In this document: positions 1 through 64,000 of the stretch, in pieces
Layout: each line of letters starts with the position of its first letter
How positions within the stretch are numbered: the first letter of the stretch is position 1
NCBI GenBank assembly: GCA_045543555.1
Contig: JAZQMQ010000023.1
Span: forward strand, 5,446-69,445
Reading direction: 5' to 3'
Length of the DNA: 64,000 nt
DNA from: Eubacteriales bacterium
Lineage (GTDB): Bacteria; Bacillota; Clostridia; Oscillospirales; CAG-272
Program-made: the position numbers and the translations under genes
The notes under the pieces: model-generated
What the model was told of the DNA's origin: nothing
Databases searched by the model: none
The model's input: the letters and a program-made list of their open reading frames with translations, nothing else

Positions 1-512
1 ATCTCTTTGCCGATGATCTCCATTTTCTCGGTAACACCGATGAGGAGCGCCGACAGGATCTCTGCTTGCACGGCAAGGTAACTATGCGTGTTAACGGGCA
101 TTTGCTTGCGGACGAGATCGAATGTTGTGTCACCGCCTCCGCTCTTCGCTTCTTGCGTTCATTATCATCAGATCACAAAACGGGTGAAGAGGAATTCTTG
201 TTTCCCTGCTGCGGCAATATGCTGATTCCATCAGAGGACGGCAAGACCGTCACCGTTATCGGCTGTCCAAACGGAGAAGATCTTGAAATCTTGACCCACC
301 GACAAGGCAACCAAACAAGAATCAAAAGCGAAAGCGTCTTCCAATTCGTAACGTTTGACGAGTACCGTGCGGCGGTCTTGGTGTATGCGAGACAAATCCT
401 TCGTTTTATTCAAAACAGTCCCGCAAGACTGTTTGAGGACGATTATGAAAAGAAGGGATACGAAGCGTTTTTAACCGAATTCAACGACCTTATGGAGAAA
501 TATGCTTTATGA
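1..512 (+). CDS. Hypothetical protein, 5'-truncated by the window edge
   Basis: The frame is open from position 3 (LFADDLHFLG...DLCLHGKV) to TGA 510-512, so the ORF-track TTG at 66 is probably not the true start. Cys-rich FPCCG motif; no family recognised. Confidence 0.65.
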   Translation, partial: LFADDLHFLGNTDEERRQDLCLHGKVTMRVNGHLLADEIECCVTASALRFLRSLSSDHKTGEEEFLFPCCGNMLIPSEDGKTVTVIGCPNGEDLEILTHRQGNQTRIKSESVFQFVTFDEYRAAVLVYARQILRFIQNSPARLFEDDYEKKGYEAFLTEFNDLMEKYAL

Positions 513-901
513 AACGGTTCTACGTTGAAGAGATGGACGTATACCGAATAATCCGTGATTTCTACGACGACGGCAAAACCTTTAACGGCGGCGAAACGAC
601 GACCCGTATGCTTTTTCTCGGACACGCAGATAAGGACTTACGCTGTATTCGTTTTCGTCATTGCTGGGATCATACGCCCTATTATGCGCAGGTTAATTTA
701 GCAAAGTACGACAGCATAACAGAGCAAACAGATGATTACGACGTCGTAACTTTCTCTAAGAAAGAGATCGAGCGCGCCTTAATGCAAGCAACTGATACCG
801 AATATTACGTAAGGCACGGGCACCCAATGAAAGTCGAACTGATAGGCAATGGAGAAACCAACGTTAACGCGTGGTTATACTATCCTTCAGAGAAAGGATA
901 G
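509..901 (+). CDS. Hypothetical protein (130 aa)
   Basis: ATGA overlap with the upstream stop and a GGAG upstream; no recognisable motif. Confidence 0.6.
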   Translation: MKRFYVEEMDVYRIIRDFYDDGKTFNGGETTTRMLFLGHADKDLRCIRFRHCWDHTPYYAQVNLAKYDSITEQTDDYDVVTFSKKEIERALMQATDTEYYVRHGHPMKVELIGNGETNVNAWLYYPSEKG

Positions 902-1207
902 TATTGGGGTTTAAACACAAGAATAAACATACTCCAAAACAAACATTGCAATTACAAATTCGTTTTTCTTTGTCTACTGCGGCACAATGGCTGACACTTA
1001 TGACTCCGGTATAAGACACGAGAATTATGACCACATGTTTGACCACAACCACGTTCGGAACACACGGAAACAAGCGTGTACGAGAGTGCGGAAGATCATT
1101 TTTATCGTAGCGGAAAGGTCTGAAAAAAGAAAAATGACCGGAAAAATGTAAATATATTTTCGGATTACGACTCAATAATTATTCCCGAACACAACAAATA
1201 AAGGAAT

Positions 1208-1239
1208 GAACAGACCGCCCCTTGTGGGGCGGTCTGTTC
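1208..1239. terminator. Perfect GC-rich inverted repeat, probable intrinsic terminator
   Basis: GAACAGACCGCCCC-ttgt-GGGGCGGTCTGTTC. Confidence 0.55.
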
Positions 1240-1356
1240 CTACTCATTTGCTTTTTTTGAATTATACCACAAGATCTGCTGTTTTGCAACATTTCCTCAA
1301 ACATTCCCCATTCCACTTTCACAAACTTGGCTTCCCGCTTTACAATTAACTGCATA

Positions 1357-1385
1357 TTGAAAAATCTCCGAATACGTGATATAAT
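1357..1385 (+). promoter_or_regulatory. sigma-A promoter for the GTPase-NYN gene
   Basis: TTGAAA-17 nt-TATAAT with extended TG at 1377-1378. Confidence 0.65.
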
Positions 1386-1417
1386 AAGCAAGAATTCAGT
1401 TGAAAGGAGGATTCGCC

Positions 1418-4000
1418 GTGAAAAAGAAAATCACCATTGGCATTTTAGCGCACGTTGATGCGGGAAAAACCACGCTCAGCGAGGCTTTGCTTTACGCATC
1501 GGGTAAGATTCGCACCTTGGGGCGAGTTGATCACAAAAATACATTCCTCGACACCAATATAATTGAGCGCGAGCGCGGAATTACAATTTTTTCAAAGCAA
1601 GCGAGATTTTCAAGTGAAAATTGCAGCTTTATTCTCCTTGACACTCCCGGACACGTTGATTTTTCGGCAGAAACGGAACGAACTCTTGCGCTCCTTGATT
1701 ACGCTATACTTGTTATAAGTGCATCGGACGGTGTGCAAAATCACACACGAACACTTTGGCAGCTGCTTGAGCATTACGGCGTACCTACCTTTATCTTTGT
1801 TAACAAATGCGATCTCGCGGTAAAAATGAAGGAAGATATAGAAAAAGATCTTTCGAATATTCTGTCGAGCTTATGCGTTGGTTTTCTTGAGGCGCAGAAC
1901 CGCGAAGAGCTTGAAGAAAAGCTGGCATTCGTACACGAGGACTTTATGGACAGCTTCCTTGCTGGAGAGGGCATAGATGACAGCGACATTGCTTATCTTA
2001 TCAGCAACCGTCAGCTTTTTCCTTGTCTTTTCGGCTCGGCTTTGCATATGCAGGGCATAGATTACCTGCTTGATACGTTGGACAGATATACCCTGTCCCC
2101 CATCTATGAAAAAGACGTATTTGGAGCGAAGGTCTACAAAATTGCGCATATCGGAACGACTCGATTGACGTATATGAAGATAACGAGCGGGGCGCTATCG
2201 GTACGCGATGAGATAAAATACCTTTCCGAAGACGGCGCACGCATTTGCGAGAAAGCAAGTCAAATACGGCTTTATTCGGGCGACAAATTTGAGCAGACAG
2301 AAGTAGCTTCGGCAGGTGAGATCTGTGCGGTGATCGGACTATCCTCGTCCTACGTCGGTCAGGGCTTAGGACTCGAGCAGAATACCGCCAAGCCGCTTCT
2401 CGAGCCGGTTTTGTCCTACGCCATACAGCTTCCGCCCGATTGCGACACTAGGATATATTTCCCCAAGCTCAAGGAGCTCGAGGAGGAAGAACCGTCCTTG
2501 CATCTCATGTGGAACGAGGAGCTTTCGCAAATTGAAGCCAGACTTATGGGCGAGGTACAGATCGAGCTTTTGCAACGGCTTATCAGTGACCGTTTTTCCA
2601 TTGAATGCACTCTCGGTGCAGGCAAAATACTGTACAAGGAAAAGGCCTCGCAAAAAGCCATCGGCGTAGGTCATTTCGAGCCGCTTCGCCACTATGCCGA
2701 AGTGCAGCTGCTTATTGAACCTCAACCCAAGGGCACGGGACTCATATTCGACACAAATCTGCCCGAAAACCTCCTGGGCCTCAATTGGCAAAGGCTTATA
2801 TTGACCCATCTATATGAAAAAGACCATCGCGGAATTCTTACGGGATCCCTGCTTACAGACACGAAAATCACCCTCGTGGCAGGCAAGGCGCACCTTAAGC
2901 ACACAGAGGGCGGAGATTTCCGCGAAGCGACCTACAGAGCGGTAAGACACGGACTTATGAAATCGGGCTGTACCCTGCTCGAGCCGTACTACAAATTCCG
3001 CCTTGAAATACCGACATCCTGCGTAGGCAGGGCTATGTCCGACCTTCAGGCTCGTTTTGCGGATTTCACCCTTGAGGATTCGGACACGGAGCGCACCTTG
3101 ATATGCGGACGGGCGCCGGTATCCACCCTTTTCGATTATTCGAAAGACGTAATTGCATACACCAGAGGACAAGGCAGACTCTTTTGTGTTTCGGACGGAT
3201 ACGAGCCGTGCCACGATCCTGATAATATAGTCTCACAAACAGGATACGATCCCGAGGCTGACCTTGAAAATCCTCCTCATTCCGTATTTTGTGCTCACGG
3301 TGCGGGATTTACAGTACATTGGAGCGAGGTTGACAGCTATAAGCATCTTGAGGTTGACCTTGAGGATTCGTCGACGGGAGCGATAATACCTAAAGCATCG
3401 ACCTTGGCGCGTAAATACAGCATAAGCGATGAGGAGCTTGAGGCAATAATGCTCCGATTATACGGCCCGATAAAGCGAATGCAATACAACGAGCCGAAAA
3501 CGATGTCCTGGGGCAAAAAAGAAAAACCACACAAGCCCAAATCTCTGCGCTCACAGAGAAATTTGGTGATAATTGACGGCTACAATCTTATATATTCCGA
3601 TGAAAAACTGAAAAGCACTTCCCTGTTCAGTCTTGAAAAGGCGCGCGACGAGCTTATGGACTTGCTCAGCAGCTATGTTTCCTACACGAAAACAGAGCTT
3701 ATTCTGGTCTTTGATGCGCATCTTGTGAAAGACGGCGCGGGATCGGAGTTTGTCCGTGACGGCTTCAAGGTCGTATTCACAAAAACCGATCAGACAGCAG
3801 ACACATATATCGAAAAAATGATGCACGATCTTGGCCCCGATTACAGCATAAGAATGGTGACCAACGACCGACTTCTGCAGTTTTCCGCGGTTCATTCGGG
3901 TATTTCCCGTATGACCACCAAGGAATTTCTCGAAGATCTGACGCGCGTCGGTAACGAAATTACCGAATTCATAAAAAAGCTTTCGGAAAGCAAAATTTGA
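1418..4000 (+). CDS. TetM/EF-G-like translational GTPase fused to a C-terminal NYN_YacP (Rae1-like) RNase domain
   Basis: G motifs AHVDAGKTT, RGITI, DTPGH and NKCD; EF-G-like domains III-V (LLEPY). C-terminal IIDGYN...LVFDA...TADTYIE...VTND. GTG 1418 follows AAGGAGG. Confidence 0.88.
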   Translation: MKKKITIGILAHVDAGKTTLSEALLYASGKIRTLGRVDHKNTFLDTNIIERERGITIFSKQARFSSENCSFILLDTPGHVDFSAETERTLALLDYAILVISASDGVQNHTRTLWQLLEHYGVPTFIFVNKCDLAVKMKEDIEKDLSNILSSLCVGFLEAQNREELEEKLAFVHEDFMDSFLAGEGIDDSDIAYLISNRQLFPCLFGSALHMQGIDYLLDTLDRYTLSPIYEKDVFGAKVYKIAHIGTTRLTYMKITSGALSVRDEIKYLSEDGARICEKASQIRLYSGDKFEQTEVASAGEICAVIGLSSSYVGQGLGLEQNTAKPLLEPVLSYAIQLPPDCDTRIYFPKLKELEEEEPSLHLMWNEELSQIEARLMGEVQIELLQRLISDRFSIECTLGAGKILYKEKASQKAIGVGHFEPLRHYAEVQLLIEPQPKGTGLIFDTNLPENLLGLNWQRLILTHLYEKDHRGILTGSLLTDTKITLVAGKAHLKHTEGGDFREATYRAVRHGLMKSGCTLLEPYYKFRLEIPTSCVGRAMSDLQARFADFTLEDSDTERTLICGRAPVSTLFDYSKDVIAYTRGQGRLFCVSDGYEPCHDPDNIVSQTGYDPEADLENPPHSVFCAHGAGFTVHWSEVDSYKHLEVDLEDSSTGAIIPKASTLARKYSISDEELEAIMLRLYGPIKRMQYNEPKTMSWGKKEKPHKPKSLRSQRNLVIIDGYNLIYSDEKLKSTSLFSLEKARDELMDLLSSYVSYTKTELILVFDAHLVKDGAGSEFVRDGFKVVFTKTDQTADTYIEKMMHDLGPDYSIRMVTNDRLLQFSAVHSGISRMTTKEFLEDLTRVGNEITEFIKKLSESKI

Positions 4001-4016
4001 GCGGTCAAACGAAAAT

Positions 4017-4060
4017 AAAGAAGCGATAAGCATTTCTGCTTACCGCTTCTTTGCATTTTT
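4017..4060. terminator. Bidirectional intrinsic terminator
   Basis: AAAGAAGCGATAAGCA-tttc-TGCTTACCGCTTCTTT followed by a T-run, between convergent ORFs. Confidence 0.6.
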
Positions 4061-4090
4061 TATAACACATGAGTTTTATTGGTCGGTCAA

Positions 4091-4479
4091 TTATTTTTTA
4101 TCCTTCTTCTTTGCGAAAATGATGAATAACACAATTCCGCCGACTACTACGACCGCAATTACGATCCACAGCCAAGCAAGGTCTGTTCCCTTGCCGTTTT
4201 TCGACTCGGTATCGCCGTCATCGGTCGTGATCTCGGGATCAGTTGTTCCGGAATTATCGGTCGTATCGGCAGATATATACGTGCCACAGGTATCGCACTT
4301 GCAGTCGTTGTCGAAATCATTTTGCTCTGTGACAGTTCTTACAGCGCCGCATACGGTACACTCATACCAATGCTTATTGTCGTCTGACTTATATGAGCTT
4401 TCGTAAGGATGTGTTACCTCTCTTAGGCAATCAGCAAGCCCACGGATGCCGCAAGACATATTGAATAATCTATTTCCAT
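4091..4479 (-). pseudogene. Probable remnant of a membrane-anchored surface protein (HxxxCxxCG/CxxC repeat, T/D-rich stalk, C-terminal TM helix, KKK tail)
   Basis: The RBS (GGAGGTG)-led ATG at 4479 gives only 18 aa. The anchor-encoding ORF 4091-4459 is in another frame and lacks a signal peptide. Confidence 0.45.
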
Positions 4480-4706
4480 AGGTTCACCTCCCCTTAAAAT
4501 TCACAAGCGTAAACCTTTGCCGCGTTATTGTTACATATAATCAAAAATAAATCAAGGCGTTTCCTTATATTCGTAGTTTCCCCGATCTTGCCAAGGACTA
4601 TACGGTTACGAGTGCGTGTGAGCCTCCTCAAAAACCGCATTCAGCATTTAAATTGACCGTCGTCAGCATCATTTAAACATTAAATCACAAATGTCCCTAT
4701 TAACAC

Positions 4707-4735
4707 TTGATTCGTCCGTGTGAATATGATATAAT
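4707..4735 (+). promoter_or_regulatory. sigma-A promoter of the salvage operon
   Basis: TTGATT-17 nt-TATAAT with extended TG. Confidence 0.65.
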
Positions 4736-4770
4736 GAAGTATAATGGTTCTTACGTATGGGGGATTGGCA

Positions 4771-5352
4771 GTGGCAAAGTTATATTTCAAATACGGCGCA
4801 ATGGGGTCGTGTAAAACTGCTCAGGCGCTAACGACAAAATTCAATTACGAGGAACGCGGCATGAACGTTTGGCTTATTAAGCCATCTACAGACGACAGAG
4901 ACGGTAGCGATATAGTTAAATCCCGTATCGGACTCACCGCTCCTTGCAGCAGCATTCCGCAGACAATGGATATTTATCGGGAATTTATGGACAAGCATGG
5001 TGATGTCGACGTCATCATAGCCGATGAGTGTCAGTTCTTCACCGAACAACAGATCGATCAGCTTCGTCTCATAGTTAATGAATGCGATGTTCCCGTGCTT
5101 TGCTTTGGCCTGCGCACCGATTTCTTGTGTCATCTGTTCACGGGCAGCAAACGCTTATTTGAGGTAGCGGATTCCATAACCGAAATAAAAACGATCTGCT
5201 CCTGCGGAGCAAAAGCAACCGTAAATGCAAGATTTGATGCCAATATGCAGGTCGTCACCGAGGGTGCACAGATCATGATTGGCGGTAATGAGAGCTATAT
5301 AGCCATGTGCCACCGTTGCTGGTGCGAAAAAATCAAACACAAAAGTGTATAA
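4771..5352 (+). CDS. tdk: Thymidine kinase
   Basis: YGAMGSCKT P-loop, IADECQF, FGLRTDF, zinc cysteines CSC...CHRC. GTG 4771 is the likely start. Confidence 0.93.
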   Translation: MAKLYFKYGAMGSCKTAQALTTKFNYEERGMNVWLIKPSTDDRDGSDIVKSRIGLTAPCSSIPQTMDIYREFMDKHGDVDVIIADECQFFTEQQIDQLRLIVNECDVPVLCFGLRTDFLCHLFTGSKRLFEVADSITEIKTICSCGAKATVNARFDANMQVVTEGAQIMIGGNESYIAMCHRCWCEKIKHKSV

Positions 5353-5364
5353 AAGGAGATAATT

Positions 5365-6033
5365 ATGACTATCAAAGAGATTCTCGAAAAGTGTGATCAT
5401 ACTCTGTTAGCGCAGGGCGCTGCTTGGACCGATATCAAGGCTATCTGTGATGACGGAATTCGATACAACACAGCTTCCGTATGCATTCCCGCATCACACG
5501 TAAAGCAGGCTAAGGAATATGTAGGCGACAAGCTCGCTATCTGTACAGTTATCGGCTTCCCAAACGGCTATTCCACTACCGCTGTAAAGATTTTTGAATG
5601 TAAGGACGCTTTGGCAAACGGAGCTGATGAGATCGATACCGTTATTAACATAGGTCATCTTAAGGCAGGAATGTACGATGAGATACTTTTCGAGCTAAGT
5701 GAGCTAAAAAAAGCCTGTGGTGACAAAATACTCAAGGTTATAATCGAGACCTGCCTTCTCACAGAAGCAGAAAAGATCAAGATGTGTGAGCTTGTCACCA
5801 AATCCGGAGCTGATTTCATCAAAACCTCCACGGGATTTTCCACCGGCGGAGCTACACTTGAGGACGTAGCACTCTTAGCCAAGCACATTGGCGAGGGAGT
5901 ACAGATCAAAGCCGCAGGCGGCATTTCTTCCCTTGCAGACGCCGAAGCATTTATCAATCTTGGCGCAACGCGTCTCGGAACCAGCAGAATAGTAAAGATT
6001 GCAAAAAACGAAGAAAACAATTCTGCTTACTAA
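5365..6033 (+). CDS. deoC: Deoxyribose-phosphate aldolase
   Basis: [37 protein letters not shown]. Confidence 0.95.
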
Positions 6034-6043
6034 GGAGGACACT

Positions 6044-6766
6044 ATGACTGATCAACACACCCCACATATCAAAGCAACCTCATCGGATTTTGCCAAAACC
6101 GTGCTTATGCCCGGTGATCCGCTTCGTTCCAAATTTGTTGCGGAAAATTTTCTTTGCGACCCCAAGCTGATCAATAACGTACGCGGTATCCAAGGCTACA
6201 CCGGTACGTATAACGGTGTGCCTGTTACAGTTATGGCAAGTGGAATGGGTATGCCGTCGATTGGAATTTATTCCTATGAGCTTTTCAACTTCTTTGGCGT
6301 TGAAAACATCATCCGTATCGGTTCTGCAGGCGGACTTGCAGACAGCGTTCAGCTCCGCGACATAATAATCGGTATGGGCGCATGCACCAACTCCGCATAT
6401 CAGGATCAGTATAATCTGAACGGTAATTTTGCTCCAATTGCCAGCTTCGAGCTCCTTTCCCACGCGGTAGATGAGGCAAAAGCAATAGGCGTACGTTATC
6501 AGGTAGGAAACCTTTTATCCTCCGACGTATTCTATCACGCTGACCCTAACTTTAATCAGGGTTGGTATAAGATGGGAGTCCTCGGAGTTGAAATGGAGGC
6601 TGCAGCGTTGTATATGAACGCAGCCGCGGCAGGTAAACGAGCGCTTGCGATCTGTACTGTATCCGATCACATTCTGCGCGGTGAAGCACTTGATGCGGAC
6701 GCACGTCAGAACACGTTTACAGACATGATGACCATTGCCTTAAACGTGGCAGTTAAAATGTCCTGA
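6044..6766 (+). CDS. deoD: Purine-nucleoside phosphorylase (DeoD type)
   Basis: TPHI, MPGDPLR, GMGMPS, IRIGSAG, VEMEAA, TVSDH. ATG 6044 follows AAGGAGG. Confidence 0.95.
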   Translation: MTDQHTPHIKATSSDFAKTVLMPGDPLRSKFVAENFLCDPKLINNVRGIQGYTGTYNGVPVTVMASGMGMPSIGIYSYELFNFFGVENIIRIGSAGGLADSVQLRDIIIGMGACTNSAYQDQYNLNGNFAPIASFELLSHAVDEAKAIGVRYQVGNLLSSDVFYHADPNFNQGWYKMGVLGVEMEAAALYMNAAAAGKRALAICTVSDHILRGEALDADARQNTFTDMMTIALNVAVKMS

Positions 6767-6857
6767 TCGTTTTGCGCGTCTTAATTACGCTTGTTTTTTG
6801 ACATTGATCTGACGTATCGATCTGTATCCAATTATCACAATTAAGGAGGTTCGTCAT

Positions 6858-7499
6858 ATGAGCAAATGCTTATTCATAGGTATCGCGGGTGGCTCGGGTA
6901 GCGGAAAAACAACACTTGCAAAGCACTTGGCTGACCATTTCGGAAGCCGTCTTTCTCTTCTGCGCCATGATGATTATTATAAAGAACAGAGCAACCTGCC
7001 CATTGAGAAACGTGCCGCACTTAATTTTGATCATCCCGATGCTTTTGATACCGATCTTCTGATATGGCATCTTGATGAATTACGACAGGGGAACAGCATC
7101 ACCTGTCCGGTTTACGATTACACAAAGCACGACCGCAGCTCCACAGTTCGCACGGTCAACCCCACGGACGTCATTCTCCTTGAGGGCATTCTGATTTTTG
7201 AGAATCCCGAGATCTTGCGCCGTCTGGACATTAAAATTTTTGTTGATACCGATGCCGACGTGCGCATTTTGCGCAGGATCAGACGCGACGTTTTAGAGCG
7301 AGGACGCGATCTTGAATCCGTCATATCTAAATATCTTGCCACGGTAAAGCCCATGCACGAAGCCTTTGTTGAGCCAAGCAAGAGAAGTGCAGATATCATT
7401 GTGCCGGAGGGCGGTATGAACCGCGTGGCACTTGAAATGATCATAGATCGGATCGTTTCACACCTAAATCGGAAAGGAAGCAATACCACTTATGTTTGA
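6858..7499 (+). CDS. udk: Uridine kinase
   Basis: GIAGGSGSGKTT, NFDHPDAFD, RRIRRD, EPSKR. Confidence 0.93.
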   Translation: MSKCLFIGIAGGSGSGKTTLAKHLADHFGSRLSLLRHDDYYKEQSNLPIEKRAALNFDHPDAFDTDLLIWHLDELRQGNSITCPVYDYTKHDRSSTVRTVNPTDVILLEGILIFENPEILRRLDIKIFVDTDADVRILRRIRRDVLERGRDLESVISKYLATVKPMHEAFVEPSKRSADIIVPEGGMNRVALEMIIDRIVSHLNRKGSNTTYV

Positions 7500-8433
7500 A
7501 GCAATATATGAGCTGATCCGTCAGTATCCGCGTATCATCATACACAGACACAAAAATCCCGACGGAGATGCTCTTGGCGCTCAGTTGGGGCTGAAACAGA
7601 TTTTGTGCGAGAATTATCCCGATAAAGAGATATTTGCCGTTGGCGATATGACGTCACGCTATGCATTTATGGCAAATGAGCCGATGAATGATGTTGCAGA
7701 CAGTGCTTATCAAGGCGCACTTGCTATTTTGCTTGATAGCGCCACACCGCCTTTAATTAGTGATGACAGATATACCCTGGCATCCGCCACTGCGCGCATA
7801 GATCATCACGTTTTCTGCGAAAAATTCACCGATGCCGAAGTGATCGATACGTCCTTTGAAAGCTGTTGCGGAATGATTGCCGCAATGGCTATGGAGTGTG
7901 GCTTTAAGCTTTCTCCCAAATCTGCTAAATCGCTTTATACCGGTATGATAACCGATTCGGGCAGATTCCGCTATGACTCGACCACCTCCAAAACCTTCCG
8001 TTTGGCATCGTTTTTGATGGAACAGGGCTTTAATACCACAGATATTTACCAAAATCTCTACGCCGACGAGCTGTCTATGATGCAGCTTCGCGCAAAGTAC
8101 GTTTTAAAAATCCGGACAACTAAGCAAAGGGTTGCATATATCTATACACCGATCGAAGAAGCGAAGAGCTACGGGGTTGACGATTTTACACTATCACGTG
8201 GCATGGTGAACGTTATGTCGGATATACGCGGCATCGATACCTGGGTCAATTTTACGGAAAGCGAAAACGGTGTGCTTTGCGAAATAAGATCAAATCGGCA
8301 TAATATCAACCCAATTGCCACTAAATACGGAGGCGGAGGTCATCAAAAGGCAAGCGGAGCTACTTTAAAGAACAAGAATGAGGCGATGGCATTGCTTGAA
8401 GATCTAAAAGCTCTCTCGGAGGTAAATTCATGA
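7492..8433 (+). CDS. nrnA: DHH-DHHA1 phosphoesterase (NrnA-type nanoRNase/pAp phosphatase), paralog 1
   Basis: HxxPDGDA, IDHH, TDSGRF, GGGGH. Confidence 0.88.
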   Translation: MFEAIYELIRQYPRIIIHRHKNPDGDALGAQLGLKQILCENYPDKEIFAVGDMTSRYAFMANEPMNDVADSAYQGALAILLDSATPPLISDDRYTLASATARIDHHVFCEKFTDAEVIDTSFESCCGMIAAMAMECGFKLSPKSAKSLYTGMITDSGRFRYDSTTSKTFRLASFLMEQGFNTTDIYQNLYADELSMMQLRAKYVLKIRTTKQRVAYIYTPIEEAKSYGVDDFTLSRGMVNVMSDIRGIDTWVNFTESENGVLCEIRSNRHNINPIATKYGGGGHQKASGATLKNKNEAMALLEDLKALSEVNS

Positions 8434-9413
8434 ATATAACGAAGGCACGCGAGGTGCTCGAAAAAATAAAGGAATACGATCGAATAATCATTTTCCGTCA
8501 TTTCAGACCTGATGGAGACGCAGTGGGCTCCACAAAGGGCCTACAGAGAATATTACAGCTCAGCTTTCCCGAAAAAGAAGTGATACTGCAAAATTGCGAT
8601 TCCTCCGATTATCTCGCCTTTCTCGGCGATGAGGAGGAATTGTTGAGCGAGGAGCTTTATGCTGATGCTTTGGGTATTGTGATAGATACCGCAACCACAT
8701 CGCGTATTTCAAATCAGAAATATGCTCTTTGCAAGGAACTGATCAAGATAGATCATCATATAGAGACCGAAACATACGGAGATATTAGCTTGGTTGAGGA
8801 AGAGCGTTCCTCGTCATGCGAGCTGATTGCTGCGTTCTACAGCACTATGCAAGATGAATTGAAGATCGACACCGAGGCTGCAACTTATCTGTACGCAGGT
8901 ATGGTTACCGATTCGGGACGTTTTCGCTTCCGTTCGGTATCCGGAGACACAATGCGTCTTGCGGGAATGCTGCTTGACCTGGGTATCGATACAGACACTC
9001 TCTATGCGCATCTGTATATGAAGGAGTTTGATGAATTCAGGTTTCAAGGATACGTTCTGAATAATATAAAAATCACAGAAAACGGCGTTTCATATATTTA
9101 TATCGACAAAGCTACAATGGATGCATACGGTCTGTCCTATGAGCAGGCATCCGCGTGCGTTTCATATATGGATTCAATAAAAAACAGCCTTATCTGGATC
9201 GCTTTTATTGATACCGATAATGCTGATGATATTCGTGTTCGTCTTCGCTCCCGTTTTGTAACCGTCAACAAGCTCGCGGAAAAATACGAAGGCGGCGGCC
9301 ATGCCTGTGCAAGCGGCGCGACGGTACATAGCCTTGAGCAGATGCAGGAGCTTATAAATGAGGCGGATGTTCTTCTCGGAGATTATAAGGAAATAAACGA
9401 AGGATGGCTATAA
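8430..9413 (+). CDS. nrnA: DHH-DHHA1 phosphoesterase (NrnA-type), paralog 2
   Basis: HxRPDGDA, IDHH, TDSGRF, RxRLRSR, GGGH; ATGA-coupled to paralog 1. Confidence 0.88.
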   Translation: MNITKAREVLEKIKEYDRIIIFRHFRPDGDAVGSTKGLQRILQLSFPEKEVILQNCDSSDYLAFLGDEEELLSEELYADALGIVIDTATTSRISNQKYALCKELIKIDHHIETETYGDISLVEEERSSSCELIAAFYSTMQDELKIDTEAATYLYAGMVTDSGRFRFRSVSGDTMRLAGMLLDLGIDTDTLYAHLYMKEFDEFRFQGYVLNNIKITENGVSYIYIDKATMDAYGLSYEQASACVSYMDSIKNSLIWIAFIDTDNADDIRVRLRSRFVTVNKLAEKYEGGGHACASGATVHSLEQMQELINEADVLLGDYKEINEGWL

Positions 9414-10129
9414 TGAGAATACTCATAACAAATGACGATGGCATTCATTCCCCCGTTCTTCCTCTTCTTGCAAAATGGGTTGAGAGATTAGGCGAGGTTA
9501 CCATCGCTGCTCCCAAGGCAGAACAAAGCGGAAAGAGTCAAGCGATCAATTTTACCCATGATATCGAGATCACCAAGGTGGAGATCGCGACCGGGATAAC
9601 AGGTTACGCGGTAGACTCAACTCCCGCGGACTGTGTGCGCTTTGGAGTACACGGACTTAAGCAGAATTACGACCTGATCATATCGGGTATAAATCGCGGA
9701 TATAATCTTGGCGACGATATTGTATATTCCGGCACCTGCGGTGCAATTTTTGAAGGCGCAAGAATGGGAATAAACGGTCTTGCCGTTTCATCGGATGTTG
9801 ATGATCTTATGAATGCTCCCGATTATATGGAAAGAATTTGGGAATTTATCAAGGAAAAAGAGCTTTATACTCATAATCCGATATATAACGTGAATATTCC
9901 CCCCAATCCCCGAGGCATCAGGATCACAAAGCAAGGCGGTATGTATTACTGTGACACCTTCACACACAAAGGCGGGCATCTGTACGTACAAACGGGCGAT
10001 ATTAAGCAGGATTCGGGAAACGATCCCACCTCCGATATAAATACGGTGCGCGAAGGTGTAATATCGGTAACACCCCTTATCGCGACCCGCACCGAAATGT
10101 CCGTATTTAAAAAATTGGGTTCAATTTAA
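9413..10129 (+). CDS. surE: 5'/3'-nucleotidase SurE
   Basis: MRILITNDDG, QSG, TPADCV, SGINxGxNLG, YSGT; TAATG overlap with the upstream stop. Confidence 0.92.
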   Translation: MRILITNDDGIHSPVLPLLAKWVERLGEVTIAAPKAEQSGKSQAINFTHDIEITKVEIATGITGYAVDSTPADCVRFGVHGLKQNYDLIISGINRGYNLGDDIVYSGTCGAIFEGARMGINGLAVSSDVDDLMNAPDYMERIWEFIKEKELYTHNPIYNVNIPPNPRGIRITKQGGMYYCDTFTHKGGHLYVQTGDIKQDSGNDPTSDINTVREGVISVTPLIATRTEMSVFKKLGSI

Positions 10130-10130
10130 T

Positions 10131-10173
10131 ATAAAAAGATCTGTAAATATCAATAATTTACAGATTTTTTTAT
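10131..10173. terminator. AT-rich bidirectional terminator between the convergent units
   Basis: ATAAAAAGATCTGTAAAT-loop-ATTTACAGATTTTTTTAT. Confidence 0.55.
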
Positions 10174-10287
10174 ATTTATGCGGCGCGGAGCCACTCGTTT
10201 TTGGGAACGTAATAGTAAATATTTACATTTAGTGTTTGTCTCTGACAGAAGCTTGCGAACGCTACCGAAACATAAGGAGAGGGCCCT

Positions 10288-10668
10288 TTATTGCTGACGA
10301 GCCGTTTGTCGCATAACCGAAGCGCTCTCCTCAATCGTAAATACAACCGAATCGCTAAAATCTTGATAAAGTGCAGTTGCTGTGGATACACCAGACCTTA
10401 CAGCCACCACTATTCCATATTCATCGACCGTGACTGCATCCCCTTCAACCGTCCAGACTATCTCCGACAGTGAAATCTCGTATGGCTCCACCACAAGCAG
10501 ACACACGTCGCCAATGCCAAGTGTTCGGCCCTCCTCCCCCTCTATTTCCAATGAGGTCATCGGAATTTTGCCGTTTTTTTCGGATCCTCCTGTGCTACAG
10601 CCCGAAATTAGCGAGAGCATCATCACTATCGCCACAAGCGTTGCAGTAAGCTTAGAAAACAATTTCAT
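10288..10668 (-). CDS. Small lipoprotein with one Ig-like (Big_2-like) domain, possibly truncated
   Basis: Signal peptide ending LISGC; IVWTV...VTVDEYGIVVAV..G.STATA pattern. Confidence 0.6.
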   Translation of the reverse strand: MKLFSKLTATLVAIVMMLSLISGCSTGGSEKNGKIPMTSLEIEGEEGRTLGIGDVCLLVVEPYEISLSEIVWTVEGDAVTVDEYGIVVAVRSGVSTATALYQDFSDSVVFTIEESASVMRQTARQQ

Positions 10669-10773
10669 AATTTCCCCGTTATTGCATATCTTCTTTTATT
10701 ATGCGATAATATTCTATCTTTTTTCCGATATAGTCAAGTGCTAAATGTATGTTTACCGTCTCTTTTATCGAGA

Positions 10774-10801
10774 AAGGACCGCATCCTGAGATGCGGTCCT
10801 T
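10774..10801 (-). terminator. Hairpin ending the ABC/nuclease operon
   Basis: AAGGACCGCATC-ctga-GATGCGGTCCTT; weak U tract. Confidence 0.5.
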
Positions 10802-10834
10802 AGACATGCGCTTAATTATAAAGCAAACCTAGTA

Positions 10835-13027
10835 TTACTCGATAACAGCGGTAGCGCCCTGAGCGATCTGTCTGTTACCGTTGTAGGTTGCCATCTTACC
10901 GGTGATGGTAATAACGTCGCCTACGTTAACATTTGTTGCAAGTCTGTAAACGTAAAGGCTGTCGGTGCCGTCAGTGATGGTAACGGTAATGTTGCCGTAC
11001 TGATCGGACCAAGGAGTATTGATCTCGGAAACGGTACCCTTAACGAGAATCTCGGTGCCGTCTGCTGCAGCAAGAGCTTCAGCGATGGTGATAACGGTAG
11101 GAGCTACGGGCTCACTAACAACAGCGGTAGCACCCTGTGCAACCTGTCTCTTGTTATTGTAAGTGCCCATCTTACCGGTAATGGTAACAAAGTCACCTAC
11201 ATTAACGTTGGTTGCAAGTCTGTAGATGTAAAGGGTATTGCCTTCAGCATCTTCGATGGTAACGGTGATGTTGCCGTACTGATCGGACCAAGCGGTGTTG
11301 ATCTCCTTAACAGTACCGGCAACGATGATTCTTGTGCCGTCAGCGGTCTGTATTGCCTCGGGAATGGTAACCTTAACGGGTGCGGGATCGTCTATTGTTG
11401 CGGTAGCGCCCTGTGCAACCTGTCTGTTGCCGTTGTAGGTTGCCATATTACCGGTAACGGTGATAACGTCGCCTACGTTAACCTTGGTGGAAAGTCTGTA
11501 AATGTAAAGGGTGTTGGTTCCGTCGGTGATGGTAACGGTGATGTTGCCGTACTGATCGGACCAAGGAGTATTGATCTCCTTAACAGTACCCTGAACTACG
11601 ATCTTGGTGCCGTCAGCCATATTGAGAACGTCTTCAATGGGCATCGGACCCTTGGCAAGACTAATATTGAAGGTCTTGCTCTCGGAAGCGTTACCGCAGG
11701 TAGCGGTTACAGTAATCTTAACGGTAGTTGCATCATCGGGAACGGTGATGGTAAGCTTGCCGTCAGCAACGACTGCGCAATCCTTGTCACTTGTCCAGGT
11801 GAGAACAACGTTTTCAAAGTACTTACCATTGAGGGAGAGGTCAACAACTGCATTTGCACTGAATGCGGAGGGGAGTGTGAGAGCATCAAGCTCGGTAGCA
11901 ACCTTCTCTGCGTCGGTCTTCTCTACGAGTTCGATATACTCAAAGCAATCGGTGCTCATAGGAATGAGATAAGGATTGCCGCTGAAGAGTACGAGGATAC
12001 CGGAAGCGTTAGCAGTCCAGCCGAACTTTTCTGCGTGAGCGGTATCGATTGCGGTCTTATCCGCACTTGTTATGTTACCGTCTGCATCCTTAACTATGGA
12101 GAGAGTGGTGGGGAAGTCGGTGATGTAGGTTCTGATGTAGCTCTCCTTACCGTTGAGAGAGAAGTTGAGGTACTGGCTTGTTGCGGTAGCAAGATCCTGA
12201 GTGCCGATCTCAACGCCCTTGATTACTACGGGAAGACCTACGTAGTTCACAAGAGAATCACCGTTCTTAAATGCGTCGGTGATATCAAGAGGAGCAACGT
12301 CCTTCTTGTTCTTGTCAATAATTCTTGCTACGCCGCCCTTGATCTCCTGCATTCCGGAGTAAGGAGCAACGGGGCCGCTTACAGCAACGGTCATACCGAT
12401 CTCGATACCAAGATCCTTAACGGGATCCTGCTCCATCTGATAGGAGTAGTAACCGCCCTTGCCGTCAACGTCCGCAAGGAAGATATGGTTTCTGGAGTTA
12501 CCTGCAGCCTTGGAGTTGAGAGCAACTACGATACCGCAAACGGTAACCTGATCGCCTTCCTTGGCAGCCATGTAGTCTTCGAAGCTGACTACGTCATACT
12601 TGGGAACTACAACATTAAAGGTGAGGGTATCAGATGTTCCGTCGCCTGCCTTAACAGTAGCTGTGAGGGTGAAATTAATGTCTTCGGGGGTCTTTTCGTT
12701 AATGTCGATCACGGTGGGGTTAGTACCGGAGCCCTGAACAACCTTAACCTTAGTGGTGTCTGTTTCGCTTACGGTCCAAACAACGTCGTAGATAACGCCT
12801 GCGATCGGAACGGAGGAAACACGCTCAAAGTCAGCGTACTTTGTAACAACGCCAACGTCGGAGCCTTCGGGCTTAACTTCTTCGCCTATGTAAAGGGACT
12901 TTACGTAGGCAACTGCCTTGTCGAGCTTGTAGGTAACATTCGGCTTTTTATCCGACTTGTTATTGCATGCGGTGAAAACAGCGATGCATGTTACAAGCGC
13001 AAGAAGAAAAACTAATAGTTTTTTCAT
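10835..13027 (-). CDS. Surface lipoprotein (730 aa) with Ig-like and multiple OB-fold domains, putative nucleic-acid capture protein
   Basis: Lipobox VFTAC (Cys21). Three C-terminal repeats 'GTVxEINTxWSDQYGNITVTIxD...LYIYRL..NVGDxITITG.M.TYN..RQ.AQGA' and an internal OB-like segment 'VTVCGIV...IEIGMTVAVSG...YSGMQEI'. Confidence 0.75.
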   Translation of the reverse strand: MKKLLVFLLALVTCIAVFTACNNKSDKKPNVTYKLDKAVAYVKSLYIGEEVKPEGSDVGVVTKYADFERVSSVPIAGVIYDVVWTVSETDTTKVKVVQGSGTNPTVIDINEKTPEDINFTLTATVKAGDGTSDTLTFNVVVPKYDVVSFEDYMAAKEGDQVTVCGIVVALNSKAAGNSRNHIFLADVDGKGGYYSYQMEQDPVKDLGIEIGMTVAVSGPVAPYSGMQEIKGGVARIIDKNKKDVAPLDITDAFKNGDSLVNYVGLPVVIKGVEIGTQDLATATSQYLNFSLNGKESYIRTYITDFPTTLSIVKDADGNITSADKTAIDTAHAEKFGWTANASGILVLFSGNPYLIPMSTDCFEYIELVEKTDAEKVATELDALTLPSAFSANAVVDLSLNGKYFENVVLTWTSDKDCAVVADGKLTITVPDDATTVKITVTATCGNASESKTFNISLAKGPMPIEDVLNMADGTKIVVQGTVKEINTPWSDQYGNITVTITDGTNTLYIYRLSTKVNVGDVITVTGNMATYNGNRQVAQGATATIDDPAPVKVTIPEAIQTADGTRIIVAGTVKEINTAWSDQYGNITVTIEDAEGNTLYIYRLATNVNVGDFVTITGKMGTYNNKRQVAQGATAVVSEPVAPTVITIAEALAAADGTEILVKGTVSEINTPWSDQYGNITVTITDGTDSLYVYRLATNVNVGDVITITGKMATYNGNRQIAQGATAVIE
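10838..11645 (-). repeat. Three intragenic tandem repeats of about 270-280 bp encoding OB-fold modules
   Basis: GTTGCCGTACTGATCGGACCAAG recurs near 10991, 11270 and 11543, with conserved flanks. Confidence 0.85.
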
Positions 13028-13099
13028 GGGAGATCTCCTTTTGTTTTTTTATTCTAAATTAATTGAAATTAATTAATTTACTTTGGATCTTAATTCTGA

Positions 13100-14413
13100 T
13101 CAATGGAATTCAATATCGTTAAGAGAGTAGGATTCGATTTGGTACGTGCCATAGAACAAGTCAACCACACCTCTGATGTTGATGGTCTTTCCTAAGAAAT
13201 ACTCCTCGGTGATCGGCTGATTGAACTCATCGTAAATAGCAGGCATATGAAGCTGAACCTCAATGCCGTTTACGTCACAGTAGATGGTCAGCGCGTCGCT
13301 GTTTTGAGCAGGCTTTACGCTCTTGACTCTGAGATCCTTCATCGAAACGGTAGTGCCGAGCATAAGATGCGCAATTCTGAATTCCGTTTCATCGTCGCCT
13401 ACCGACATTTTTTCTTTAGCATTGACAAACAGATCACCCGATATCTCGGTGTAATCAATTTTATTGCCTTCGCTGAGTTTTTTCATCTGGAATTCATTTT
13501 TCGGATCTCTTGCATTGTACACAAGACCTGATATCTGAGGATTTTCGGGATCAAAGTCCGATATCTTGCCAACAACTCTTACCAAATTACCTTCTGTAAG
13601 CATTGGCTTGACACCGTACGACGGATTTGCGCTGTAATAAACGTACACGCCGTAGTACCTTTGAGTCTCCTCATCATAGCTTTGGATATACACACCGTTA
13701 TTTCCGTCGTTGCGAGTAACGATGCCCTCTACAGCAACAGTTGTAGCAATGTAATCGTTGATGCTGAGACGAAGCTCCTTTAACGTCATGCGAACAGCCT
13801 CTCCGTAGAAGAAATCGGGGTCTGCTTTGCCGGAATGAACGTAGAGCTTATTGTCTCTTGCCTGATTGAAGGCCTTCATACAAAGCTTGCCATAGCGATT
13901 GTCGGCTGCATTTGAGCCAACCGCCAAGCCGTTTTGAAGTATTTCAAGATTAAGATTGCGATAATCACTGTCGGCTGAGGTCCTATACCATACCCATACC
14001 ATAAATCTTGAACCTGTGGAGTCTGGATTCCAATTGCCGTCATCCGATTCAATTATAATGGATTCTGCATTGTTCAGGGCATTTTTGGTAAAATCAGAAG
14101 CAGCTCGTCCCCACTCCTCGATCTTACCTGTGGATTCGGGTGTGTTGATCGCCATATATCTTGCCTTAAAATATCCGTCTGCCTTTGCGACATCGGGGAG
14201 CTTGGAGGGATCCTTGAATTTGAAATGCGTTGTATCGCCGTCTATGTTTTTGTAAACGGCGACCTCCTGCTTCAGAGAATCGGACGTCATATCCAGCTTA
14301 AGCTTGGATACGTAATCCTCTTTCTTGTCACCGCAGGCGGTGAAGCATGAGATTATTGTGCAAACAAACAGGGCCAGCGAACAAAGCTTTATAATTATGC
14401 TTGTTTTTTTCAT
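13100..14413 (-). CDS. Thermonuclease (SNase-family) lipoprotein with two C-terminal OB-like domains
   Basis: Lipobox FTAC (Cys27); IDGDT, RYMAINTPE, EEWGxxAS, GSRFMVWVW, NLEILQNGLA. Confidence 0.82.
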   Translation of the reverse strand: MKKTSIIIKLCSLALFVCTIISCFTACGDKKEDYVSKLKLDMTSDSLKQEVAVYKNIDGDTTHFKFKDPSKLPDVAKADGYFKARYMAINTPESTGKIEEWGRAASDFTKNALNNAESIIIESDDGNWNPDSTGSRFMVWVWYRTSADSDYRNLNLEILQNGLAVGSNAADNRYGKLCMKAFNQARDNKLYVHSGKADPDFFYGEAVRMTLKELRLSINDYIATTVAVEGIVTRNDGNNGVYIQSYDEETQRYYGVYVYYSANPSYGVKPMLTEGNLVRVVGKISDFDPENPQISGLVYNARDPKNEFQMKKLSEGNKIDYTEISGDLFVNAKEKMSVGDDETEFRIAHLMLGTTVSMKDLRVKSVKPAQNSDALTIYCDVNGIEVQLHMPAIYDEFNQPITEEYFLGKTINIRGVVDLFYGTYQIESYSLNDIEFH

Positions 14414-14422
14414 ACTCGGTAA

Positions 14423-15994
14423 TTATTGAGCGTGATACTTACACTCATCAATAGCCTTTTTAAAGAGCTTCTTTATATCTCCCATTACGTCTGTGGATGT
14501 AGCGGGAAGCTTGAATGCAGACTGGATAAGCTTACCAACCTCGTCACGAGCCTTTGCGGAGCCGTTGAATGCGGGAGAAGTGTAGTAGTAGTTCTCCTGC
14601 TCAAGACAAGTCTTAACAGAGAGAGCAGCGATGTTATCTCCGCCGTCGGCATTTGCAAGGAAATCAGCGTAGATCTCGTCGGTATTTACCGATTTGATAA
14701 CCGGAACGTATCCGGATTCACGGGAGAAGTCTGCCTGGAATGCAACGTTTGTGCAAAGGAACTTAACGAAGAGCCAAGATGCCTTCATCTCTTCCTCGGA
14801 CGCCTCAAAAATGCAGAGGGAGGGACCCTGGGAAATAACCTTGGGGTTTTCCTTGTTGTACTGAGGAATAGGAGTGATGCCTACCTCGAAGGGATATTTG
14901 CCGTCTGTTCCTACTGCGGGACGCTGATGAGTTGCGCCTGCGGAGGAACCGATGGACATATAGGATTTTGTACCGGTCTTAGCGGTAAAGAGCGAGGATG
15001 TGTAAGAGCCGTGGATCTCCTGTGTGGTTACGTAACCCTTGAGATACCATTCTCTGAATTTTGCAACGAAATTGTGGTGTGCCTCGGTATCGAAGAGGAA
15101 CTTTTCACCTTCGGAGCTGGTGTAGGGGAGTCCCATCTGCTCACACATGGTGATGAACCAGTTTGCCTCGGAGTCGTAACCAAGCGGAATTACCTGCGCG
15201 AGCTTCTTGCCGTCCTTGTCCAGATAGATCTTGTAGCCGTTCTTGGTGGTTTCGATCTTTGCGGCGTCTGCCTTGGTCTTATCGGAAAGTCTGTCGTTCT
15301 CGATTCCTATGATGCGCTCGCAAATAAGCTCCATTTCATCCCAAGTGGTAGGAACGAAAATGTTGTACATCTCATTTCCCTTGTTGAGGTTGGGCTTGTT
15401 GCCGTCTACGGGGTTTCCGTTGAGGTCAAGAGCAACGTCGGAGGTATATACCTTTTGTGCAACCTCAAAATATGTCTTGTTGTAGTAGAGGACCTCTGTT
15501 GACTTGGAAAGAGGCATGGTGTACATAAGTCCGTCACCGAACTGCTTACCTTCCTCATAATAAGCCTGAATGAAGTCAGCCTTCTGCTCTTCGGTAAGGC
15601 CGAGAATCTCGGTGGTACCGTCAGCTCTTTCAACTACCTCGTCGCTGTCGATGTAGTCATCGAGAGTTTTAACGGCGAGAGCGAGGTTGTACAGAGCAAC
15701 GTGGTCGGGATAGCAGTAAGCGATGTTAGGCTGCTTTCCTGCGGTGATCTCAGTCGCGATCTGGTCGCGAACGTCCTCGTATCCGCCTATTTGCTCGTGG
15801 TCGATTTTGTACTGGGGATAAAGAGCTTCAAACTCCTTAATGTACTGGTTGAGTACCTTTCTTAAGCCTTCTCCCATCGTGTGGTAGAATCTGATGTGGA
15901 TCTTTCCGTCATTTGTCTTGTTGCAGCTTGCAAGGCCGAGACACGCAGACAGAAGCATGGTTGCGATTAGAATGAAAGCGATTATTCTTTTCAT
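14423..15994 (-). CDS. ABC transporter substrate-binding lipoprotein (CUT1/SBP_bac_1-like)
   Basis: Signal MKRIIAF...LASC, F/YH.M N-terminal motif, PLSKSTEVLYYNK, PTTWDE. ATG 15994 follows AAAGGA. Confidence 0.88.
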   Translation of the reverse strand: MKRIIAFILIATMLLSACLGLASCNKTNDGKIHIRFYHTMGEGLRKVLNQYIKEFEALYPQYKIDHEQIGGYEDVRDQIATEITAGKQPNIAYCYPDHVALYNLALAVKTLDDYIDSDEVVERADGTTEILGLTEEQKADFIQAYYEEGKQFGDGLMYTMPLSKSTEVLYYNKTYFEVAQKVYTSDVALDLNGNPVDGNKPNLNKGNEMYNIFVPTTWDEMELICERIIGIENDRLSDKTKADAAKIETTKNGYKIYLDKDGKKLAQVIPLGYDSEANWFITMCEQMGLPYTSSEGEKFLFDTEAHHNFVAKFREWYLKGYVTTQEIHGSYTSSLFTAKTGTKSYMSIGSSAGATHQRPAVGTDGKYPFEVGITPIPQYNKENPKVISQGPSLCIFEASEEEMKASWLFVKFLCTNVAFQADFSRESGYVPVIKSVNTDEIYADFLANADGGDNIAALSVKTCLEQENYYYTSPAFNGSAKARDEVGKLIQSAFKLPATSTDVMGDIKKLFKKAIDECKYHAQ

Positions 15995-16089
15995 TGGGGG
16001 AGTCCTTTCTGAAAAATATTTTTTGTTAAGCATTACTGCATTTAACACCAGAGTTTTATCCGGAATGCCGATGTGCAAAAACGGATATT

Positions 16090-17094
16090 TTAACCCTTGA
16101 TTCCGCTTCTCGAAACACCCTTCATAATATATTTACGAAGGAAGAGGAAAACAAGGAAGAGAGGAAGCGACACGATTGCAACAGCCGCCATCTGTCTCGG
16201 GTAATGGATCATGTTGTCGACGGTAAAGTCGGCACCGCGAAGTCCATTCGTAATGAGCTTATGTGCGTCATCGTTTGCAACGAGTCTCGGCCAAACGTAT
16301 GAGTTCCACGCGCCCATCATCTTGAGTATTGTGATAGATATGATAGTAGGAAGCGCCAGAGGTATCATTACCTTCCAAAGATACTTCAGGTCCTTTGTGC
16401 CGTCGACCTTAGCCGCAAGATACAGCTCATTTGGTATCTGCATAAAATTCTGCTTGAGAAGATATATGTAGAACACGCTTACGAGGAAAGGAACGATAAG
16501 GACCGTATAGGTGTTTGACCAGTTTCCGAGCTGCATCAGGAAATCGGAATTCATTTCACGTCCAAGGGTGTTTAGACCGAGGAAGTTATTTATTGTCTGG
16601 TAGTTAGTGATGGTAAAAAGCTCTCCCGGTATCATCATGGTTGCCAGCAATGCTGCAAACAGTGCGTTTTTTCCCTTGAATTCGAGTCTCGCAAATGCGA
16701 AAGCAGAAATTACAGTGATCACAAGTGAAAGTATGGTGGAAACCACACCAACGTACACGGTATTCAGGAACAGCTGACCTAAATTCGCGATCTTGAAGCC
16801 CTGAATGTAATTTTCAAAGTGGAATTGTGTCGGGAACATTGTGGGAATAGCGCGGTTGTATTCCTCAAGAGACTTGACAGAGGATATCAGCATCCAATAA
16901 AACGGGAAAAGTACGATTATAGCCATTGTCAGCAAAAATGCGTAAAGCGCGATCTTTACAAACATCTTTACGACCTTCTGCTTGGCTGATACCTTGTTCA
17001 TATCTCTTTCTGCCATAACGGTTATGGCAGATGCGGAGGCGGGAGCTGAGTCTTCGGCTTCGTTCAGTCGAATATTTTTGTTGTTTTCAGACAT
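16090..17094 (-). CDS. ABC transporter permease (MalG/UgpE-like)
   Basis: PFYWM, AFAFARL, EAA-type loop IPNELYLAAKVDG, WNSYVWP. Confidence 0.9.
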   Translation of the reverse strand: MSENNKNIRLNEAEDSAPASASAITVMAERDMNKVSAKQKVVKMFVKIALYAFLLTMAIIVLFPFYWMLISSVKSLEEYNRAIPTMFPTQFHFENYIQGFKIANLGQLFLNTVYVGVVSTILSLVITVISAFAFARLEFKGKNALFAALLATMMIPGELFTITNYQTINNFLGLNTLGREMNSDFLMQLGNWSNTYTVLIVPFLVSVFYIYLLKQNFMQIPNELYLAAKVDGTKDLKYLWKVMIPLALPTIISITILKMMGAWNSYVWPRLVANDDAHKLITNGLRGADFTVDNMIHYPRQMAAVAIVSLPLFLVFLFLRKYIMKGVSRSGIKG

Positions 17095-17109
17095 TTGTGC
17101 AGCCTCCTA

Positions 17110-18066
17110 TCAATAGTGTGTTTTTTTCTTTGAAACGTAAAGATTTATCATCGTAACGACGAATATAATTCCAAAGAGTATAAGAGCAGCTGCGCTTGCA
17201 CGTCCCAGATGCTGCTGAGGAAGTGCATTGTAAATGAATCCGACCATTGTATTCAGTCTGCCCGCATCTCCGACGGGCCCCATACTGTCACCGAATACGC
17301 CGACGATGGACGAATACTCCTTAAATCCTCCGATGAAGCCCGTTATAACAACGTATGCAAGCATTGGGGAAAGAAGCGGAACAGTGATTTTCGTGAAAAC
17401 TCTGAATCGGGATGTGCCGTCAACCTTTGCGGCATCGTAATACTGCTTGTTAACGCTCTGCAGACCGCCGAGAAGAATGAGAATCTTGAACGGAAGTGCG
17501 TTCCATACTATGTAGATAACCATTACAACGTAGTTTGGCCACGTGCCCGAGCCCGTTCCCATCCAGTCGATAGGCTCACCGCCAAACCAACCGATAATAT
17601 TGTTAACGATACCGTAGGAGTCAACCAGACCCGAATCAAAATTACCGATAACCGAGAACATAGCCGCAAATACCATACCGATAGCGATGGAATTGGTTAC
17701 GTAGGGAAGGAAGAAAATGGTCTGAATAAATTTTGAAAGGAATTTGATCGAATTCAGACAAACCGCGATAACCAAAGCCAAAATAGTTGATATCGGAACT
17801 GTCAGAACGCAAAGAAGAAGCGTATTTGTAAGACATTTGATGAAGTCGGGATACTGCGCAACCTTAACGAAGTTGCCAAATCCGAAATCGAAGTGATATC
17901 CGCCGGGACGGTTTGCAAGCAGTGAGTTGTAGCCTTCTAAGAGCGATATTCTAATCGTGTTGAAGATAGGCCATACCGTGAATATGAGCAGAAGGATTAT
18001 GGCAGGAGAAAGATAAAACCAACCCTTCCACTTATCGAACTTGATTTTCTGTAAGAAGCCTGCCAT
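17110..18066 (-). CDS. ABC transporter permease (MalF/UgpA-like)
   Basis: FFLPYV, EAA-type loop YYDAAKVDG, ITVPLLSP, multiple TM segments. Confidence 0.9.
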   Translation of the reverse strand: MAGFLQKIKFDKWKGWFYLSPAIILLLIFTVWPIFNTIRISLLEGYNSLLANRPGGYHFDFGFGNFVKVAQYPDFIKCLTNTLLLCVLTVPISTILALVIAVCLNSIKFLSKFIQTIFFLPYVTNSIAIGMVFAAMFSVIGNFDSGLVDSYGIVNNIIGWFGGEPIDWMGTGSGTWPNYVVMVIYIVWNALPFKILILLGGLQSVNKQYYDAAKVDGTSRFRVFTKITVPLLSPMLAYVVITGFIGGFKEYSSIVGVFGDSMGPVGDAGRLNTMVGFIYNALPQQHLGRASAAALILFGIIFVVTMINLYVSKKKTHY

Positions 18067-18067
18067 A

Positions 18068-19216
18068 TCAGTTCTCCTCTGTGTTTTTCAGATTCTGCTG
18101 ATCACCGAAGTAGATGCGCTCCTCGGTGGATTTGTCGAAGAGGAATACCTTGTGGGGCTTGAGTGAGAAGGATATCGTCTCACCAGAAGATACCTTATAG
18201 TCAGCATCAACGATGGAACGGATCGTCGGGTTAAGTGATGCGGGATGTGTAGAGACGATGGAAACGTCGCGTCCCATAACCTCTACGGTATTAAGATTAC
18301 AGGTGAGAGTACCGCTGGCATCGGGAATGAAGCCCTCGGGACGAACACCCACGGTTACAAGGCAATCAGCCACACCGTCTGTGTTCATAGCGAATTCGCC
18401 GCCTTCAAAGTCGTCAGTGCCGCCTATATAAAGCTTACCGCCCTGTACGTATCCATTGAACACGTTTATTGGGGGAGTTCCGAGGAACTTGGCAACAAAG
18501 AGATTGGTGGGATCGTCGTAAACGTCCTGAGGACGACCGATCTGCTGCAAAACTCCGAGCTTCATAACTACGATCATATCGGAGACAGACATAGCCTCCT
18601 CCTGGTCGTGTGTAACGAAGATGGTTGTGATGCCGGTCTCCTTCTGAATACGGCGGATCTCCTCACGGGTCTGCAAGCGAAGACGTGCGTCAAGATTTGA
18701 AAGAGGCTCGTCAAGGAGCAGGACCTTGGGCATCTTTACAAGAGCACGGGCAATTGCAACACGCTGCTGCTGACCGCCCGAGAGCTCGCTGGGCTTACGG
18801 TCCATAAGTTCGTCGATCTGAACCAGCTTTGCCGCCTCATAGGCTCTCTCTATCATCTGATCCTTGGTCAGCTTGTCCGCGCCGCGCAGATTTTGAAGCG
18901 GGAAAAGAATATTCTGCTTAACTGTCATATGAGGATATAGCGCATAATTCTGGAACACGAGACCTACTCCGCGATTTTCGGGGGTAAGATCGGTTACGTC
19001 CTCATCCCCAAAGAAGATATGTCCGCTTGATGGCTTCTGCAATCCGCTGATCATATACAGCGTGGTACTTTTACCACATCCGGAGGGTCCAAGCAGTCCT
19101 ATCAGCTTACCGTCGGGGATGGTAAAGGAAAAGTCATTGACCGCAATAACTTTCTCGCCTGATTTTTTGTTTCTGGACGGGAAAATCTTGGTCAGATTTT
19201 GCAAAACAACTTTCAT
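18068..19216 (-). CDS. ABC transporter ATP-binding subunit (MalK/UgpC-like)
   Basis: GPSGCGKST, FQNYALYPHM, LSGGQQQR, LLLDEPLSNLD, VTHDQ. Confidence 0.95.
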   Translation of the reverse strand: MKVVLQNLTKIFPSRNKKSGEKVIAVNDFSFTIPDGKLIGLLGPSGCGKSTTLYMISGLQKPSSGHIFFGDEDVTDLTPENRGVGLVFQNYALYPHMTVKQNILFPLQNLRGADKLTKDQMIERAYEAAKLVQIDELMDRKPSELSGGQQQRVAIARALVKMPKVLLLDEPLSNLDARLRLQTREEIRRIQKETGITTIFVTHDQEEAMSVSDMIVVMKLGVLQQIGRPQDVYDDPTNLFVAKFLGTPPINVFNGYVQGGKLYIGGTDDFEGGEFAMNTDGVADCLVTVGVRPEGFIPDASGTLTCNLNTVEVMGRDVSIVSTHPASLNPTIRSIVDADYKVSSGETISFSLKPHKVFLFDKSTEERIYFGDQQNLKNTEEN

Positions 19217-19263
19217 GTCGTTTCCCTTTCTCTATATCATTTTTTCTTTTACAGTTTGTTACT

Positions 19264-20040
19264 TTATAAATTGTCGCTCTTCTCCGAGCTTACACGTTCA
19301 GCGTGAATACACTGCTTGTATGCGATCAGATCATCGACGGTATCAAATATCCTTTGGCTTGCATAATCTACAGCTACAGTGTGTGACAGCTTATCGTGCA
19401 ATACAGAGTGTGTATCCGTTGCAATCAGGAGAATGGCCTGCAGGATCAGGATTCCAAGAAGTATAACAGTTCCTGTGATTCCTATGGCGTTCATATATAT
19501 CATCAGTATGATAAGGACCGGAAGCATCGTTTCTACCGCATACTTTCCCAAGACAGCGCGTACGAAGAGAACGACCGGTGAGATCTTTACGCCATCCTCT
19601 CGCATGACCGCAATTCCAAAGATCTTTTTACCGAGGGTTTGTCCGTTTCCAAACAACAGCGGGACAATAAATTCAAGCAGAATGAACGCGATGAAAATAC
19701 TGATGGATATGATCAAAAAAGTAAGATTTATAAGCACGTTATATACGTAATTTGCTTCCTTGTCTTTTGAAAACTCATCCATTGCGAATTTGTATATGTC
19801 CAGCTCTTCTTTGGTAAGCTTTTCGTAATCTTCTTCTGAAATATCAAAATCCACGTTATATTTTTTTTCATATTCTTCGCTTATCGATTCCAAGCGGGCT
19901 GTATGATCGTCGTAGCCCAACGCACATGACATAACAAATGCTACACCAACAACCAATATTGACGCTAAAATAAAGTCAAAAAGAGCCGCGGAAATACGTT
20001 TCCACATACCTGCTTTTTGAAGGTCATACATAAAATTCAC
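19264..20040 (-). CDS. RDD-family membrane protein
   Basis: KRISAALFD, GQTLGKKIFGI, LHDKLSHT.V. Confidence 0.8.
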   Translation of the reverse strand: MNFMYDLQKAGMWKRISAALFDFILASILVVGVAFVMSCALGYDDHTARLESISEEYEKKYNVDFDISEEDYEKLTKEELDIYKFAMDEFSKDKEANYVYNVLINLTFLIISISIFIAFILLEFIVPLLFGNGQTLGKKIFGIAVMREDGVKISPVVLFVRAVLGKYAVETMLPVLIILMIYMNAIGITGTVILLGILILQAILLIATDTHSVLHDKLSHTVAVDYASQRIFDTVDDLIAYKQCIHAERVSSEKSDNL

Positions 20041-20126
20041 CTCCTGTACCGGCTCAATGCATTATTAACTCATCTCTGTTCTATCATTTATCAAAAACAC
20101 GCGCAAAAACATAGACGTTCAGCATA

Positions 20127-20155
20127 ATTATAGTATATGTCGGAACAAAAATCAA
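20127..20155 (-). promoter_or_regulatory. sigma-A promoter of the RDD-ABC-nuclease operon
   Basis: Minus strand TTGATT-17 nt-TATAAT. Confidence 0.65.
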
Positions 20156-20206
20156 GTCTTTAACGCAAAATAAAAGCTCAAAATATACAATTATACAAAA
20201 TACAGA

Positions 20207-20236
20207 GCAAGAAGCAAGATCAACCTTGCTTCTTGC
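20207..20236. terminator. Hairpin downstream of the NT5C-GK gene
   Basis: GCAAGAAGCAAG-6 nt-CTTGCTTCTTGC. Confidence 0.55.
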
Positions 20237-20256
20237 GGTTTTTATTGTTGTGCGTA

Positions 20257-21363
20257 TCATTTTTCAATCGCATCAGTTATATCGCTCGCGGCTTTGTCGA
20301 TGCCGTTATCGGTGGATACAGACAGATCGCAAAGCTCTTCGTTGCGGTATTCGTCGTCGAGGGAGAGAATGCGGCAGGTAATATCGTCGGAAGAAAGGTC
20401 TCGTGTAACGATATCCTTGATCACATCATAGCGCGTTTTGTTCAGGAAAACCAGCAACGCTTTCTGCTGATAGCGATTTTTCAGCGTCAGCGCGCCGCAG
20501 ATATCGATGGGAATGACCGCTATTTTACCGCGTTCAACAACCGAATCGATCTCTTTTGCCTCCGTTCCGAAATAATGTCCGCTGTAAACCGTAGTCTCAA
20601 GGAAACGACCCGCCTCTGCCTCTGAAACGAATTCAGACACATTGAGAAAACGGTAATGACCGATCGACTCACCGTTTCTGCGTGGACGTGTGGTGGCGGT
20701 AGTGGGCTTTTCCATACCGTGATCCTCGATAAGCTTCTGTGCCACTGCGGTCTTTCCGCTACCCGTAGGACCAACAAGACAAACGACGCCTCCGTTTTTC
20801 AAATCAGGCTTTTCCGCGGAAAATGAATTTCTTATCATTTCAACCAAATGCAAAAAGTCCTCATAAGAATTAACCGAAAGAAGACCTGAAAGATGAGTGT
20901 TCCACGGCTTACGGAAAAGCACCGGATACGTGGCGGGAGTACGAGTAATATTATGGGCACCGTCGTCGAGAAGAATATCCAAATTTACCATATCCTTTCG
21001 TGTGCCGATAAGAATATGCTCGGGCGGGACCTCAGGAAAATCCTTCACCAAGCGTTCTGCTCTTGCCGACATACAAACCGGTGGCACAGCGGTAACAAAA
21101 AAGACATCCGCCACAGCGCAAAGACTGCGCACAAGCTCAACCGCCCCCGGCAGAATGGGCTGGTTTGCCACAAAATCAGGGTCGGAAAAATATCGCAGAC
21201 GACCGTCAGCCAGGTTATGACCGTCTCCCCAGCCCTTAATATCGTATATAGTCAGCAGTGGGGTGATATTCTGCTCTGCATTCAGGCGCTCCAGGGCATA
21301 TCCGTTACAATCATAGAGAATATCGTCTACATCAAGACCGATTCTCAGCTTGTATTTTTTCAT
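20257..21363 (-). CDS. Fusion of HAD 5'(3')-deoxyribonucleotidase (NT5C-like) and guanylate-kinase-like domains
   Basis: N-terminal LDVDDIL, FVTA, DILLDDG, PWN. C-terminal GPTGSGKT, TTRPRRNGE, Y.F, YSGHYFGT. ATG 21363 follows GAGGA. Confidence 0.82.
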   Translation of the reverse strand: MKKYKLRIGLDVDDILYDCNGYALERLNAEQNITPLLTIYDIKGWGDGHNLADGRLRYFSDPDFVANQPILPGAVELVRSLCAVADVFFVTAVPPVCMSARAERLVKDFPEVPPEHILIGTRKDMVNLDILLDDGAHNITRTPATYPVLFRKPWNTHLSGLLSVNSYEDFLHLVEMIRNSFSAEKPDLKNGGVVCLVGPTGSGKTAVAQKLIEDHGMEKPTTATTRPRRNGESIGHYRFLNVSEFVSEAEAGRFLETTVYSGHYFGTEAKEIDSVVERGKIAVIPIDICGALTLKNRYQQKALLVFLNKTRYDVIKDIVTRDLSSDDITCRILSLDDEYRNEELCDLSVSTDNGIDKAASDITDAIEK

Positions 21364-21553
21364 ATAATCCTCTTTCCGTTTGATATGCACCCACATACAC
21401 GATCCGTCGCATTTGCCACACAAAAAATGCGGTTATACGCCCGGTGCAAATCAAAATAATCCAATAAGTACGACTTAAGAAAACAAATAAACTTGATCTG
21501 ATAATCAAAAAACGCTTTAGTATTTATCAATATCAAACAACTGATTCACCAAC

Positions 21554-21582
21554 ATCATATCACAAGTGCCGGTCATTGTAAA
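21554..21582 (-). promoter_or_regulatory. Candidate sigma-A promoter giving an approximately 185 nt leader to the NT5C-GK gene
   Basis: Minus strand TTTACA-17 nt-TATGAT with extended TG. Confidence 0.5.
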
Positions 21583-21608
21583 TACGTATTTTACATTTTG
21601 GGCAGATA

Positions 21609-21794
21609 TTATAGATGTAATTTTGTTATTTTTTCACATTCCCGTTTTTTCTTTGCCTTCCAAAATCCCGCATAAGAGCGGTATACGATATATACTGATA
21701 TTTCTTCAAGTGACATATCGGTGGTATTTAAAAGATGCTCTGCAACGTTCATTCTGATCTCGGACAGCTCCTTTAAAAGGCATTTCCCATAAAT
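21609..21794 (-). pseudogene. C-terminal fragment of an AraC-family regulator
   Basis: Manual translation IYGKCLLKELSEIRMNVAEHLLNTTDMSLEEIS.YI.YRSYAGFWKA fits the AraC second-HTH pattern; an in-frame stop lies directly upstream. Confidence 0.6.
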
Positions 21795-21828
21795 TTAATG
21801 ACAAGTCTCTACGTTTGGCGTTCGGAAA

Positions 21829-22196
21829 GATGCAAAACGCAATACCGAGCTCAATTCGCTGTTCAAAAGGCTGTACGAGGATAATGTCCTTGGACGTATC
21901 ACCAACGAGCAGTTCCGCTTATTATCCGAAGGATACAATGCAGAGCAAAGAGAGATAACCGAAAGGCTCCCCATCCTTGAAAAAGAGATCGAGCATTTGA
22001 AAGCATCTGCAAACAACGTGGAACAATTCGTAGCCCTCGCAAAAAATTCATCAATATCGAAGCGCTCACACCCGAGATCATCCGAACCTTTATATCCAAG
22101 ATCGTGATACACGAAAAAAGCGTAAAGCATTGTAAATCCGCCACACAGCAGATCGACATATACTTTACGCATATCGGAATGCTTCACGCCGTCTGA
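21829..22196 (+). pseudogene. C-terminal (DUF4368-like) fragment of a large serine recombinase, frameshifted
   Basis: ELNSLFKRLYEDNVLGRITNEQFRLLSEGYNAEQ...VEQFVALAK, a frameshift in the A-run at 22041-22046, then LTPEIIRTFISKIVIHE...QQIDIYF..IG. No catalytic N-terminus. Confidence 0.75.
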
Positions 22197-22321
22197 TAAA
22201 AACAAAGAGAAAAGGCGGATAGAAGCAGAATCATCTGCAACTATCCGTCTTTTCTCGTCCATTACACCAATATCCATAAACTTCTTTACGGTAACCAGCG
22301 TTTACATTCGGTTCTTTTTTA

Positions 22322-23046
22322 TTATATCTCGATCTCAAGCCCATCCTCTGCGAGTTTGCAAGGGAACGGTGCGTCTTCTTCAAGTTTCCGAAGGAAAGGC
22401 TCTCTTTCGGGGTTTATAATGTTAATTATCATACGCTTGGTTTTGTTTTTTGCGATTATATCGTTTGCTGTACCGGGGGGTGTGATGTGCACCCTCACAT
22501 ACAACGAGGTCGTATTCTATATCACCGAGCAGGGACAGATAATCACCGAATCCGTATCCGAGGTCGCCCGAAAGGAATATTGTCTTGCCTTCCCCTCTAC
22601 TCTAAATGAGTACGACACCTCCGAATGCTTATTTCTGAGAGCTGTGACCTTAAGAATACCGTCGTCGAATATTACACCTTCGCCGTAAACAACGCTTCTC
22701 AGCCCTTCCCTTCTTTTAAATCCGAGGAGAGTAGTTATCCAGCTGTCGACCGCGTCGATACACTTCTGTTCGGGATAGTGAAATAACGGATCGCAATCAA
22801 CGTATCCTATCCACCACATAAGCTCCGAGCAGAACGCGGGCAGACCGTTCATGTGGTCGGAATGAGCGTAGTAATAAACACTCCTTTAACGCTGTTGTGA
22901 GGTATTTCAGCACGCTCAAGCAGAGCCGAAACGGGCGCCCCTGCGTCAAAAATACAGGTATTTTCTCCCACCTGCAAAAACAGTGACGCACAAAACCTCT
23001 TACATTCGGGCACTCCGTGTCCCTCACCGGCAACCGTCAGCTTCAT
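22322..23046 (-). pseudogene. MBL-fold metallo-hydrolase (RNase Z-like) broken by three frameshifts
   Basis: Starts MKLTV.G..HGVP, IFDAG. The HxHxDH motif is restored by one added base near 22869. Further shifts near 22592 (restores KTIFLSGD) and in the G-run at 22475-22480. Confidence 0.75.
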
Positions 23047-23096
23047 TAGAATCTTCCTGACTATATTTTCGGAATTTATTTATATGGTTACTACAA

Positions 23097-23894
23097 TCAA
23101 ATATTAAATAATTTTGCGGCGTTATTATAAAATATATCTTCGCGCTGTTCTTCCGTCAAGTCGATGCTGAGGAATCTTTCTATCTCGACCTCGGGATTCC
23201 ACATAGGGTAATCGGTACCGAAAAGCACACGGTCGGAACCGTACGCCAAAATAAGCTCCTTTGCTTTTTCGGGTGATATTGCAAATAGGGACGAGGAGCA
23301 ATCCACGTAAAAGTTTTTATAACCGCAAAGCTTACTTGTCGCTTCCTCCCAAATTGAATAGCCTCCGAAATGGGCGCCGATGAACACAAGATCCTTATAA
23401 ATATCAAGTATCGGCTTGATCCTGTTTGGATTTGAATAGTCGTAGCGGCTATCTCCTGTATGAACAAGCAGAGGTAATCTGCCCTCGCAAAGCTCGTATA
23501 TTTTGAGCATACGGTAGTCGTCAAGCTTAAATTTTTGTATATCCGGATGAAGCTTAACTCCCTTCAGCCCCAGTTCAATTATCTCGTTTACGTCCGCCTC
23601 AATATCCTCACTGTCGGGGTGAAGTGTGCCGAGTCCCGTAAAGGTGCCTTCACTTTCCGCAACCGATGCCGCAATGAATTTATTTATGCTTGACACCTGC
23701 TTGGGAGTCGTTGCGACCGACTGAACGATAAAATGATCTATCCCCGCATTTTTTCCGTGCTCCAGCAGGGTCGATATTTTCCCGTCAAAGCACATTGGAA
23801 TATCATAAAACTTTCCCGTGCTGTCGGAAGCCTTCTCCGCTATTTTATCGGGGTAAATGTGACAGTGAGCGTCGATAATTCTATATTTCTTCAT
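23097..23894 (-). CDS. Amidohydrolase family protein (Amidohydro_2-like)
   Basis: IDAHCH, GVKLHP, VHTGD, AHFGG, LFGTDYP. Confidence 0.85.
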   Translation of the reverse strand: MKKYRIIDAHCHIYPDKIAEKASDSTGKFYDIPMCFDGKISTLLEHGKNAGIDHFIVQSVATTPKQVSSINKFIAASVAESEGTFTGLGTLHPDSEDIEADVNEIIELGLKGVKLHPDIQKFKLDDYRMLKIYELCEGRLPLLVHTGDSRYDYSNPNRIKPILDIYKDLVFIGAHFGGYSIWEEATSKLCGYKNFYVDCSSSLFAISPEKAKELILAYGSDRVLFGTDYPMWNPEVEIERFLSIDLTEEQREDIFYNNAAKLFNI

Positions 23895-23957
23895 TTGGTC
23901 TGCTCTTTTCTTTAAAGACCGACACCGTATGCGGTGTCGGTCTTCTGTCTTTTGATA

Positions 23958-24989
23958 TTAGCCGTAGATGATCTGCTCTGCCATTTCGGTTGCGATAACA
24001 CCCTCGGGCTTACCGGTCTCCTTGGACTCGGTGAGGATCTTCTCGATGGAATTGTAGATGTTGTCGACCTTGGTAAGAACTGCGTCCTTATTGTAGGGGC
24101 CGTCAACCTCTGCTGCCGCGTTAATAACGCCGCCACCGTTGATTACCAAGTCGGGAGCGTAGTAGATGCCTCTTGCCTTGAGTGCAAGACCCGAAGCGTC
24201 ATCGAGGATCTGGTTGTTTGCTCCACCTGCAACTGCCTTACAGTTAAGGGTGGGGATTGTGTTGGGGTTGATGATAGCGCCCATAGCGTTGGGGGAGAAG
24301 ATGTCACACTTGACGGACATAATCTCGTTAGTCGAAACCACAGTCGCGCCGAATTCCTCAGCAGCCTTAGCCGCAATCTCCTTGTTGGAGCGGTTAGCAA
24401 CGATGAGCTTTGCGCCGCTGTTGTGAAGGTGACGGCAGAGGTCATAGCCGACCTTACCGAGACCCTGAACCGCGATGGTAAGTCCGTCAAGGTTATCGGA
24501 GCCGAAGGCTACCTTTGCGGTTGCCTTGATACCCTGCCATACGCCGCGTGCGGTGAAGGGGGAGGGGTCGCCGCTATTCTGGGGAAGTCCGCAGATGTGG
24601 TTTGTCTTGCGGAGCATAACGAGTGCGTCGTCACAGGTGGTATTTACGTCCTCAGCAGTTATGTAGTCGCCGCCGAGGTTGTTAACTGCCTCGCCGAATG
24701 CCTCGAACATTGCTTCGGTCTTCATGGAGGGGTCAGCGATGATTACGCCCTTACCGCCCCCGTGAGGAAGTCCTGCCATAGCATTCTTGTGGGACATACC
24801 TCTTGAAAGACGGAGTACGTCGAAGAGCGCATCGTCGTAGGACGCATAGGGGAAGAGACGGCAGCCGCCGATTGCAGGGCCGAGATTGGTGTTGTGAACA
24901 GCGATGATAGCCTTAAGGCCTGCCTTTTCGTTGTTTACGAAAAGCACCTTTTCATGGCGCCATGTAGTCATTTCAGTCATTGCATTCAT
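23958..24989 (-). CDS. ldh: Leucine (Glu/Leu/Phe/Val family) dehydrogenase
   Basis: GPAIGGCR, LSRGMSHK, GGGKGVI, ITAEDV, GDPSPFTA, VQGLGKVG, GGANNQ. ATG 24989 follows AAGGAG. Confidence 0.9.
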   Translation of the reverse strand: MNAMTEMTTWRHEKVLFVNNEKAGLKAIIAVHNTNLGPAIGGCRLFPYASYDDALFDVLRLSRGMSHKNAMAGLPHGGGKGVIIADPSMKTEAMFEAFGEAVNNLGGDYITAEDVNTTCDDALVMLRKTNHICGLPQNSGDPSPFTARGVWQGIKATAKVAFGSDNLDGLTIAVQGLGKVGYDLCRHLHNSGAKLIVANRSNKEIAAKAAEEFGATVVSTNEIMSVKCDIFSPNAMGAIINPNTIPTLNCKAVAGGANNQILDDASGLALKARGIYYAPDLVINGGGVINAAAEVDGPYNKDAVLTKVDNIYNSIEKILTESKETGKPEGVIATEMAEQIIYG

Positions 24990-25030
24990 GGTTTTATTCT
25001 CCTTTGATAAAAGCTGCAGGAACAGCAAGA

Positions 25031-25570
25031 TTACTTGTTATAGGTCATACCCATGTTGAGAGCCTTCATATTGAGCTCCTTCAGGGCTGCCTTCTTTGCG
25101 GGAACGAGCTTTTCAACTACCTCAGCAGTTCCATCAAAGGAAAGCTCGGGGTTGTTTTCAAGCAGGTGACCGACGATTATCATATTTGCAAGGGTGGTTA
25201 TTCCCTCGTCCTTTGCCATCTGAGTTGCGGGAATATAGAATACCTCTACGTCCTCACGCTCGACCTTAACGTCGATAAGCGAGGAGTCAACGTATATCTG
25301 ACCGCCCGAAACCACGGTGTTTACGTACTTCTGAAGCGAGGGGGTGTTCATTGCGATAAGAACGTCGGGGGTCGTGATTATGGGTGAACCAACGGGAGAT
25401 TCGGAAATGATAACGTTACAGTTAGCGGTTCCGCCTCTCATTTCGGGACCGTAGGAAGGAAGCCAGGAAACCTGATAGTCATCCATAAGTCCTTTGTATG
25501 CAAGGAATTTTCCGGAAAACAGTATTCCCTGTCCTCCGAAGCCTGCAATGAGGATCTGCGTAGTTTTCAT
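25031..25570 (-). CDS. 2-oxoacid:ferredoxin oxidoreductase gamma subunit
   Basis: AGFGGQG, PSYGPEMRGGTA. Confidence 0.92.
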   Translation of the reverse strand: MKTTQILIAGFGGQGILFSGKFLAYKGLMDDYQVSWLPSYGPEMRGGTANCNVIISESPVGSPIITTPDVLIAMNTPSLQKYVNTVVSGGQIYVDSSLIDVKVEREDVEVFYIPATQMAKDEGITTLANMIIVGHLLENNPELSFDGTAEVVEKLVPAKKAALKELNMKALNMGMTYNK

Positions 25571-25571
25571 A

Positions 25572-26327
25572 TTACTGTTCCTCCTTGCTTGCGCTTCTGT
25601 CCTTATATACGCCGATTGGATAATAAGGAAGCATATCGCTCTCGATCCACTTAAGTGCCGCCTCAGGAGTCATTCCCCAGTTGGTCGGACACGCGGAAAC
25701 GACCTCAACAAGTGAGAAGCCCTTTCCTGCGACCTGATTTTCAAAGGCCTTTTTGATTGCTTTCTTAGCATTCTTTACGTTCTTTACGTTATTAACGGCC
25801 ACACGTGCTATATACTCGGGACCTTCAAGCGTTGACAGCATCTCGCTAACCTTGATGGGCCAACCGCAGTGATTAACATCGCGTCCGTAAGGAGAGGTCT
25901 GAGTTACCTGACCGGGAAGGCTTGTAGGAGCCATCTGTCCACCGGTCATACCGTAAATTGCGTTATTTACGAAGATAACGGTAATGTTTTCGTTTCTTGC
26001 GGCAGAATGTACGGTTTCTGCCATACCGATGGAAGCAAGGTCACCGTCGCCCTGATAGGTGAATACCACGTTTTCGGGACGGCAACGCTTAATTCCCGTT
26101 GCAACTGCGGGAGCTCTTCCGTGAGGAGCTTCGATCATATCGCAAGCAAAATAATCGTAAGCCATTACTGCACATCCAACGGGTGCAACACCGATAGCCT
26201 TACCCTCTATTCCAAGCTCATCCATTACCTCAGCTACGAGGCGGTGAATAATTCCGTGAGGGCAACCGGGACAATAGTGGAAGGGAGCGTCTGTAAGAGA
26301 CTTGGGTTTTTCAAATACAATTGCCAT
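25572..26327 (-). CDS. 2-oxoacid:ferredoxin oxidoreductase beta (TPP-binding) subunit, VOR type
   Basis: YCPGC.HG, HGRAPA, QGDGD...[16 protein letters not shown]. Confidence 0.92.
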
Positions 26328-26328
26328 C

Positions 26329-27390
26329 TTAGTTTTCTCCTTTCTCAGCTCGTTGAATGGATTCAAGCACCTGATCGGGACTTGGTATCATACCACCTGT
26401 ACGGTTGCACAGGGTTACGGGCTTCTTGCACTGTGAATAGAGGCGAATATCCTCGATCATCTGACCCATATTAAGCTCTACCGAGATAAACGACTTTACC
26501 TTATCGGCAGCAGCTGCGATAGCCTTTGCCGGGAATGGCCAAAGTGTGATGGGGCGGATAAGACCGACCTTGATGCCTTGGCTGCGCGCAGTTACTACGG
26601 CATTCTTGGCAACTCTGGATGCAATACCGAATGCAACAACGCAGATTTCCGCATCCTCCATCATATATTCCTCCCACATTGGCTCGTTTTCTTCGATGAG
26701 AGCATACTTTTCGTAGCGGTCGAAGTTCTTCTTTTCGAGCTCGTCGGGCTTTAAGTACAGTGAGTTGACTATGTTATGGGGACGCTTACATTCCGTACCT
26801 GTGAGTGCCCAAGGCTTTTCGTAAACGGTGGGCTCCTCTTCCTCAAACACTATAGGCTCCATCATCTGACCGATGGTACCGTCTGCGAGGATCATGGAGG
26901 TCATGCAATACTTGTCTGCAAGGTCGAAGCCCTTGATCGTGAGGCTTGCCATTTCCTGAACCGACGCGGGAGCGAGAACGATCATACGGTAGTCACCGTG
27001 ACCGCCGCCCTTTACCGCCTGAAAATAGTCGGACTGAGAGGGCTGAATACCGCCGAGACCGGGGCCGCCTCTCTGTACGTTGACAACGAGTGCAGGAACG
27101 TCTGAGCCGGCTATGTAGCTAAGGCCCTCGGTCTTAAGGGAGATTCCGGGGCTGGAGGAGGAGGTCATTACTCTCATACCTGCAGCCGCCGCACCGTAGA
27201 CCATATTTATAGATGCAATTTCACTCTCCGCCTGAAGGAATACACCGCCGATCTTGGGCATTTTCTTTGCCATATAAGCGGCGATCTCGGTCTGGGGAGT
27301 TATCGGGTAACCGAAATAGTGACGGCAACCGGCACGTATAGCGGCTTCGGCTATCGCCTCGTTGCCCTTCATTAAAATTCTTTCTGCCAT
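26329..27390 (-). CDS. vorB: 2-ketoisovalerate:ferredoxin oxidoreductase alpha subunit (VorB-like)
   Basis: KGNEA, GYPITPQ, QAESE, TSSSSPG, RGGPGLG..QPSQSDY. Confidence 0.88.
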
Positions 27391-27400
27391 GGTTTTCTCC

Positions 27401-27607
27401 TTATTTTTCGACAGTAATTATGCAATCGGGACACATTGTCGCACAGAAAGCACAACCTATACATTTATTCTGATCCTTAATATACGCAGGTGAATAACCC
27501 TTTGCATTAAGCTTATCTGAAGCTATGTCGAGACAGCCCTTGGGGCAAGCGCCGACGCAAAGTCCGCAGCCCTTGCACATATCGGTATTAAAAGTTACCT
27601 TTGCCAT
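27401..27607 (-). CDS. 2[4Fe-4S] ferredoxin (delta subunit)
   Basis: CKGCGLCVGACP and CIGCAFCATMCP. Confidence 0.92.
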   Translation of the reverse strand: MAKVTFNTDMCKGCGLCVGACPKGCLDIASDKLNAKGYSPAYIKDQNKCIGCAFCATMCPDCIITVEK

Positions 27608-27617
27608 TGTTTTCTCC

Positions 27618-28280
27618 TTAAAAAAGTTTCTTCTGAAGTGTCAGCGGCATAACGGGCACGCCCGTCAGCTTTTCTGCTACTTCTTTCACCGCCGTGTGTG
27701 TCCACAGGGGAAGCCCCGTCCTTTCACACAGCTCGTTTATATAGGAATAAGAATCGGTTACGGTCTCCACGGTCGTGAGTTCCCCAAGATTTGAGTTGTT
27801 TACGATGCAGGTAAAATTCAGCCCGCACGCCGTCTCAATCTCTCTCATTATCTCGATAGCACCGTCAACCGATGCGGTAAGGGGTCGATAGCAGTTGGCT
27901 ACGAACACCATCTCGTAATCGTTCTCCGCCTTTATAGCCTCGACGAATCTGCCGAGGGCATATGCGCCGCGGTCGTCGCCGCCTATATCCATTATACCGT
28001 AGACCGACTTGTCTTGCACAAGTCTGTAGCTTGCGGCAGGCAGGGCTGGCAGGTCAACGTTCGTGTTTGCATACTGTGGGGAAATTAGGTCGATTCCGTG
28101 AGCATTAAGCTCCTCCTCGCTGTCCTTGGTACGAAAGTACGGATTGACAATATCGAGGTCGGCTATACAGACCTTTTTTCCTTCGTTTGCAAGCTTTATC
28201 GCGTAATTTACGGCGATATTCGTTTTACCGCTTCCGTAGTGCCCTGCAAAAAGGGTAAGTCGCTTATTATTCATGATCAA
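27618..28280 (-). CDS. P-loop NTPase (MinD/CobQ-like) associated with vor genes
   Basis: GHYGSGKT, DLDIVNPYFR, DIGGD; start may be ATG 28274. Confidence 0.8.
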   Translation of the reverse strand: MIMNNKRLTLFAGHYGSGKTNIAVNYAIKLANEGKKVCIADLDIVNPYFRTKDSEEELNAHGIDLISPQYANTNVDLPALPAASYRLVQDKSVYGIMDIGGDDRGAYALGRFVEAIKAENDYEMVFVANCYRPLTASVDGAIEIMREIETACGLNFTCIVNNSNLGELTTVETVTDSYSYINELCERTGLPLWTHTAVKEVAEKLTGVPVMPLTLQKKLF

Positions 28281-30553
28281 AGCTGTTTTCTTATTATCTT
28301 TCCGCTCGTGGTCTTGGGCAGACTTTCACGGAATTCAACTATTCTCGGGTACTTATAGGGAGCTGTACGGGATTTTACGTAATCCTGTATCTGCTTTTTC
28401 AGCTCGTCGGTGCCCTCCATTCCCTTGACGAGAACGATGCTTGCCTTGACGACCTGACCTCTTATCTCGTCGGGTGCGGCGGAAACTCCGCATTCGAGTA
28501 TGTAAGGAAGCTCCATTATGACGTTTTCAATTTCAAACGGTCCGATACGGTAGCCCGAAGACTTGATAACATCATCGGCACGTCCGACGTACCAAAGGAA
28601 GCCGTCCTCGTCCTTCCATGCGAGGTCGCCCGTGTGGTAGAAGCCGTCTCTCCAAGTCTCCTTGGTGACCTCCTCGTTGCCCTCGTAAGCGTAGGCAAGA
28701 CCGCAAGGAAGACCCTTTTCAATGTTGATACATATCTCGCCGTTTTCACCGCTCTCAACCTCGTTACCGTCGATGTCAAGCAGATGAACGTCGTAAAGGG
28801 GTACGGGTTTACCCATAGAGCCTATCTTGTGGCTTCCGCCTGCAAGATTACCAATGATGAGAGTGCTTTCGGACTGACCGAAGCCCTCCATTATCTTGAG
28901 TCCCGTGTGTTCCTCGAACTTGCGGAATACCTCGGGGTTAAGCGCTTCGCCCGCAGTTGATGCGTGCTCGATGCTCGAAAGATCGAAGCGGCTGATGTCC
29001 TGCTTGATGAGCATACGGTACATGGTGGGCGGTGCGCAGAAGGTCGTTATGCCGTATTTTGCAAAGAGGGGGAGTATCTTTTCGGCATCGAAGCGGTCGA
29101 AATCGTAAACGAAGTTTGCCGCCTCGCAGAGCCACTGACCGTAGAGCTTGCCCCACATCGCCTTTGCCCAACCGGTGTCGGAAATGGTGAGGTGAAGCCC
29201 GTCTGGATTGACCTGATGCCAATATTTTGCGGTAATGAAGTGACCGAGGGGATATTTGTAGCTGTGAGCGGCGATCTTGGGATAGCCCGATGTTCCCGAT
29301 GTGAAGAACATGAGCATGGGATCGCTTCCGCAGGGAGCATCCTCGGTGCGAACGAAATGGCTGCTGAAGAGGGGGAATTCCTCGTTGAAATCGTGCCAAC
29401 CGTCGCGGCTGCCGTTGACGAGGATCTTTTGTTCAAGACAGGGACAGCTCTTGGCGGCGCTTTCCACTGCATCAGACACTTCGCCGTCGGCGGTACAGAG
29501 TATCGCCTTAACGTTTGCGGCATTGAATCTGTAAGAAAGGTCCTTTTCAAGAAGCTGATTGGGAGCGGGAATTGCAATAGCTCCGAGCTTATGAAGACCG
29601 AGCACCGCAAACCAGAACTGATAGTGGCGCTTGAGAATGAGCATTACGCGGTCGCCACGCTTGATTCCGAGAGATTTGAAGTAGTTTGCGGCTCTGCTTG
29701 ACTCCTTCTTCATATCGGAGAAGGTGAGGCGTCTTTCCTCACCGTTTTCACTTACGTGAAGCATTGCCAGCTTGTCGGGCTTACGTGTTCCAAGCTCGTC
29801 AACGATGTCGAAGGCGAAGTTGAACTTCTCCTCGTTTTTAAATTCGATCCTTGTAAGGACGCCGTCTTCCTCGGTGGGAATGATGAAGTCGTTGTAGATA
29901 CGTACCTGCTTGTCCTCGGCACGACGCTTGGTAGCAACAGAAATTGCTGCCTGTTGCTCGCCCTCTCTTGCCGCTTGATTGCGAAGGACGATAGCATAGA
30001 AGGAGCAATCCTCTCCGCCCACCGCCATCATACCGTGAGGCGTACCCGAATCGTAGTAGATCGTGTCGCCTGGATTAAGTATCTCGGTGTGTTCACCGAT
30101 CTGGATCTTCATCTGACCCTTTATGACGATGTCGCACTCCTGACCCTCGTGAGTTACAAGCTCGATCTCGGCATCGGGACGGTAGTTCATATTCATATAA
30201 AGTGGGAGCGCAATACGGTTACGGAAGCCTGAAGCAAGGTTATAACCGATCATATTGTGTGCTTCCTCTATTCTCTGCCCTTCTCCCTTACGGGTCAGCG
30301 CATAGGAGCGAAGCTTCGGGGATTTACCCTCGAGAATATCTCCCATATCGACGCCGAAGCTGAGAGTACAGTGATAGAGGAAGGCAATACTGAGATTACG
30401 GTTACCCGCCTCGCACTGCTCGTATTCATAAACGCTCATTCCGGTTCGTGAAGCCATATCCTCGACCGAAAGGCCCGTAATAATACGAAGTTCTTTTATT
30501 CGATTTGCTATTTCTTTTATCTTGTGTTCCATTGAACTGAAGTTCTGTTCCAC
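28277..30553 (-). CDS. XRE-HTH + cupin + acyl-CoA synthetase (AMP-forming) fusion, paralog B
   Basis: IANRIKELR HTH, THEGQE...PHGM cupin, FTSGTSGYPK, EGFGQSE, YHTGD, GRADDVIKSSGYRIGPFEIE, LPKTTSGK. Confidence 0.88.
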   Translation of the reverse strand: MEQNFSSMEHKIKEIANRIKELRIITGLSVEDMASRTGMSVYEYEQCEAGNRNLSIAFLYHCTLSFGVDMGDILEGKSPKLRSYALTRKGEGQRIEEAHNMIGYNLASGFRNRIALPLYMNMNYRPDAEIELVTHEGQECDIVIKGQMKIQIGEHTEILNPGDTIYYDSGTPHGMMAVGGEDCSFYAIVLRNQAAREGEQQAAISVATKRRAEDKQVRIYNDFIIPTEEDGVLTRIEFKNEEKFNFAFDIVDELGTRKPDKLAMLHVSENGEERRLTFSDMKKESSRAANYFKSLGIKRGDRVMLILKRHYQFWFAVLGLHKLGAIAIPAPNQLLEKDLSYRFNAANVKAILCTADGEVSDAVESAAKSCPCLEQKILVNGSRDGWHDFNEEFPLFSSHFVRTEDAPCGSDPMLMFFTSGTSGYPKIAAHSYKYPLGHFITAKYWHQVNPDGLHLTISDTGWAKAMWGKLYGQWLCEAANFVYDFDRFDAEKILPLFAKYGITTFCAPPTMYRMLIKQDISRFDLSSIEHASTAGEALNPEVFRKFEEHTGLKIMEGFGQSESTLIIGNLAGGSHKIGSMGKPVPLYDVHLLDIDGNEVESGENGEICINIEKGLPCGLAYAYEGNEEVTKETWRDGFYHTGDLAWKDEDGFLWYVGRADDVIKSSGYRIGPFEIENVIMELPYILECGVSAAPDEIRGQVVKASIVLVKGMEGTDELKKQIQDYVKSRTAPYKYPRIVEFRESLPKTTSGKIIRKQL

Positions 30554-30591
30554 TTGGCACCTCTTCGTGCTAAAAATAATTGATAAATTAT

Positions 30592-30621
30592 ATTATACTA
30601 TGTTTTGAGCACCCTTGTCAA
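30592..30621 (-). promoter_or_regulatory. Internal sigma-A promoter upstream of paralog B and the vor genes
   Basis: Minus strand TTGACA-18 nt-TATAAT. Confidence 0.65.
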
Positions 30622-30656
30622 TATTTTTCGAGCTTATATTACTGACAAACTTTACA

Positions 30657-32924
30657 TCAAAGCTTGTTTCTCATGATTTTTCCGCTGATAGTCTTGGGAA
30701 GCTCTGTACGGAATTCGACGATCCTTGGGTACTTATAGGGTGCGGTATGAAGCTTTACGTAATTCTGAATGTCCTTCTTAAGCTCATCCGTTCCCTCTAC
30801 GCCCTTGACCAGAACGATACAAGCTTTGACGACCTGACCTCTTACCTCGTCGGGAGCGGCACAAACGCCGCATTCGAGAACGTAAGGAAGCTCCATGATC
30901 GTAGACTCGATCTCAAACGGTCCGATACGGTAGCCCGAGCTCTTGATAACGTCATCGGCACGTCCGACGTACCAATAGTAGCCGTCCTCATCGCGCCATG
31001 CAAGGTCGCCCGTATGATACATTCCGTCGTACCATACGCTCTTTGTTGCTTCTTCATTCAGGTAGTAGCCGAGGAATACTCCGCAGGAGATCTTTTTATC
31101 GGTGCGGATAACAATCTCGCCGTTTACACCGTCGGGAACGGGATTTCCGTCGGTATCAACAAGGTCGATTCCGTAGCTCGGAACGGGCTTACCCATAGCG
31201 CCGGGCTTAAGCTGTGTACCATAAAGGTTTGCTATACCGAGGGTCATTTCCGTCTGACCAAATCCCTCCGCAATATGAAGCCCCGTTGCCTTTTCAAACT
31301 GATAATAGACCTCGGGATTAAGCGCCTCGCCTGCCGTTGTGGCATGACGAATGGAGGAAAGGTCGTATTTACTCAGATCCTGCTTGATAAGCATTCTGTA
31401 CATCGTGGGCGGTGCGCAGAAGGTGGTGATTCCGTACTTACTAAACATCGGCAGGATCTTTTCGGAATCGAAACGATCAAAATCATATGTGAATACAGCA
31501 CCTTCGCAGAGCCACTGACCGTAGAGCTTGCCCCAAAGTGCCTTACCCCAACCGGTTTCGGAAATTGTGAAGTGCAGTCCGTCCTGCTCACAAAGATGCC
31601 AATATTTTGCGGTAACAAAGTGACCGAGTGCATATTTATACGAATGCATTGCCATTTTGGGATAACCCGTTGTACCCGAGGTGAAAAGCATAAGCATAGG
31701 ATCGTTTCCACAGGGAGCGTCGTCGGTACGGACAAAACGGCGACTGAAAAGAGAATATTCGTTATCAAAGTCGTGCCAACCGTCGCGGCTTCCGCCAACA
31801 AGCACCTTGGTAAGAGACTTTTCGCACTGTTTTTCTGCAAGCTCGACCTGATGTGAGGTATCGCCGTCCGCGGTACAGATAATGGTACTTACACCTGCAG
31901 CATTAAAGCGGTAAACGAAGTCCTTTTCAACGAGCTGATTTGTTGCGGGAATTGCGATTGCGCCAAGCTTATGAAGACCGAGAATTGCAAACCAGAACTG
32001 GTAGTGACGCTTCAGCACAAGCATAACGCGGTCGCCACACTTGATTCCGAGGGATTTGAAATAGTTGGCGCTCTGAGAAGAAGCGTCCTTTATATCCTTA
32101 AAGGTGAATCTGCGCTCGGTCATATCGTTTGCTACGTGTATCATAGCAAGCTTTTCGGGCTGACGGCGAGCGATCTCATCTACGGTATCGAAGGCAAAAT
32201 TGTATTTGTCCTCGTTTTCGTAGGAGACATCGGTAAGAGCTCCGCGCTCGTCCTCTGTGGTCTTGATAAATTTTTCGCAAAGGAGCGGTACCTTCGCTGC
32301 GGAATGCTCACGGCCGCCGATGTAAAGAGGCTGATCCGTTACGTCACTCGCCATGACCATCGCAAGAAAGACGCAGTCCGCACCGTCAATTGCGATCATT
32401 CCGTGAGGAGTTGAGGATTTGTAAAATACACTGTCTCCCTCATGAAGCACTTCCTCGCGATCGCCGATACGGACACGCATTGATCCCTTTACTACGAGGT
32501 CAAATTCCTGTCCTGCGTGAGTTACGGTGTGAATGGGCTTCTTTTGAAGCTCCTCGGAATACTGATAGGTTACCCAGTAGGGCGTAGCAAGCTTCTTGCG
32601 GAAGAGTGGTGCCATATCCTGAATGGTAATACCGTCCTCGCTTGCGGTGGTAAGACCCTCACCGCGACGGGTTACTGTGTAACCCGAAAGCTTTGCGCTG
32701 TGACCCTCGAGAATATCTGTGATCTCAAGCCCGTAGACCTTCGCGCACTTATGTATAAAGGTAAATGGCAGGTCAACCGTTCCGGTTTCATAGGAAAGAT
32801 ACGTTTCCTCGCTGACCTCTGTCATTTCTGCCATTTCTTTGGGAGTATATCCCATGATCTGACGCATTTCGCGTATACGCTGTGCAATATTCTGCAGCTG
32901 GTTCATACTTGATTGCGTTGTCAT
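30657..32924 (-). CDS. XRE-HTH + cupin + acyl-CoA synthetase fusion, paralog A
   Basis: IAQRIREMR, THAGQE...PHGM, FTSGTTGYPK, EGFGQTE, YHTGD, LPKTISGK. Confidence 0.88.
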   Translation of the reverse strand: MTTQSSMNQLQNIAQRIREMRQIMGYTPKEMAEMTEVSEETYLSYETGTVDLPFTFIHKCAKVYGLEITDILEGHSAKLSGYTVTRRGEGLTTASEDGITIQDMAPLFRKKLATPYWVTYQYSEELQKKPIHTVTHAGQEFDLVVKGSMRVRIGDREEVLHEGDSVFYKSSTPHGMIAIDGADCVFLAMVMASDVTDQPLYIGGREHSAAKVPLLCEKFIKTTEDERGALTDVSYENEDKYNFAFDTVDEIARRQPEKLAMIHVANDMTERRFTFKDIKDASSQSANYFKSLGIKCGDRVMLVLKRHYQFWFAILGLHKLGAIAIPATNQLVEKDFVYRFNAAGVSTIICTADGDTSHQVELAEKQCEKSLTKVLVGGSRDGWHDFDNEYSLFSRRFVRTDDAPCGNDPMLMLFTSGTTGYPKMAMHSYKYALGHFVTAKYWHLCEQDGLHFTISETGWGKALWGKLYGQWLCEGAVFTYDFDRFDSEKILPMFSKYGITTFCAPPTMYRMLIKQDLSKYDLSSIRHATTAGEALNPEVYYQFEKATGLHIAEGFGQTEMTLGIANLYGTQLKPGAMGKPVPSYGIDLVDTDGNPVPDGVNGEIVIRTDKKISCGVFLGYYLNEEATKSVWYDGMYHTGDLAWRDEDGYYWYVGRADDVIKSSGYRIGPFEIESTIMELPYVLECGVCAAPDEVRGQVVKACIVLVKGVEGTDELKKDIQNYVKLHTAPYKYPRIVEFRTELPKTISGKIMRNKL

Positions 32925-32939
32925 AACTCAATCCCTTTC

Positions 32940-33195
32940 AAAACAAAAATCGTCTCAAGAAAATCCTTCTTGAGACGAGTAATTATACCCGCGGTACCAC
33001 TCAAATTACGGCATAGCCGTCACTTTGGGCTCCAACAAGCCCTCGCCCTTAACGCGGGAAACGGAATGCCCTGGCTTAAGCTCGGACATTCGACTCGGAA
33101 GTGATATGCACATTGGCTCCAAGCTATCGGCTCACACCGTCCGCCGACTCTCTGAAAGCTTAAGTAACCGTGCCGTCTTCGTCACAGTCTTTGAA
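32940..33195 (-). ncRNA. T-box riboswitch with Ile (AUC) specifier
   Basis: Minus strand: AGAGA and GGUGUGA stem I motifs; specifier loop GUGC-AU-AUC-A-CUUC (AUC at 33105-33103); T-box AAUUUGAGUGGUACCGCG (33007-32990); terminator UCGUCUCAAGAA/UUCUUGAGACGA plus U-run. Confidence 0.88.
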
Positions 33196-33208
33196 TATTG
33201 TTGAAAAT

Positions 33209-33237
33209 ATTTTACCACGATAAAGGGACTTTGTCAA
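33209..33237 (-). promoter_or_regulatory. sigma-A promoter of the T-box leader
   Basis: Minus strand TTGACA-17 nt-TAAAAT with extended TG. Confidence 0.7.
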
Positions 33238-33331
33238 ATGTTTTTTAATCAAAATGTGCAAAAAAATTTAATCCGCTGTCTTTTTTATTTTGTGCAAAAG
33301 CGTCAAAAGTTACAACATTGCTTGTTTTCTC

Positions 33332-33360
33332 TTGACAATTAACAGATTTAATGGTTAAAT
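33332..33360 (+). promoter_or_regulatory. Candidate divergent promoter for the LeuA-like operon
   Basis: TTGACA-17 nt-TTAAAT with TG; the -10 match is weak. Confidence 0.4.
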
Positions 33361-33457
33361 ATATAAATACAGAGTTAAATATATAAGCACAGAATGTATA
33401 ATTATACCCCGAGGAAACGCTTTGGGGATCTTATCCAAAAGGAGTTGACAGGCATTT

Positions 33458-34867
33458 ATGAAACAGATCAAAATCAGCGACGCTACGATGAAGCAGACCT
33501 TCGAGGGCTTTGCCCTATCCTTCAAGGAAAAGATCGAGCTATCGAAGCTACTAAATAAGCTTGGCATTGACGTGATAGAACTCGATTTCATAAGAAATGC
33601 GCGTATCGATTCGCTTCAGATAAAATCCATCGTTTCCGCGGTAAGAGACAGCGTCATCGCAGTTCCGGTTGAGCAGAACGAAGAAAGCATCAAGATAACT
33701 TGGAACGCTCTTCAGAGCGCCGAAAAGCCACGCCTTCAGGTCTGCGCGCCCGCATCTCAGGTGCAGATAGAATACATTTCCCACAAGAAGCCCGATGCAA
33801 TGCTCGAAAGTGTAAAAAATACCGTTATCGCTTGTAAAAAGCTCTGCTCCGACGTTGAGCTCGTCATCGAGGACGCAACAAGAAGCGAGCAGGCTTTCCT
33901 TACAAAAATGATCGAAACCGGAATCGATGCAGGTGCAACGGTAATTACCCTTTGCGATACTGCGGGAACTATGCTCCCCTCTGAATTTGCGGAATTTATA
34001 AAGGCACAGTATGAAAATCTCCCCGTTCTTAAAAACGTGAGCCTCGGAATATCCTGCGCGAATACAATTTCCATGGCGGACGCTTGCGCCATTGCCGCTG
34101 TAGCTGAAGGCGCGACACAAATTAGTTGCGCTTCTTATCCCGATAACTGTGCGGACCTCTCAAATATTGCGCACGTTCTTTCTGCAAAGGCAGATACACT
34201 TGATGCACATTGCAATATTGCGGTAACTCAGATAAGCAGAATAATCGATCAGATAAATTGGCTGTGTAACCCGTCAAAGAGCACGGACAGCGCACTTGCG
34301 ATCGGTGACCATGATGATGCGGGAGTATTTCTCACCTCTCACGATGATGAAAACGCCGTTTTTGCGGCAGCTGAAAAGCTTGGATACGACCTTTCGGAGG
34401 CTGAAACTGCAAAGGTATATGCCGCCTTCCGTCAGATCGCAGAGAGGAAGGAAAAGGTGTCCTTCAAGGAGCTTGACGCAATCGTGGCATCAAGCGCAAT
34501 GCAGGTTCCTCCCACCTATAAGCTCGATACATACGTTATAACCTCAGGAAATACCATTTCCGCAACCGCACACATCAAGCTCGAAAAGAACGGTCAGAGC
34601 GTCGAGGGTGTCTACATCGGCGACGGCTCAATTGATGCCGCTTTCCAGGCGATAGAAAAGATCACGGGCTGTCACTACGAGCTCGACGATTTCCAGCTTC
34701 AAGCGGTAACCGAGGGACGCGAGGCGATGGGTCAGACCGTCGTTAAGCTCCGTGCTAACGGCAAGGTCTATTCGGGACGCGGAATCTCCACCGACATCGT
34801 CGGCGCGGGTATTCAGGCGTACCTTTCCGCACTCAATAAGATAATCTACGAGGAGGAAGCTGAATGA
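33458..34867 (+). CDS. LeuA/CimA-like DRE-TIM protein with a degenerate active site and a retained C-terminal regulatory domain
   Basis: Retains EDATRS, LCDTAG..LPSE, GDGSIDA, AVTEG.EA.G and G.STDIV.A. The canonical DxTLRDGEQ is replaced by DATMKQ and HCHND by SCANT. Confidence 0.8.
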   Translation: MKQIKISDATMKQTFEGFALSFKEKIELSKLLNKLGIDVIELDFIRNARIDSLQIKSIVSAVRDSVIAVPVEQNEESIKITWNALQSAEKPRLQVCAPASQVQIEYISHKKPDAMLESVKNTVIACKKLCSDVELVIEDATRSEQAFLTKMIETGIDAGATVITLCDTAGTMLPSEFAEFIKAQYENLPVLKNVSLGISCANTISMADACAIAAVAEGATQISCASYPDNCADLSNIAHVLSAKADTLDAHCNIAVTQISRIIDQINWLCNPSKSTDSALAIGDHDDAGVFLTSHDDENAVFAAAEKLGYDLSEAETAKVYAAFRQIAERKEKVSFKELDAIVASSAMQVPPTYKLDTYVITSGNTISATAHIKLEKNGQSVEGVYIGDGSIDAAFQAIEKITGCHYELDDFQLQAVTEGREAMGQTVVKLRANGKVYSGRGISTDIVGAGIQAYLSALNKIIYEEEAE

Positions 34868-37374
34868 AACTTTCCTTCTCAAACAGGGGTTGGCGCGAGC
34901 TTTCCTTCGAAAATATGCTCGATGCCGCGTCGGACATGGGATTTTCGGGAGTAGAGATATATAATCTTCAAAACGTCTCCGCCATGACCGAAAAGGGCGC
35001 ACCATTTCATAAATATAACGTAGCGTCAACGGCACGTCAGCTTCGGGACAGAAAGCTTTCAATCCCTTGCTTTGATACCTCCTGCGACGTATCCGATCCA
35101 ACGGTTATAAACACGGTGGTCAGCCTTATGGAAATAGCTCACGATGCGGGTGTTCCTTACGTTGTCGTATGTGCTCTGCACGACGAAGAAAACGCAGTTT
35201 ACTCCACCCTCACGGCTCTTTTACAGAAGGCACAGAAGCTCTCGGTTTCGATCCTTGTGAAAACAAGCGGTATCTATTCCGACACCTCCCGTCTGCGCAC
35301 CCTTCTCGAAAGCTTCGCATCCGATAACCTCGCAGCTCTGTGGGACGTTCACCACACCTACCGTGACCACGGCGAAAGCGGTGACGATACTATAAAAAAT
35401 CTCGGTGCGTACATCTGCCACGTTCACGTCCGTGATTCCGACGACAGCGGAGCGTATCAGCTGATCGGCGAGGGCACGATGCCCATATCCGACGTTATGC
35501 GCGCGCTCTCCTCGGTAAATTACGACGCATTCATTTCTCTTGAATGGAAGCCCGAGTGGATCGAAGGGCTCGACGATCCCGAGATAATCTTCCCCCATTT
35601 TGTAAACTATATGTCCCGTTTCCATTCGACTCGGGATATGAAAAAGACACTCTATTTTAACCACGACGGAAGCGGTCAGTACATCTGGAAAAAGGACGAG
35701 CTTATCGACCTTACATTCTCACAGGTGCTCGACCGTGTCGCCGACGAGTTCCCGGACCAGTACTGCTTCAAATACACGACTCTCGACTACACACGCACCT
35801 ATGCACAGTTTCGCGAGGACGTCGACAAATTTGCCCGTGCTCTCGTTTCTCTCGGTGTAAAGGCCGGCTCAAAGGTCGCAGTTTGGGCAACGAACCTGCC
35901 CGCTTGGTACATCACCTTTTGGGCAACCACCAAGCTCGGCGCGGTGCTCGTTACCGTCAATACCGCTTATAAGATACACGAGGCGGAATACCTGCTCCGT
36001 CAGTCCGACACGCATACACTCGTTATGATCGAGAGCTGTCTCGACTCAAATTATAAGGATATTATAAATACCCTCTGCCCCGAAATTAAGGACGCAACTC
36101 CGGGTGAGCCGTTACACTGTAAGAAGCTTCCCTTCCTTCGTAACGTAATAACGGTTGGATTTAAGCAGGCGGGCTGTCTCACCTTTGATGAGGCGATAGC
36201 ACGTCATAAGCTTGTGCGCCGCGAGACCGTGGCGAGAATGGCGGCGGCAGTACGCCCTTCCGACGTCTGCAATATGCAGTACACTTCGGGCACGACAGGC
36301 TTCCCCAAGGGAGTTATGCTCACTCACTATAACGTCGTAAATAACGGCAAATGTATCGGCGACAGAATGGGACTTTCGACTGCAGACCGAATGATGATAC
36401 ACGTTCCGATGTTCCATTGCTTCGGTATGACCCTTTCGATGACGTCGTCAATGACTCACGGTGCAACAATGTGCCCGATGCCCTATTTCTCTGCAAAATC
36501 GTCACTTGCCTGCATAAATCAGGAGAAGATAACCTGCTTCAACGGTGTTCCGACAATGTTTATCGCAATGTTCAACCACCCCGATTACCGCCGTACCGAT
36601 TTCTCGCATATGAGAACGGGAATAATGGCAGGCGCAGGTTGTCCGCCCGAGCTGATGAAGCGCGCGGCGCAGCCCGATGAGATGAATATGAGGGGTATCG
36701 TCAGCGTATACGGTCAGACCGAGTGCGCCCCCGGTAATACCATGAGCTCGTGGACCGATCCTATTGAGGTTCGTACCGAGACCGTCGGTTACGCATTCCC
36801 CCACGTTCGCTGTAAGATAGTCGATCCCGAAACGGGCGAGGAGCTTGGTGCGGGACAAAACGGCGAATTTTGTGCCAAGGGCTATAATACGATGAAGGGC
36901 TACTATAAGATGCCCAATTCCACCAAGGATACCGTCGATGAGGACGGCTGGCTCCATTCGGGCGACCTCGCATCGCGCGACGAGCAGGGTAACTATCGCA
37001 TCACAGGTCGTCTTAAGGATATGATAATCCGCGGAGGAGAAAACATCTACCCCAAGGAGATCGAGGAATTCATCTACACCCATCCGATGACCAAGGACGT
37101 TCAGGTTATAGGCGTACCCGACAAGAAGTACGGCGAAGAAATAATGGCTTGTATCATCCTTAAGGAGAAGGATTGCATAACTGTGGATGAAATGTCCGCC
37201 TACATCAAGGCAAATATGGCCCGTCATAAGGTGCCGAAGTACATCGAATTCGTCGATAGCTTCCCAATGAACGCAGCCGGAAAGATCCTCAAGTATAAAA
37301 TGCGCGAGGATGCCGCAAAACGCCTCGGACTTATCGGTGACGGTTCCGACACCGCAGGCCCCGGCAATAACTGA
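34864..37374 (+). CDS. Xylose-isomerase-like TIM barrel fused to an AMP-binding acyl-CoA ligase
   Basis: N-terminal WDVHH, HVHVRD, SLEW. C-terminal QYTSGTTGFPKG, YGQTE, WLHSGD, GRLKDMIIRGGENIYP.EIE, GKILK. Confidence 0.85.
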   Translation: MKLSFSNRGWRELSFENMLDAASDMGFSGVEIYNLQNVSAMTEKGAPFHKYNVASTARQLRDRKLSIPCFDTSCDVSDPTVINTVVSLMEIAHDAGVPYVVVCALHDEENAVYSTLTALLQKAQKLSVSILVKTSGIYSDTSRLRTLLESFASDNLAALWDVHHTYRDHGESGDDTIKNLGAYICHVHVRDSDDSGAYQLIGEGTMPISDVMRALSSVNYDAFISLEWKPEWIEGLDDPEIIFPHFVNYMSRFHSTRDMKKTLYFNHDGSGQYIWKKDELIDLTFSQVLDRVADEFPDQYCFKYTTLDYTRTYAQFREDVDKFARALVSLGVKAGSKVAVWATNLPAWYITFWATTKLGAVLVTVNTAYKIHEAEYLLRQSDTHTLVMIESCLDSNYKDIINTLCPEIKDATPGEPLHCKKLPFLRNVITVGFKQAGCLTFDEAIARHKLVRRETVARMAAAVRPSDVCNMQYTSGTTGFPKGVMLTHYNVVNNGKCIGDRMGLSTADRMMIHVPMFHCFGMTLSMTSSMTHGATMCPMPYFSAKSSLACINQEKITCFNGVPTMFIAMFNHPDYRRTDFSHMRTGIMAGAGCPPELMKRAAQPDEMNMRGIVSVYGQTECAPGNTMSSWTDPIEVRTETVGYAFPHVRCKIVDPETGEELGAGQNGEFCAKGYNTMKGYYKMPNSTKDTVDEDGWLHSGDLASRDEQGNYRITGRLKDMIIRGGENIYPKEIEEFIYTHPMTKDVQVIGVPDKKYGEEIMACIILKEKDCITVDEMSAYIKANMARHKVPKYIEFVDSFPMNAAGKILKYKMREDAAKRLGLIGDGSDTAGPGNN

Positions 37375-37395
37375 CAGAAAGGATAAAACGTCATC

Positions 37396-38196
37396 ATGGC
37401 ATTCCCCATAGCACTTCTGTGGCTCTTTATTGCCGCAATGGTAATAAGCTCAATAGGCTTTAAAAATTATGTTTGGTTCATTTCTCTCGGCTACGGTTTT
37501 TCGGTAGCGGGCGAGGGCATTCTGATGCTTATTCTGTACGGAAAGCAGCTCAGCATCGGAACGATACTCTGCTGTGCCCTATTTATAATTTACGGTTTCA
37601 GGCTAAGCGGCTATCTTGCCATAAGAGAATTTGGCAGCAGCTCCTACAAGAAGAACATGAAGGGTGAGATCAAGGACGGAAAATTTGTTCCCTTCGGAGT
37701 CAAGATAGCAATCTGGGTAACCTGTGCGCTCCTTTACGTCACTCAGGTTTCGGGCGTGACGTACCGTCTTGAAAACTCGAGTGCGGATGACGTATTCGTT
37801 TATATCGGTATCGCAGTTATGGCGTTGGGTCTCGTTCTCGAAACGGTTGCCGACATTCAGAAAAATAACGCCAAAAAGGTAAATCCCAAGCGCTTTGTGG
37901 ATACGGGACTTTACCGCTTCGTGCGTTGCCCCAACTACCTCGGTGAAATGATCTTCTGGACCGGCGTTCTCGTGTCCGGGATTGGCGCGGTCAAGGGATG
38001 GCAGTGGGTGATAGTCGCAATTGGATACGTCGGTATCATATTTGTAATGTTCAGCGGCGCCCGCAGACTTGAGCTTCGTCAGAATAAAAACTACGGCAGC
38101 GACCCCGAATACCAAAAATACGTAAAGACCGTTCCGATAATGGTTCCCTTCATTCCTCTTTACAGCGTAGAAAAATATAAATGGCTGGTAGCATAA
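37396..38196 (+). CDS. DUF1295 / steroid 5-alpha-reductase-like membrane protein
   Basis: Multiple TM segments; LETVADIQK, GLYRFVRCPNYLGE, YQKY. Confidence 0.8.
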   Translation: MAFPIALLWLFIAAMVISSIGFKNYVWFISLGYGFSVAGEGILMLILYGKQLSIGTILCCALFIIYGFRLSGYLAIREFGSSSYKKNMKGEIKDGKFVPFGVKIAIWVTCALLYVTQVSGVTYRLENSSADDVFVYIGIAVMALGLVLETVADIQKNNAKKVNPKRFVDTGLYRFVRCPNYLGEMIFWTGVLVSGIGAVKGWQWVIVAIGYVGIIFVMFSGARRLELRQNKNYGSDPEYQKYVKTVPIMVPFIPLYSVEKYKWLVA

Positions 38197-38197
38197 G

Positions 38198-38231
38198 AAA
38201 AGTCGCAGACGAAACTGTCTGCGACTTTTTT
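38198..38231. terminator. Bidirectional intrinsic terminator
   Basis: AAAAGTCGCAGAC-gaaact-GTCTGCGACTTTTT. Confidence 0.75.
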
Positions 38232-38709
38232 AGAGTGATACAATATCTGCAACCGTTATTTTAAACACGTTGTGGAGCGTTTCAGGCTTCAATTTCACCT
38301 GATGTCCTACCTTGCCGCCCGAAAATGCTATGTATGTTTTTGAAGCAGATATTTCGTCAATATACGTGGGAAACTGTTTTTTCATACCGATGGGAGAACA
38401 GCCACCGTGCACGTAACCTGTCAGAGGAAGAAGCATTTTTTGAGGGATCAGGCTGATCGATTTTTCTCCCGTCACGCTTGCAGCCTTTTTTAAATCAAGC
38501 TCGCCGTTCACACGCACCATAAATACGTAATTTTGCCCGCTTTTTCCTTCGCAAACGAGCGTTTTAAACATAGCGTCGATATCTATACCAATATTCCTTG
38601 TCAGCTCCTCCGAGCTTAATGTGAGATTGTCGTAGGAGTAGCTTTCATATTCTGCTTTCTTTGCATCAAGAAAGCGCATAACGTTTGTTTTTTCAATCTT
38701 TGTTTTCAT
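38230..38709 (-). CDS. ybaK: Cys-tRNA(Pro) deacylase YbaK
   Basis: KTNVMR.LD, FKTLV, LDLKK, TGYVHGGCSPIGMK, SGGKVG. Confidence 0.88.
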   Translation of the reverse strand: MKTKIEKTNVMRFLDAKKAEYESYSYDNLTLSSEELTRNIGIDIDAMFKTLVCEGKSGQNYVFMVRVNGELDLKKAASVTGEKSISLIPQKMLLPLTGYVHGGCSPIGMKKQFPTYIDEISASKTYIAFSGGKVGHQVKLKPETLHNVFKITVADIVSL

Positions 38710-38846
38710 ATTTATCCCATTATATTTTTGCAAATAAGATTTTTCAATTTCACACATACCGATGATGAATAATTATAACACAAATGATTCCTCGATTCAA
38801 GATGTTTTTCGTGTAATAAAGCTCCGCAAATTACGGAAATAGCATA

Positions 38847-38876
38847 TTGACAATAATTTACGGAATATGATATACT
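38847..38876 (+). promoter_or_regulatory. sigma-A promoter
   Basis: TTGACA-18 nt-TATACT with extended TG. Confidence 0.55.
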
Positions 38877-38919
38877 GGTGTCAAATAATAAGTCTTTTTG
38901 ACTTAAGGAGGAATATATT

Positions 38920-39465
38920 ATGGAACAAAAATTTTGTACCCACTGCGGCGCATCCTTGATACAGATAACCCGATTCTGCCCACACTGCGGTTCTCCTCTG
39001 CAAGCGGCTCAGACAAGTGATGAACAACACGCACAGCCTCAATACAATCCCAATCAATATTCCCAATACGGCTATCCTTATCAGCAGGCACAGTATATAC
39101 CTCACCCAATCTACTACAAGCCCAAGGTTCCCGGCAGAGGTTTTTCCATTTCATCAATGGTTCTCGGCATAATTGCCATGGTGATCTCATTCTCTTTATT
39201 TGCCTCAACTGTAGAAGCTATCAGTGAGCTAAAAAATCTTGATAAAGTAGGTACTATCATATCTGAAGAAATATCTCAAGCCATGATGTCATTCGTAATA
39301 GTATCGAGTATCTATTCGATTCTTTCAATACTTGCCATTTCGTTTGCAATCGGCGCTTTCGCAAAAAAGAACCGTTGCGGTAAAAGCATTTCGGGATTGG
39401 TCTTGGGCATTGTGAGCCTATTACTGTTCGTTGGCTCTATCGTGCTTTCCGTTCCTTACATCTGA
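38920..39465 (+). CDS. Zinc-ribbon membrane protein (DUF4190-like)
   Basis: FCTHCG...FCPHCG, Q/Y/P-rich linker, SMVLGI...GLVLGI TM helices. Confidence 0.75.
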   Translation: MEQKFCTHCGASLIQITRFCPHCGSPLQAAQTSDEQHAQPQYNPNQYSQYGYPYQQAQYIPHPIYYKPKVPGRGFSISSMVLGIIAMVISFSLFASTVEAISELKNLDKVGTIISEEISQAMMSFVIVSSIYSILSILAISFAIGAFAKKNRCGKSISGLVLGIVSLLLFVGSIVLSVPYI

Positions 39466-39478
39466 TATGACTGAATAT

Positions 39479-39511
39479 AAAAGCTCCCATCTTTACGGAT
39501 GGGAGCTTTTT
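39479..39511. terminator. Bidirectional terminator overlapping the EamA stop
   Basis: AAAAGCTCCCATC-6 nt-GATGGGAGCTTTT. Confidence 0.65.
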
Positions 39512-40428
39512 CTGCACTGCTTTTTATTTTTGCTATGCTTTGAACTCTTGAACACAGGACTGTCCGACGAGCACAGCCAGGCGCCCGCCGCCATAAGTCC
39601 CAGAGCGACAAAAAACGTATATTTCGGCATATCCCTGAATACGACAAGCGATAGCGCAACACCGATAAACGGTGCAATGGCATAATATGCGCTGGTTCTT
39701 GCAGCACCGAGAATGCGCTGTGCATAAACGTAAACGAAAATGCTGAGTCCGTATGCAACGCATCCGACCGCAAGCACCGCAAATACGCTGAAAAGATGTG
39801 TTACCCGCTCACCCATGACGAGTCCGACGGTTATTGACCCGAAACCCGAAAAAATACCCTTTAGAAGCACAATTTCAAGTGGATCCTTACTAGACAGACG
39901 GCGTGTGCAGTTGTTTTCAATGCCCCAACACAAGCAGGCGGCAAGAATAAACAGAGAGCCTAGAGAAAATTTAAGACTTGAGACGTCCTCAAATGAAAGG
40001 ACTGCGCAGGAAACCGCAACGAACCCTATGCCAATCCAAAGACGAGGGCTGATCTTTTCCTTAAAGACCGCAAGGGCGATAAGCGCCGTTGCAACTATCT
40101 CAAAATTATTTAGCAAAGACGCGTTGGCTGCCGTCGTGTGCGAAAGACCGAGAAGCAGAAATATTGGTGCCAAAATATCGAGGACTATCATTGCCAACGT
40201 GTACGGCAGATCGTCTCTTGTTATCTTCTCCTCCGTACGACCCGTTTTAGCCGTTTTGCGCACGATAAAAACGACGCCCATACACAGCCCCGCGCCAAGA
40301 TATAAAAATCCTGCCATAAGAGTTGGTGACATATATTCAAGAAGAAGCTTGGAAAACGGTGAATTTATGGCGTACAGAGCCGCCGCCAGCACTGCGAGAA
40401 GGATCCCCATGGGTCTTGTGTTTTTCAT
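39493..40428 (-). CDS. DMT/EamA family transporter
   Basis: About 10 TM segments in two halves; [17 protein letters not shown]. Confidence 0.85.
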
Positions 40429-40967
40429 ATATTGTCTTTTACCTTATTCCACGTTTCTTTTGTCATAAGCATAGCGTGTCCCGTTCTTATCTCGTTAAGA
40501 AGCGACACCTCAATGCCTTCGGTGGTGTGGTGATAAACGAATCCCAGCTTTTCCTGAACCCGACGGGATTTCACGTTTCCGTCGTAATGACCGCACCATA
40601 CTCTATTCATTCCCAGATCCTCAAATGCGTGACGAAGAAGCTCGTGAGACGCCTCGGGAATAAGCCCCTGCCCCCAAAACGGCTTGCCTATCCAATAGCC
40701 AAGCTCGTATTCATCGTCATTTTCGGCAAGGTCGTTTCGGTGCAGACCGACACTTCCTATGGGCTTACCGTTTTCCTTAAGACAAACGGCATAGGTCTCA
40801 CTTGCCGAGAGCACCGTGCTGATTATCTCACGGCTATTTTCAACGTCGGTATGCGGTGGCCAACCCGCAGGCAGCCCGACATCGGGGTCGCAGGCGTATC
40901 TGTATAGCTCCTCCGCATCATCCGTAACCCACGGGCGTAGAATAAGTCGGGGTGTTTTAAGTATCAT
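40425..40967 (-). CDS. GNAT acetyltransferase (RimJ/RimL-like)
   Basis: [16 protein letters not shown]...WGQG, N..S.RV.EKLGF. Confidence 0.88.
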
Positions 40968-41454
40968 GGCTTTTATCTCCGTGCAAAAATGTCGTCAGGC
41001 TGTCGCCTGCAAGACGGAAGGTCGTCCATTCATCAAGGGATTCTGCGCCGAGGGAACGGTAAAATTCGATGCTTGGCTTGTTCCAGTCAAGACACGACCA
41101 TTCAAGCCGTCCGCATCCGCGCTCGGCAGTTATCCTCGCAAGCTCGATCATAAGTGCCTTACCGTGTCCGCGCCCTCTGTACTCGGGTTTTACGTAAAGA
41201 TCCTCAAGATATATGCCCGCGCGTCCCAGAAAGGTGGAAAAATTATGGAAAAACAGCGCAAATCCCACTTCGATGCCGTTTTCGAGTGCAAAAATCACTT
41301 CGGCTTTTTCCTTTTCAAATATCCACTCGCGTAGCAGATCTTCGTTTGCAACCACAAGATCGGTCATTTTTTCATATTCGGCAAGACCTTTTATAAATTC
41401 TAAAATTAGTGCCGTATCTTTTTCCGTGGCTAATCTGAAGTTTGTTTTGCTCAT
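40957..41454 (-). CDS. GNAT acetyltransferase (SSAT/diamine acetyltransferase-like)
   Basis: LAEYEK, YLEDLYV.PEYRGRG.G, RLEW.CLDWN..SI.FY. Confidence 0.88.
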
Positions 41455-41951
41455 TGTACCTCTCCGATCAAGTTTGTCAGAAAGCAGTCTGCTTCCTCCC
41501 TGCTTTTGAAGATATAAACCTTTTTATCCGAATATTTACTCAGCAACTCATATATTACCGGAAGGTTTTTGTCTCCAAATTCCTCAATTTCTTTTTTGAG
41601 TCTCGGATCAAGCTCTGTATCTATCCAAGGCATATCGTAACGCTTCTTGCCGAGGCGCGAGATTGCGCCCTCAAGGCAGACCGAGCTTGGCAGATCAAAA
41701 AGAAATACCGTGTCACACGCCGCCATTCTGCTTTTGATCGTCCTGCTGTAATTACCGTCAATTATCCACGTGTCGAGGGAAAGGATCTCCGAAAGACGGG
41801 CATCGTATTCGTCCCTTGATATATGTGTCCTGTCGGGCTTATGCCATATTGCGTCAAGATAAAACAAAGGCAGGTCTGTTGCGGCTTTAAGCTTCTCAGC
41901 AAAGGTGGTCTTGCCGCTTCCGGGACATCCTATAACGATTATTTTTTTCAT
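41451..41951 (-). CDS. Adenylate-kinase-like P-loop protein (FlaR/topology modulation family)
   Basis: IGCPGSGKTT, LDAIW, WIIDGNY. Confidence 0.82.
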   Translation of the reverse strand: MKKIIVIGCPGSGKTTFAEKLKAATDLPLFYLDAIWHKPDRTHISRDEYDARLSEILSLDTWIIDGNYSRTIKSRMAACDTVFLFDLPSSVCLEGAISRLGKKRYDMPWIDTELDPRLKKEIEEFGDKNLPVIYELLSKYSDKKVYIFKSREEADCFLTNLIGEVQ

Positions 41952-41961
41952 TATTCCTCCT

Positions 41962-42711
41962 TTACGGAGCGTATTCCTCAATAATTTTCATAACGTCCTT
42001 ATCATACACGTTCCCGCTTAGAACGTCGCCGTTGGGAGAAAAGGACAGGCATTTTACGTTTTGCGGATCCTCCTGATAGGGATTATCGGGTGCGAAGGAG
42101 GAAAAATATTCCGACAGATATTCTTTCGCGTTACCCTCGGGAAAGATCAGATTTCCATCACCCACCAAAATAGGCAGATCCGAAAATTCAGCCAAGATTT
42201 CCTTCGTTTTATCGTTGTAAGGGTTATTATCGTCTTTACCGACCAACCAAGCAGGCTGAAGTCGTACGGTGATGCCGCATTTTACAGCCTCGCGGGCAAA
42301 TATCTTTACGGTTTCAAGTGGAATCGTCTCCTGATGAAAGGCATCCACCGACAAAAGAAGATCGTTTACACCGCATTCGTACAATTCGGATGCAACACTG
42401 CATATCTCTGCTGCGTTCTTCGTAAAAAATCCGTTTGTGATGACTTGACGCCTCGGTATATTCAGCTCGGTAGCAGTTTTCATAATGGCGTACACCGTTT
42501 CAGGATAGAGCAGCGGCTCCCCACCAAATGTCATAACCGTTTTTATATCATATTCCGTTGCTATTTTGCGCACTGCATCTGAAGCAACTTTGGGGTCGAT
42601 TCTCTCACCGCATATACTGTGATCACCCTCAGAGCAATGCTTACATCTGCCCGTGCAGGCGTAGGTCACTACGAATTCTATTTTACTTAAATTTACAAGA
42701 CATCGATTCAT
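41962..42711 (-). CDS. Radical SAM protein
   Basis: CTGRCKHC, FGGEP, ITNG, SVDAFHQE. Confidence 0.85.
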   Translation of the reverse strand: MNRCLVNLSKIEFVVTYACTGRCKHCSEGDHSICGERIDPKVASDAVRKIATEYDIKTVMTFGGEPLLYPETVYAIMKTATELNIPRRQVITNGFFTKNAAEICSVASELYECGVNDLLLSVDAFHQETIPLETVKIFAREAVKCGITVRLQPAWLVGKDDNNPYNDKTKEILAEFSDLPILVGDGNLIFPEGNAKEYLSEYFSSFAPDNPYQEDPQNVKCLSFSPNGDVLSGNVYDKDVMKIIEEYAP

Positions 42712-42713
42712 AT

Positions 42714-43301
42714 TCAGTCAATATTTTCTATCGCGGTTATAAGCGCACAAACGATCTGCTCCATATCCATCGACGGCTCCTTATTCTGTTCATTTGAATA
42801 CGGCACGTGAATGAATCCGACTCTTGTCTTTGTGTTCTTATAGTTATCAAGAAGAGTATAGATTACGTCGTTACAAACGTATGCACCCGCAGAATACGAT
42901 ACTCTTGACGGAATTCCGACATTCTTGATAGCCTCGGAAATTTTACGCACGGGAAGTGTTGAAAAATATGCGTTCTCTCCATTGGAAATTATAGTCTCGT
43001 CAATTGGCTGATTACCGTTATTATCGGGGATTGATGCGTAACGCAGATTTATTCCCACAAGCTCTGGAGTAACTGCGTCACGTCCGCCGGCCTGACCGAT
43101 ACAGAGAATTACGTCGGGGTTCACCTCTTTCGCAGTATTGATTATTTTCTGAGCACCTGCCCCAAACACAACAGGAACTGAAAGCTTTGTCAGAGCATAC
43201 CCGTTAATTTCGGAAGGAAGCCGAAAAACAGCCTCCCACGACGGATTGATTATTTCTCCGCCAAAAGGCTCAAAGCCGGTTATAAGCAATTTTTTCATCA
43301 T
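42714..43301 (-). CDS. pcp: Pyroglutamyl-peptidase I
   Basis: TGFEPF, NPSW, GQAGGR, SAGAYVCN, GFIHVP. Confidence 0.93.
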   Translation of the reverse strand: MMKKLLITGFEPFGGEIINPSWEAVFRLPSEINGYALTKLSVPVVFGAGAQKIINTAKEVNPDVILCIGQAGGRDAVTPELVGINLRYASIPDNNGNQPIDETIISNGENAYFSTLPVRKISEAIKNVGIPSRVSYSAGAYVCNDVIYTLLDNYKNTKTRVGFIHVPYSNEQNKEPSMDMEQIVCALITAIENID

Positions 43302-43360
43302 ATATCTCCGTTTGCACCTCAGGGATTTCCCTAAATGAAATTACGTTTATTTTTTCTATG

Positions 43361-44074
43361 TTATTGTTGGTCAAGATGCCATCCGTGATCGCCGTGATAT
43401 ATCATTTGCCTCGTCATACCGCCGTCGATACAGATATTTTCACCTGTAATAAAGCCTGCCATATCGGAGCAAAGATATAGCACCATATTTGCAATATCGG
43501 GAGGATTGCCAACCCTGCCCGCAGGCTGTTGAATTGCATCGGAGCCTGAATATACGGTATAATCATTGTCTATCCATCCGGGAGAAACAGAATTGACTCT
43601 TACCTTTCCCGCAAGAGATACAGCGAGAGCATGGGTAAGCGCGGATATTCCGCCCTTTGCGGCAGTATAGCTTTCGGTTTCCTTCTGACTCATACGGTCA
43701 CGGGAGGAAGAGATGTTCACTATACTCGCACCCTCATTAAAATAAGGAGCAAAAAGTTTTGAAAGATAGAACGGAGCAGTAACACCTACCTGTAGGGCAT
43801 ATTCAAAATCCTCATAACTGCAATTTTCTATTCCGCACATCTTAGGCGCGGCATTATTTATGAGATAATCAATATGTCCATATTCCGCAATTACCTTTTT
43901 TGCAAATATTTCAAGGGTTTGCTTATCGGATAAGTCGCCGACAAAATAATCATTTTCGAGCAGGTCGATAACACACACAGTTGCCCCTGCCCTCTCAAAG
44001 CTTTCGCGGATGCACTTTCCGATTCCCCTTGCGCCGCCAGTTACAACTACGATCTTGTCTTTAAAATCAAACAT
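43361..44074 (-). CDS. Short-chain dehydrogenase/reductase
   Basis: TGGARGIG, INNA, YTAAK, VNSVSPG. Confidence 0.9.
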   Translation of the reverse strand: MFDFKDKIVVVTGGARGIGKCIRESFERAGATVCVIDLLENDYFVGDLSDKQTLEIFAKKVIAEYGHIDYLINNAAPKMCGIENCSYEDFEYALQVGVTAPFYLSKLFAPYFNEGASIVNISSSRDRMSQKETESYTAAKGGISALTHALAVSLAGKVRVNSVSPGWIDNDYTVYSGSDAIQQPAGRVGNPPDIANMVLYLCSDMAGFITGENICIDGGMTRQMIYHGDHGWHLDQQ

Positions 44075-44076
44075 CT

Positions 44077-44670
44077 TTACACCTCAATAAGAATTGCTCT
44101 GCAAGGAGCTCCATCCGATCCTCCGAGATTTAGCGGTGCTGCGCTGAGGAGATATCTTCCCTCCTCCACACCGTTAAGTCTCAACCCTTCAAGAAGAACG
44201 ATCTCCGCTCCAAGCATAGTCAAATGTGTTTTCATAGGTGCATCCTCAGGTCCTACAGTCTGGGATTCGTTACCGTACAGATAAATTTTCTCCTCCGAAA
44301 GAAGCATTGCTGCTTCGATTCCCAGAGTAGCCTTTCCGCCTACAAGAATACGTTTAGCACATTCCTCCGAAATACTTTGAGCCTTATAAAGTATATCGGA
44401 CATAGTTTTATAATCGATCACTCCGTCAAAATGAGCTACGTAGCACTCTCCGACGGTCTTGTTCAGGTGAATTTTGTCAACCGTTGCACCGTCATCGATG
44501 AAATGATAGGGAGCATCTATATGTGTGCCGTTGTGAGCGCACATGGAAAATGCGGTCACGTTACAAAACGAGCCGTCCTTTATCGTACATAGCACTTCCC
44601 TTTTAGGCGCAGGATCTGTGGGCCATACCGCGCATGAAAACAGCTCTTGGGAAATATCGTATATCTTCAT
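44077..44670 (-). CDS. Cyclase family (KynB-like) metal hydrolase
   Basis: HNGTHIDAPYH, LEGL.L, DGAPCRA. Confidence 0.85.
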   Translation of the reverse strand: MKIYDISQELFSCAVWPTDPAPKREVLCTIKDGSFCNVTAFSMCAHNGTHIDAPYHFIDDGATVDKIHLNKTVGECYVAHFDGVIDYKTMSDILYKAQSISEECAKRILVGGKATLGIEAAMLLSEEKIYLYGNESQTVGPEDAPMKTHLTMLGAEIVLLEGLRLNGVEEGRYLLSAAPLNLGGSDGAPCRAILIEV

Positions 44671-45134
44671 ACTTTCAACTCCATGTGTCTTCTGCTTTCG
44701 GTCATTCCCATTTTTTCATAAAAAGCGATGGCATTTTTATTGAATGCCCAAACGTTCAGATCAATTGCAGAGCACTTAAGCTCCGATGCAAGCTTTTTAG
44801 CCTCATCGAAAAGAGCCTTTCCGACGCCTTTGCCGCGCGTTCCCCCGTCAACACAAAGATCGTCGATATATAATACACGTCTGAAGCGCTTAAGACCGTC
44901 TGCCTCCGTGACCTTTTTCATACAAATCAGATATCCGACAACTCTTCCGTCTTCAACTGCGCTGAAAACATACACATTGGGATCTTCTATTATCTTCTCA
45001 ACGTCCGAAATACCGTATTTGGCAACGTTTCCCTCAAAAACATCGGGGTTCCCCTCTGCGTGAAGCCTCGCTATATCGCAAAGAAGCCTGTGTATGTCTT
45101 CAGAATCGTTTTTTATTGCTCTTCTCACTTCCAT
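44667..45134 (-). CDS. GNAT acetyltransferase
   Basis: YIDDLCV...RGKGVG, N.NAIAFYEKMG. Confidence 0.88.
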   Translation of the reverse strand: MEVRRAIKNDSEDIHRLLCDIARLHAEGNPDVFEGNVAKYGISDVEKIIEDPNVYVFSAVEDGRVVGYLICMKKVTEADGLKRFRRVLYIDDLCVDGGTRGKGVGKALFDEAKKLASELKCSAIDLNVWAFNKNAIAFYEKMGMTESRRHMELKV

Positions 45135-45190
45135 GTGAATAACCTCCGGGTGATATTATTTATATTATACTGCCGTACATACAAAAAAGC

Positions 45191-45216
45191 AAGCCCTTCA
45201 AGTAATGAAGGGCTTT
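45191..45216 (-). terminator. Intrinsic terminator after rsmB
   Basis: AAGCCCTTCA-agtaa-TGAAGGGCTT, with a T-run downstream on the minus strand. Confidence 0.65.
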
Positions 45217-45228
45217 GACCTTGGACTA

Positions 45229-46539
45229 TTATATCTTTTTTAATTTTGCTATAAAAAATCCGTCGGTGCCATGTTCATCGGGGAACAGTGTGATCGTCGC
45301 TTCACCTGAAGGCATTCCGTCAGAGCACAGGGAAAATTCCGAATTTTCATTGAGAAACCGATTGACAACTCCTTCATTTTCATCCTTATTCAGTGTGCAG
45401 GTAGAATAAACCAGTATTCCACTGCTTTTTACGTATTTCGATGAGCTGCATAGTATCTTATACTGAATATCGGGCAGCCTTGATATATCCTCATACGATT
45501 TGTAACGAAGATCGGGCTTTTTGGCAATAACCCCGAGACCTGAGCAAGGAGCATCGGTTAAAACTCTATCCGCCTTTCCTATAAACTCCTCTTTAGGTAA
45601 AGTGCCGTTGTGAACAGAAGCTTCAAGAATTGATATTCCAAGCCTTTCCGCGCCGCTTTTAACCAGAGAGAGCTTACTCTCATGAAGGTCAAGGCTTATC
45701 AGCCGCCCTCTGTTATTCATATCCATTCCGATTCCAAAGCTCTTACCTCCCGGACAGGAGCAGGTATCGATCACGGTTTCACCGTCTTTTGCACCCAGAG
45801 CGGCAACACAAAGCTGTGATGCCTCGTCCTGCACGTAGCACAGGCCGTTTTTTAATTCATCGAGCTCGCTGATTGCAACATTTTCGGTGAGTCTTATTCC
45901 GTTTTGAGAGAGTTTTGTTTTTTCTGCTTTTACACCCTTTTTTTCAAGCTCGCTTATAAGCTCGTCACGGGTTATTTTCAGGGTATTTACCCTTAACGTT
46001 ATGGTCGGATTTACATTGATTGAGAAAAGCAACTTTTCTGCTTTTTCTTCTCCGTAATCTTGATACCACTTTTCACATAGCCAAACAGGACAGGAATACT
46101 TTATGGAAAGATATCCAAAAAGATCTGCTTTTCTGTCGGGGAGGGGTAAAGAATTCTTATTTCGTGAAATATTTCGCAGAATTCCGTTTACAAAGCCCGA
46201 GGTTCCCTTGTGTGTATGCTTTTTAGCCAGCTCTACGCTTTCATTTACTGCAGCAGAATCGGGGGTGCGATCAAGATATATTATCTGATACGCTCCGAGC
46301 CTTAATATATGCAAAAGCTTAGGTTCTATCTTTTCACAAGGCTTGGACGAATAATGTCCTATAACATAATCCAAGCTGATCCTCTTCTCAATAACACCGT
46401 AGACGAGCGTGGTAAAAAATGCCTTATCCGATGAAGAAAAGCCGTGTTTTTTTATTGCGCTGTCAAGCTCAAGATTTGAAAACTTGTCGCCGTCGGCACA
46501 CTTTATAAGCGAAAGAAGTGCCGCTTCTCTTACGTTCAT
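45229..46539 (-). CDS. rsmB: 16S rRNA m5C967 methyltransferase
   Basis: NusB-like N-terminus, VQDEAS, DTCSCPGGKS, DAPCSG, YSTCT. Confidence 0.93.
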   Translation of the reverse strand: MNVREAALLSLIKCADGDKFSNLELDSAIKKHGFSSSDKAFFTTLVYGVIEKRISLDYVIGHYSSKPCEKIEPKLLHILRLGAYQIIYLDRTPDSAAVNESVELAKKHTHKGTSGFVNGILRNISRNKNSLPLPDRKADLFGYLSIKYSCPVWLCEKWYQDYGEEKAEKLLFSINVNPTITLRVNTLKITRDELISELEKKGVKAEKTKLSQNGIRLTENVAISELDELKNGLCYVQDEASQLCVAALGAKDGETVIDTCSCPGGKSFGIGMDMNNRGRLISLDLHESKLSLVKSGAERLGISILEASVHNGTLPKEEFIGKADRVLTDAPCSGLGVIAKKPDLRYKSYEDISRLPDIQYKILCSSSKYVKSSGILVYSTCTLNKDENEGVVNRFLNENSEFSLCSDGMPSGEATITLFPDEHGTDGFFIAKLKKI

Positions 46540-47231
46540 CAGTCTCTTCTTCCCCGTCCGCCATTAACGATCAGAATAAGACGAATAAGGGAGGCAAGGG
46601 ACACGAAAAGAGCCGCAATATAGGTCATAGCTGCCGCGGTAAGCACTTTTTTGGTGCCTCCGAGCTCATCTTCAAATAAATAGCCATCACCTTCGAGTAT
46701 CTTCATAGCCCTTTTGCTCGCATCAAGCTCGGTAGGAAGAGTGAGAAGCTGAAATACCGTACTCAAGCCAAACAGAATTATTCCTGCGTAAGCCAGAGGA
46801 TAGAAGCTGAACAAGATTCCAAGAATAACGAGGGGAATGCAAAGCTTAGATCCGAAATTTGCAGCCGGTACAATGGCATTTCTCATGGTAAGCGGAGCAT
46901 ATGCCTGTGCATGCTGAATAGCGTGACCTGCCTCATGCGCCGCTACGCCTATAGCAGCAACAGATGTGTTGCCGTAAACTGTCTCGGATAACGCTATGGT
47001 TCCGTTTTTGGGATCATAATGGTCTGTAAGATCACCTCTTACCCTCGTTATCGTAATGTGCTGAAGTCCGTTTGCATCAAGTATCCTTCTCACCGCAGTT
47101 TCCGCTGTCATACCCTTTCTGCTAAGGACTCTGCTGTATTTTGCGTAGGTAGACTTAACAGATGCCTGCGCCCACATTGCTAAAATAACAAACGGGAATA
47201 CTATAACTAGATATGTCCAATCAAAAAACAT
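46539..47231 (-). CDS. Neutral zinc metallopeptidase (YugP-like)
   Basis: LTDHYDP, AAHEAGHA, TLPTELDAS.RA. Confidence 0.88.
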   Translation of the reverse strand: MFFDWTYLVIVFPFVILAMWAQASVKSTYAKYSRVLSRKGMTAETAVRRILDANGLQHITITRVRGDLTDHYDPKNGTIALSETVYGNTSVAAIGVAAHEAGHAIQHAQAYAPLTMRNAIVPAANFGSKLCIPLVILGILFSFYPLAYAGIILFGLSTVFQLLTLPTELDASKRAMKILEGDGYLFEDELGGTKKVLTAAAMTYIAALFVSLASLIRLILIVNGGRGRRD

Positions 47232-47245
47232 AATTTACCTCACTT

Positions 47246-48184
47246 TCACATGGGAAAAGTCAATTTTTCCCCATCGCCGAGCGAATTTCCTCTCAAATAA
47301 TCGGAAGCGCTCATTCTCTTTTTCCCTGCAGGAAGTACCTCTGTTATTTCAAGGCAATTTCCGTCTCCGCAGGTTACGTACAGGCGGTTATCGTAAGAAC
47401 TAAGCTCACCTGCAGCATTGCCATATTTTTTATCGGTCATTTTTACGGACACAAGCTTTATCTGAGTTTCACCCCTCATAGCATATGCAAGAGGAAAGGG
47501 TGATAAACCTCTGATCCTATTAAAAAGCGCTCTTGCGGCAAGAGTGAAATCAAGCTTACAGTCGTCTTTTTCGATCTTCGATGCATAGGTTGCTAAAGAA
47601 TCTTCCTGTTTTTCAGGAACAATACTTCCGTCTATTATCTTAGGAAGGGTCTCGGTGAGGAGTGTTGCTCCCGATTCTGCCATTTTTTCAAAAAGAGTCT
47701 CAAAGTTATCTTCATCAGTTATAGGAACGATCGACTTTGCGAGCATATCTCCGGTATCAAGTCCCTCGTTCATATACATTATGGTAATACCCGTTTCCTT
47801 TTCACCGTCCATAAGCGCTCTTTGGATGGGTGCAGCACCTCTGTACTTGGGAAGAAGTGAGCCGTGAACGTTGATACAGCCGTATTTAGGATAATTTATA
47901 ACCGAAGGCGGCAATATTTTTCCGTATGCCGCAACGATTATTATTTCGGGGTCTATGTCGTGAAGAAGCTTATCAAATGCCTCATCCTTAAGTGTTTGCG
48001 GCTGATACACGGGCAGTCCCCTTTCGCATGCACAAACCTTAACCTCCGGAGGTGTAAGCACGTATTTTCTGCCCTTTGGCTTGTCAGGTTGGGTTATAAC
48101 CGTTATCTCGTTATTTCCGCAATCACAAAGTGCCTTAAGGGTATATACCGCAAAGTCCGGAGTTCCCATAAAAAGAATTCTCAT
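47246..48184 (-). CDS. fmt: Methionyl-tRNA formyltransferase
   Basis: FMGTPDFA, NVHGSLLPKYRGAAPIQ, GLDTGD. Confidence 0.96.
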   Translation of the reverse strand: MRILFMGTPDFAVYTLKALCDCGNNEITVITQPDKPKGRKYVLTPPEVKVCACERGLPVYQPQTLKDEAFDKLLHDIDPEIIIVAAYGKILPPSVINYPKYGCINVHGSLLPKYRGAAPIQRALMDGEKETGITIMYMNEGLDTGDMLAKSIVPITDEDNFETLFEKMAESGATLLTETLPKIIDGSIVPEKQEDSLATYASKIEKDDCKLDFTLAARALFNRIRGLSPFPLAYAMRGETQIKLVSVKMTDKKYGNAAGELSSYDNRLYVTCGDGNCLEITEVLPAGKKRMSASDYLRGNSLGDGEKLTFPM

Positions 48185-48204
48185 ATTATTTCGCCTTTCG
48201 AACG

Positions 48205-48681
48205 TCAGTGATCGTTAAGTTCCTCAGGGGAAAGCATCTTTATTGCACCGTCGGTATAAAGCTTACCATCCAGGTGGTCAAGCTCGTGACAGAAGCATCT
48301 TGCCTTAAGACCGCTTCCGGTGGCGGTAAACCATTCGCCGTTTCTGTTCTGAGCCTTAATAGTTACAGTCATTGGACGATCGGTAATTCCCCATTCATCC
48401 GGAATTGAAAGACAACCCTCAAGTTCCTGCTGTCTGTCCTCGGATACAGATACTATCTCGGGATTTATAAGCTCGAGCAACTCCCCCGGCTCGGTCTCAA
48501 CAAGAACGACTCTGCGGAGAACACCTACCTGCACCGCTGCAAGACCGGCGCCCTGTGCCTTGTGAAGAGTATCCTTCATATCGTCGAGCAGACGTATTAT
48601 TCTGGGGGTTATTTCCTCAACGGGACGGCTTTTTTTGCGGAGAAGCCCATCCTCTTTTGTAATTATCTTAAGAATTGCCAT
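48205..48681 (-). CDS. def: Peptide deformylase
   Basis: GAGLAA.Q, EGCLS, HELDH. Confidence 0.96.
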   Translation of the reverse strand: MAILKIITKEDGLLRKKSRPVEEITPRIIRLLDDMKDTLHKAQGAGLAAVQVGVLRRVVLVETEPGELLELINPEIVSVSEDRQQELEGCLSIPDEWGITDRPMTVTIKAQNRNGEWFTATGSGLKARCFCHELDHLDGKLYTDGAIKMLSPEELNDH

Positions 48682-48699
48682 TTTATTTTACCTTCCTTT

Positions 48700-51162
48700 T
48701 TAAAGATTCGTGGGATTAACGTCAACTGATATTCCCACACGCTTTCCGACTGATCTTGAAAGCTCGGAATATGCTTCGGAAACGAGCTTTCTTGTGACCG
48801 CATTCATTCTGCATTTTATCACCAGTCTCATTCTGTATATACCGTTAAGTTTATACAACGGTGCCTCAAGCGGACCGAAAACTACCGTTTTTGCATCTTG
48901 ATATTTTTCATTGTTCAGGGTCTTAAACGCCTTCTCAAAGCCGCATATTGCGCTTAACAGCTCGTTTTCCGCTTCGCTTGACAGGGTAAACATCACCATA
49001 TCGCAAAACGGCGGAAAAACAAGTGAACGCCTGAGCGCGATCTCGTTTTTATACATACTTTCGTAGTCCTGATCACGCGAAAGCTTGAGTATCGGGTGAT
49101 CGGGATTTCCCGTTTGTATCAGCGCACAGCCCTTTTTGTCGGAGCGTCCCGACCTGCCTATAACCTGTGTCAGTAGCGAGAACGTTCTTTCGTTTGCCTT
49201 GTAATCGCTTAAATACAAAGAAGAATCTGAATTTATTACACCCACAAGAGTAACGTTCGGGAAGTCGTGCCCCTTCGTTACCATTTGTGTTCCTATAAGT
49301 ATATCCCCTTCACCCTCGCGGAATGCGGAAAGTATCGCATCGTATGAAAATTTTGTTTGCGTGGTATCGGCGTCCATACGCATAACTCTTGCCTGCGGAA
49401 AAAGCCTATTAAGCTCCTCCTCGATCATTTGAGTACCGTATCCGACGTGCTTCAGCTTTTCATTTCCGCATGTCGGGCATTTTTCCGGAGGCAGCGTTTT
49501 TGATCCGCAATAATGACAGTAGAGGTAACCCCTGCCGAAATTGGACGTATGGTAGGTATATGACACCGAGCAGTGAGGACACATAAGCACCTGTCCGCAA
49601 AGGGGGCAGGATAAGAAACGATTGTATCCTCTCTGATTTATAAACAGTATTGCCTGTTCACCGCGCGAGAGAGTCTCTGAAATTTTGCTTTTCAGCTGAC
49701 TTCCGATCGGTGATGCGTTACCCGCCCTCGCATCAGGGCGTACGTCGGTTATAAGTGCTTCGGGGAGCGTTGCTTCACCGTAGCGTTCTTTCAGCGTTAT
49801 AAGGGAATATTTGCCGCCTAGAGCCTTCATATAGCTCTCAAGCGACGGTGTTGCGGAGGAAAGAAGCATGACCGCGTTTTGCTTGGCACAACGGTATCTT
49901 GCAATATCCCTTGCGTGATATTTCGGATCCATATCCGATTTATAGGTATGCTCCTGCTCCTCATCTATTACGATAAGACCGAGATTTTTAAACGGAGCAA
50001 ACACAGCGGACCTTGTACCGATACAAACGCTTGCCTCTCCGCTTCTCATTTTTCTCCACGCATCATATCTCTCGCCTCTTGAAAGGCCCGAATGGACAAC
50101 GACGGTCTTATCACCGTAATGAGAACGAAAAATATTAACCATTTGGGGCGTAAGTGAAATTTCGGGCACAAGAAGTATTACCGATTTTCCTAGGTTTATA
50201 ACGTGATCCATCACCTCGCGTATTACCGAGGTCTTACCGCTTCCCGTTACGCCGTGAAGAAGCGCGGCTTTAGGCTCTCCGCTGTCGATAAGCGCGGTTA
50301 TCTTATCCTTTGCGGCATTTTGCTCGTCGGAAAGCACTATTTCTCTATCTGATAAAAGCTTTTTATTCTTATATGGATCCCTGAAGCTGTCCTCTTTGGT
50401 CAGAGTTACAATGCCGCGTTCTATGAGCGGCTTGAATACCGTTTTTGCCACGTCATAACGGTCACGGAGCTCATTTAAAGTCATATTCCCCGTAACCGAT
50501 AGAATTTCAAGAGCGTCCTTCTGCTTTGCGCCTCTCACAAGCGCGCAGAGCTCATCAGTTGACATATCGGCATATTCTTTTGATATATGAACGCTCTCGA
50601 TAACGGGTGAACGGCTTTCGGTAAATTCAGTTTGTCGTGAAAGAAGCCCCTCATTAAAGAGCCGCACCAGCATTGCCGACGCACTCGGTCCATATTCCTT
50701 TACGGCGCTTTCCGTATCGGTCTTACACTTGGCAATTATGTATCGCAAAAGTGCCGCAGACTTAGGTGGGATCTCGTCGATGATCTCCCTGCCCTTTACA
50801 GTAACGGAATATACCTCCTTAACCTTTGTAAGAGCAGCCGAGGGAAGTATAGCCTTTACCGCATCTCCCACTGTACACAAAAAGTGCTCCTTCATATACA
50901 GACAAAGACCTATCATCTCGCCGTCCAGAACGATACTGTCGCAAACGGGAGCTATGACAGGCTTAAGCGCCGTATAATCGGAAGCACCGGAAAGCTCGCA
51001 GACAAGAGCGAGCTGCTTTCGGTTACCCCCGCCGAAGGGCACGGCAACAAAGCCGCCCACCTTGAGTAAGCCTCTCAGCTCGTCGGGGATATAATAATCG
51101 TAGAGCTTATCAATATGGTACGGCGCATCAAGCAGATATACCCGAGCAACCGAAAATTCCAT
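48700..51162 (-). CDS. priA: Primosomal protein N'
   Basis: GVTGSGKT, DEEQE, four CxxC pairs, GTQMVTKGHDF. Confidence 0.96.
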   Translation of the reverse strand: MEFSVARVYLLDAPYHIDKLYDYYIPDELRGLLKVGGFVAVPFGGGNRKQLALVCELSGASDYTALKPVIAPVCDSIVLDGEMIGLCLYMKEHFLCTVGDAVKAILPSAALTKVKEVYSVTVKGREIIDEIPPKSAALLRYIIAKCKTDTESAVKEYGPSASAMLVRLFNEGLLSRQTEFTESRSPVIESVHISKEYADMSTDELCALVRGAKQKDALEILSVTGNMTLNELRDRYDVAKTVFKPLIERGIVTLTKEDSFRDPYKNKKLLSDREIVLSDEQNAAKDKITALIDSGEPKAALLHGVTGSGKTSVIREVMDHVINLGKSVILLVPEISLTPQMVNIFRSHYGDKTVVVHSGLSRGERYDAWRKMRSGEASVCIGTRSAVFAPFKNLGLIVIDEEQEHTYKSDMDPKYHARDIARYRCAKQNAVMLLSSATPSLESYMKALGGKYSLITLKERYGEATLPEALITDVRPDARAGNASPIGSQLKSKISETLSRGEQAILFINQRGYNRFLSCPLCGQVLMCPHCSVSYTYHTSNFGRGYLYCHYCGSKTLPPEKCPTCGNEKLKHVGYGTQMIEEELNRLFPQARVMRMDADTTQTKFSYDAILSAFREGEGDILIGTQMVTKGHDFPNVTLVGVINSDSSLYLSDYKANERTFSLLTQVIGRSGRSDKKGCALIQTGNPDHPILKLSRDQDYESMYKNEIALRRSLVFPPFCDMVMFTLSSEAENELLSAICGFEKAFKTLNNEKYQDAKTVVFGPLEAPLYKLNGIYRMRLVIKCRMNAVTRKLVSEAYSELSRSVGKRVGISVDVNPTNL

Positions 51163-51179
51163 TGTCGTATTCCTCAGAA

Positions 51180-51473
51180 TCAGTAATTGCAGGTGAGATC
51201 GATGGAAGAATCGTCGATGCGGTATTCACCATCATTTAGACGGTTGATTCCGATGCGAACTGCCTTTTCGTCGCGGAAATCCTTTTTAATGAGGGCGGCA
51301 AGGCTCTTGTCGGTCTCCTTATTTGCAAGCATTCTTTCAGCAGTTTCTCTCTGAGCTACGTACTCGTCGGTTACTGCTCTTGCGCACTTTGCAACAGCTA
51401 TAACGAGTGTGTAACGGTTATATTTATTGTCCTGTGTAAGCTTGTCGAGTGAGGGTGTTATCATATTATTCAT
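51180..51473 (-). CDS. rpoZ: RNA polymerase omega subunit
   Basis: PSLDKL..NRYTLVIAVAK.AR; located between gmk and priA. Confidence 0.8.
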   Translation of the reverse strand: MNNMITPSLDKLTQDNKYNRYTLVIAVAKCARAVTDEYVAQRETAERMLANKETDKSLAALIKKDFRDEKAVRIGINRLNDGEYRIDDSSIDLTCNY

Positions 51474-51501
51474 AGCTAAAATTCCTTTTCTGTGCTTTAT
51501 A

Positions 51502-52128
51502 TTATTTATTGAAAAACAGCTTCTGCATAGCATCGATGTTACGAAGTGAACGATGCTGTTCGCCTTTTACTATTTCGTATATTGCTTCTGCGGCTTCGTG
51601 AGCCTTTCCGTCGTCGTTTACAACCAGATAATCGTAATTGCTGACAAGAACGAACTCCTCAAGAGCTCGCTTCATGCGGTTTTCTATATCGTCAGCGGTA
51701 TTTGTGCCTCTGTTTACAAGACGGCTTTTAAGAGTCTCGTAATCGGGAGGAAGGATAAACACCGCAACGCTTTCGGGGAAAAGACGCTTTATGTTCATAG
51801 CGCCCTCAACCTCGATCTCAAGAATGAGGTTTTTACCCTCGTCGAGCTTATTAAGCTCGCTTTTCAATGTTCCGTAATAGTTACCGCAATACTCAGTGTA
51901 TTCGATAACTCCGCCGTTTTTGATCTTGTCTTCAAACTGCTCGCGTGTTATGAAGTGATATTCTCTGCCATCAACCTCACCGGGCCTGGGCTGACGCGTC
52001 GTTGCAGATACCGAAAATACAAATTCCGGATGATTCTTCATGAGTATCGAGTTTACGGTTCCCTTTCCGGTTCCCGCAGCACCCGAAACAACAAGCAATA
52101 TTCCTTTTGGTTCCTTAAGTGTCGTCAT
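51502..52128 (-). CDS. gmk: Guanylate kinase
   Basis: SGAAGTGKGT, SATTR.PRPGE.DG..Y.F, YYGT. Confidence 0.93.
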   Translation of the reverse strand: MTTLKEPKGILLVVSGAAGTGKGTVNSILMKNHPEFVFSVSATTRQPRPGEVDGREYHFITREQFEDKIKNGGVIEYTEYCGNYYGTLKSELNKLDEGKNLILEIEVEGAMNIKRLFPESVAVFILPPDYETLKSRLVNRGTNTADDIENRMKRALEEFVLVSNYDYLVVNDDGKAHEAAEAIYEIVKGEQHRSLRNIDAMQKLFFNK

Positions 52129-52129
52129 G

Positions 52130-52399
52130 TTATTCCTCCTCGTCGGAATCGGTGTTGTCAGTAGCGTCACCGTTAAGACGGTTTGATATAGTTTCTGCCT
52201 GAATTGCGGAGAGGATAACGTGATCCGAATCGGTAATTATTACCGATCTGGTTCTTCTTCCACAGGTTGCATCGATAACTCGTCCCGAATCTCTTGCGTC
52301 CTGTATCAGTCTTTTCATTGGTGAGGATTCGGGGCTGACCAAGGTCACGACCCGTCCCGCATTTACCATATTACCGAAGCCTATACTGATAAATTTCAT
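52130..52399 (-). CDS. remA: RemA/DUF370 family protein
   Basis: [27 protein letters not shown]. Confidence 0.9.
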
Positions 52400-52412
52400 A
52401 GTCCTTCATCCT

Positions 52413-53300
52413 TTATTCGAGGTTTTGAATTTGCTCTCTTATCTTCTCAAGCTCACATTTTGCATCGACAACGAGCGCTGTGATCGAGCTGTCATTACAC
52501 TTTGAACCCGTGGTATTTACCTCTCGGTTCATCTCCTGAAGGAGAAAATCGAGACGTCTTCCAACAGGCTGCGAACTGTTCATGGCCTCGTCAAAGGCTT
52601 TAAAATGGCTTTCAAGGCGCACAAGCTCCTCGTCAACCGCCACCTTGTCCGCAAAAATAGCGCACTCGGTAAGTATTCTCTGGGAGTCAAACTCCATATC
52701 CATCTCGCCAATATGCTGACGAAGTCTGGCTTCAAGTCTTTCGCGGTAAGATTCGGTTTGAACAGCGGAAAGCTCACCGATCTTCTTTGCAAGAGAAGCA
52801 AGATTGTATCTCTTTACCATAAGATCAGCCTTAAGATTTTCGCCCTCTCTTTCACGTTCGGAATTGAACGCGGCAATAGCCTGCTCAAGAACCGGCTTAA
52901 AATCCTCCCAATCGCGTTCTGCGTCCTCCTCGGGCTTTTTTACAAGGAACAGATCGCGGTTTGCGGCAACCGACATCGTTGAGATATCGTCGGAAAGCGA
53001 AAACTCGTCCCTTAGCTTACGAAGCGCCGCAATATAGCCCTCTGCGTATGCGGTGTCGAGCTCTACGGTCGTACCGAGGCTCTCGGTGATCTCAACCCCC
53101 ACATAAACCTCAATTTTACCTCTCGATATACCGCTTTCCTTTATGAAGGAAATGATCTTTTCCTCAAGAAATCCGTACGCACGGGGAAGCTTAACGAAGC
53201 AATCGAGGTATCTGTTGTTTACCGAGCGTATCTCGCAAACGAAATTTTTTCCTCCCGCAGTGCCCGTTGCACGTCCGAATGCAGTCATACTTTTGATCAT
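52413..53300 (-). CDS. yloC: YicC/YloC family endoribonuclease
   Basis: SMTAFG, SVNNRYLD, EELVRL.SH, GRRLDFLLQEMNRE.NT.GSK, REQIQNLE. Confidence 0.93.
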   Translation of the reverse strand: MIKSMTAFGRATGTAGGKNFVCEIRSVNNRYLDCFVKLPRAYGFLEEKIISFIKESGISRGKIEVYVGVEITESLGTTVELDTAYAEGYIAALRKLRDEFSLSDDISTMSVAANRDLFLVKKPEEDAERDWEDFKPVLEQAIAAFNSEREREGENLKADLMVKRYNLASLAKKIGELSAVQTESYRERLEARLRQHIGEMDMEFDSQRILTECAIFADKVAVDEELVRLESHFKAFDEAMNSSQPVGRRLDFLLQEMNREVNTTGSKCNDSSITALVVDAKCELEKIREQIQNLE

Positions 53301-53416
53301 AACATTTATCCTTTCAAAAGAAACAAGAATAAAACCGGTAGTCCCTCCCCGGATTCTCGTATTCTTTCTTTCATTTCATTTTACTATTTTTGCCCGCGTT
53401 TGTCAATGAAAAACGC

Positions 53417-53953
53417 TCATTTTTCAAAATACTTTTCTATTTTCAGCTTTTTTCTGAGCTTTGTGAAATACATCGTCAGAAGCTTGGTCATCGCAACGTC
53501 ATACAGTATAAATGCGGCGTTGCCGAGAGCGTAAAGTCCGATCGAAAATTTCTCGTCATCGATTCCGAAAAGATATTTCGATCCGATGACCATTACCGTT
53601 ATAACCGCGTTAAAATATATCAGCTTTATTATCCAACCCGGGATATTTGGAATACGCTCCACAAGTCTTTTTAAGATAGGATATATTCCTCCGAATATCA
53701 GATACAGAAAGGCTGCGTATTTATCGGGCAACAAAAGTATCGACAGTATTCCCGTAACGAAATATATCAAATACTGGTAGGGCGTTCCAAGCTCAAGCAC
53801 GGCAAAATAAATTAGTATCGATGCCATTGCGACCATTGTAAGATCCAGCGCGGAGAGCACGGAGCCCAAAGTAAGCATCACAAAACCGAGGGCGCAAAGC
53901 ATTGCAGACAATGCGAGCCTTTTCGTGCCGCGTTTTACGTTGTTTTTCTTCAT
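53417..53953 (-). CDS. Conserved hypothetical membrane protein
   Basis: About 5 hydrophobic helices; appears to share an operon with the DnaJ-domain gene. Confidence 0.7.
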   Translation of the reverse strand: MKKNNVKRGTKRLALSAMLCALGFVMLTLGSVLSALDLTMVAMASILIYFAVLELGTPYQYLIYFVTGILSILLLPDKYAAFLYLIFGGIYPILKRLVERIPNIPGWIIKLIYFNAVITVMVIGSKYLFGIDDEKFSIGLYALGNAAFILYDVAMTKLLTMYFTKLRKKLKIEKYFEK

Positions 53954-53963
53954 AGCTTTTTGC

Positions 53964-54596
53964 TTAACAGCATCTTATACAGTCGCCACCGCAGCATTCA
54001 CAGCAGCAGTCCGCACACATAAGACCCGTACATATATCACAGCCACTGATGCCGCCTCTGTCCATACGGTATCCGCCACCATAGGAATTTGATCTTGCTC
54101 TTATATTCATAAGGGCACTTCTGTATTCCTGATTGTCGGGATCCATATAGCAAGCGGTCTCAAAGTACTTCTGAGCGTCGTAAAACCAATTCTTCTGAGC
54201 CAACACACAGCCCTTAAGGAAATTCCACTCCGCGTTTCTGCAGGTAGCAGGCATGGAATTGAGTATGAGATCAGCATCGGCAAATCTTTCGGAATTGATA
54301 TATTCTCTTACACGGCGGAATTCCTCAGCATTTTCACCGCTGTAGGTGTTTCCGTAGTAGGTATTCCCTCCGTATGTGCCGCCCGAGGTCTGTCCGCTCT
54401 GAGCTTCTGCGCGCAGCTTTTGTATTTCGGCATAAGCCTGGTTGATCTCCTTCATCTTTTCACCCGCAAGCTCGGCAAGCGGTGTGCCTGCATAGTTGTC
54501 GGGATGATATTTTCTTGCCAGCTCTCTGTATGCCTTTTTTATCTCGTCGTCACTCGCGTCGCGGGAAACGCCGAGTATCTTATAGGGGTCGGTCAT
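53964..54596 (-). CDS. J-domain protein with a TPR-like region and a Cys-rich C-terminus
   Basis: DPYKILGV...[14 protein letters not shown]; tail [25 protein letters not shown]. Confidence 0.88.
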
Positions 54597-54609
54597 AATG
54601 ACTGTCCTT

Positions 54610-55449
54610 TCATGCTTTAGTACTTTTATGTTCCTGTTTATGTAAAACGTTTTTTGCTCTTTGAGTCATTCCAAGATATATTATGTTATTCAGTATATCC
54701 ATTATTCCGCTGTCATACGGAGTTATCAGCGCCATAGCTCTTGACACTCCCTCAAGTTCAAGATTCAGAGAGCATTCAAGCCTTTCGGGATCAAACTCGG
54801 TAAGCGGATTGAATTCGCCTCTTTTTTTATCCTTATCAAAATCGTCGGCTGCATCCAAAATATATATCCATTTACCCGTATGATATCCTATTTCGTAGGA
54901 TATCAGCTGTTTTTCGCCCTCATATCCGTAGGAAAACACAAGACCCAACAGCTCACCGAATTTCGAGGCGCAACCGTCTACTGAGGTATTATCTTGATGC
55001 TCCTCGCGGTCAAGGATTTCAAGAAGCTCCTCAATGCCCTTATCAAGTTCGCCTAAATGAGCCTTTTTTCTCATTCTTTTTGCCGACAAGAGCAAAAGCT
55101 TTACCCCTATTCGCTTTATCCCGCGTTTATCCTTAACGTCATCAGCGATGTTATGATAAGCAAGAAGCGAGCCTGCCTTTGCGGAATATTCCAACACCGA
55201 ATTAGGCTTCATTATCACTCTTTTTTTGAATGGAGAAAGTCCGCATCTTCCTTTTTTAAATGAAAGCTCCTCGTTTTCCAGCAAAAATCTGACAAGGCAC
55301 AAGAAAACAATATCGTAGCTTAAGGTCAATCTCGATTCCGAGCAGACCTTTTGCCCCATAGTCTTACACAGACCGCAATATACACTCTTGTAAAACTGCT
55401 GTTCCTTGACCTTGAGCTCAGTTTCAAGGGGAGTTACGTATCCAAACAT
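54610..55449 (-). CDS. DUF5685-like protein
   Basis: [28 protein letters not shown]...D.K...FNP. Confidence 0.75.
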
Positions 55450-55563
55450 TATTACCTCTGAAGTTTCAACGGTATATAGAGTATATTATACCGCCTTTCT
55501 TCAAAAAAGTCCATAATTACGCCTTTTTTCTTACAAAACCGTCACACATTATTCACAAAAAGG

Positions 55564-55851
55564 TCAAATCATTTCTTCTATTACGTCCATCGCCCCGATT
55601 GGCGTTACCGTATTCCCTGCAAAAAGCTCTACTATTTTCTCTGCCTTCTCACGTACAGACGTAACGTCAGGCAACACGCTAATATCCCCATCACATTCAC
55701 ATACTATTGTATAAGACTCACGCTTGCCCCATTCCTCATCAAAAACGGTCTTTCTGAATAATCTGTAACTAATTTCCGGACAGTCACAGGTTTTTTCAAC
55801 CGTCCTTTCCATTATTATGCATTCGCTTTCAAGCACATTTCCGTCGAACAT
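55564..55851 (-). CDS. Small hypothetical protein (DUF6514-like)
   Basis: DVT....A..I.ELF..NTVTP...DVIE pattern; GGGAG RBS. Confidence 0.55.
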   Translation of the reverse strand: MFDGNVLESECIIMERTVEKTCDCPEISYRLFRKTVFDEEWGKRESYTIVCECDGDISVLPDVTSVREKAEKIVELFAGNTVTPIGAMDVIEEMI

Positions 55852-56126
55852 TTCATTTTCTCCCGATCAGATTTTAACCTTCAAGATTCTATCATCATAA
55901 TTGGACCTTGTAAATAAGTTTTCTTATTATCAAAATTGGGCGCAAGACGGTTATTTCGGATATTTTATACTTTTTATTCGACAAAAACTTTAAAAATTCG
56001 ATTTTATTCGCTATTGCTTTGTATTATTCAATTCACTGCATATTTTCGCGGTTTTTATGTATATTTTCTTGTGCCGGATTAAAACAATATCCCCGAAAAC
56101 GTTTGTTAACGTTATCGGGGGTATCA

Positions 56127-57407
56127 TTATTTCTTATTCTGAAGTGCCGCGATCTCACGTTCTGTGAGTGGTCTTTCCTTAATTTCTCCTGCTTTCTCAA
56201 GAGCAATTCTCGTAAGAAGCGGACCGACGAGCTCATATATAAGCACGGCAAACAGAGCGACGTTTCTGATTATCGGTCCTGCACCCGGAAGCACCATTGC
56301 AGTAAGCGACATTCCAAGCGATACGCCTGCTTGAGGAAGGAGCGTGATTCCGAGGTATTTCTGTATCATCGGATCGCAATGCGTCATTTTTGCCGAAAGG
56401 TGTGCGCCGTAGATCTTTCCAAGCGAACGGAATAGTATGTAAACTACGCCTACCACAATGATCGCCCAATCCGCAAATACCGCAAAGTCAAGATCACATC
56501 CGCTCAGCACGAAGAACAGCACCATAAGCGGTCCCGTCCAACGATCGACTCTGTCCATAAGCTCCTCCGAAAAATCGCAGAGATTACAGAACACAGTTCC
56601 GACAGCCATACAAACGAGAAGCGGCGAGAAGGCAAGAGTGATATTTCCGCCGAGATCGAACTTAAGCTGTGAAAGTGCGACAGCGAGGAAGATGAACATA
56701 ACAGAAATGCTCATTCTTTTAGATCTTGAATGGAAGAACTGTTCAATAAAGTGGAATGCCCAACCGATAGCCGCTCCGAGCACCAACGAACAGATAACCT
56801 CGAGTATCGGATCAATAACAATTGAAGCTACATCAAGGTGATGGAGCTCAATGGATTTGGATATACCGAAGGATATTGCAAACACAACAAGTCCTACAAC
56901 ATCATCGAGGGCTACTACAGGCAACAGCATCTTGGTAAGCGGGCCTTCCGCCTTATACTGCTTAACTACCATCAAGGTGGCGGCAGGAGCGGTAGCAGTC
57001 GCTATTGCTCCGAGTGTAAGGACTGCGGAAAGGGGAAGCTTATCGGGCATAAGACGGTGAACACCGTAAAGGGCAAGATCGACAAAGGCGGTAGCAACAA
57101 TTGCTTGGAATACTGCAATAACTACAGCCTTTTTTCCGACGTGCTTAAGGGTTTCAATGCGGAATTCGTTACCCATCGTAAACGCTATAAATCCGAGCGC
57201 TACCTCAGAAAGAATCTTATAGCTCTGAACTTGGGCAAGCGTATTGAATCCGAACCCCTTGATGCCGAGCGCGCCCAGGCAGAACGGACCGATTATTATA
57301 CCTGCGACAAGATAAGCAGTTACTGCGGGTAGGTTGAATTTTTTTGTTAATCTCGAAAGCATCAACCCCGCAAAAAGTGCCAGAGTCAATGGTAGAAGGG
57401 TTTGCAT
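56127..57407 (-). CDS. Cation:proton antiporter (CPA2-like)
   Basis: P.VTAYL.AG..IGP, ATAPA, VALDD, LLPQAGV; about 12 TM segments. Confidence 0.88.
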   Translation of the reverse strand: MQTLLPLTLALFAGLMLSRLTKKFNLPAVTAYLVAGIIIGPFCLGALGIKGFGFNTLAQVQSYKILSEVALGFIAFTMGNEFRIETLKHVGKKAVVIAVFQAIVATAFVDLALYGVHRLMPDKLPLSAVLTLGAIATATAPAATLMVVKQYKAEGPLTKMLLPVVALDDVVGLVVFAISFGISKSIELHHLDVASIVIDPILEVICSLVLGAAIGWAFHFIEQFFHSRSKRMSISVMFIFLAVALSQLKFDLGGNITLAFSPLLVCMAVGTVFCNLCDFSEELMDRVDRWTGPLMVLFFVLSGCDLDFAVFADWAIIVVGVVYILFRSLGKIYGAHLSAKMTHCDPMIQKYLGITLLPQAGVSLGMSLTAMVLPGAGPIIRNVALFAVLIYELVGPLLTRIALEKAGEIKERPLTEREIAALQNKK

Positions 57408-57542
57408 AAATGCACCTCACAAAAGTCATTATATCTTTTCACAATTTAATAGTATATACTATTTTCATTTTTCAAACAAGATTCATAAGTGTCAATTTTT
57501 TGCCCGTTTTCAAAGACATTTTGGGCATTTTTATGATAAACA

Positions 57543-57578
57543 AAAAAACAAAACCGCCTACCCTTTCGGATAGGCGGA
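57543..57578 (-). terminator. Terminator of the alpha operon
   Basis: CCGCCTA...TAGGCGG stem, with a T-run on the minus strand after rplQ. Confidence 0.65.
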
Positions 57579-57589
57579 ATTTCGTGAAA

Positions 57590-58087
57590 TTAAGCCTCAG
57601 TTGCTTCTTCAGCGGGAGCCTCAACGGTCTCCTCTGCAACAGTCTCAACAGGCGCGGTCTCTTCAGCTGCGGGAGCCTCAACCTTTGCAGCCTTCTTAGA
57701 CTTCTTGGAAGCCTTTTCAGCCTCAGCAGCCTTCTTCTCCATCTCGGAGATGAGGACTATGCGAGCCATCTCTGCTCCGTCACCTCTACGGGGACCGAGC
57801 TTGTAGATAGCGGTGTAACCGCCGTTGCGGTTTGCATTCTCGGGTGCGAGCTGCTCGAATACCTTCTTAACAACGTCTTCCTTGGTAATGAAGGCGAGAG
57901 CCTGACGGCGAGAAGCGAGAGTATTCTTCTTACCGAGAGTGATCATCTTCTCGGCAAGAGCGCGAACTTCTTTCGCTCTGGTAAGGGTAGTGTCAACCTT
58001 ACCGGTCTCAAGCAGAAGTGTTACCATACCGCGAAGCATAGCCATACGGTTTGCGGTAACTCTGCCGAGTTTTCTAGTTCCTGGCAT
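57590..58087 (-). CDS. rplQ: 50S ribosomal protein L17 with an acidic Ala/Glu-rich C-terminal extension
   Basis: [26 protein letters not shown]. Confidence 0.96.
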
Positions 58088-58130
58088 TTTACATACCTCC
58101 CAATTATTAGTAGTTCATAGGGAAGAAAGC

Positions 58131-59081
58131 TTATTCAACTTCCTTCTTGAGATCAAGTCCGAGAGAGTGAAGCTTCTGAATTACTTCTTCAAGAGACTTC
58201 TTTCCAAGGTTTCTTACCTTGATCATATCCTCTTCGGTCTTGTTGGTAAGATCTTCAACCGTATCGATGCCTGCTCTCTTCAAGCAATTGAAGGAACGAA
58301 CAGACATGTCAAGCTCCTCAATGGTCATCTCAAGGACCTTCTCCTTGACGGTTTCGGGTCTCTCGACGAGAACGTCGATCTTCTGTGCCTCGTCCGAAAG
58401 ATTTACGAACAAGTTGAGATGCTCGTTGAGTATCTTGGCGGCGAGCGATATTGCTTCCTTTGCCGAGATAGTACCGTTTGTAAGTACGTTAAGTGTGAGC
58501 TTATCGTAATCGGTGCTTGAACCGACACGAGTATTCTCGACAGTGTAGCTTACGTTATATACGGGAGTATAAATACTATCGGTGTATATAACGCCTATCG
58601 CCGGCTGATTGTTTAGTTTGTTCTTCTCCTGAGAAACGTATCCTCTGCCGTGGCTGAAGGTGAGCTCCATATAGAAGCGTGCACCGTCTGCAACAGTTGC
58701 GAGGTGATGCTCGGGATTGAGAATCTCGATATCAGAATCAGCGGCAATGTCTCCCGCAGTTACCGTGCAAGGACCGGTCACGTCGATGGATACGGTCTTA
58801 GGGGTATCGCTGAAGAGCTTTGCTGTGATTCCCTTTACGTTGAGAACGATGTTAGTAACATCTTCCTTTACGCCGGGGACTGTGGAGATCTCATGAAGAA
58901 CTCCGTCGATCTTGATGCTTGTTACGGCAACTCCGGGAAGGGAGCTGAGAAGAACTCTGCGAAGAGAGTTTCCAAGGGTTGTTCCATAGCCTCTTTCAAG
59001 GGGCTCAACGACAAATTTGCCGCTCTTTCCGTCCTCGCTCAGGTCTACCGTAGCAATATTAGGCTTTTCTATTTCTATCAT
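58131..59081 (-). CDS. rpoA: RNA polymerase alpha subunit
   Basis: [41 protein letters not shown]. Confidence 0.98.
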
Positions 59082-59173
59082 GTGAATGAGTACCCTCCTG
59101 TATTTATTTATGGAAACAAATCAGTACCGTTATGCGGTCAAGCTTTGCCCGATGCCGCAAACGGCTATCGGGT

Positions 59174-59800
59174 TTACTTGGAATAAAGCTCGACGATGAG
59201 GTGCTCCTCGAAGGGGAAGTCAACGTCGTCCCTCTGAGGAAGAGCAGCAACCTTAGCTACTACCTGAGCCTTATCAAGCTCGATCCACTTGGGAGTGATG
59301 TGAGAATCAAGGCTCTCGATAAGTGCCTTGAACTTCTCGGAAGAAGGGCTCTCCTCACGAAGAGTGATAACCTCGCCTGCACGAACGATGAGAGAAGGGA
59401 TTGTTACCTTCTTGCCGTTTATGCGGAAGTGACCGTGAGTAACGAGCTGACGAGCTTCCTTACGGCTGTTTGCAAGACCGATTCTGTAAACAACGTTATC
59501 GAAACGTCTTTCAAGGAGGCTGAGGAGGTTCTCACCTGCAACGCCTTCGGTCTTTTCTGCCTTCTCGAAGTAACTCTTGAACTGGTTCTCAAGAACGCCG
59601 TAGTATCTCTTAGCCTTCTGCTTTTCACGAAGCTGGAGACCGTATTCCTTTACGTTCTTTCTGCCTGCACCATGCTGGCCGGGAACGGAAGGATGGGTCT
59701 CGAGAGCGCACTTGCTGGATAAGCAACGGTCGCCCTTAAGGAAAAGCTTAGTGCCTTCTCTGCGGCAAAGTCTGCACACAGAGCCTGTATATCTTGCCAT
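59174..59800 (-). CDS. rpsD: 30S ribosomal protein S4
   Basis: [36 protein letters not shown]. Confidence 0.98.
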
Positions 59801-59833
59801 ACTGTATTTCCTCCTGTTTTTTTCTGACCGAGA

Positions 59834-60235
59834 TCAAACTCTACGGCGCTTGGGAGGACGGCAACCGTTGTGAGGAATAGGAGTTACGTCCTTGATCATC
59901 TCAACGGAAAGTCCTGCGGTCTGAAGCGCACGGATTGCAGATTCTCTTCCCGATCCGGGGCCCTTTACGTAAACCTCAACGGTCTTCATGCCGTGGTCAA
60001 CTGCAATCTTTGCAGCGGTCTCAGATGCGCTCTGAGCTGCAAAGGGAGTAGACTTTCTTGAGCCCTTGAAACCGAGCTCGCCGGCAGATGCCCAAGAAAT
60101 TGCATTTCCTGCCATGTCGGTGATGGTTACGATTGTGTTGTTGAAAGTAGCCTGAATGTGAACCTGACCCTTTTCAACGTTTTTGCGTTCACGACGCTTT
60201 CTTACGACCTTCTTGGCCGAATTCTGTGCTGCCAT
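59834..60235 (-). CDS. rpsK: 30S ribosomal protein S11
   Basis: [32 protein letters not shown]. Confidence 0.98.
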
Positions 60236-60249
60236 TTAGTTCACCCCTC

Positions 60250-60618
60250 TTACTTCTTCTTGTTAGCGATGGTCTTTGCGGGACCTTTGCGGGTTCTGGC
60301 ATTGGTCTTGGTTCTCTGACCTCTTACGGGGAGACCCTTTCTGTGACGGATGCCGCGGTAGCAATTGATCTCGACCATTCTCTTGATGTCAAGACCTACT
60401 TCACGACGGAGATCACCCTCTACGTGGTAGTGGTTTTCGATCTCTTCACGGAGCTTGGCAACCTCTTCCTCGGTAAGATCCTTTGCTCTGGTATCGGGGT
60501 CAATTCCGGTTACCTCGAGGATCTTCTTGGCAGAGGTTCTACCAATGCCGTATATATAGGTCAGTGCGATCTCTACACGCTTTGCGTTCGGAATATCAAC
60601 GCCTGCTATACGAGCCAT
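60250..60618 (-). CDS. rpsM: 30S ribosomal protein S13
   Basis: [32 protein letters not shown]. Confidence 0.98.
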
Positions 60619-60635
60619 ATGATTTTCCCCTTTCC

Positions 60636-60749
60636 TTATCCCTGTCTCTGTTTATGCTTAGGGTTCTCGCATATTACCATGATGCGACCCTTACGCTTAA
60701 TGATTTTGCACTTTTCGCAAATCTTTTTTACGGATGGCTTAACCTTCAT
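60636..60749 (-). CDS. rpmJ: 50S ribosomal protein L36 (not in the ORF track)
   Basis: Manual translation [37 protein letters not shown]. Confidence 0.97.
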
Positions 60750-60767
60750 TTTGTTACCATTCCTTTC

Positions 60768-60986
60768 TTATTTAGCACGCCAGGTGATTCGACCCTTTGT
60801 AAGATCGTAAACGGAAACCTCAACGGTTACCTTGTCTCCCGGCAATATCCATATATAGTTCATTCTGAGTTTGCCCGAAATGTGGGCATTAACGATGTGT
60901 CCGTTGGGAAGCTGAACCTTGAAGTGCGCATTAGGCAGTGCTTCAAGTACAACACCCTCGAACTCTACTACATCATCCTTAGGCAG
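60768..60986 (-). CDS. infA: Translation initiation factor IF-1, apparent CTG start (not in the ORF track)
   Basis: GAGGAGGG-6 nt-CTG; 72 aa (M)[23 protein letters not shown]...[21 protein letters not shown]...[13 protein letters not shown]. Confidence 0.93.
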
Positions 60987-61001
60987 AAGAATCCCTCCTC
61001 T

Positions 61002-61259
61002 TCAATTTATGACACGTTCATTTTCTTTAGTCAGAGAAGAAAGCTTTTTTCTTAATATCCCATCGATCATAACCGTAGGATCGATTACTGTACTTTCAAG
61101 TATCTGACAAAGATGCTTCTTATTTTAACTCTTCGGACTACTAATCCGATGCTCCTTGCCGTCACACACAAGAGCATATTTCCCTTCGTCTTTAGTGACG
61201 ATGTATATGCGTCCCATATCGTGACCTGCCAAGGAAATCACGATCATTCCCGCCTTCAC
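61002..61259 (-). pseudogene. KOW-domain (L14e-like) RNA-binding protein with an in-frame TAA
   Basis: VKAGMIVISLAGHD.G...DGK.....PKS*NKKHL; TAA at 61127-61125; usual clostridial position between map and infA. Confidence 0.75.
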
Positions 61260-62017
61260 AGCGTTTCATCCACCCTTGTCAGATAGATGATTCCTTCATC
61301 GGTGAGTGCCACCGTGTGCTCATAGTGAGCTGAAAGTGAATGATCCTTTGTTACGACCGTCCAACCGTCGCTAAGCTCCTTAACATCATAGGATCCGACA
61401 GACACCATAGGTTCTATGGCGATCGTCATTCCACTTACAAGTCTCGGACCTCTTCCGGCTGTTCCGTAATTTGGCACCGACGGGTCTTCGTGAAGCTCTC
61501 TGCCCACACCATGGCCCGTGTATTTACGGATAACTCCATATCCAAGTCCTTCGCAGTAATTTTGTATCGCCGCACCGATATCACCGATACGGTTTCCAAC
61601 CTTTACCTGCGAGGCGCCGCGGTAGAAGCTTTCCTTAGTACAACGAATGAGCTTACTTGCCTCATCGGATACCTTTCCTACGGGAAAGGTGTTTGCGCTA
61701 TCACCAATAAAGCCTTGGTAAGTCGCGCCGACATCGATCTTCACGATGTCTCCCTCCTTAAGAATCACATCCTTTGAAGGAATACCGTGTATGACCTGGT
61801 CGTTGATCGAAATACAAGCGCTTCCGGGAAATCCACCATACCCGAGAAATGTGGGCTTAGCCCCGCATTTCTCGATGTACGTACGTATTATATCGTCAAG
61901 GTGCTTTGTACTCACACCTTCCTTTACCGCTTCACCCGCAAGAAGCAGTGCCTCTCCGGTGATGCGTCCTGCAAGCTTCATTTTTTCGATCTGAAGTGCA
62001 TTTTTGAGCTGTATCAT
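61256..62017 (-). CDS. map: Methionine aminopeptidase type I
   Basis: CISIND.VIHGIP, GDIVKID, GHGVG..LHE.P, AIEPM, AHYEHT. Confidence 0.97.
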   Translation of the reverse strand: MIQLKNALQIEKMKLAGRITGEALLLAGEAVKEGVSTKHLDDIIRTYIEKCGAKPTFLGYGGFPGSACISINDQVIHGIPSKDVILKEGDIVKIDVGATYQGFIGDSANTFPVGKVSDEASKLIRCTKESFYRGASQVKVGNRIGDIGAAIQNYCEGLGYGVIRKYTGHGVGRELHEDPSVPNYGTAGRGPRLVSGMTIAIEPMVSVGSYDVKELSDGWTVVTKDHSLSAHYEHTVALTDEGIIYLTRVDETL

Positions 62018-62022
62018 AAATC

Positions 62023-62664
62023 TCAGCAGATACCGCTGTCGATCGTCTCGAAGGTGAGACGGGTAGTATCAGCGACTTCTACCTGTCCGACAACCAGCTT
62101 CAGCTTACCTGTCTTTTCATAGTAAGCCTTAAGAGGCTCTGTCTGCTCGTGATAGGTCTCAAGGCGGGAAAGAACCACCTCGGGAGCGTCATCACGGCGG
62201 ATAGTGAGCTCAGTGCCGCAGCTGTCACAAGTCTTACCGTCTTTACTCGGCTTAAACTCGGTGTGATAGGATGCTCCGCAGTTCGCACAAACACGTCTGC
62301 CACTCATTCGAGTGACAATCGTCTCATCGGGAACCTCGATGCTGATTACCATATCAATGGTAACTCCCATCTTATCAAGTGCCTCAGCCTGAGGAACGGT
62401 TCTGGGGAAGCCGTCGAGGATGAAGCCGTTATTGCAGTCATCCTGAGCGAGTCTTTCCTTAATGATTCCGATCACGACCTCATCGGGAACGAGTGCACCC
62501 TTTTCGGTGTATGACTTTGCAGCCAAACCCATTTCGGTTCCGGTCTTGATCGCTTCTCTGATTATTGCGCCCGTTGAAATTGCGGGAATATTGTAGCGCT
62601 CGCTGACCTTTTCGGCCTGAGTGCCCTTACCTGCGCCGGGAGCTCCGAGAAAAATTATTTTCAT
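62023..62664 (-). CDS. adk: Adenylate kinase
   Basis: LGAPGAGKGTQ, ILDGFPRT, zinc lid CANC...CDSC; ATG 62664 follows GGAGG. Confidence 0.97.
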   Translation of the reverse strand: MKIIFLGAPGAGKGTQAEKVSERYNIPAISTGAIIREAIKTGTEMGLAAKSYTEKGALVPDEVVIGIIKERLAQDDCNNGFILDGFPRTVPQAEALDKMGVTIDMVISIEVPDETIVTRMSGRRVCANCGASYHTEFKPSKDGKTCDSCGTELTIRRDDAPEVVLSRLETYHEQTEPLKAYYEKTGKLKLVVGQVEVADTTRLTFETIDSGIC

Positions 62665-62689
62665 TGTGCTTTCCTCCGATTTATCGGGA

Positions 62690-63982
62690 TCACTCAAGGA
62701 AGCCCTTGTAGTGACGCATTGCAAGCTGAGATTCGATCTCACGAACGGTCTCAAGAGCTACACCGACAACGATGAGCAGAGAGGAACCGCCGAAGCCGAG
62801 AATTCCAAGACGGCCGTCAGCGACCATACTTGCAACAAGCGGCATACCTGCGATAATGATGAGGAAGAGAGCGCCAATAAAGGTAACTCTGTTAAGTACC
62901 TTCTTGATATAGTCGGATGTGGGACGTCCGGGACGAATACCGGGAACGAAACCACCGTTCTTCTTCAGGTTGTTGGATACTTCTACAGTATTGAAGCTGA
63001 TGCTTATATAGAAGTAAGAGAAAGCAACGATAAGAAGGAGATAGACTATAACGTAGCTCAATTCTGTGGGGCTGAAGAACTTTACAAATCCATTCCAAAA
63101 TGCGTTGTCCCAGCTTACGAAGAGATCGATAGTACCGGGAAGAGCAACGATGGAGGATGCAAAGATGATAGGCATAACGCCTGCCATGTTCAGCTTAAGA
63201 GGCAGATTAGAGCTCTGTCCGCCGTACATTTTACGGCCGACAACGCGCTTTGCGTACTGTACGGAAATTCTTCTCTCAGAATTGGTGATGAATACTACAA
63301 GTACGATGACTGCGAGCATGATCACAACAGAGAGAATTGCGAAGAAGATGTTAAGGAAGCCGCCGAGTCTTATCTGATAAAGAATCTGGCTTGCTGCCTG
63401 AGGACCGGAAGAAAGGATGTTTACGAAGAGGATCATGGAAATACCGTTTCCGATACCCTTTTCGTCGATCTTTTCAGCCAGCCACATAACGAGGGACGCA
63501 CCCGCGCAGTAACAAGCAACCATAACGATCATTCCAAAGGGCTTTCTTCCGTCGGAAAGAAGTGTTCCTGCCGTGGAAGAAAGGAGGTTGTAATAACCGT
63601 ATGCTGTGACAAGAGAAAGAGCAATAGTAACGTATCTTGTTATCTTATTGATCTTTTGTCTGCCCTCTTCACCCTCCTTGGAGAGCTTTTCGAGAGCAGG
63701 AATTGCGATGGTGAGAAGCTGAATTACGATCTGCGCTGTAATGTAGGGCGAGACCGAAAGAGCAAACAGGTTTGCCTGAGCAAATCCCGAACCGGACAGC
63801 ATAGTCAGATAGTCGAATATGGAGCCGGCATACTGATTGAGCGACTGCTCAACAGCGAGAGCGTTTACATAGGGAACCGGAATATTGGAACCGAGGCGGT
63901 ACAGAAGAACAATGATCATAGTGAAGATCAATTTTTTCTTAAGATCCGGGGTTTTCCATGCGTTTGCTAATGTTTTAAGCAC
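62690..63982 (-). CDS. secY: Preprotein translocase subunit SecY
   Basis: PYITAQI, GIGNGIS, GVMPIIFA, PGIRPG, GGSSLLIVVGV. Confidence 0.98.
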   Translation of the reverse strand: MLKTLANAWKTPDLKKKLIFTMIIVLLYRLGSNIPVPYVNALAVEQSLNQYAGSIFDYLTMLSGSGFAQANLFALSVSPYITAQIVIQLLTIAIPALEKLSKEGEEGRQKINKITRYVTIALSLVTAYGYYNLLSSTAGTLLSDGRKPFGMIVMVACYCAGASLVMWLAEKIDEKGIGNGISMILFVNILSSGPQAASQILYQIRLGGFLNIFFAILSVVIMLAVIVLVVFITNSERRISVQYAKRVVGRKMYGGQSSNLPLKLNMAGVMPIIFASSIVALPGTIDLFVSWDNAFWNGFVKFFSPTELSYVIVYLLLIVAFSYFYISISFNTVEVSNNLKKNGGFVPGIRPGRPTSDYIKKVLNRVTFIGALFLIIIAGMPLVASMVADGRLGILGFGGSSLLIVVGVALETVREIESQLAMRHYKGFLE

Positions 63983-63983
63983 C

Positions 63984-64000
63984 TCAGACCACCTCGCACT
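63984..64000 (-). CDS. rplO: Last codons of probable ribosomal protein L15 (truncated by the window edge)
   Basis: ...CEVV* immediately before secY; call rests mainly on gene order. Confidence 0.5.

What the first reader, a model, noticed from the sequence alone, without database searches (positions are those of the whole stretch)
4707..21582. Candidate complete nucleic-acid utilization locus: surface capture, nuclease, ABC import, oligonucleotide breakdown and salvage
Seen: two convergent operons, each with a sigma-A promoter. On the minus strand, RDD, ABC ATPase, two permeases, SBP, an SNase-OB lipoprotein and a multi-OB lipoprotein. On the plus strand, tdk-deoC-deoD-udk-nrnA-nrnA-surE. An NT5C-GK fusion is adjacent. 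Known: SNase yields 3'-phosphorylated mono- and short oligonucleotides; NrnA degrades very short oligonucleotides and pAp; SurE and NT5C remove 3'/5' phosphates; Tdk and Udk salvage nucleosides; DeoD and DeoC catabolise them. Mycoplasmas have SNase lipoproteins beside ABC importers. Inference: this is a polysaccharide-utilization-locus-like system for eating extracellular DNA/RNA. Automated annotation would probably read it as a sugar ABC transporter plus scattered salvage genes. I do not know of this arrangement being described in Clostridia.
Basis: partly seen in the sequence, partly recalled or inferred. Interest (0 to 1): 0.85.

Follow-up and report, generated by a model that had tools for sequence, protein, structure and literature searches.

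The report
Surface nuclease plus oligonucleotide importer locus
A gut bacterium carries a conserved gene set that most likely catches DNA or RNA outside the cell, cuts it, imports the small pieces and finishes them inside; similar sets are already proposed for mycoplasmas and Izemoplasma.

Summary
RDD-ATPase-permease-permease-SBP-SNase lipoprotein is a fixed cassette, found in 50 of 50 related loci with enough upstream DNA. It keeps the same order in 19 of 20 regions inspected from a second bacterial class; the 20th is cut by a contig end.

The tandem nrnA pair lies within 10 kb in 27 of 40 loci, with surE in 26.

Among 41 relatives, surE is in 12 of 13 SNase-positive genomes and 0 of 28 negative ones. 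The nrnA pair is in 13 of 13, beside a separate housekeeping NrnA-like gene.

The SBP's best solved relative, by sequence and by fold, is a Thermus dinucleotide-binding ABC protein, followed by UgpB.

The genome keeps de novo purine and pyrimidine genes, so this is scavenging, not auxotrophy. deoB was not found, so "complete" is not shown.

Function is inferred; nothing was measured. The concept is already published for mycoplasmas (2013) and Izemoplasma (2021), and this scan found the cassette before in another genome. Verdict: a new member of a known kind, with the co-inherited NrnA-NrnA-SurE module and the dinucleotide-binder link as additions.

The parts
4707..4735 (+). promoter-like site before tdk (TTGATT, 17 nt spacer, TG-extended TATAAT)
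   Evidence: matches 10 of 12 positions. Consensus match only; the region has no excess of such sites over shuffles.
4744..5352 (+). tdk, thymidine kinase
   Evidence: Pfam TK E 9.2e-40. NCBIfam NF003300 229 bits, cut-off 195.
5365..6033 (+). deoC, deoxyribose-phosphate aldolase
   Evidence: NCBIfam TIGR00126 222 bits, cut-off 117.
5999..6766 (+). deoD, purine nucleoside phosphorylase. The ORF is listed as found; the family match begins at residue 20, so the true start is probably later.
   Evidence: NCBIfam NF004489 331 bits, cut-off 230.
6858..7499 (+). udk, uridine kinase
   Evidence: NCBIfam NF004018 283 bits, cut-off 180.
7492..8433 (+). nrnA1, NrnA-like DHH/DHHA1 phosphoesterase. No signal peptide by eye. 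Overlaps udk by 8 nt.
   Evidence: Pfam DHH + DHHA1. NrnA equivalog 240 bits, below the 350 cut-off. The DHH, DSGRFR and GGGH motifs are visible.
8430..9413 (+). nrnA2, second NrnA-like DHH/DHHA1 phosphoesterase. 34% identical to nrnA1 and overlaps it by 4 nt.
   Evidence: Its orthologues track the nuclease cassette among 41 relatives.
9404..10129 (+). surE, 5'/3'-nucleotidase, cytoplasmic (begins MRILITNDDG after 3 residues)
   Evidence: TIGR00087 159 bits, cut-off 135. Translation. Found in 12 of 13 nuclease-positive relatives and 0 of 28 negative ones.
10288..10668 (-). small lipoprotein (126 aa), last gene of the minus-strand unit; function unknown
   Evidence: ORF and lipobox ISGC. No Pfam family. 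A homologue was seen in 1 of 80 loci.
10835..13027 (-). multi-OB surface lipoprotein (730 aa). It has three near-identical C-terminal OB repeats plus an aBig_2 domain. Proposed nucleic-acid capture protein.
   Evidence: Pfam tRNA_anti-codon OB, BOF and aBig_2. NCBIfam ExeM/NucH N-terminal region E 2e-12, below cut-off. Atlas clusters of OB-fold nucleic-acid-binding proteins. No PDB sequence match.
13100..14413 (-). SNase-domain lipoprotein (437 aa) with two C-terminal beta-rich domains
   Evidence: Pfam SNase. AF2 model pLDDT 81.5. Foldseek to staphylococcal nuclease: TM 0.84, 27% identity. Catalytic map: D21, R35, T41, E43 and R87 are kept; D40 is N in all 12 sequences of the alignment.
14423..15994 (-). 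substrate-binding lipoprotein of the CUT1 ABC system (523 aa from the likely start; the ORF runs to 16078)
   Evidence: Pfam SBP_bac_8. Weak NCBIfam hits to UgpB and to mycoplasma lipo_P68, both below cut-off. Best PDB relative is the dinucleotide-binding protein 7C0F series. AF2 model pLDDT 89.2.
16090..17094 (-). ABC permease 2 (UgpE/MalG-like)
   Evidence: Pfam BPD_transp_1; NCBIfam.
17110..18066 (-). ABC permease 1 (UgpA/MalF-like)
   Evidence: Pfam BPD_transp_1; NCBIfam.
18068..19216 (-). ABC ATPase (UgpC/MalK-like)
   Evidence: Pfam ABC_tran. NCBIfam UgpC 345 bits, below the 432 cut-off.
19264..20031 (-). RDD-family membrane protein, first gene of the cassette. The likely start, MYDLQKA, follows an AGGAGG.
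   Evidence: Pfam RDD E 8.7e-18. Sequence. Present as the first gene in 50 of 50 loci.
20127..20155 (-). promoter-like site before RDD (TTGATT, 17 nt spacer, TATAAT)
   Evidence: matches 10 of 12 positions; consensus match only.
20207..20236 (.). 13-pair hairpin followed by a T run, between NT5C-GK and RDD (terminator-like on both strands)
20257..21423 (-). NT5C (5'(3')-deoxyribonucleotidase-like) fused to a guanylate-kinase-like domain; probably its own transcription unit
   Evidence: Pfam NT5C + Guanylate_kin. Guanylate kinase equivalog 89 bits, below the 160 cut-off. A homologue lies beside the cassette or the nrnA pair in 6 of 80 loci.
21554..21582 (-). promoter-like site before NT5C-GK
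   Evidence: matches 10 of 12 positions; consensus match only.

Best explanation
The locus is a module for scavenging extracellular nucleic acid.

Proposed chain of events (all steps inferred):
1. A multi-OB lipoprotein holds DNA or RNA at the cell surface.
2. The SNase lipoprotein cuts it to short pieces. Staphylococcal-type nucleases leave 3'-phosphates (established knowledge of the family).
3. The lipoprotein SBP hands short phosphorylated products to a CUT1-type ABC importer. These are most likely dinucleotides or short oligonucleotides, and perhaps 3'-mononucleotides. An RDD membrane protein is encoded first in the importer's operon.
4. Inside the cell, two dedicated NrnA-like DHH/DHHA1 phosphoesterases split the oligonucleotides. 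SurE removes terminal phosphates.
5. Tdk, Udk and the NT5C-kinase fusion then route the nucleosides and nucleotides to salvage. DeoD and DeoC route them to catabolism.

Shown here: gene content, conserved order, co-inheritance, and the SBP's kinship to a dinucleotide binder.
Inferred: every activity, the substrate, and the direction of flow.
For: Gene families.

Fixed cassette:
- The SBP lies directly upstream of the nuclease gene in 70 of 70 loci with at least 1.7 kb upstream.
- RDD-ATPase-permease-permease-SBP-nuclease is present in 50 of 50 loci with at least 5.7 kb upstream.
- The same order recurs in 20 regions that I picked from 186 matching genomes of a second class. The SBP is adjacent in 20 of 20. 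The ABC genes are present in 19 of 20; the 20th region is cut by a contig end.

Coupling to the cytoplasmic module:
- The nrnA pair lies within 10 kb in 27 of 40 loci, with surE too in 26.
- Among 41 relatives the nuclease is in 13 genomes. surE is in 12 of those 13 and in 0 of the other 28. Both nrnA paralogues are in 13 of 13.
- One of the 28 negative genomes, 76% complete, has an nrnA2 orthologue.
- The window's genome and the negative genomes carry a separate, distant NrnA-like gene (22-31% identity). The pair is therefore an extra, not the housekeeping enzyme.
- Three further cassette genomes in which I looked all have the pair.
- A salvage gene (tdk, udk, NT5C-GK or deoD) lies within 1.5 kb of nrnA1 in 16 of 36 loci with the pair.

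Substrate:
- The SBP's best PDB match is the dinucleotide-binding ABC protein. By sequence: E 2.7e-12, against 7.7e-7 for UgpB and 1.1e-5 for a maltodextrin binder. By profile: 2e-22 against 4e-16. By fold: 7C0V E 7e-23, TM 0.80.
- Eight residues are named as mutated in those PDB titles. Of these, 3 are identical and 3 conservatively replaced in the SBP, and all six are invariant in 25 homologues.
- No UshA-type ecto-nucleotidase domain (PF02872) was found in the genome.
- A Bmp-type nucleoside SBP exists elsewhere in the genome, so nucleosides already have a route in.

Expression hint: contigs from two RNA libraries of one study lie on deoD, udk, nrnA1, the multi-OB gene and the nuclease gene, with 0-10 differences per 150-365 nt.
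Against: - No activity, binding or transport has been measured for this cassette in any organism, as far as my reading went.
- The fold match to the dinucleotide binder is only slightly better than to sugar binders. TM scores are equal at about 0.6/0.8, and E is 7e-23 against 1e-20.
- Two of the eight ligand-site residues differ: Y224 aligns to L335/F336 and Y246 to H356.
- The nuclease has N where staphylococcal nuclease has the metal ligand D40.
- deoB was not found, so the DeoD-to-DeoC route has a gap.
- The genome keeps a full-looking pur operon plus pyrB and carB, so import is not essential.
- In 13 of 40 loci the nrnA pair is not within 10 kb.
- A Ugp/Gts-like ABC system of M. bovis was assigned to nucleoside uptake, not oligonucleotide uptake, by metabolomics (PMC12838404, passages read).
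- RNA-library contigs can stem from carried-over DNA (note).
- The related genomes are kin, so the co-occurrence counts overstate independence.
Confidence: 0.62

Rival explanations
1. Surface digestion happens as proposed, but the transporter imports nucleosides. An unidentified surface phosphatase strips the phosphates first. The NrnA-like pair and SurE serve internal RNA and cyclic-dinucleotide turnover.
For: - An M. bovis Ugp/Gts-like ABC operon (membrane protein, ATPase, two permeases, lipoprotein) was linked to nucleoside uptake and to use of extracellular DNA (PMC12838404, passages read).
- A tandem DHH pair in M. bovis acts on cyclic dinucleotides and nanoRNA made inside the cell (PMC7373297, passages read).
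- Wasmund et al. took the ABC systems of the Izemoplasma loci for nucleoside or nucleobase transporters (PMC8289736).
Against: - No phosphatase with a signal peptide is encoded in the cassette.
- PF02872 was not found in the genome.
- The genome already has a Bmp-type nucleoside SBP and a separate housekeeping NrnA-like gene.
- surE and the pair are gained and lost together with the cassette. That is hard to explain if they only serve internal turnover.
- The SBP's nearest solved relatives all bind phosphate esters.
Confidence: 0.22
2. The ABC system is a Ugp-like importer of glycerol-3-phosphate, glycerophosphodiesters or a sugar. The nuclease beside it serves another purpose, and the neighbourhood with salvage genes is incidental.
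For: - The best NCBIfam names are UgpB, UgpA, UgpE and UgpC, all below their cut-offs.
- UgpB structures rank just after the dinucleotide binder.
- The PDB molecule name of the top hit is 'Sugar ABC transporter'.
Against: - SBP-nuclease adjacency holds in 70 of 70 and 20 of 20 loci across two classes.
- The UgpB equivalog scores 48.5 bits against a cut-off of 411.
- The cassette is co-inherited with enzymes that process nucleotides.
Confidence: 0.08
3. The surface nuclease and OB proteins act mainly in biofilm remodelling, or in defence against foreign DNA or DNA traps. Nutrition is a side effect.
For: Mycoplasma SNase lipoproteins degrade neutrophil traps (review PMC9740415, passages read).
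Against: - The carriers here are MAGs whose record titles name rumen, caecum and faeces samples.
- The tight operon with an importer, and the co-inherited cytoplasmic finishing enzymes, point to uptake.
Confidence: 0.06

Closest known systems
Mollicutes SNase-lipoprotein / ABC-transporter operons (M. agalactiae MAG_5030-5070, M. hyopneumoniae mhp379, M. pneumoniae Mpn133, M. hominis MHO_0730)
   Same: - An SNase lipoprotein, an SBP-like lipoprotein (P80) and a sugar-type ABC ATPase with two permeases sit in one transcript.
- They have been proposed to feed nucleic-acid precursors to the cell (PMC3585158 and PMC9740415, passages read).
- The window's SBP weakly matches NCBIfam lipo_P68, a mycoplasma surface lipoprotein family (E 1e-10).
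- Regions from the class that holds a genome titled 'Mollicutes bacterium' show the same genes.
   Different: - In M. agalactiae the order is P80, SNase, ATPase, permeases. Here it is RDD, ATPase, permeases, SBP, SNase, multi-OB.
- The carriers here are not auxotrophs.
- Here an extra NrnA-NrnA-SurE module and salvage or catabolic genes are attached.
- I could not fetch named mycoplasma sequences, so orthology to the published genes is not tested directly.
DNA-degradation loci of Candidatus Izemoplasma (Wasmund et al. 2021, PMC8289736; Zheng et al. 2021, PMC8397711)
   Same: [quoted passage not shown]
- They were explicitly compared with polysaccharide utilisation loci.
- DNA supports growth of a cultured strain and induces the cluster (passages read).
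   Different: - Marine sediment organisms, against the gut-labelled MAGs here.
- Those loci include phosphate transporters and secreted nucleotidases.
- The authors assumed nucleoside or nucleobase import.
- I could not see the figures or supplements, so I cannot tell whether their ABC system is the same family.
Dinucleotide-binding SBP of a Thermus thermophilus ABC transporter (PDB 7C0F-7C1B; Chandravanshi et al. 2021, FEBS J; known to me only from the PDB titles and from a citation in PMC12718374)
   Same: - It is the best sequence and fold match of the window's SBP.
- Both belong to the branch of CUT1 binding proteins that bind phosphate esters.
- Six of the eight residues mutated by the depositors are identical or conservatively replaced.
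   Different: - Only about 18% identity.
- The window's SBP is a lipoprotein with extra inserts.
- The Thermus paper itself is not held in the library, so its operon context and affinities were not seen.
Tandem DHH/DHHA1 phosphodiesterases of M. bovis, Mbov_0328/0327 (PMC7373297)
   Same: - Two adjacent NrnA-related genes.
- Together they supply mononucleotides, and their loss is rescued by added NMPs or nucleosides (passages read).
   Different: - There, one enzyme is a cyclic-dinucleotide phosphodiesterase and the pair is read as internal recycling.
- Here the pair is an accessory duo beside a third NrnA-like gene, and it travels with the importer.
Polysaccharide utilisation loci of Bacteroidota
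   Same: The logic: surface binding protein, surface enzyme, dedicated importer and cytoplasmic finishing enzymes in one locus.
   Different: - No SusC/SusD pair.
- The importer is an ABC system.
- The substrate is nucleic acid.
- This is an analogy only.
Bacillus subtilis YhcR (recalled: a wall-bound, sugar-non-specific nuclease with OB, SNase and 5'-nucleotidase domains)
   Same: SNase combined with OB-type domains on the cell surface. JGI names two homologues of the window's nuclease after YncB/YhcR.
   Different: The window's protein has no nucleotidase domain.

Membership tests
Mollicutes-type SNase-lipoprotein / ABC importer operon | Surface lipoprotein with a staphylococcal-nuclease domain | tested here: met
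   Pfam SNase. Fold TM 0.84 to staphylococcal nuclease. Lipobox FTAC with an invariant Cys, read by eye.
Mollicutes-type SNase-lipoprotein / ABC importer operon | Nuclease gene directly beside a sugar-type ABC ATPase, two permeases and an SBP-like lipoprotein | tested here: met
   50 of 50 loci; 19 of 20 regions of a second class; the 20th is cut by a contig end.
Mollicutes-type SNase-lipoprotein / ABC importer operon | Co-transcription of the nuclease with the transporter genes | tested here: inconclusive
   - Gaps between genes are 1-95 nt, with no terminator-like site between them.
- One RNA-library contig spans the multi-OB/nuclease junction, but contigs do not prove a single transcript.
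Mollicutes-type SNase-lipoprotein / ABC importer operon | Nuclease activity on DNA and RNA | not testable with these tools
   Catalytic R35, E43 and R87 and ligands D21 and T41 are conserved. D40 is replaced by N.
CUT1 dinucleotide-binding SBP (PDB 7C0F type) | Same fold, and closest solved relative | tested here: met
CUT1 dinucleotide-binding SBP (PDB 7C0F type) | Conserved ligand-site residues (Y56, F79, N81, S127, Y224, T240, Y246, Q274, taken from the PDB titles) | tested here: inconclusive
   alignment:
- Y72, S165 and Q389 are identical.
- Y95, D97 and S350 are conservative replacements.
- L335/F336 and H356 differ.
That these eight residues touch the ligand is my inference from the fact that the depositors mutated them.
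CUT1 dinucleotide-binding SBP (PDB 7C0F type) | Binds a dinucleotide | not testable with these tools
UgpB (glycerol-3-phosphate SBP) | Passes the NCBIfam equivalog NF008211 | tested here: not met
   48.5 bits against a cut-off of 411; N-terminal part only.
NrnA (bifunctional oligoribonuclease / pAp phosphatase) | DHH and DHHA1 domains with catalytic motifs | tested here: met
   (DGDA, IDHH, DSGRFR and GGGH in both paralogues).
NrnA (bifunctional oligoribonuclease / pAp phosphatase) | Passes the NCBIfam equivalog NF053633 | tested here: not met
   240 and 235 bits against a cut-off of 350.
SurE 5'/3'-nucleotidase | Passes the equivalog TIGR00087 | tested here: met
   159 bits against a cut-off of 135.
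Polysaccharide utilisation locus | SusC/SusD-like pair | tested here: not met
   No such family among the locus proteins. The resemblance is in logic only.

The most novel reading that the evidence does not exclude
This would be the first definable bacterial ABC importer for the 3'-phosphorylated di- and oligonucleotides that SNase-type nucleases release. Three features would define it:
- An RDD protein acts as a fixed membrane accessory.
- A co-inherited cytoplasmic finishing trio is dedicated to the imported pieces: two specialised, possibly hetero-oligomeric, NrnA-like enzymes plus SurE.
- The whole works as one transferable module, shared between gut Clostridia-labelled lineages, a Mollicutes-containing class and some spirochaetes.

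It would answer the long-standing question of how mycoplasmas and their relatives take up phosphorylated nucleic-acid fragments.
Probability: 0.35. Interest if true: 0.75.

Novelty: new member of a known kind. Interest (0 to 1): 0.5.

Why it matters
Bacterial membranes are held to be closed to nucleotides. How mycoplasmas and other scavengers take in nuclease products has been argued from gene neighbourhood alone since 2007-2013.

- The binding protein is kin to a dinucleotide binder.
- The importer travels with two extra short-oligonucleotide hydrolases and a 3'/5'-nucleotidase.

If this holds, three things follow:
- A widespread 'sugar ABC transporter' annotation in gut, rumen and mollicute genomes should be re-read as an oligonucleotide importer.
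- DNA and RNA released by lysis would count as a contested nutrient in gut communities.
- The mycoplasma systems would gain a tractable biochemical model.

If the binding protein turns out to bind nucleosides, the locus is still a nucleic-acid scavenging module, but an ordinary one.

Tried and rejected
- Complex prediction of RDD against the two permeases, using alignments A3-A5. Result: no verdict (score 0.08, mark 0.32). This is no evidence either way.
- Rfam scan of 3900-22500 at E up to 1. No riboswitch or leader; only three weak chance-level hits.
- PDB sequence search with the multi-OB protein: 0 hits.
- Atlas search with the C-terminal half of the nuclease protein. Only unnamed clusters and weak leads: PF01336 in 10% and DUF5689 in 22% of members. 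The 'OB' label stays unproven.
- Foldseek of the whole nuclease model returned only staphylococcal nuclease chains.
- Paper search for the PDB code 7C0F found nothing relevant. The FEBS J paper on the dinucleotide binder is not held.
- The search of earlier findings by place and by words gave nothing.
It was redone through a genome handle, as the tool advised.
- Read laying. The bins without RNA-library cover (9409-10610 and 20227-21428) prove nothing. The high depth at 14818-16019 and 18424-19024 comes from conserved parts shared with other organisms and was not used.
- The idea that carriers are purine auxotrophs was dropped. It was raised by the missing canonical purF. The pur operon is present.
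- Origin of the cassette in the Mollicutes-containing class. The tree has those rows as a basal grade, but it is only midpoint-rooted and was built with FastTree. No direction of transfer is claimed.

Full report
WHAT IS THERE

The window lies in a 1.68 Mb metagenome-assembled genome of 36 contigs, 89.8% complete.

On the plus strand, seven genes follow one another with gaps of at most 91 nt or small overlaps:
- thymidine kinase
- deoxyribose-phosphate aldolase
- DeoD-type purine nucleoside phosphorylase
- uridine kinase
- two DHH/DHHA1 phosphoesterases
- SurE

Tdk, DeoC, DeoD, Udk and SurE each pass an NCBIfam curated cut-off. The two DHH proteins are 34% identical and both keep the DHH and DHHA1 motifs. 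They score 240 and 235 bits against the NrnA equivalog, whose cut-off is 350, so I call them NrnA-like.

On the minus strand, running towards them, the genes are:
- an RDD-family membrane protein
- a UgpC/MalK-like ATPase
- two permeases
- a family-1 solute-binding lipoprotein
- a lipoprotein with a staphylococcal-nuclease domain
- a 730-aa lipoprotein with an aBig_2 domain and three near-identical C-terminal OB repeats

Upstream of RDD there is a hairpin and a promoter-like site. The NT5C-guanylate-kinase fusion beyond them is therefore probably a separate unit. No known riboswitch or leader was found. The flanking genes are unrelated and none looks like a regulator. They encode an EF-G-like protein, an amidohydrolase, an amino-acid dehydrogenase and an oxoacid:ferredoxin oxidoreductase.

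THE CASSETTE IS FIXED AND WIDESPREAD

The nuclease lipoprotein has thousands of relatives: 5952 of 8000 scored candidates at E up to 0.001. The few that carry names are called thermonuclease family protein or hypothetical protein.

The best 80 loci come almost all from MAGs titled Oscillospiraceae, Clostridia, Eubacteriales or Lachnospiraceae, from rumen, caecum and faeces samples. A few are titled Spirochaetales, Mollicutes or Bacilli.

I laid the window's 16 proteins on these 80 loci with tblastn:
- All 70 loci with at least 1.7 kb upstream have the SBP gene directly before the nuclease gene.
- All 50 loci with at least 5.7 kb upstream have RDD, ATPase, permease, permease, SBP and nuclease on one strand.
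- The slot after the nuclease holds a recognisable multi-OB homologue in 32 of 66 loci with at least 2.5 kb downstream.
- In L064, where tblastn saw none, the slot holds a divergent 1028-aa multi-OB protein. It also holds a Big-like protein with a weak barnase-type ribonuclease match. This is a fast-evolving surface slot.

DISTRIBUTION OVER CLASSES

An even sample of the window's own class gave a match in only 2 of 400 genomes, the window's own included.

The class that holds the genome titled 'Mollicutes bacterium Phil14' gave 186 of 399 at E up to 1e-8, among them genomes of 0.7-1.2 Mb (the tool does not name the class). From those 186 I picked 20 regions: the nine best full-length matches and eleven others, mostly small genomes. 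Results:
- All 20 have an SBP gene (two in tandem in eight of them) next to the nuclease gene.
- 19 have the ATPase and both permeases in the same order. The 20th is cut by its contig end.
- RDD is detectable in 9 of 20.

So the window's cassette is the same thing as a very common cassette of that class. In a FastTree of 90 nuclease proteins, the Clostridia-labelled rows form one well-supported crown group with a few Spirochaetia-, Bacilli- and Mollicutes-labelled rows inside it. The other class forms the deeper branches. The tree is midpoint-rooted only, so I claim no direction of transfer.

THE TWO OPERONS BELONG TOGETHER

Of 40 loci with at least 9.9 kb downstream of the nuclease gene, 27 carry both nrnA paralogues in tandem and 26 carry surE behind them. 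Where any of the three is seen (38 loci), the orientation is convergent in 35 and same-strand in 3.

The stronger evidence is phyletic. Among the 41 nearest genomes:
- The nuclease is present in 13.
- surE is present in 12 of these 13 and in none of the other 28. The exception among the 13 is 71% complete.
- Orthologues of both nrnA paralogues are present in all 13.
- Of the 28 others, one genome (76% complete) has an nrnA2 orthologue. The rest have at most a distant NrnA-like gene of 22-31% identity.

The window's own genome has such a distant third copy as well, on another contig. The pair is thus not the housekeeping nanoRNase. It is an extra that comes and goes with the cassette.

In 10 of the 12 other positive genomes the pair lies on the same contig as the nuclease, a few kb away. 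In three cassette genomes of other lineages that I checked, the pair is also present, once 50 kb away and once on another contig.

Salvage and catabolic genes are attached more loosely:
- One of tdk, udk, deoC, deoD or NT5C-GK is seen in 22 of the 80 loci.
- One of tdk, udk, NT5C-GK or deoD lies within 1.5 kb of nrnA1 in 16 of the 36 loci with the pair.

These genomes are kin, so the counts are not independent events. Even so, within the window's genus the module is patchy (12 of 19 genomes), which speaks for repeated gain or loss as a block.

WHAT IS IMPORTED

The SBP is highly conserved: mean column identity 56% over 25 sequences, with many invariant aromatic residues. It passes no curated family. 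Its weak NCBIfam hits are UgpB (48.5 bits, cut-off 411) and, for its C-terminal part, the mycoplasma lipo_P68 family (E 1e-10).

Against the PDB, the best sequence match is the 7C0F-7C1B series:
- Single sequence: E 2.7e-12, against 7.7e-7 for UgpB and 1.1e-5 for a maltodextrin binder.
- Profile: 2e-22 against 4e-16 for UgpB and 1.6e-12 for the first sugar binder.

An AlphaFold2 model (pLDDT 89.2, pTM 0.86) finds the same series first with Foldseek (E 7e-23, TM 0.80 on the target). The entry titles read 'dinucleotide-binding protein of ABC transporter endogenously bound to uridylyl-3'-5'-phospho-guanosine'. M. tuberculosis and E. coli UgpB follow. The margin over sugar binders in fold terms is small.

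The titles name eight mutated residues. In the HMMER alignment (chain index minus 2), they map as follows:

| Thermus residue | Window SBP residue |
|---|---|
| Y56 | Y72 |
| F79 | Y95 |
| N81 | D97 |
| S127 | S165 |
| Y224 | L335/F336 |
| T240 | S350 |
| Y246 | H356 |
| Q274 | Q389 |

Y72, Y95, D97, S165, S350 and Q389 are invariant in all 25 homologues. A 2025 PNAS paper places this Thermus protein with UgpB and the glycerophosphocholine binder in a phosphate-ester branch of CUT1. It notes conserved Tyr and Ser residues that hold the phosphate (PMC12718374, passages read).

Three further points favour a phosphorylated cargo:
- The cassette encodes no exported phosphatase.
- The UshA-type nucleotidase domain was not found in the genome.
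- A Bmp-type nucleoside-binding protein exists elsewhere, while NupC was not found.

The strongest argument remains the co-inherited cytoplasmic trio. It has no obvious use unless short oligonucleotides and 3'- or 5'-nucleotides arrive inside.

THE NUCLEASE

The N-terminal domain folds like staphylococcal nuclease (TM 0.84, 27% identity). It keeps D21, R35, T41, E43 and R87. The metal ligand D40 is N in all 12 aligned sequences. M. agalactiae's homologue is Mg-dependent and inhibited by Ca (PMC3585158, passages read), so an altered metal site need not mean inactivity. That last step is inference.

NOT AN AUXOTROPH

Found in the genome:
- one operon with purE, a divergent purF-like gene (161 bits, cut-off 350), purM, purN, an AICAR formyltransferase, purD and FGAM synthase
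- guaB, pyrB and carB

Not found: purA and deoB. The assembly is 89.8% complete, so absence is not shown.

The locus therefore serves economy or nutrition (phosphorus, nitrogen, carbon, ready-made nucleotides), not an absolute need. The DeoD-to-DeoC branch has an open link.

EXPRESSION

Sixteen runs hold part of the stretch. The best holders are bovine gut metagenomes, at under 0.3 of the words.

In two metatranscriptomic libraries of one study, short contigs lie on deoD, udk, nrnA1, the multi-OB gene and the nuclease gene, with 0-10 differences per 150-365 nt. One contig spans the multi-OB/nuclease junction. The tool warns that such contigs may stem from DNA and cannot show a single transcript. 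I take this as a weak hint only.

COMPARISON WITH WHAT IS KNOWN

The core idea is in print in four places.

1. In M. agalactiae, the SNase MAG_5040 is transcribed with the lipoprotein P80 and an ABC transporter. The authors proposed that P80 is the binding protein and that the system imports nucleic-acid precursors. The arrangement is conserved in the hominis group and in M. pneumoniae (Mpn133) and M. hyopneumoniae (mhp379) (PMC3585158 and PMC9740415, passages read).
2. [quoted passage not shown] They likened them to polysaccharide utilisation loci (PMC8289736, passages read). Zheng et al. showed that DNA supports growth and induces such a cluster (PMC8397711, passages read).
3. A tandem pair of NrnA-related enzymes supplies mononucleotides in M. 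bovis (PMC7373297).
4. A Ugp/Gts-like ABC operon of M. bovis was tied to nucleoside uptake and use of extracellular DNA (PMC12838404).

By locus-tag numbers, M. pneumoniae's nuclease (MPN133) and its NrnA (MPN140) lie a few genes apart. This is my inference from the tags; I did not check it on a genome.

This scan also met the cassette before, in another gut Clostridia genome, and reached the same reading (finding e1-2347979).

My two keyword searches found no paper on this arrangement in Clostridia.

- the near-perfect co-inheritance of an extra NrnA-NrnA-SurE module
- RDD as a constant first gene
- the SBP's kinship to the one solved dinucleotide-binding ABC protein
- the finding that carriers keep de novo synthesis

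VERDICT

- The locus is a new member of a known, still biochemically untested kind.
- The most valuable next step is a binding assay of the SBP.

Noticed in passing
window 1400-4000 (+): An 866-aa ORF joins a full EF-G-like GTPase (GTP_EFTU, EFG_III, EFG_IV, EFG_C) to a C-terminal YacP-like NYN ribonuclease domain, E 3e-34. This is an unusual fusion of a translation-factor body with a ribosome-associated nuclease domain.
   Followed up: no
G000 contig C24:157534-158961 (L127:7535-8962): The purF position of the pur operon is held by a divergent PurF-like protein (161 bits, cut-off 350). A canonical purF over the cut-off is found in only 2 of 12 nuclease-positive genomes of the genus, against 4 of 7 negative ones. 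All of these also carry the paralogue. The genomes are kin, so this is a pattern, not a test.
   Followed up: partly
window 14423-15994 (-), SBP residues about 178-268: The window's SBP and that of L014 carry an insert of roughly 60-90 residues that the other 23 aligned homologues lack. Relatives in the same genus also lack it: their matches split at residues 206/295.
   Followed up: no
L109, L110, L111, L116, L119, L120, L121, L122: In 8 of the 20 regions from the Mollicutes-containing class, the cassette has two SBP genes in tandem before the nuclease gene. This suggests two substrate specificities.
   Followed up: no
L042, L044, L062 (titles Spirochaetales, Sphaerochaetaceae): Nuclease proteins from spirochaete-labelled MAGs sit inside Clostridia-labelled groups of the tree. 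One pair has 100% local support with a Clostridiales MAG. This could be gene transfer or mis-binning. L062's genome also has the nrnA pair next to the cassette.
   Followed up: partly
L064:14378-15628 (+): In one related locus the slot between the multi-OB gene and surE holds a 416-aa protein. It has a Big-like domain and a weak barnase/T1-type Ribonuclease match, E 0.0011, below the cut-off. It may be an added surface RNase.
   Followed up: no
window 4091-4459 (-): A 122-aa ORF just upstream of the plus-strand operon weakly matches the mobile-element protein family CD1107-like, E 6.9e-5, below the cut-off. This is a faint hint of a mobile context.
   Followed up: no
G000 whole genome: deoB (phosphopentomutase) and purA were not found in the 89.8% complete assembly, although deoC, deoD and the rest of the purine pathway are present.
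   Followed up: partly

Follow-up and report, generated by a model that had tools for sequence, protein, structure and literature searches.

Does the gene cluster on the minus strand between positions 23958 and 33237 of the 64,000-nucleotide stretch of DNA analysed here (hereafter the window) break branched-chain amino acids down, or does it build them? It consists of a T-box leader and genes for two acyl-CoA ligases, a P-loop NTPase, a four-subunit VOR and a leucine dehydrogenase (LeuDH)-type enzyme. The reactions of VOR and LeuDH are reversible, and the LeuDHs that have been characterised are, to our knowledge, catabolic and NAD-dependent. Our analysis confirmed the gene content and the single strand given by the initial annotation. 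We estimate at roughly 80% the probability that the cluster is a salvage operon that would make isoleucine and valine from 2-methylbutyrate and isobutyrate.

The leader of the first ligase gene (ligase 1) contains a T-box (32968..33194) with an AUC (Ile) specifier and a UGGU antiterminator bulge; UGGUACCGCG is present. It matched the Rfam model RF00230 over its full length (model positions 1–219), scoring 100.5 bits (E = 5.7e-21) where the gathering score is 93. A scan of the 64 kb window with Rfam gave no match besides this one (33194..32968). In the Infernal alignment, the specifier columns hold AUC followed by A; as an internal control, these columns read GUA for the leader of the valS-type gene and UGG for the Trp leader of the same genome. 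The leader ends in an intrinsic terminator (32940..32978; −22.9 kcal/mol, z −3.4), a hairpin with a 12–13-bp stem followed by AUUUUUGUUUU, the 5′ arm of which is also the 3′ arm of the antiterminator. The T-box and AUC specifier described earlier were thus borne out by the covariance-model scan, and the terminator was found too. A promoter-like site (33209..33237; TTGACA-17-TAAAAT, TG-extended), which matches the consensus at 11 of 12 positions and is assigned by this match only, stops about 15 nt upstream of the 5′ end of the T-box. The genome has only three T-boxes, preceding ligase 1 (AUC), valS (GUA) and a TrpB-like gene (UGG); a tRNA-Ile gene was absent from the assembly, in which 35 tRNAs were found. 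We predict that ligase 1 is switched on by uncharged tRNA-Ile.

If the related loci are also considered, the specifiers follow the genes. Across 80 loci, T-box core motifs were found upstream of ligase 1 in 63 cases, of the second ligase gene (ligase 2) in 28, and of two genes described below, encoding a LeuA-like protein and a TIM-barrel–ligase fusion (TIM-ligase), in 26 and two, respectively. All of the 62 readable ligase 1 leaders have ATC. The ligase 2 leaders have GTA (22) or GTC (6), accounting for 28 of 28, and the LeuA-like leaders have CTG (17), CTC (7) or CTT (2), accounting for 26 of 26; with CTG in both leaders of solo TIM-ligase genes, the LeuA-like and TIM-ligase pair has CUN in 28 of 28. 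TGGT is present in all 118 readable leaders, and the three T-boxes of one locus (L036) were confirmed by Infernal. Infernal aligned the Leu leaders as UCU+G, inserting one nucleotide. We rejected this shifted frame: immediately before the codon, 24 of the 28 leaders have T and four have A, which would give a mixture of UCU (Ser) and ACU (Thr), and CUN alone is synonymous. In the Val leaders, frames other than GUN were inconsistent across leaders. The shifted UCN frame of the Ile leaders would specify Ser throughout and was rejected on indirect grounds, because C always follows it, several isoacceptors would be needed, the Infernal columns hold AUC, and UGGU suits a discriminator A; bacterial tRNA-Ser carries G73. 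The presence of Ile, Val and Leu T-boxes on paralogous units fits the supply of three amino acids, not their breakdown. The sources of the related loci are metagenome-assembled genomes from the rumen and hindgut of goat, sheep, deer and yak, together with human ones.

The two ligases (ligase 1, 30657..32924; ligase 2, 28277..30553; both on the minus strand) are 60.5% identical and share one architecture by Pfam and NCBIfam, in which HTH_3 and Cupin_2 domains are fused to a MacsMa-type AMP-forming acyl-CoA synthetase; this fusion had escaped the initial annotation. The Pfam domains AMP-binding and AMP-binding_C scored 217 and 68 bits in the ligase. Residues 238–752 of ligase 1 aligned with MacsMa of Methanosarcina acetivorans (PDB 3etc) with 612 bits, and the EGFGQTE and KYW motifs of the ligases align to 3etc. 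As in MacsMa, ligase 1 has Gly at the position of Acs Trp416 and retains the alternate Trp of KYW, the signature of an enlarged acyl pocket. According to PMC10455477, which also assigns the roles of the pocket residues, MacsMa adenylates C3 to C8 acids and prefers 2-methylbutyrate. Unlike MacsMa, the ligases here have about 235 extra N-terminal residues (HTH_3 and Cupin_2), occur as an Ile/Val pair and are T-box-gated. The top NCBIfam match of both was the MbcS model NF047394 (426.6 and 422.0 bits; cut-off, 850), by which they are relatives, not equivalogs, of MbcS. In Staphylococcus aureus, MbcS activates 2-methylbutyrate and isobutyrate (PMC10026030); it feeds lipid synthesis and lacks the HTH-cupin module that the present ligases carry. 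At nine of ten group-specific positions, ligase 2 has the residue of the Val group. Nine of the ten positions that discriminate Ile-gated from Val-gated ligases lie within the fused HTH-cupin module, the structure model of which was poor (pLDDT 57.9). From these features and the specifiers, we predict ligase 1 to be a 2-methylbutyrate-CoA ligase and ligase 2 an isobutyrate-CoA ligase.

The 103-nt spacer between the two ligase genes contains an internal promoter (30592..30621, minus strand; TTGACA-18-TATAAT) that matches the consensus at 12 of 12 positions; therefore, ligase 2 and the NTPase, VOR and dehydrogenase genes are probably not under the T-box alone but partly independent of it. The T-box speaks directly for ligase 1 only, and isoleucine starvation may not be needed for VOR and the dehydrogenase to be expressed. 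This promoter is kept at the equivalent position in related loci L004–L010 and L012; in relatives whose spacer is long, a Val T-box occupies this place. The operon is closed by a terminator hairpin (23915..23944, minus strand) with a 13-bp stem, including eight GC pairs, followed by TTT. An Amidohydro_2 gene (23097–23894) sits beyond this terminator and was not taken as a member of the operon; nor was a DUF1295 gene (37396–38196), which is not conserved.

All four subunits of VOR are encoded together on the minus strand, each with a Pfam match: alpha (26329..27390; POR_N and PFOR_II), TPP-binding beta (25572..26327, with its start set at Met14 of an ORF that opens at 26366), gamma (25031..25570; POR family) and delta (27401..27607; 68 aa). 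Alpha exceeded the cut-off of the VorB model NF005507 (546.5 bits against 399), whereas beta, gamma and delta fell below the NCBIfam cut-offs. In the delta subunit, seven Cys are invariant and one is conserved in at least 90% of 25 sequences. What had been called a ferredoxin is indeed a 2×[4Fe-4S] protein; by its best matches (OorD, OGOR delta), it is rather a delta-type subunit of a 2-oxoacid:ferredoxin oxidoreductase (OFOR). The genome contains no POR_N genes other than one PFOR and this VOR. The separate alpha, beta, gamma and delta genes resemble those of the archaeal four-subunit 2-oxoisovalerate:ferredoxin oxidoreductase, which has been described as anabolic in Methanothermobacter; unlike the archaeal enzyme, the VOR here is preceded by ligases and a dedicated P-loop NTPase. 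Its likely substrates, branched-chain 2-oxoacids and acyl-CoAs, and its direction are read from the context.

The NTPase (27618..28280, minus strand) was assigned by Pfam, fold and context to the SIMIBI class, as CbiA/ParA-like, and in 77 of 80 further loci a delta-VOR gene lies directly downstream of it. Its Walker A motif is GHYGSGKT, and its fold is generic for SIMIBI proteins, with an ATPase-type HypB as the best match (TM 0.53–0.59). NifH-type and Mrp-type Fe-S ATPases have conserved Cys ligands of a bridging cluster and a deviant Walker A lysine, features not found in the NTPase. This assignment was rejected because the NTPase has no conserved Cys: among 47 sequences, no Cys column is conserved at more than 66%.

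The last gene of the operon (23958..25028, minus strand) encodes a LeuDH-type amino-acid dehydrogenase with the ELFV_dehydrog_N and ELFV_dehydrog domains; its true start may be at Met20. It aligned over the full length with the leucine dehydrogenases 6acf, 1leh and 8hpe at 356–331 bits (6acf, 356; 1leh, 331). The lysine of GGGK and the ITAEDV stretch are conserved in the alignment, in keeping with the ELFV fold; in leucine dehydrogenases, the residues of the hydrophobic side-chain pocket have known roles. The dehydrogenase here differs from the three in that Asp203, which specifies NAD in leucine dehydrogenase (EC 1.4.1.9), is replaced by Asn and an inserted Arg, then Ser (VANRSNKE versus IVTD-INKE), and in its biosynthesis-type operon, where it takes the place of IlvE. 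An ANRSN or THSNR motif is present in all 20 cluster-linked copies among the matches listed. A LeuDH carrying D203A/I204R/D210R prefers NADP (PMC5817062), and the enzyme is probably a cofactor variant that uses NADPH. Among 84 loci with sequence beyond the gamma gene, the next gene is IlvE in 41 and LeuDH in 19. In L007, the ligase of which is 92% identical, an Aminotran_4 gene lies 25 nt past gamma, at the position occupied here by the dehydrogenase. LeuDH is present in four of 121 genomes of the family; three of these belong to the 16 that have no Aminotran_4 match, and the fourth has only a 280-aa match. The LeuDH-type gene and IlvE are interchangeable in one operon slot.

The leucine unit, the LeuA-like and TIM-ligase genes (33458–37374), is divergent from the operon and lies outside the 23958–33237 segment to which the initial annotation had ascribed the synthesis of branched-chain amino acids. 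That scope holds for isoleucine and valine as far as the operon is concerned; the leucine arm would be this divergent pair. Identified by Pfam and by alignment with 3eeg and 3ewb, the LeuA-like protein (33458..34867, plus strand) has SDATMK--Q in place of DTTLRDGEQ and SCANT in place of HCHND. RDGEQ, with its catalytic Arg and Asp, is deleted, and the HxH metal ligands are missing; judging by these motifs, the protein is no functional 2-isopropylmalate synthase. It retains the regulatory LeuA_dimer domain (108 bits). The TIM-ligase ORF (34864..37374, plus strand), which overlaps the stop of the LeuA-like gene by 4 nt, encodes by Pfam and NCBIfam a TIM barrel (AP_endonuc_2) fused to a FadD-type acyl-CoA ligase. 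Linkage to the cluster was seen in 37 of 80 loci, with three different arrangements, and the fusion is predicted to be an isovalerate-CoA ligase. In the 64 kb window, no T-box was found before the LeuA-like gene, down to E = 10.

The genome of the host, a small gut bacterium, is 89.8% complete and was searched with profiles; the searches cover the contigs present. KARI_C (ilvC), ILVD_EDD (ilvD) and Aminotran_4 (ilvE) had no matches in this 89.8%-complete genome, and TPP_enzyme_N (ilvB) gave nothing but a 22.6-bit match on VOR alpha, in agreement with the gap in the ilvB, ilvC and ilvD-type genes that the initial annotation had proposed as a check. Elsewhere the genome has single genes for an Iso_dh-family protein (best match Icd, below cut-offs), an aconitase-family hydratase and an active-type NifV/IPMS-like synthase. 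They were rejected as a hidden leu pathway, none reaching the LeuB, LeuC or LeuA cut-off, and may have a role in chain elongation. An ABC transporter with Liv proteins (LivJHMG) as its best matches, all below cut-offs, suggests that branched-chain amino acids may also be imported. In a sample of 121 genomes of the family, the fused ligase is present in 72 (read from the survey table), of which 15 have ilvC, as against 24 of the 49 others. The cluster is thus not confined to auxotrophs, as these 15 carriers also hold ilvC. In G091, of the same genus, the fused ligase is missing and both ilvC and IlvE are present.

These findings suggest the following route. Ligase 1 (for isoleucine) and ligase 2 (for valine) would convert the acids to acyl-CoA at the expense of ATP, releasing AMP; the four-subunit VOR would use CO2 and reduced ferredoxin to carboxylate the acyl-CoA reductively, yielding the 2-oxoacid; and the LeuDH-type enzyme would aminate the 2-oxoacid with NH3, probably using NADPH, in place of the usual transaminase. 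Uncharged tRNA-Ile would stabilise the antiterminator and allow transcription into ligase 1 and beyond, while the T-box-free promoter before ligase 2 would probably provide a basal level of ligase 2, the NTPase, VOR and the dehydrogenase. The dead LeuA and TIM-ligase pair would form a leucine arm, from isovalerate, into the same VOR and dehydrogenase. We infer from the genes and their context the substrates, the direction of VOR and the dehydrogenase, the use of NADPH, and what the cupin module and the NTPase do. The anabolic direction, already favoured by the initial annotation, gains support from the Ile, Val and Leu switches on paralogous units, the failure to find ilvBCDE, and the exchange of IlvE and LeuDH in one slot.

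The same enzymes could in principle run the other way, with LeuDH deaminating leucine, isoleucine and valine and VOR oxidising the 2-oxoacids to acyl-CoA, as in amino-acid fermentation to branched acids. Both are reversible enzymes of textbook catabolism, the NCBIfam name of VOR alpha is that of a dehydrogenase subunit, and transcription from the internal promoter could supply VOR and the dehydrogenase in cells that are not starved. We nevertheless regard catabolism as very improbable, given that the units are gated by starvation-sensing Ile, Val and Leu T-boxes, that AMP-forming ligases run toward acyl-CoA and conserve no ATP, that the operon has neither an ADP-forming synthetase nor ptb/buk, and that the dehydrogenase lacks the NAD-specifying Asp. 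With canonical biosynthesis not found, a starved cell would harm itself by breaking down amino acids already in short supply.

The Bacillus bkd operon includes a LeuDH gene, which, like the MbcS model being the best NCBIfam match of both ligases, could point to lipids. The ligases (together with VOR acting on oxoacids) would then supply branched acyl-CoA primers for iso and anteiso fatty acids, and the T-box would switch the cell to exogenous acids when isoleucine is short, similarly to MbcS/Bkd of Staphylococcus and bkd of Bacillus; MbcS is reported to support branched-chain fatty acid synthesis (PMC10026030, PMC11167679). This explanation seems quite unlikely to us: a FabH C-terminal domain had no match in the 89.8%-complete genome, VOR and the dehydrogenase, induced along with the rest, would consume the very amino acid in short supply, amino acids are the products suggested by the IlvE/LeuDH slot and by the Leu-type regulatory domain of the dead LeuA, and each of the Leu, Val and Ile switches corresponds to its own amino acid. 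OFORs and MacsMa-type ligases have broad specificity, and VOR beta and gamma fall below NCBIfam cut-offs, as would suit a module that mainly makes other products, such as 2-oxobutyrate (from propionate) or aromatic oxoacids, with the Ile specifier an indirect link. We give little credence to this, since 2-oxobutyrate would need ilvBCD, not found here, to become isoleucine; the three kinds of specifier codon correspond to the three branched acids, and the dehydrogenase is LeuDH-type, not PheDH- or GluDH-type.

Beyond the salvage operon itself, we put forward, as a tentative idea that we think rather doubtful as a whole, a pathway driven by NADPH and ammonia, independent of glutamate, with end-product sensors on the ligases and an ATP-spending NTPase as partner of VOR. 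The sensors may be the HTH-cupin module of the Ile and Val ligases and the regulatory domain of the dead LeuA for the TIM-ligase, and the NTPase may draw on ATP for driving or assembling VOR's uphill carboxylation.

It has been known since the 1960s that many rumen and gut anaerobes need branched short-chain acids and build isoleucine, valine and leucine from them. Labelling work of the 1960s–80s showed that rumen bacteria and methanogens form these amino acids from 2-methylbutyrate, isobutyrate and isovalerate by reductive carboxylation. T-boxes of Firmicutes control branched-chain supply through ileS, valS, leuS and the ilv-leu operon of Bacillus subtilis. The leader described here resembles them in transcription attenuation, specifier loop, UGGN bulge and terminator, and differs in what is controlled: acid-activating ligases and a carboxylating oxidoreductase instead of ilv/leu, synthetase and transporter genes. 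The proposed chemistry and the ecological setting are those of the reductive carboxylation of branched acids in rumen bacteria and methanogens (PMC2812497, PMC10658910). The available portions of these two papers name no set of ligase, VOR and aminating genes and no regulator, whereas we propose an operon with tRNA-sensing control. We found no description of T-box control of such an operon in the open literature, most subscription journals lying outside the search, and none of five related terms occurs in a 2013 regulon survey (PMC3766115). As far as its sequence tells, the LeuDH-type gene in the IlvE slot, with the NAD-specifying Asp missing, is new here.

If this reading is true, a conserved cluster read by its own tRNA-specific switches would assign one ligase to each acid and set the direction of the pathway. 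The LeuDH variant would make glutamate dispensable as amino donor, and a natural, probably NADPH-using LeuDH may be of interest for biocatalysis. For the family, in which 72 of the 121 genomes have the fused ligase, cross-feeding on the products of protein fermentation would become predictable from genomes.

The region 23958–33237 forms a single gene block on the minus strand, in which eight genes lie downstream of a leader. The initial annotation had recognized in this leader a T-box with an AUC specifier and a terminator, and all three features were borne out. The leader matched the Rfam T-box family (RF00230; 33194–32968, minus strand; 100.5 bits against a gathering score of 93, E 5.7e-21), the sole Rfam family match within the 64 kb window, and the Infernal alignment placed AUC, then A, in the specifier columns. 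The conserved T-box bulge reads UGGUACCGCG, and the 3′ arm of the antiterminator also forms the 5′ side of a 12-bp hairpin, after which comes AUUUUUGUUUU. The terminator hairpin has a value of −22.9 kcal/mol, versus −13.0 ± 2.9 kcal/mol for shuffled sequences. A promoter-like site, TTGACA-17-TAAAAT with a TG upstream, ends ~15 nt 5′ of the leader, and the block ends in a 13-bp hairpin directly 3′ of the final stop codon. The genome (G000) has two further T-boxes and no others, one in a valS-like leader and one in a TrpB-like leader (contig C9:85240–85449, plus strand; 56 bits, below the gathering score). They carry GUA and UGG, respectively, in the same model columns, and thus provide an internal control on the specifier register.

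Gene calls and domain matches agreed with the gene inventory given initially. Ligases 1 (30657–32924) and 2 (28277–30553), of 755 and 758 aa, are 60.5% identical to each other; in each, an AMP-forming acyl-CoA synthetase is fused to Cupin_2 and XRE-type HTH domains, a fusion that had gone unmentioned. The other genes encode a P-loop NTPase (220 aa), a 2x[4Fe-4S] protein (68 aa), VOR-type alpha, beta and gamma subunits (alpha, 546.5 bits to NCBIfam VorB, cut-off 399) and a Glu/Leu/Phe/Val-family dehydrogenase (356 aa; 23958–25028). The Fe-S protein, previously called a ferredoxin, is present but is really a delta-type subunit, its best matches being OFOR delta subunits. The catalytic part of ligase 1 scored 612 bits to PDB 3etc, the medium-chain synthetase MacsMa of Methanosarcina acetivorans, whose preferred substrate is 2-methylbutyrate according to the available text of PMC10455477. 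MacsMa and the ligase have in common a Gly at the gate-Trp site of acetyl-CoA synthetase and an alternate Trp, pocket features described in the same text. The top NCBIfam model for both ligases was MbcS, the staphylococcal branched-acid ligase, at half the cut-off. The dehydrogenase matched leucine dehydrogenases over their full length (6acf, 356 bits; 1leh, 331 bits), versus 175 bits for PheDH and <80 bits for GluDH.

We then read the specifiers of related loci. A scan with one genome per species gave 272 stretches with ligase 1 relatives, of which 80 loci were kept, all from uncultured Oscillospiraceae, Faecousia, Christensenellaceae and similar gut/rumen bacteria. In 44 of these, NTPase-delta-alpha-beta-gamma comes after the ligase genes, and a LeuA-like gene and/or a TIM-barrel::ligase fusion (TIM-ligase) lies beside the cluster in 37, in three arrangements; the pair of such genes in the window (33458–37374, plus strand) is one of these linked cases. 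The 80 loci contain 126 T-box core motifs: 63 ahead of ligase 1, 28 ahead of ligase 2, 26 ahead of the LeuA-like gene, two ahead of solo TIM-ligases and seven elsewhere. The leaders of each class were aligned to the window leader and the specifier column was read off. Ligase 1 leaders had ATC in all 62 readable cases (one more was masked), ligase 2 leaders GTA (22) or GTC (6) in 28 of 28, LeuA-like leaders CTG (17), CTC (7) or CTT (2) in 26 of 26, and TIM-ligase leaders CTG in both; TGGT was present in 118 of 118 readable leaders. At locus L036, Infernal independently found three T-boxes (99.2, 98.6 and 91.6 bits), with GUA+G and AUC+A in the specifier columns. For the Leu-class leaders the Infernal register was one off, owing to an inserted base, and we adopted the CUN frame because it is the only one that is synonymous across them. 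A shifted UCN (Ser) frame for the Ile leaders, compatible with the codon pattern alone, was rejected on indirect grounds, among them the Infernal placement of AUC in the specifier columns.

The initial annotation had also proposed to check the genome for missing ilv and leu genes. In the 89.8%-complete assembly (1.68 Mb, 36 contigs), KARI_C (ilvC), ILVD_EDD (ilvD) and Aminotran_4 gave no match; the same models matched in 14, 14 and 13 of 14 reference genomes. TPP_enzyme_N gave nothing in this genome beyond a 22.6-bit match on VOR alpha itself, and POR_N found a PFOR and the VOR of the window, with no others. Three genes on different contigs, an active NifV/IPMS-like synthase (C5:19665–21110), an aconitase-family 'hydratase' (C20:87167–89347; NF008503, 1192 bits, above cut-off) and an Iso_dh-family gene (C30:41640–42821; best match Icd, below all cut-offs), reached no Leu-pathway cut-off. 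This trio may be a 2-oxoacid elongation set or a glutamate-forming route of the Re-citrate-synthase type.

Of 121 genomes sampled within the family, 72 have the fused ligase, counting full-length uninterrupted matches and three cut by contig ends (a looser tally gives 79). ilvC occurs in 15 of the 72 carriers versus 24 of the 49 others, a contrast that amounts to a tendency rather than a test, since the sampled genomes are related and non-independent. In the sole other species of the genus, ilvC and IlvE are present and the fused ligase is absent. Ten genomes (G070, G072, G092, G045, G044, G001, G040, G034, G081 and G038) have a third, remoter ligase paralogue (41–46% identity) that covers the full query length with 1–3 in-frame stops, suggesting that in these genomes a separate gene upstream encodes the HTH-cupin module. 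The genome of the window also has a LivJ/H/M/G-like ABC transporter operon (C7, ~2100–6200; L177, L178), with best NCBIfam matches to Liv, all below cut-offs; BrnQ was not found in the genome, and branched-chain amino acids may be imported alongside salvage. Its UGG T-box precedes a stand-alone TrpB-like PLP enzyme (L003:1635–3152; NF009057, 676 bits, cut-off 366), an arrangement that resembles a further tRNA-gated step of salvage, perhaps from indole to tryptophan.

The Ile, Val and Leu specifiers in relatives, together with the lack of ilvC, ilvD and Aminotran_4 matches, favour the anabolic direction that was proposed initially. Judged from sequence, three paralogous acid-activating units with one branched-chain amino-acid sensor each fit the design expected of a supply route, and such per-amino-acid gating would be pointless in a degradative one. 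That the cluster serves amino-acid breakdown is highly improbable, as it conflicts with the logic of the T-box, with the AMP-forming ligases and with the genome, 89.8% complete, in which no alternative biosynthesis was found. A supply of lipid primers, of the MbcS/Bkd-like kind, is unlikely: FabH was not found in this genome, and VOR and an aminating enzyme would be co-expressed. The presence of the Liv-like transporter, the occurrence of ilvC also in 15 of 72 carriers and the incompleteness of the genome call for caution about the anabolic reading.

The last gene bears on the final step of the anabolic route. LeuDH occurs in only four of the 121 family genomes, that of the window and three more, two of which encode LeuDH and the ligase on one contig. 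Aminotran_4 is present in 105 genomes. Of the four LeuDH carriers, three belong to the 16 that lack it, and in the fourth the match spans only 280 aa versus the ~360 aa of the IlvE type. At locus L007, whose flanking genes are 92–93% identical to those of the window, a 341-aa Aminotran_4 gene begins 25 nt past gamma, exactly at the LeuDH start position in the window. We pooled 160 loci without removing duplicates (L066 and L104, at least, come from one contig). Sequence extends 1.1 kb or more beyond gamma in 84 of them; the next gene is IlvE in 41 and LeuDH in 19, and in the other 24 neither occurs within 0.9 kb. Since the sole function common to IlvE and LeuDH is the interconversion of branched 2-oxoacids and amino acids, this exchange pins the last step of the pathway. 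At the cofactor site, NAD-specific LeuDH has IVTD-INKE (Asp203), whereas the enzyme of the window has VANRSNKE, and ANRSN, GNRSN, SNRNN or (A/S)THSNR appears in 20 of 20 other cluster-linked matches listed. In PMC5817062, a strictly NAD-specific LeuDH is reported to prefer NADP once it carries D203A/I204R/D210R. The replaced Asp203 motif and this precedent together predict NADPH use, which would suit reductive amination. One related genome, G094, has two tandem LeuDH-type genes on its ligase contig (L095/L096; C85:18615–20595; 59% and 53% identity to that of the window, both THSNR) and no Aminotran_4 match.

The 103-nt spacer between ligases 1 and 2 contains a perfect TTGACA-18-TATAAT promoter, kept in the closest relatives, and no T-box was found in it. 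Among 45 two-ligase loci, the spacer is long and contains a Val T-box core in 23, measures 82–140 nt and bears a promoter but no T-box in 12, and is only 7–28 nt in nine; in the remaining one, L014, it is 533 nt long and lacks the core motif. In the window, strict Ile T-box gating would thus apply to ligase 1 only, and read-through from the T-box would add to an independent transcript of ligase 2, NTPase, VOR and dehydrogenase.

Comparison of 61 Ile-gated with 26 Val-gated ligases revealed ten positions fixed differently, nine of them in the HTH-cupin module (58, 59, 93, 96, 99, 111, 116, 141 and 214). The tenth, 460, lies in the GW[G/A]K motif of the catalytic domain (Gly in Ile-gated, Ala in Val-gated ligases). 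Ligase 2 of the window has the Val-type residue at nine of the ten. This clustering suggests that the module binds a ligand, amino acid or acid, that differs between the Ile and Val systems. In the LeuA-like protein neither the RDGEQ motif nor the HxH metal ligands are present, which marks it as a dead enzyme, but the LeuA_dimer domain is kept; its stop codon overlaps the TIM-ligase start, and the protein may be a leucine sensor for TIM-ligase. No T-box for this pair was found within the window.

The NTPase contains a Walker A of classical type (GHYGSGKT), and numerous polar positions are invariant. No conserved Cys was present among the aligned sequences, which excludes an Fe-S role. Its model (pLDDT 86) showed only a generic SIMIBI fold, with ATPase-type HypB as the best match (TM 0.53–0.59). 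The NTPase gene is followed by delta-VOR in 77 of 80 further loci, the other three being cut by contig ends; putative roles are assembly factor or energy coupling. Two of these loci, L145 and L147, are from rumen MAGs of Spirochaetota (Spirochaetales/Sphaerochaetaceae), outside Firmicutes, with ~60% identity over the NTPase-delta-VOR block and, in L147, also a ligase; they could reflect transfer or mis-binning.

Just past the operon terminator lies an Amidohydro_2 (PF04909) gene (23097–23894, minus strand). Homologues with 40–65% identity stand beside the cluster in L132, L134–L136, L140, L141, L144, L146, L166, L169, L102, L103, L106, L110, L118, L119 and L138. The order is TIM-ligase, Amidohydro_2, Ile T-box in Acutalibacteraceae, and elsewhere the gene is convergent after VOR; it may be a further cluster member. 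A DUF1295/steroid-reductase-like membrane protein gene (37396–38196, plus strand) follows TIM-ligase and is not kept beside the cluster in relatives.

The pathway chemistry itself is old; the available portions of PMC2812497 and PMC10658910 cover it and name no dedicated genes. No description of T-box control of ligase/VOR genes was found in the full-text papers covered, which include few subscription journals, and the regulon survey PMC3766115 lacks all five related terms looked for. New here are the replacement of IlvE by a LeuDH with its own cofactor signature, the promoter between the ligases, the clustering of specificity residues within the cupin module, and the ruling out of an Fe-S role of the NTPase.
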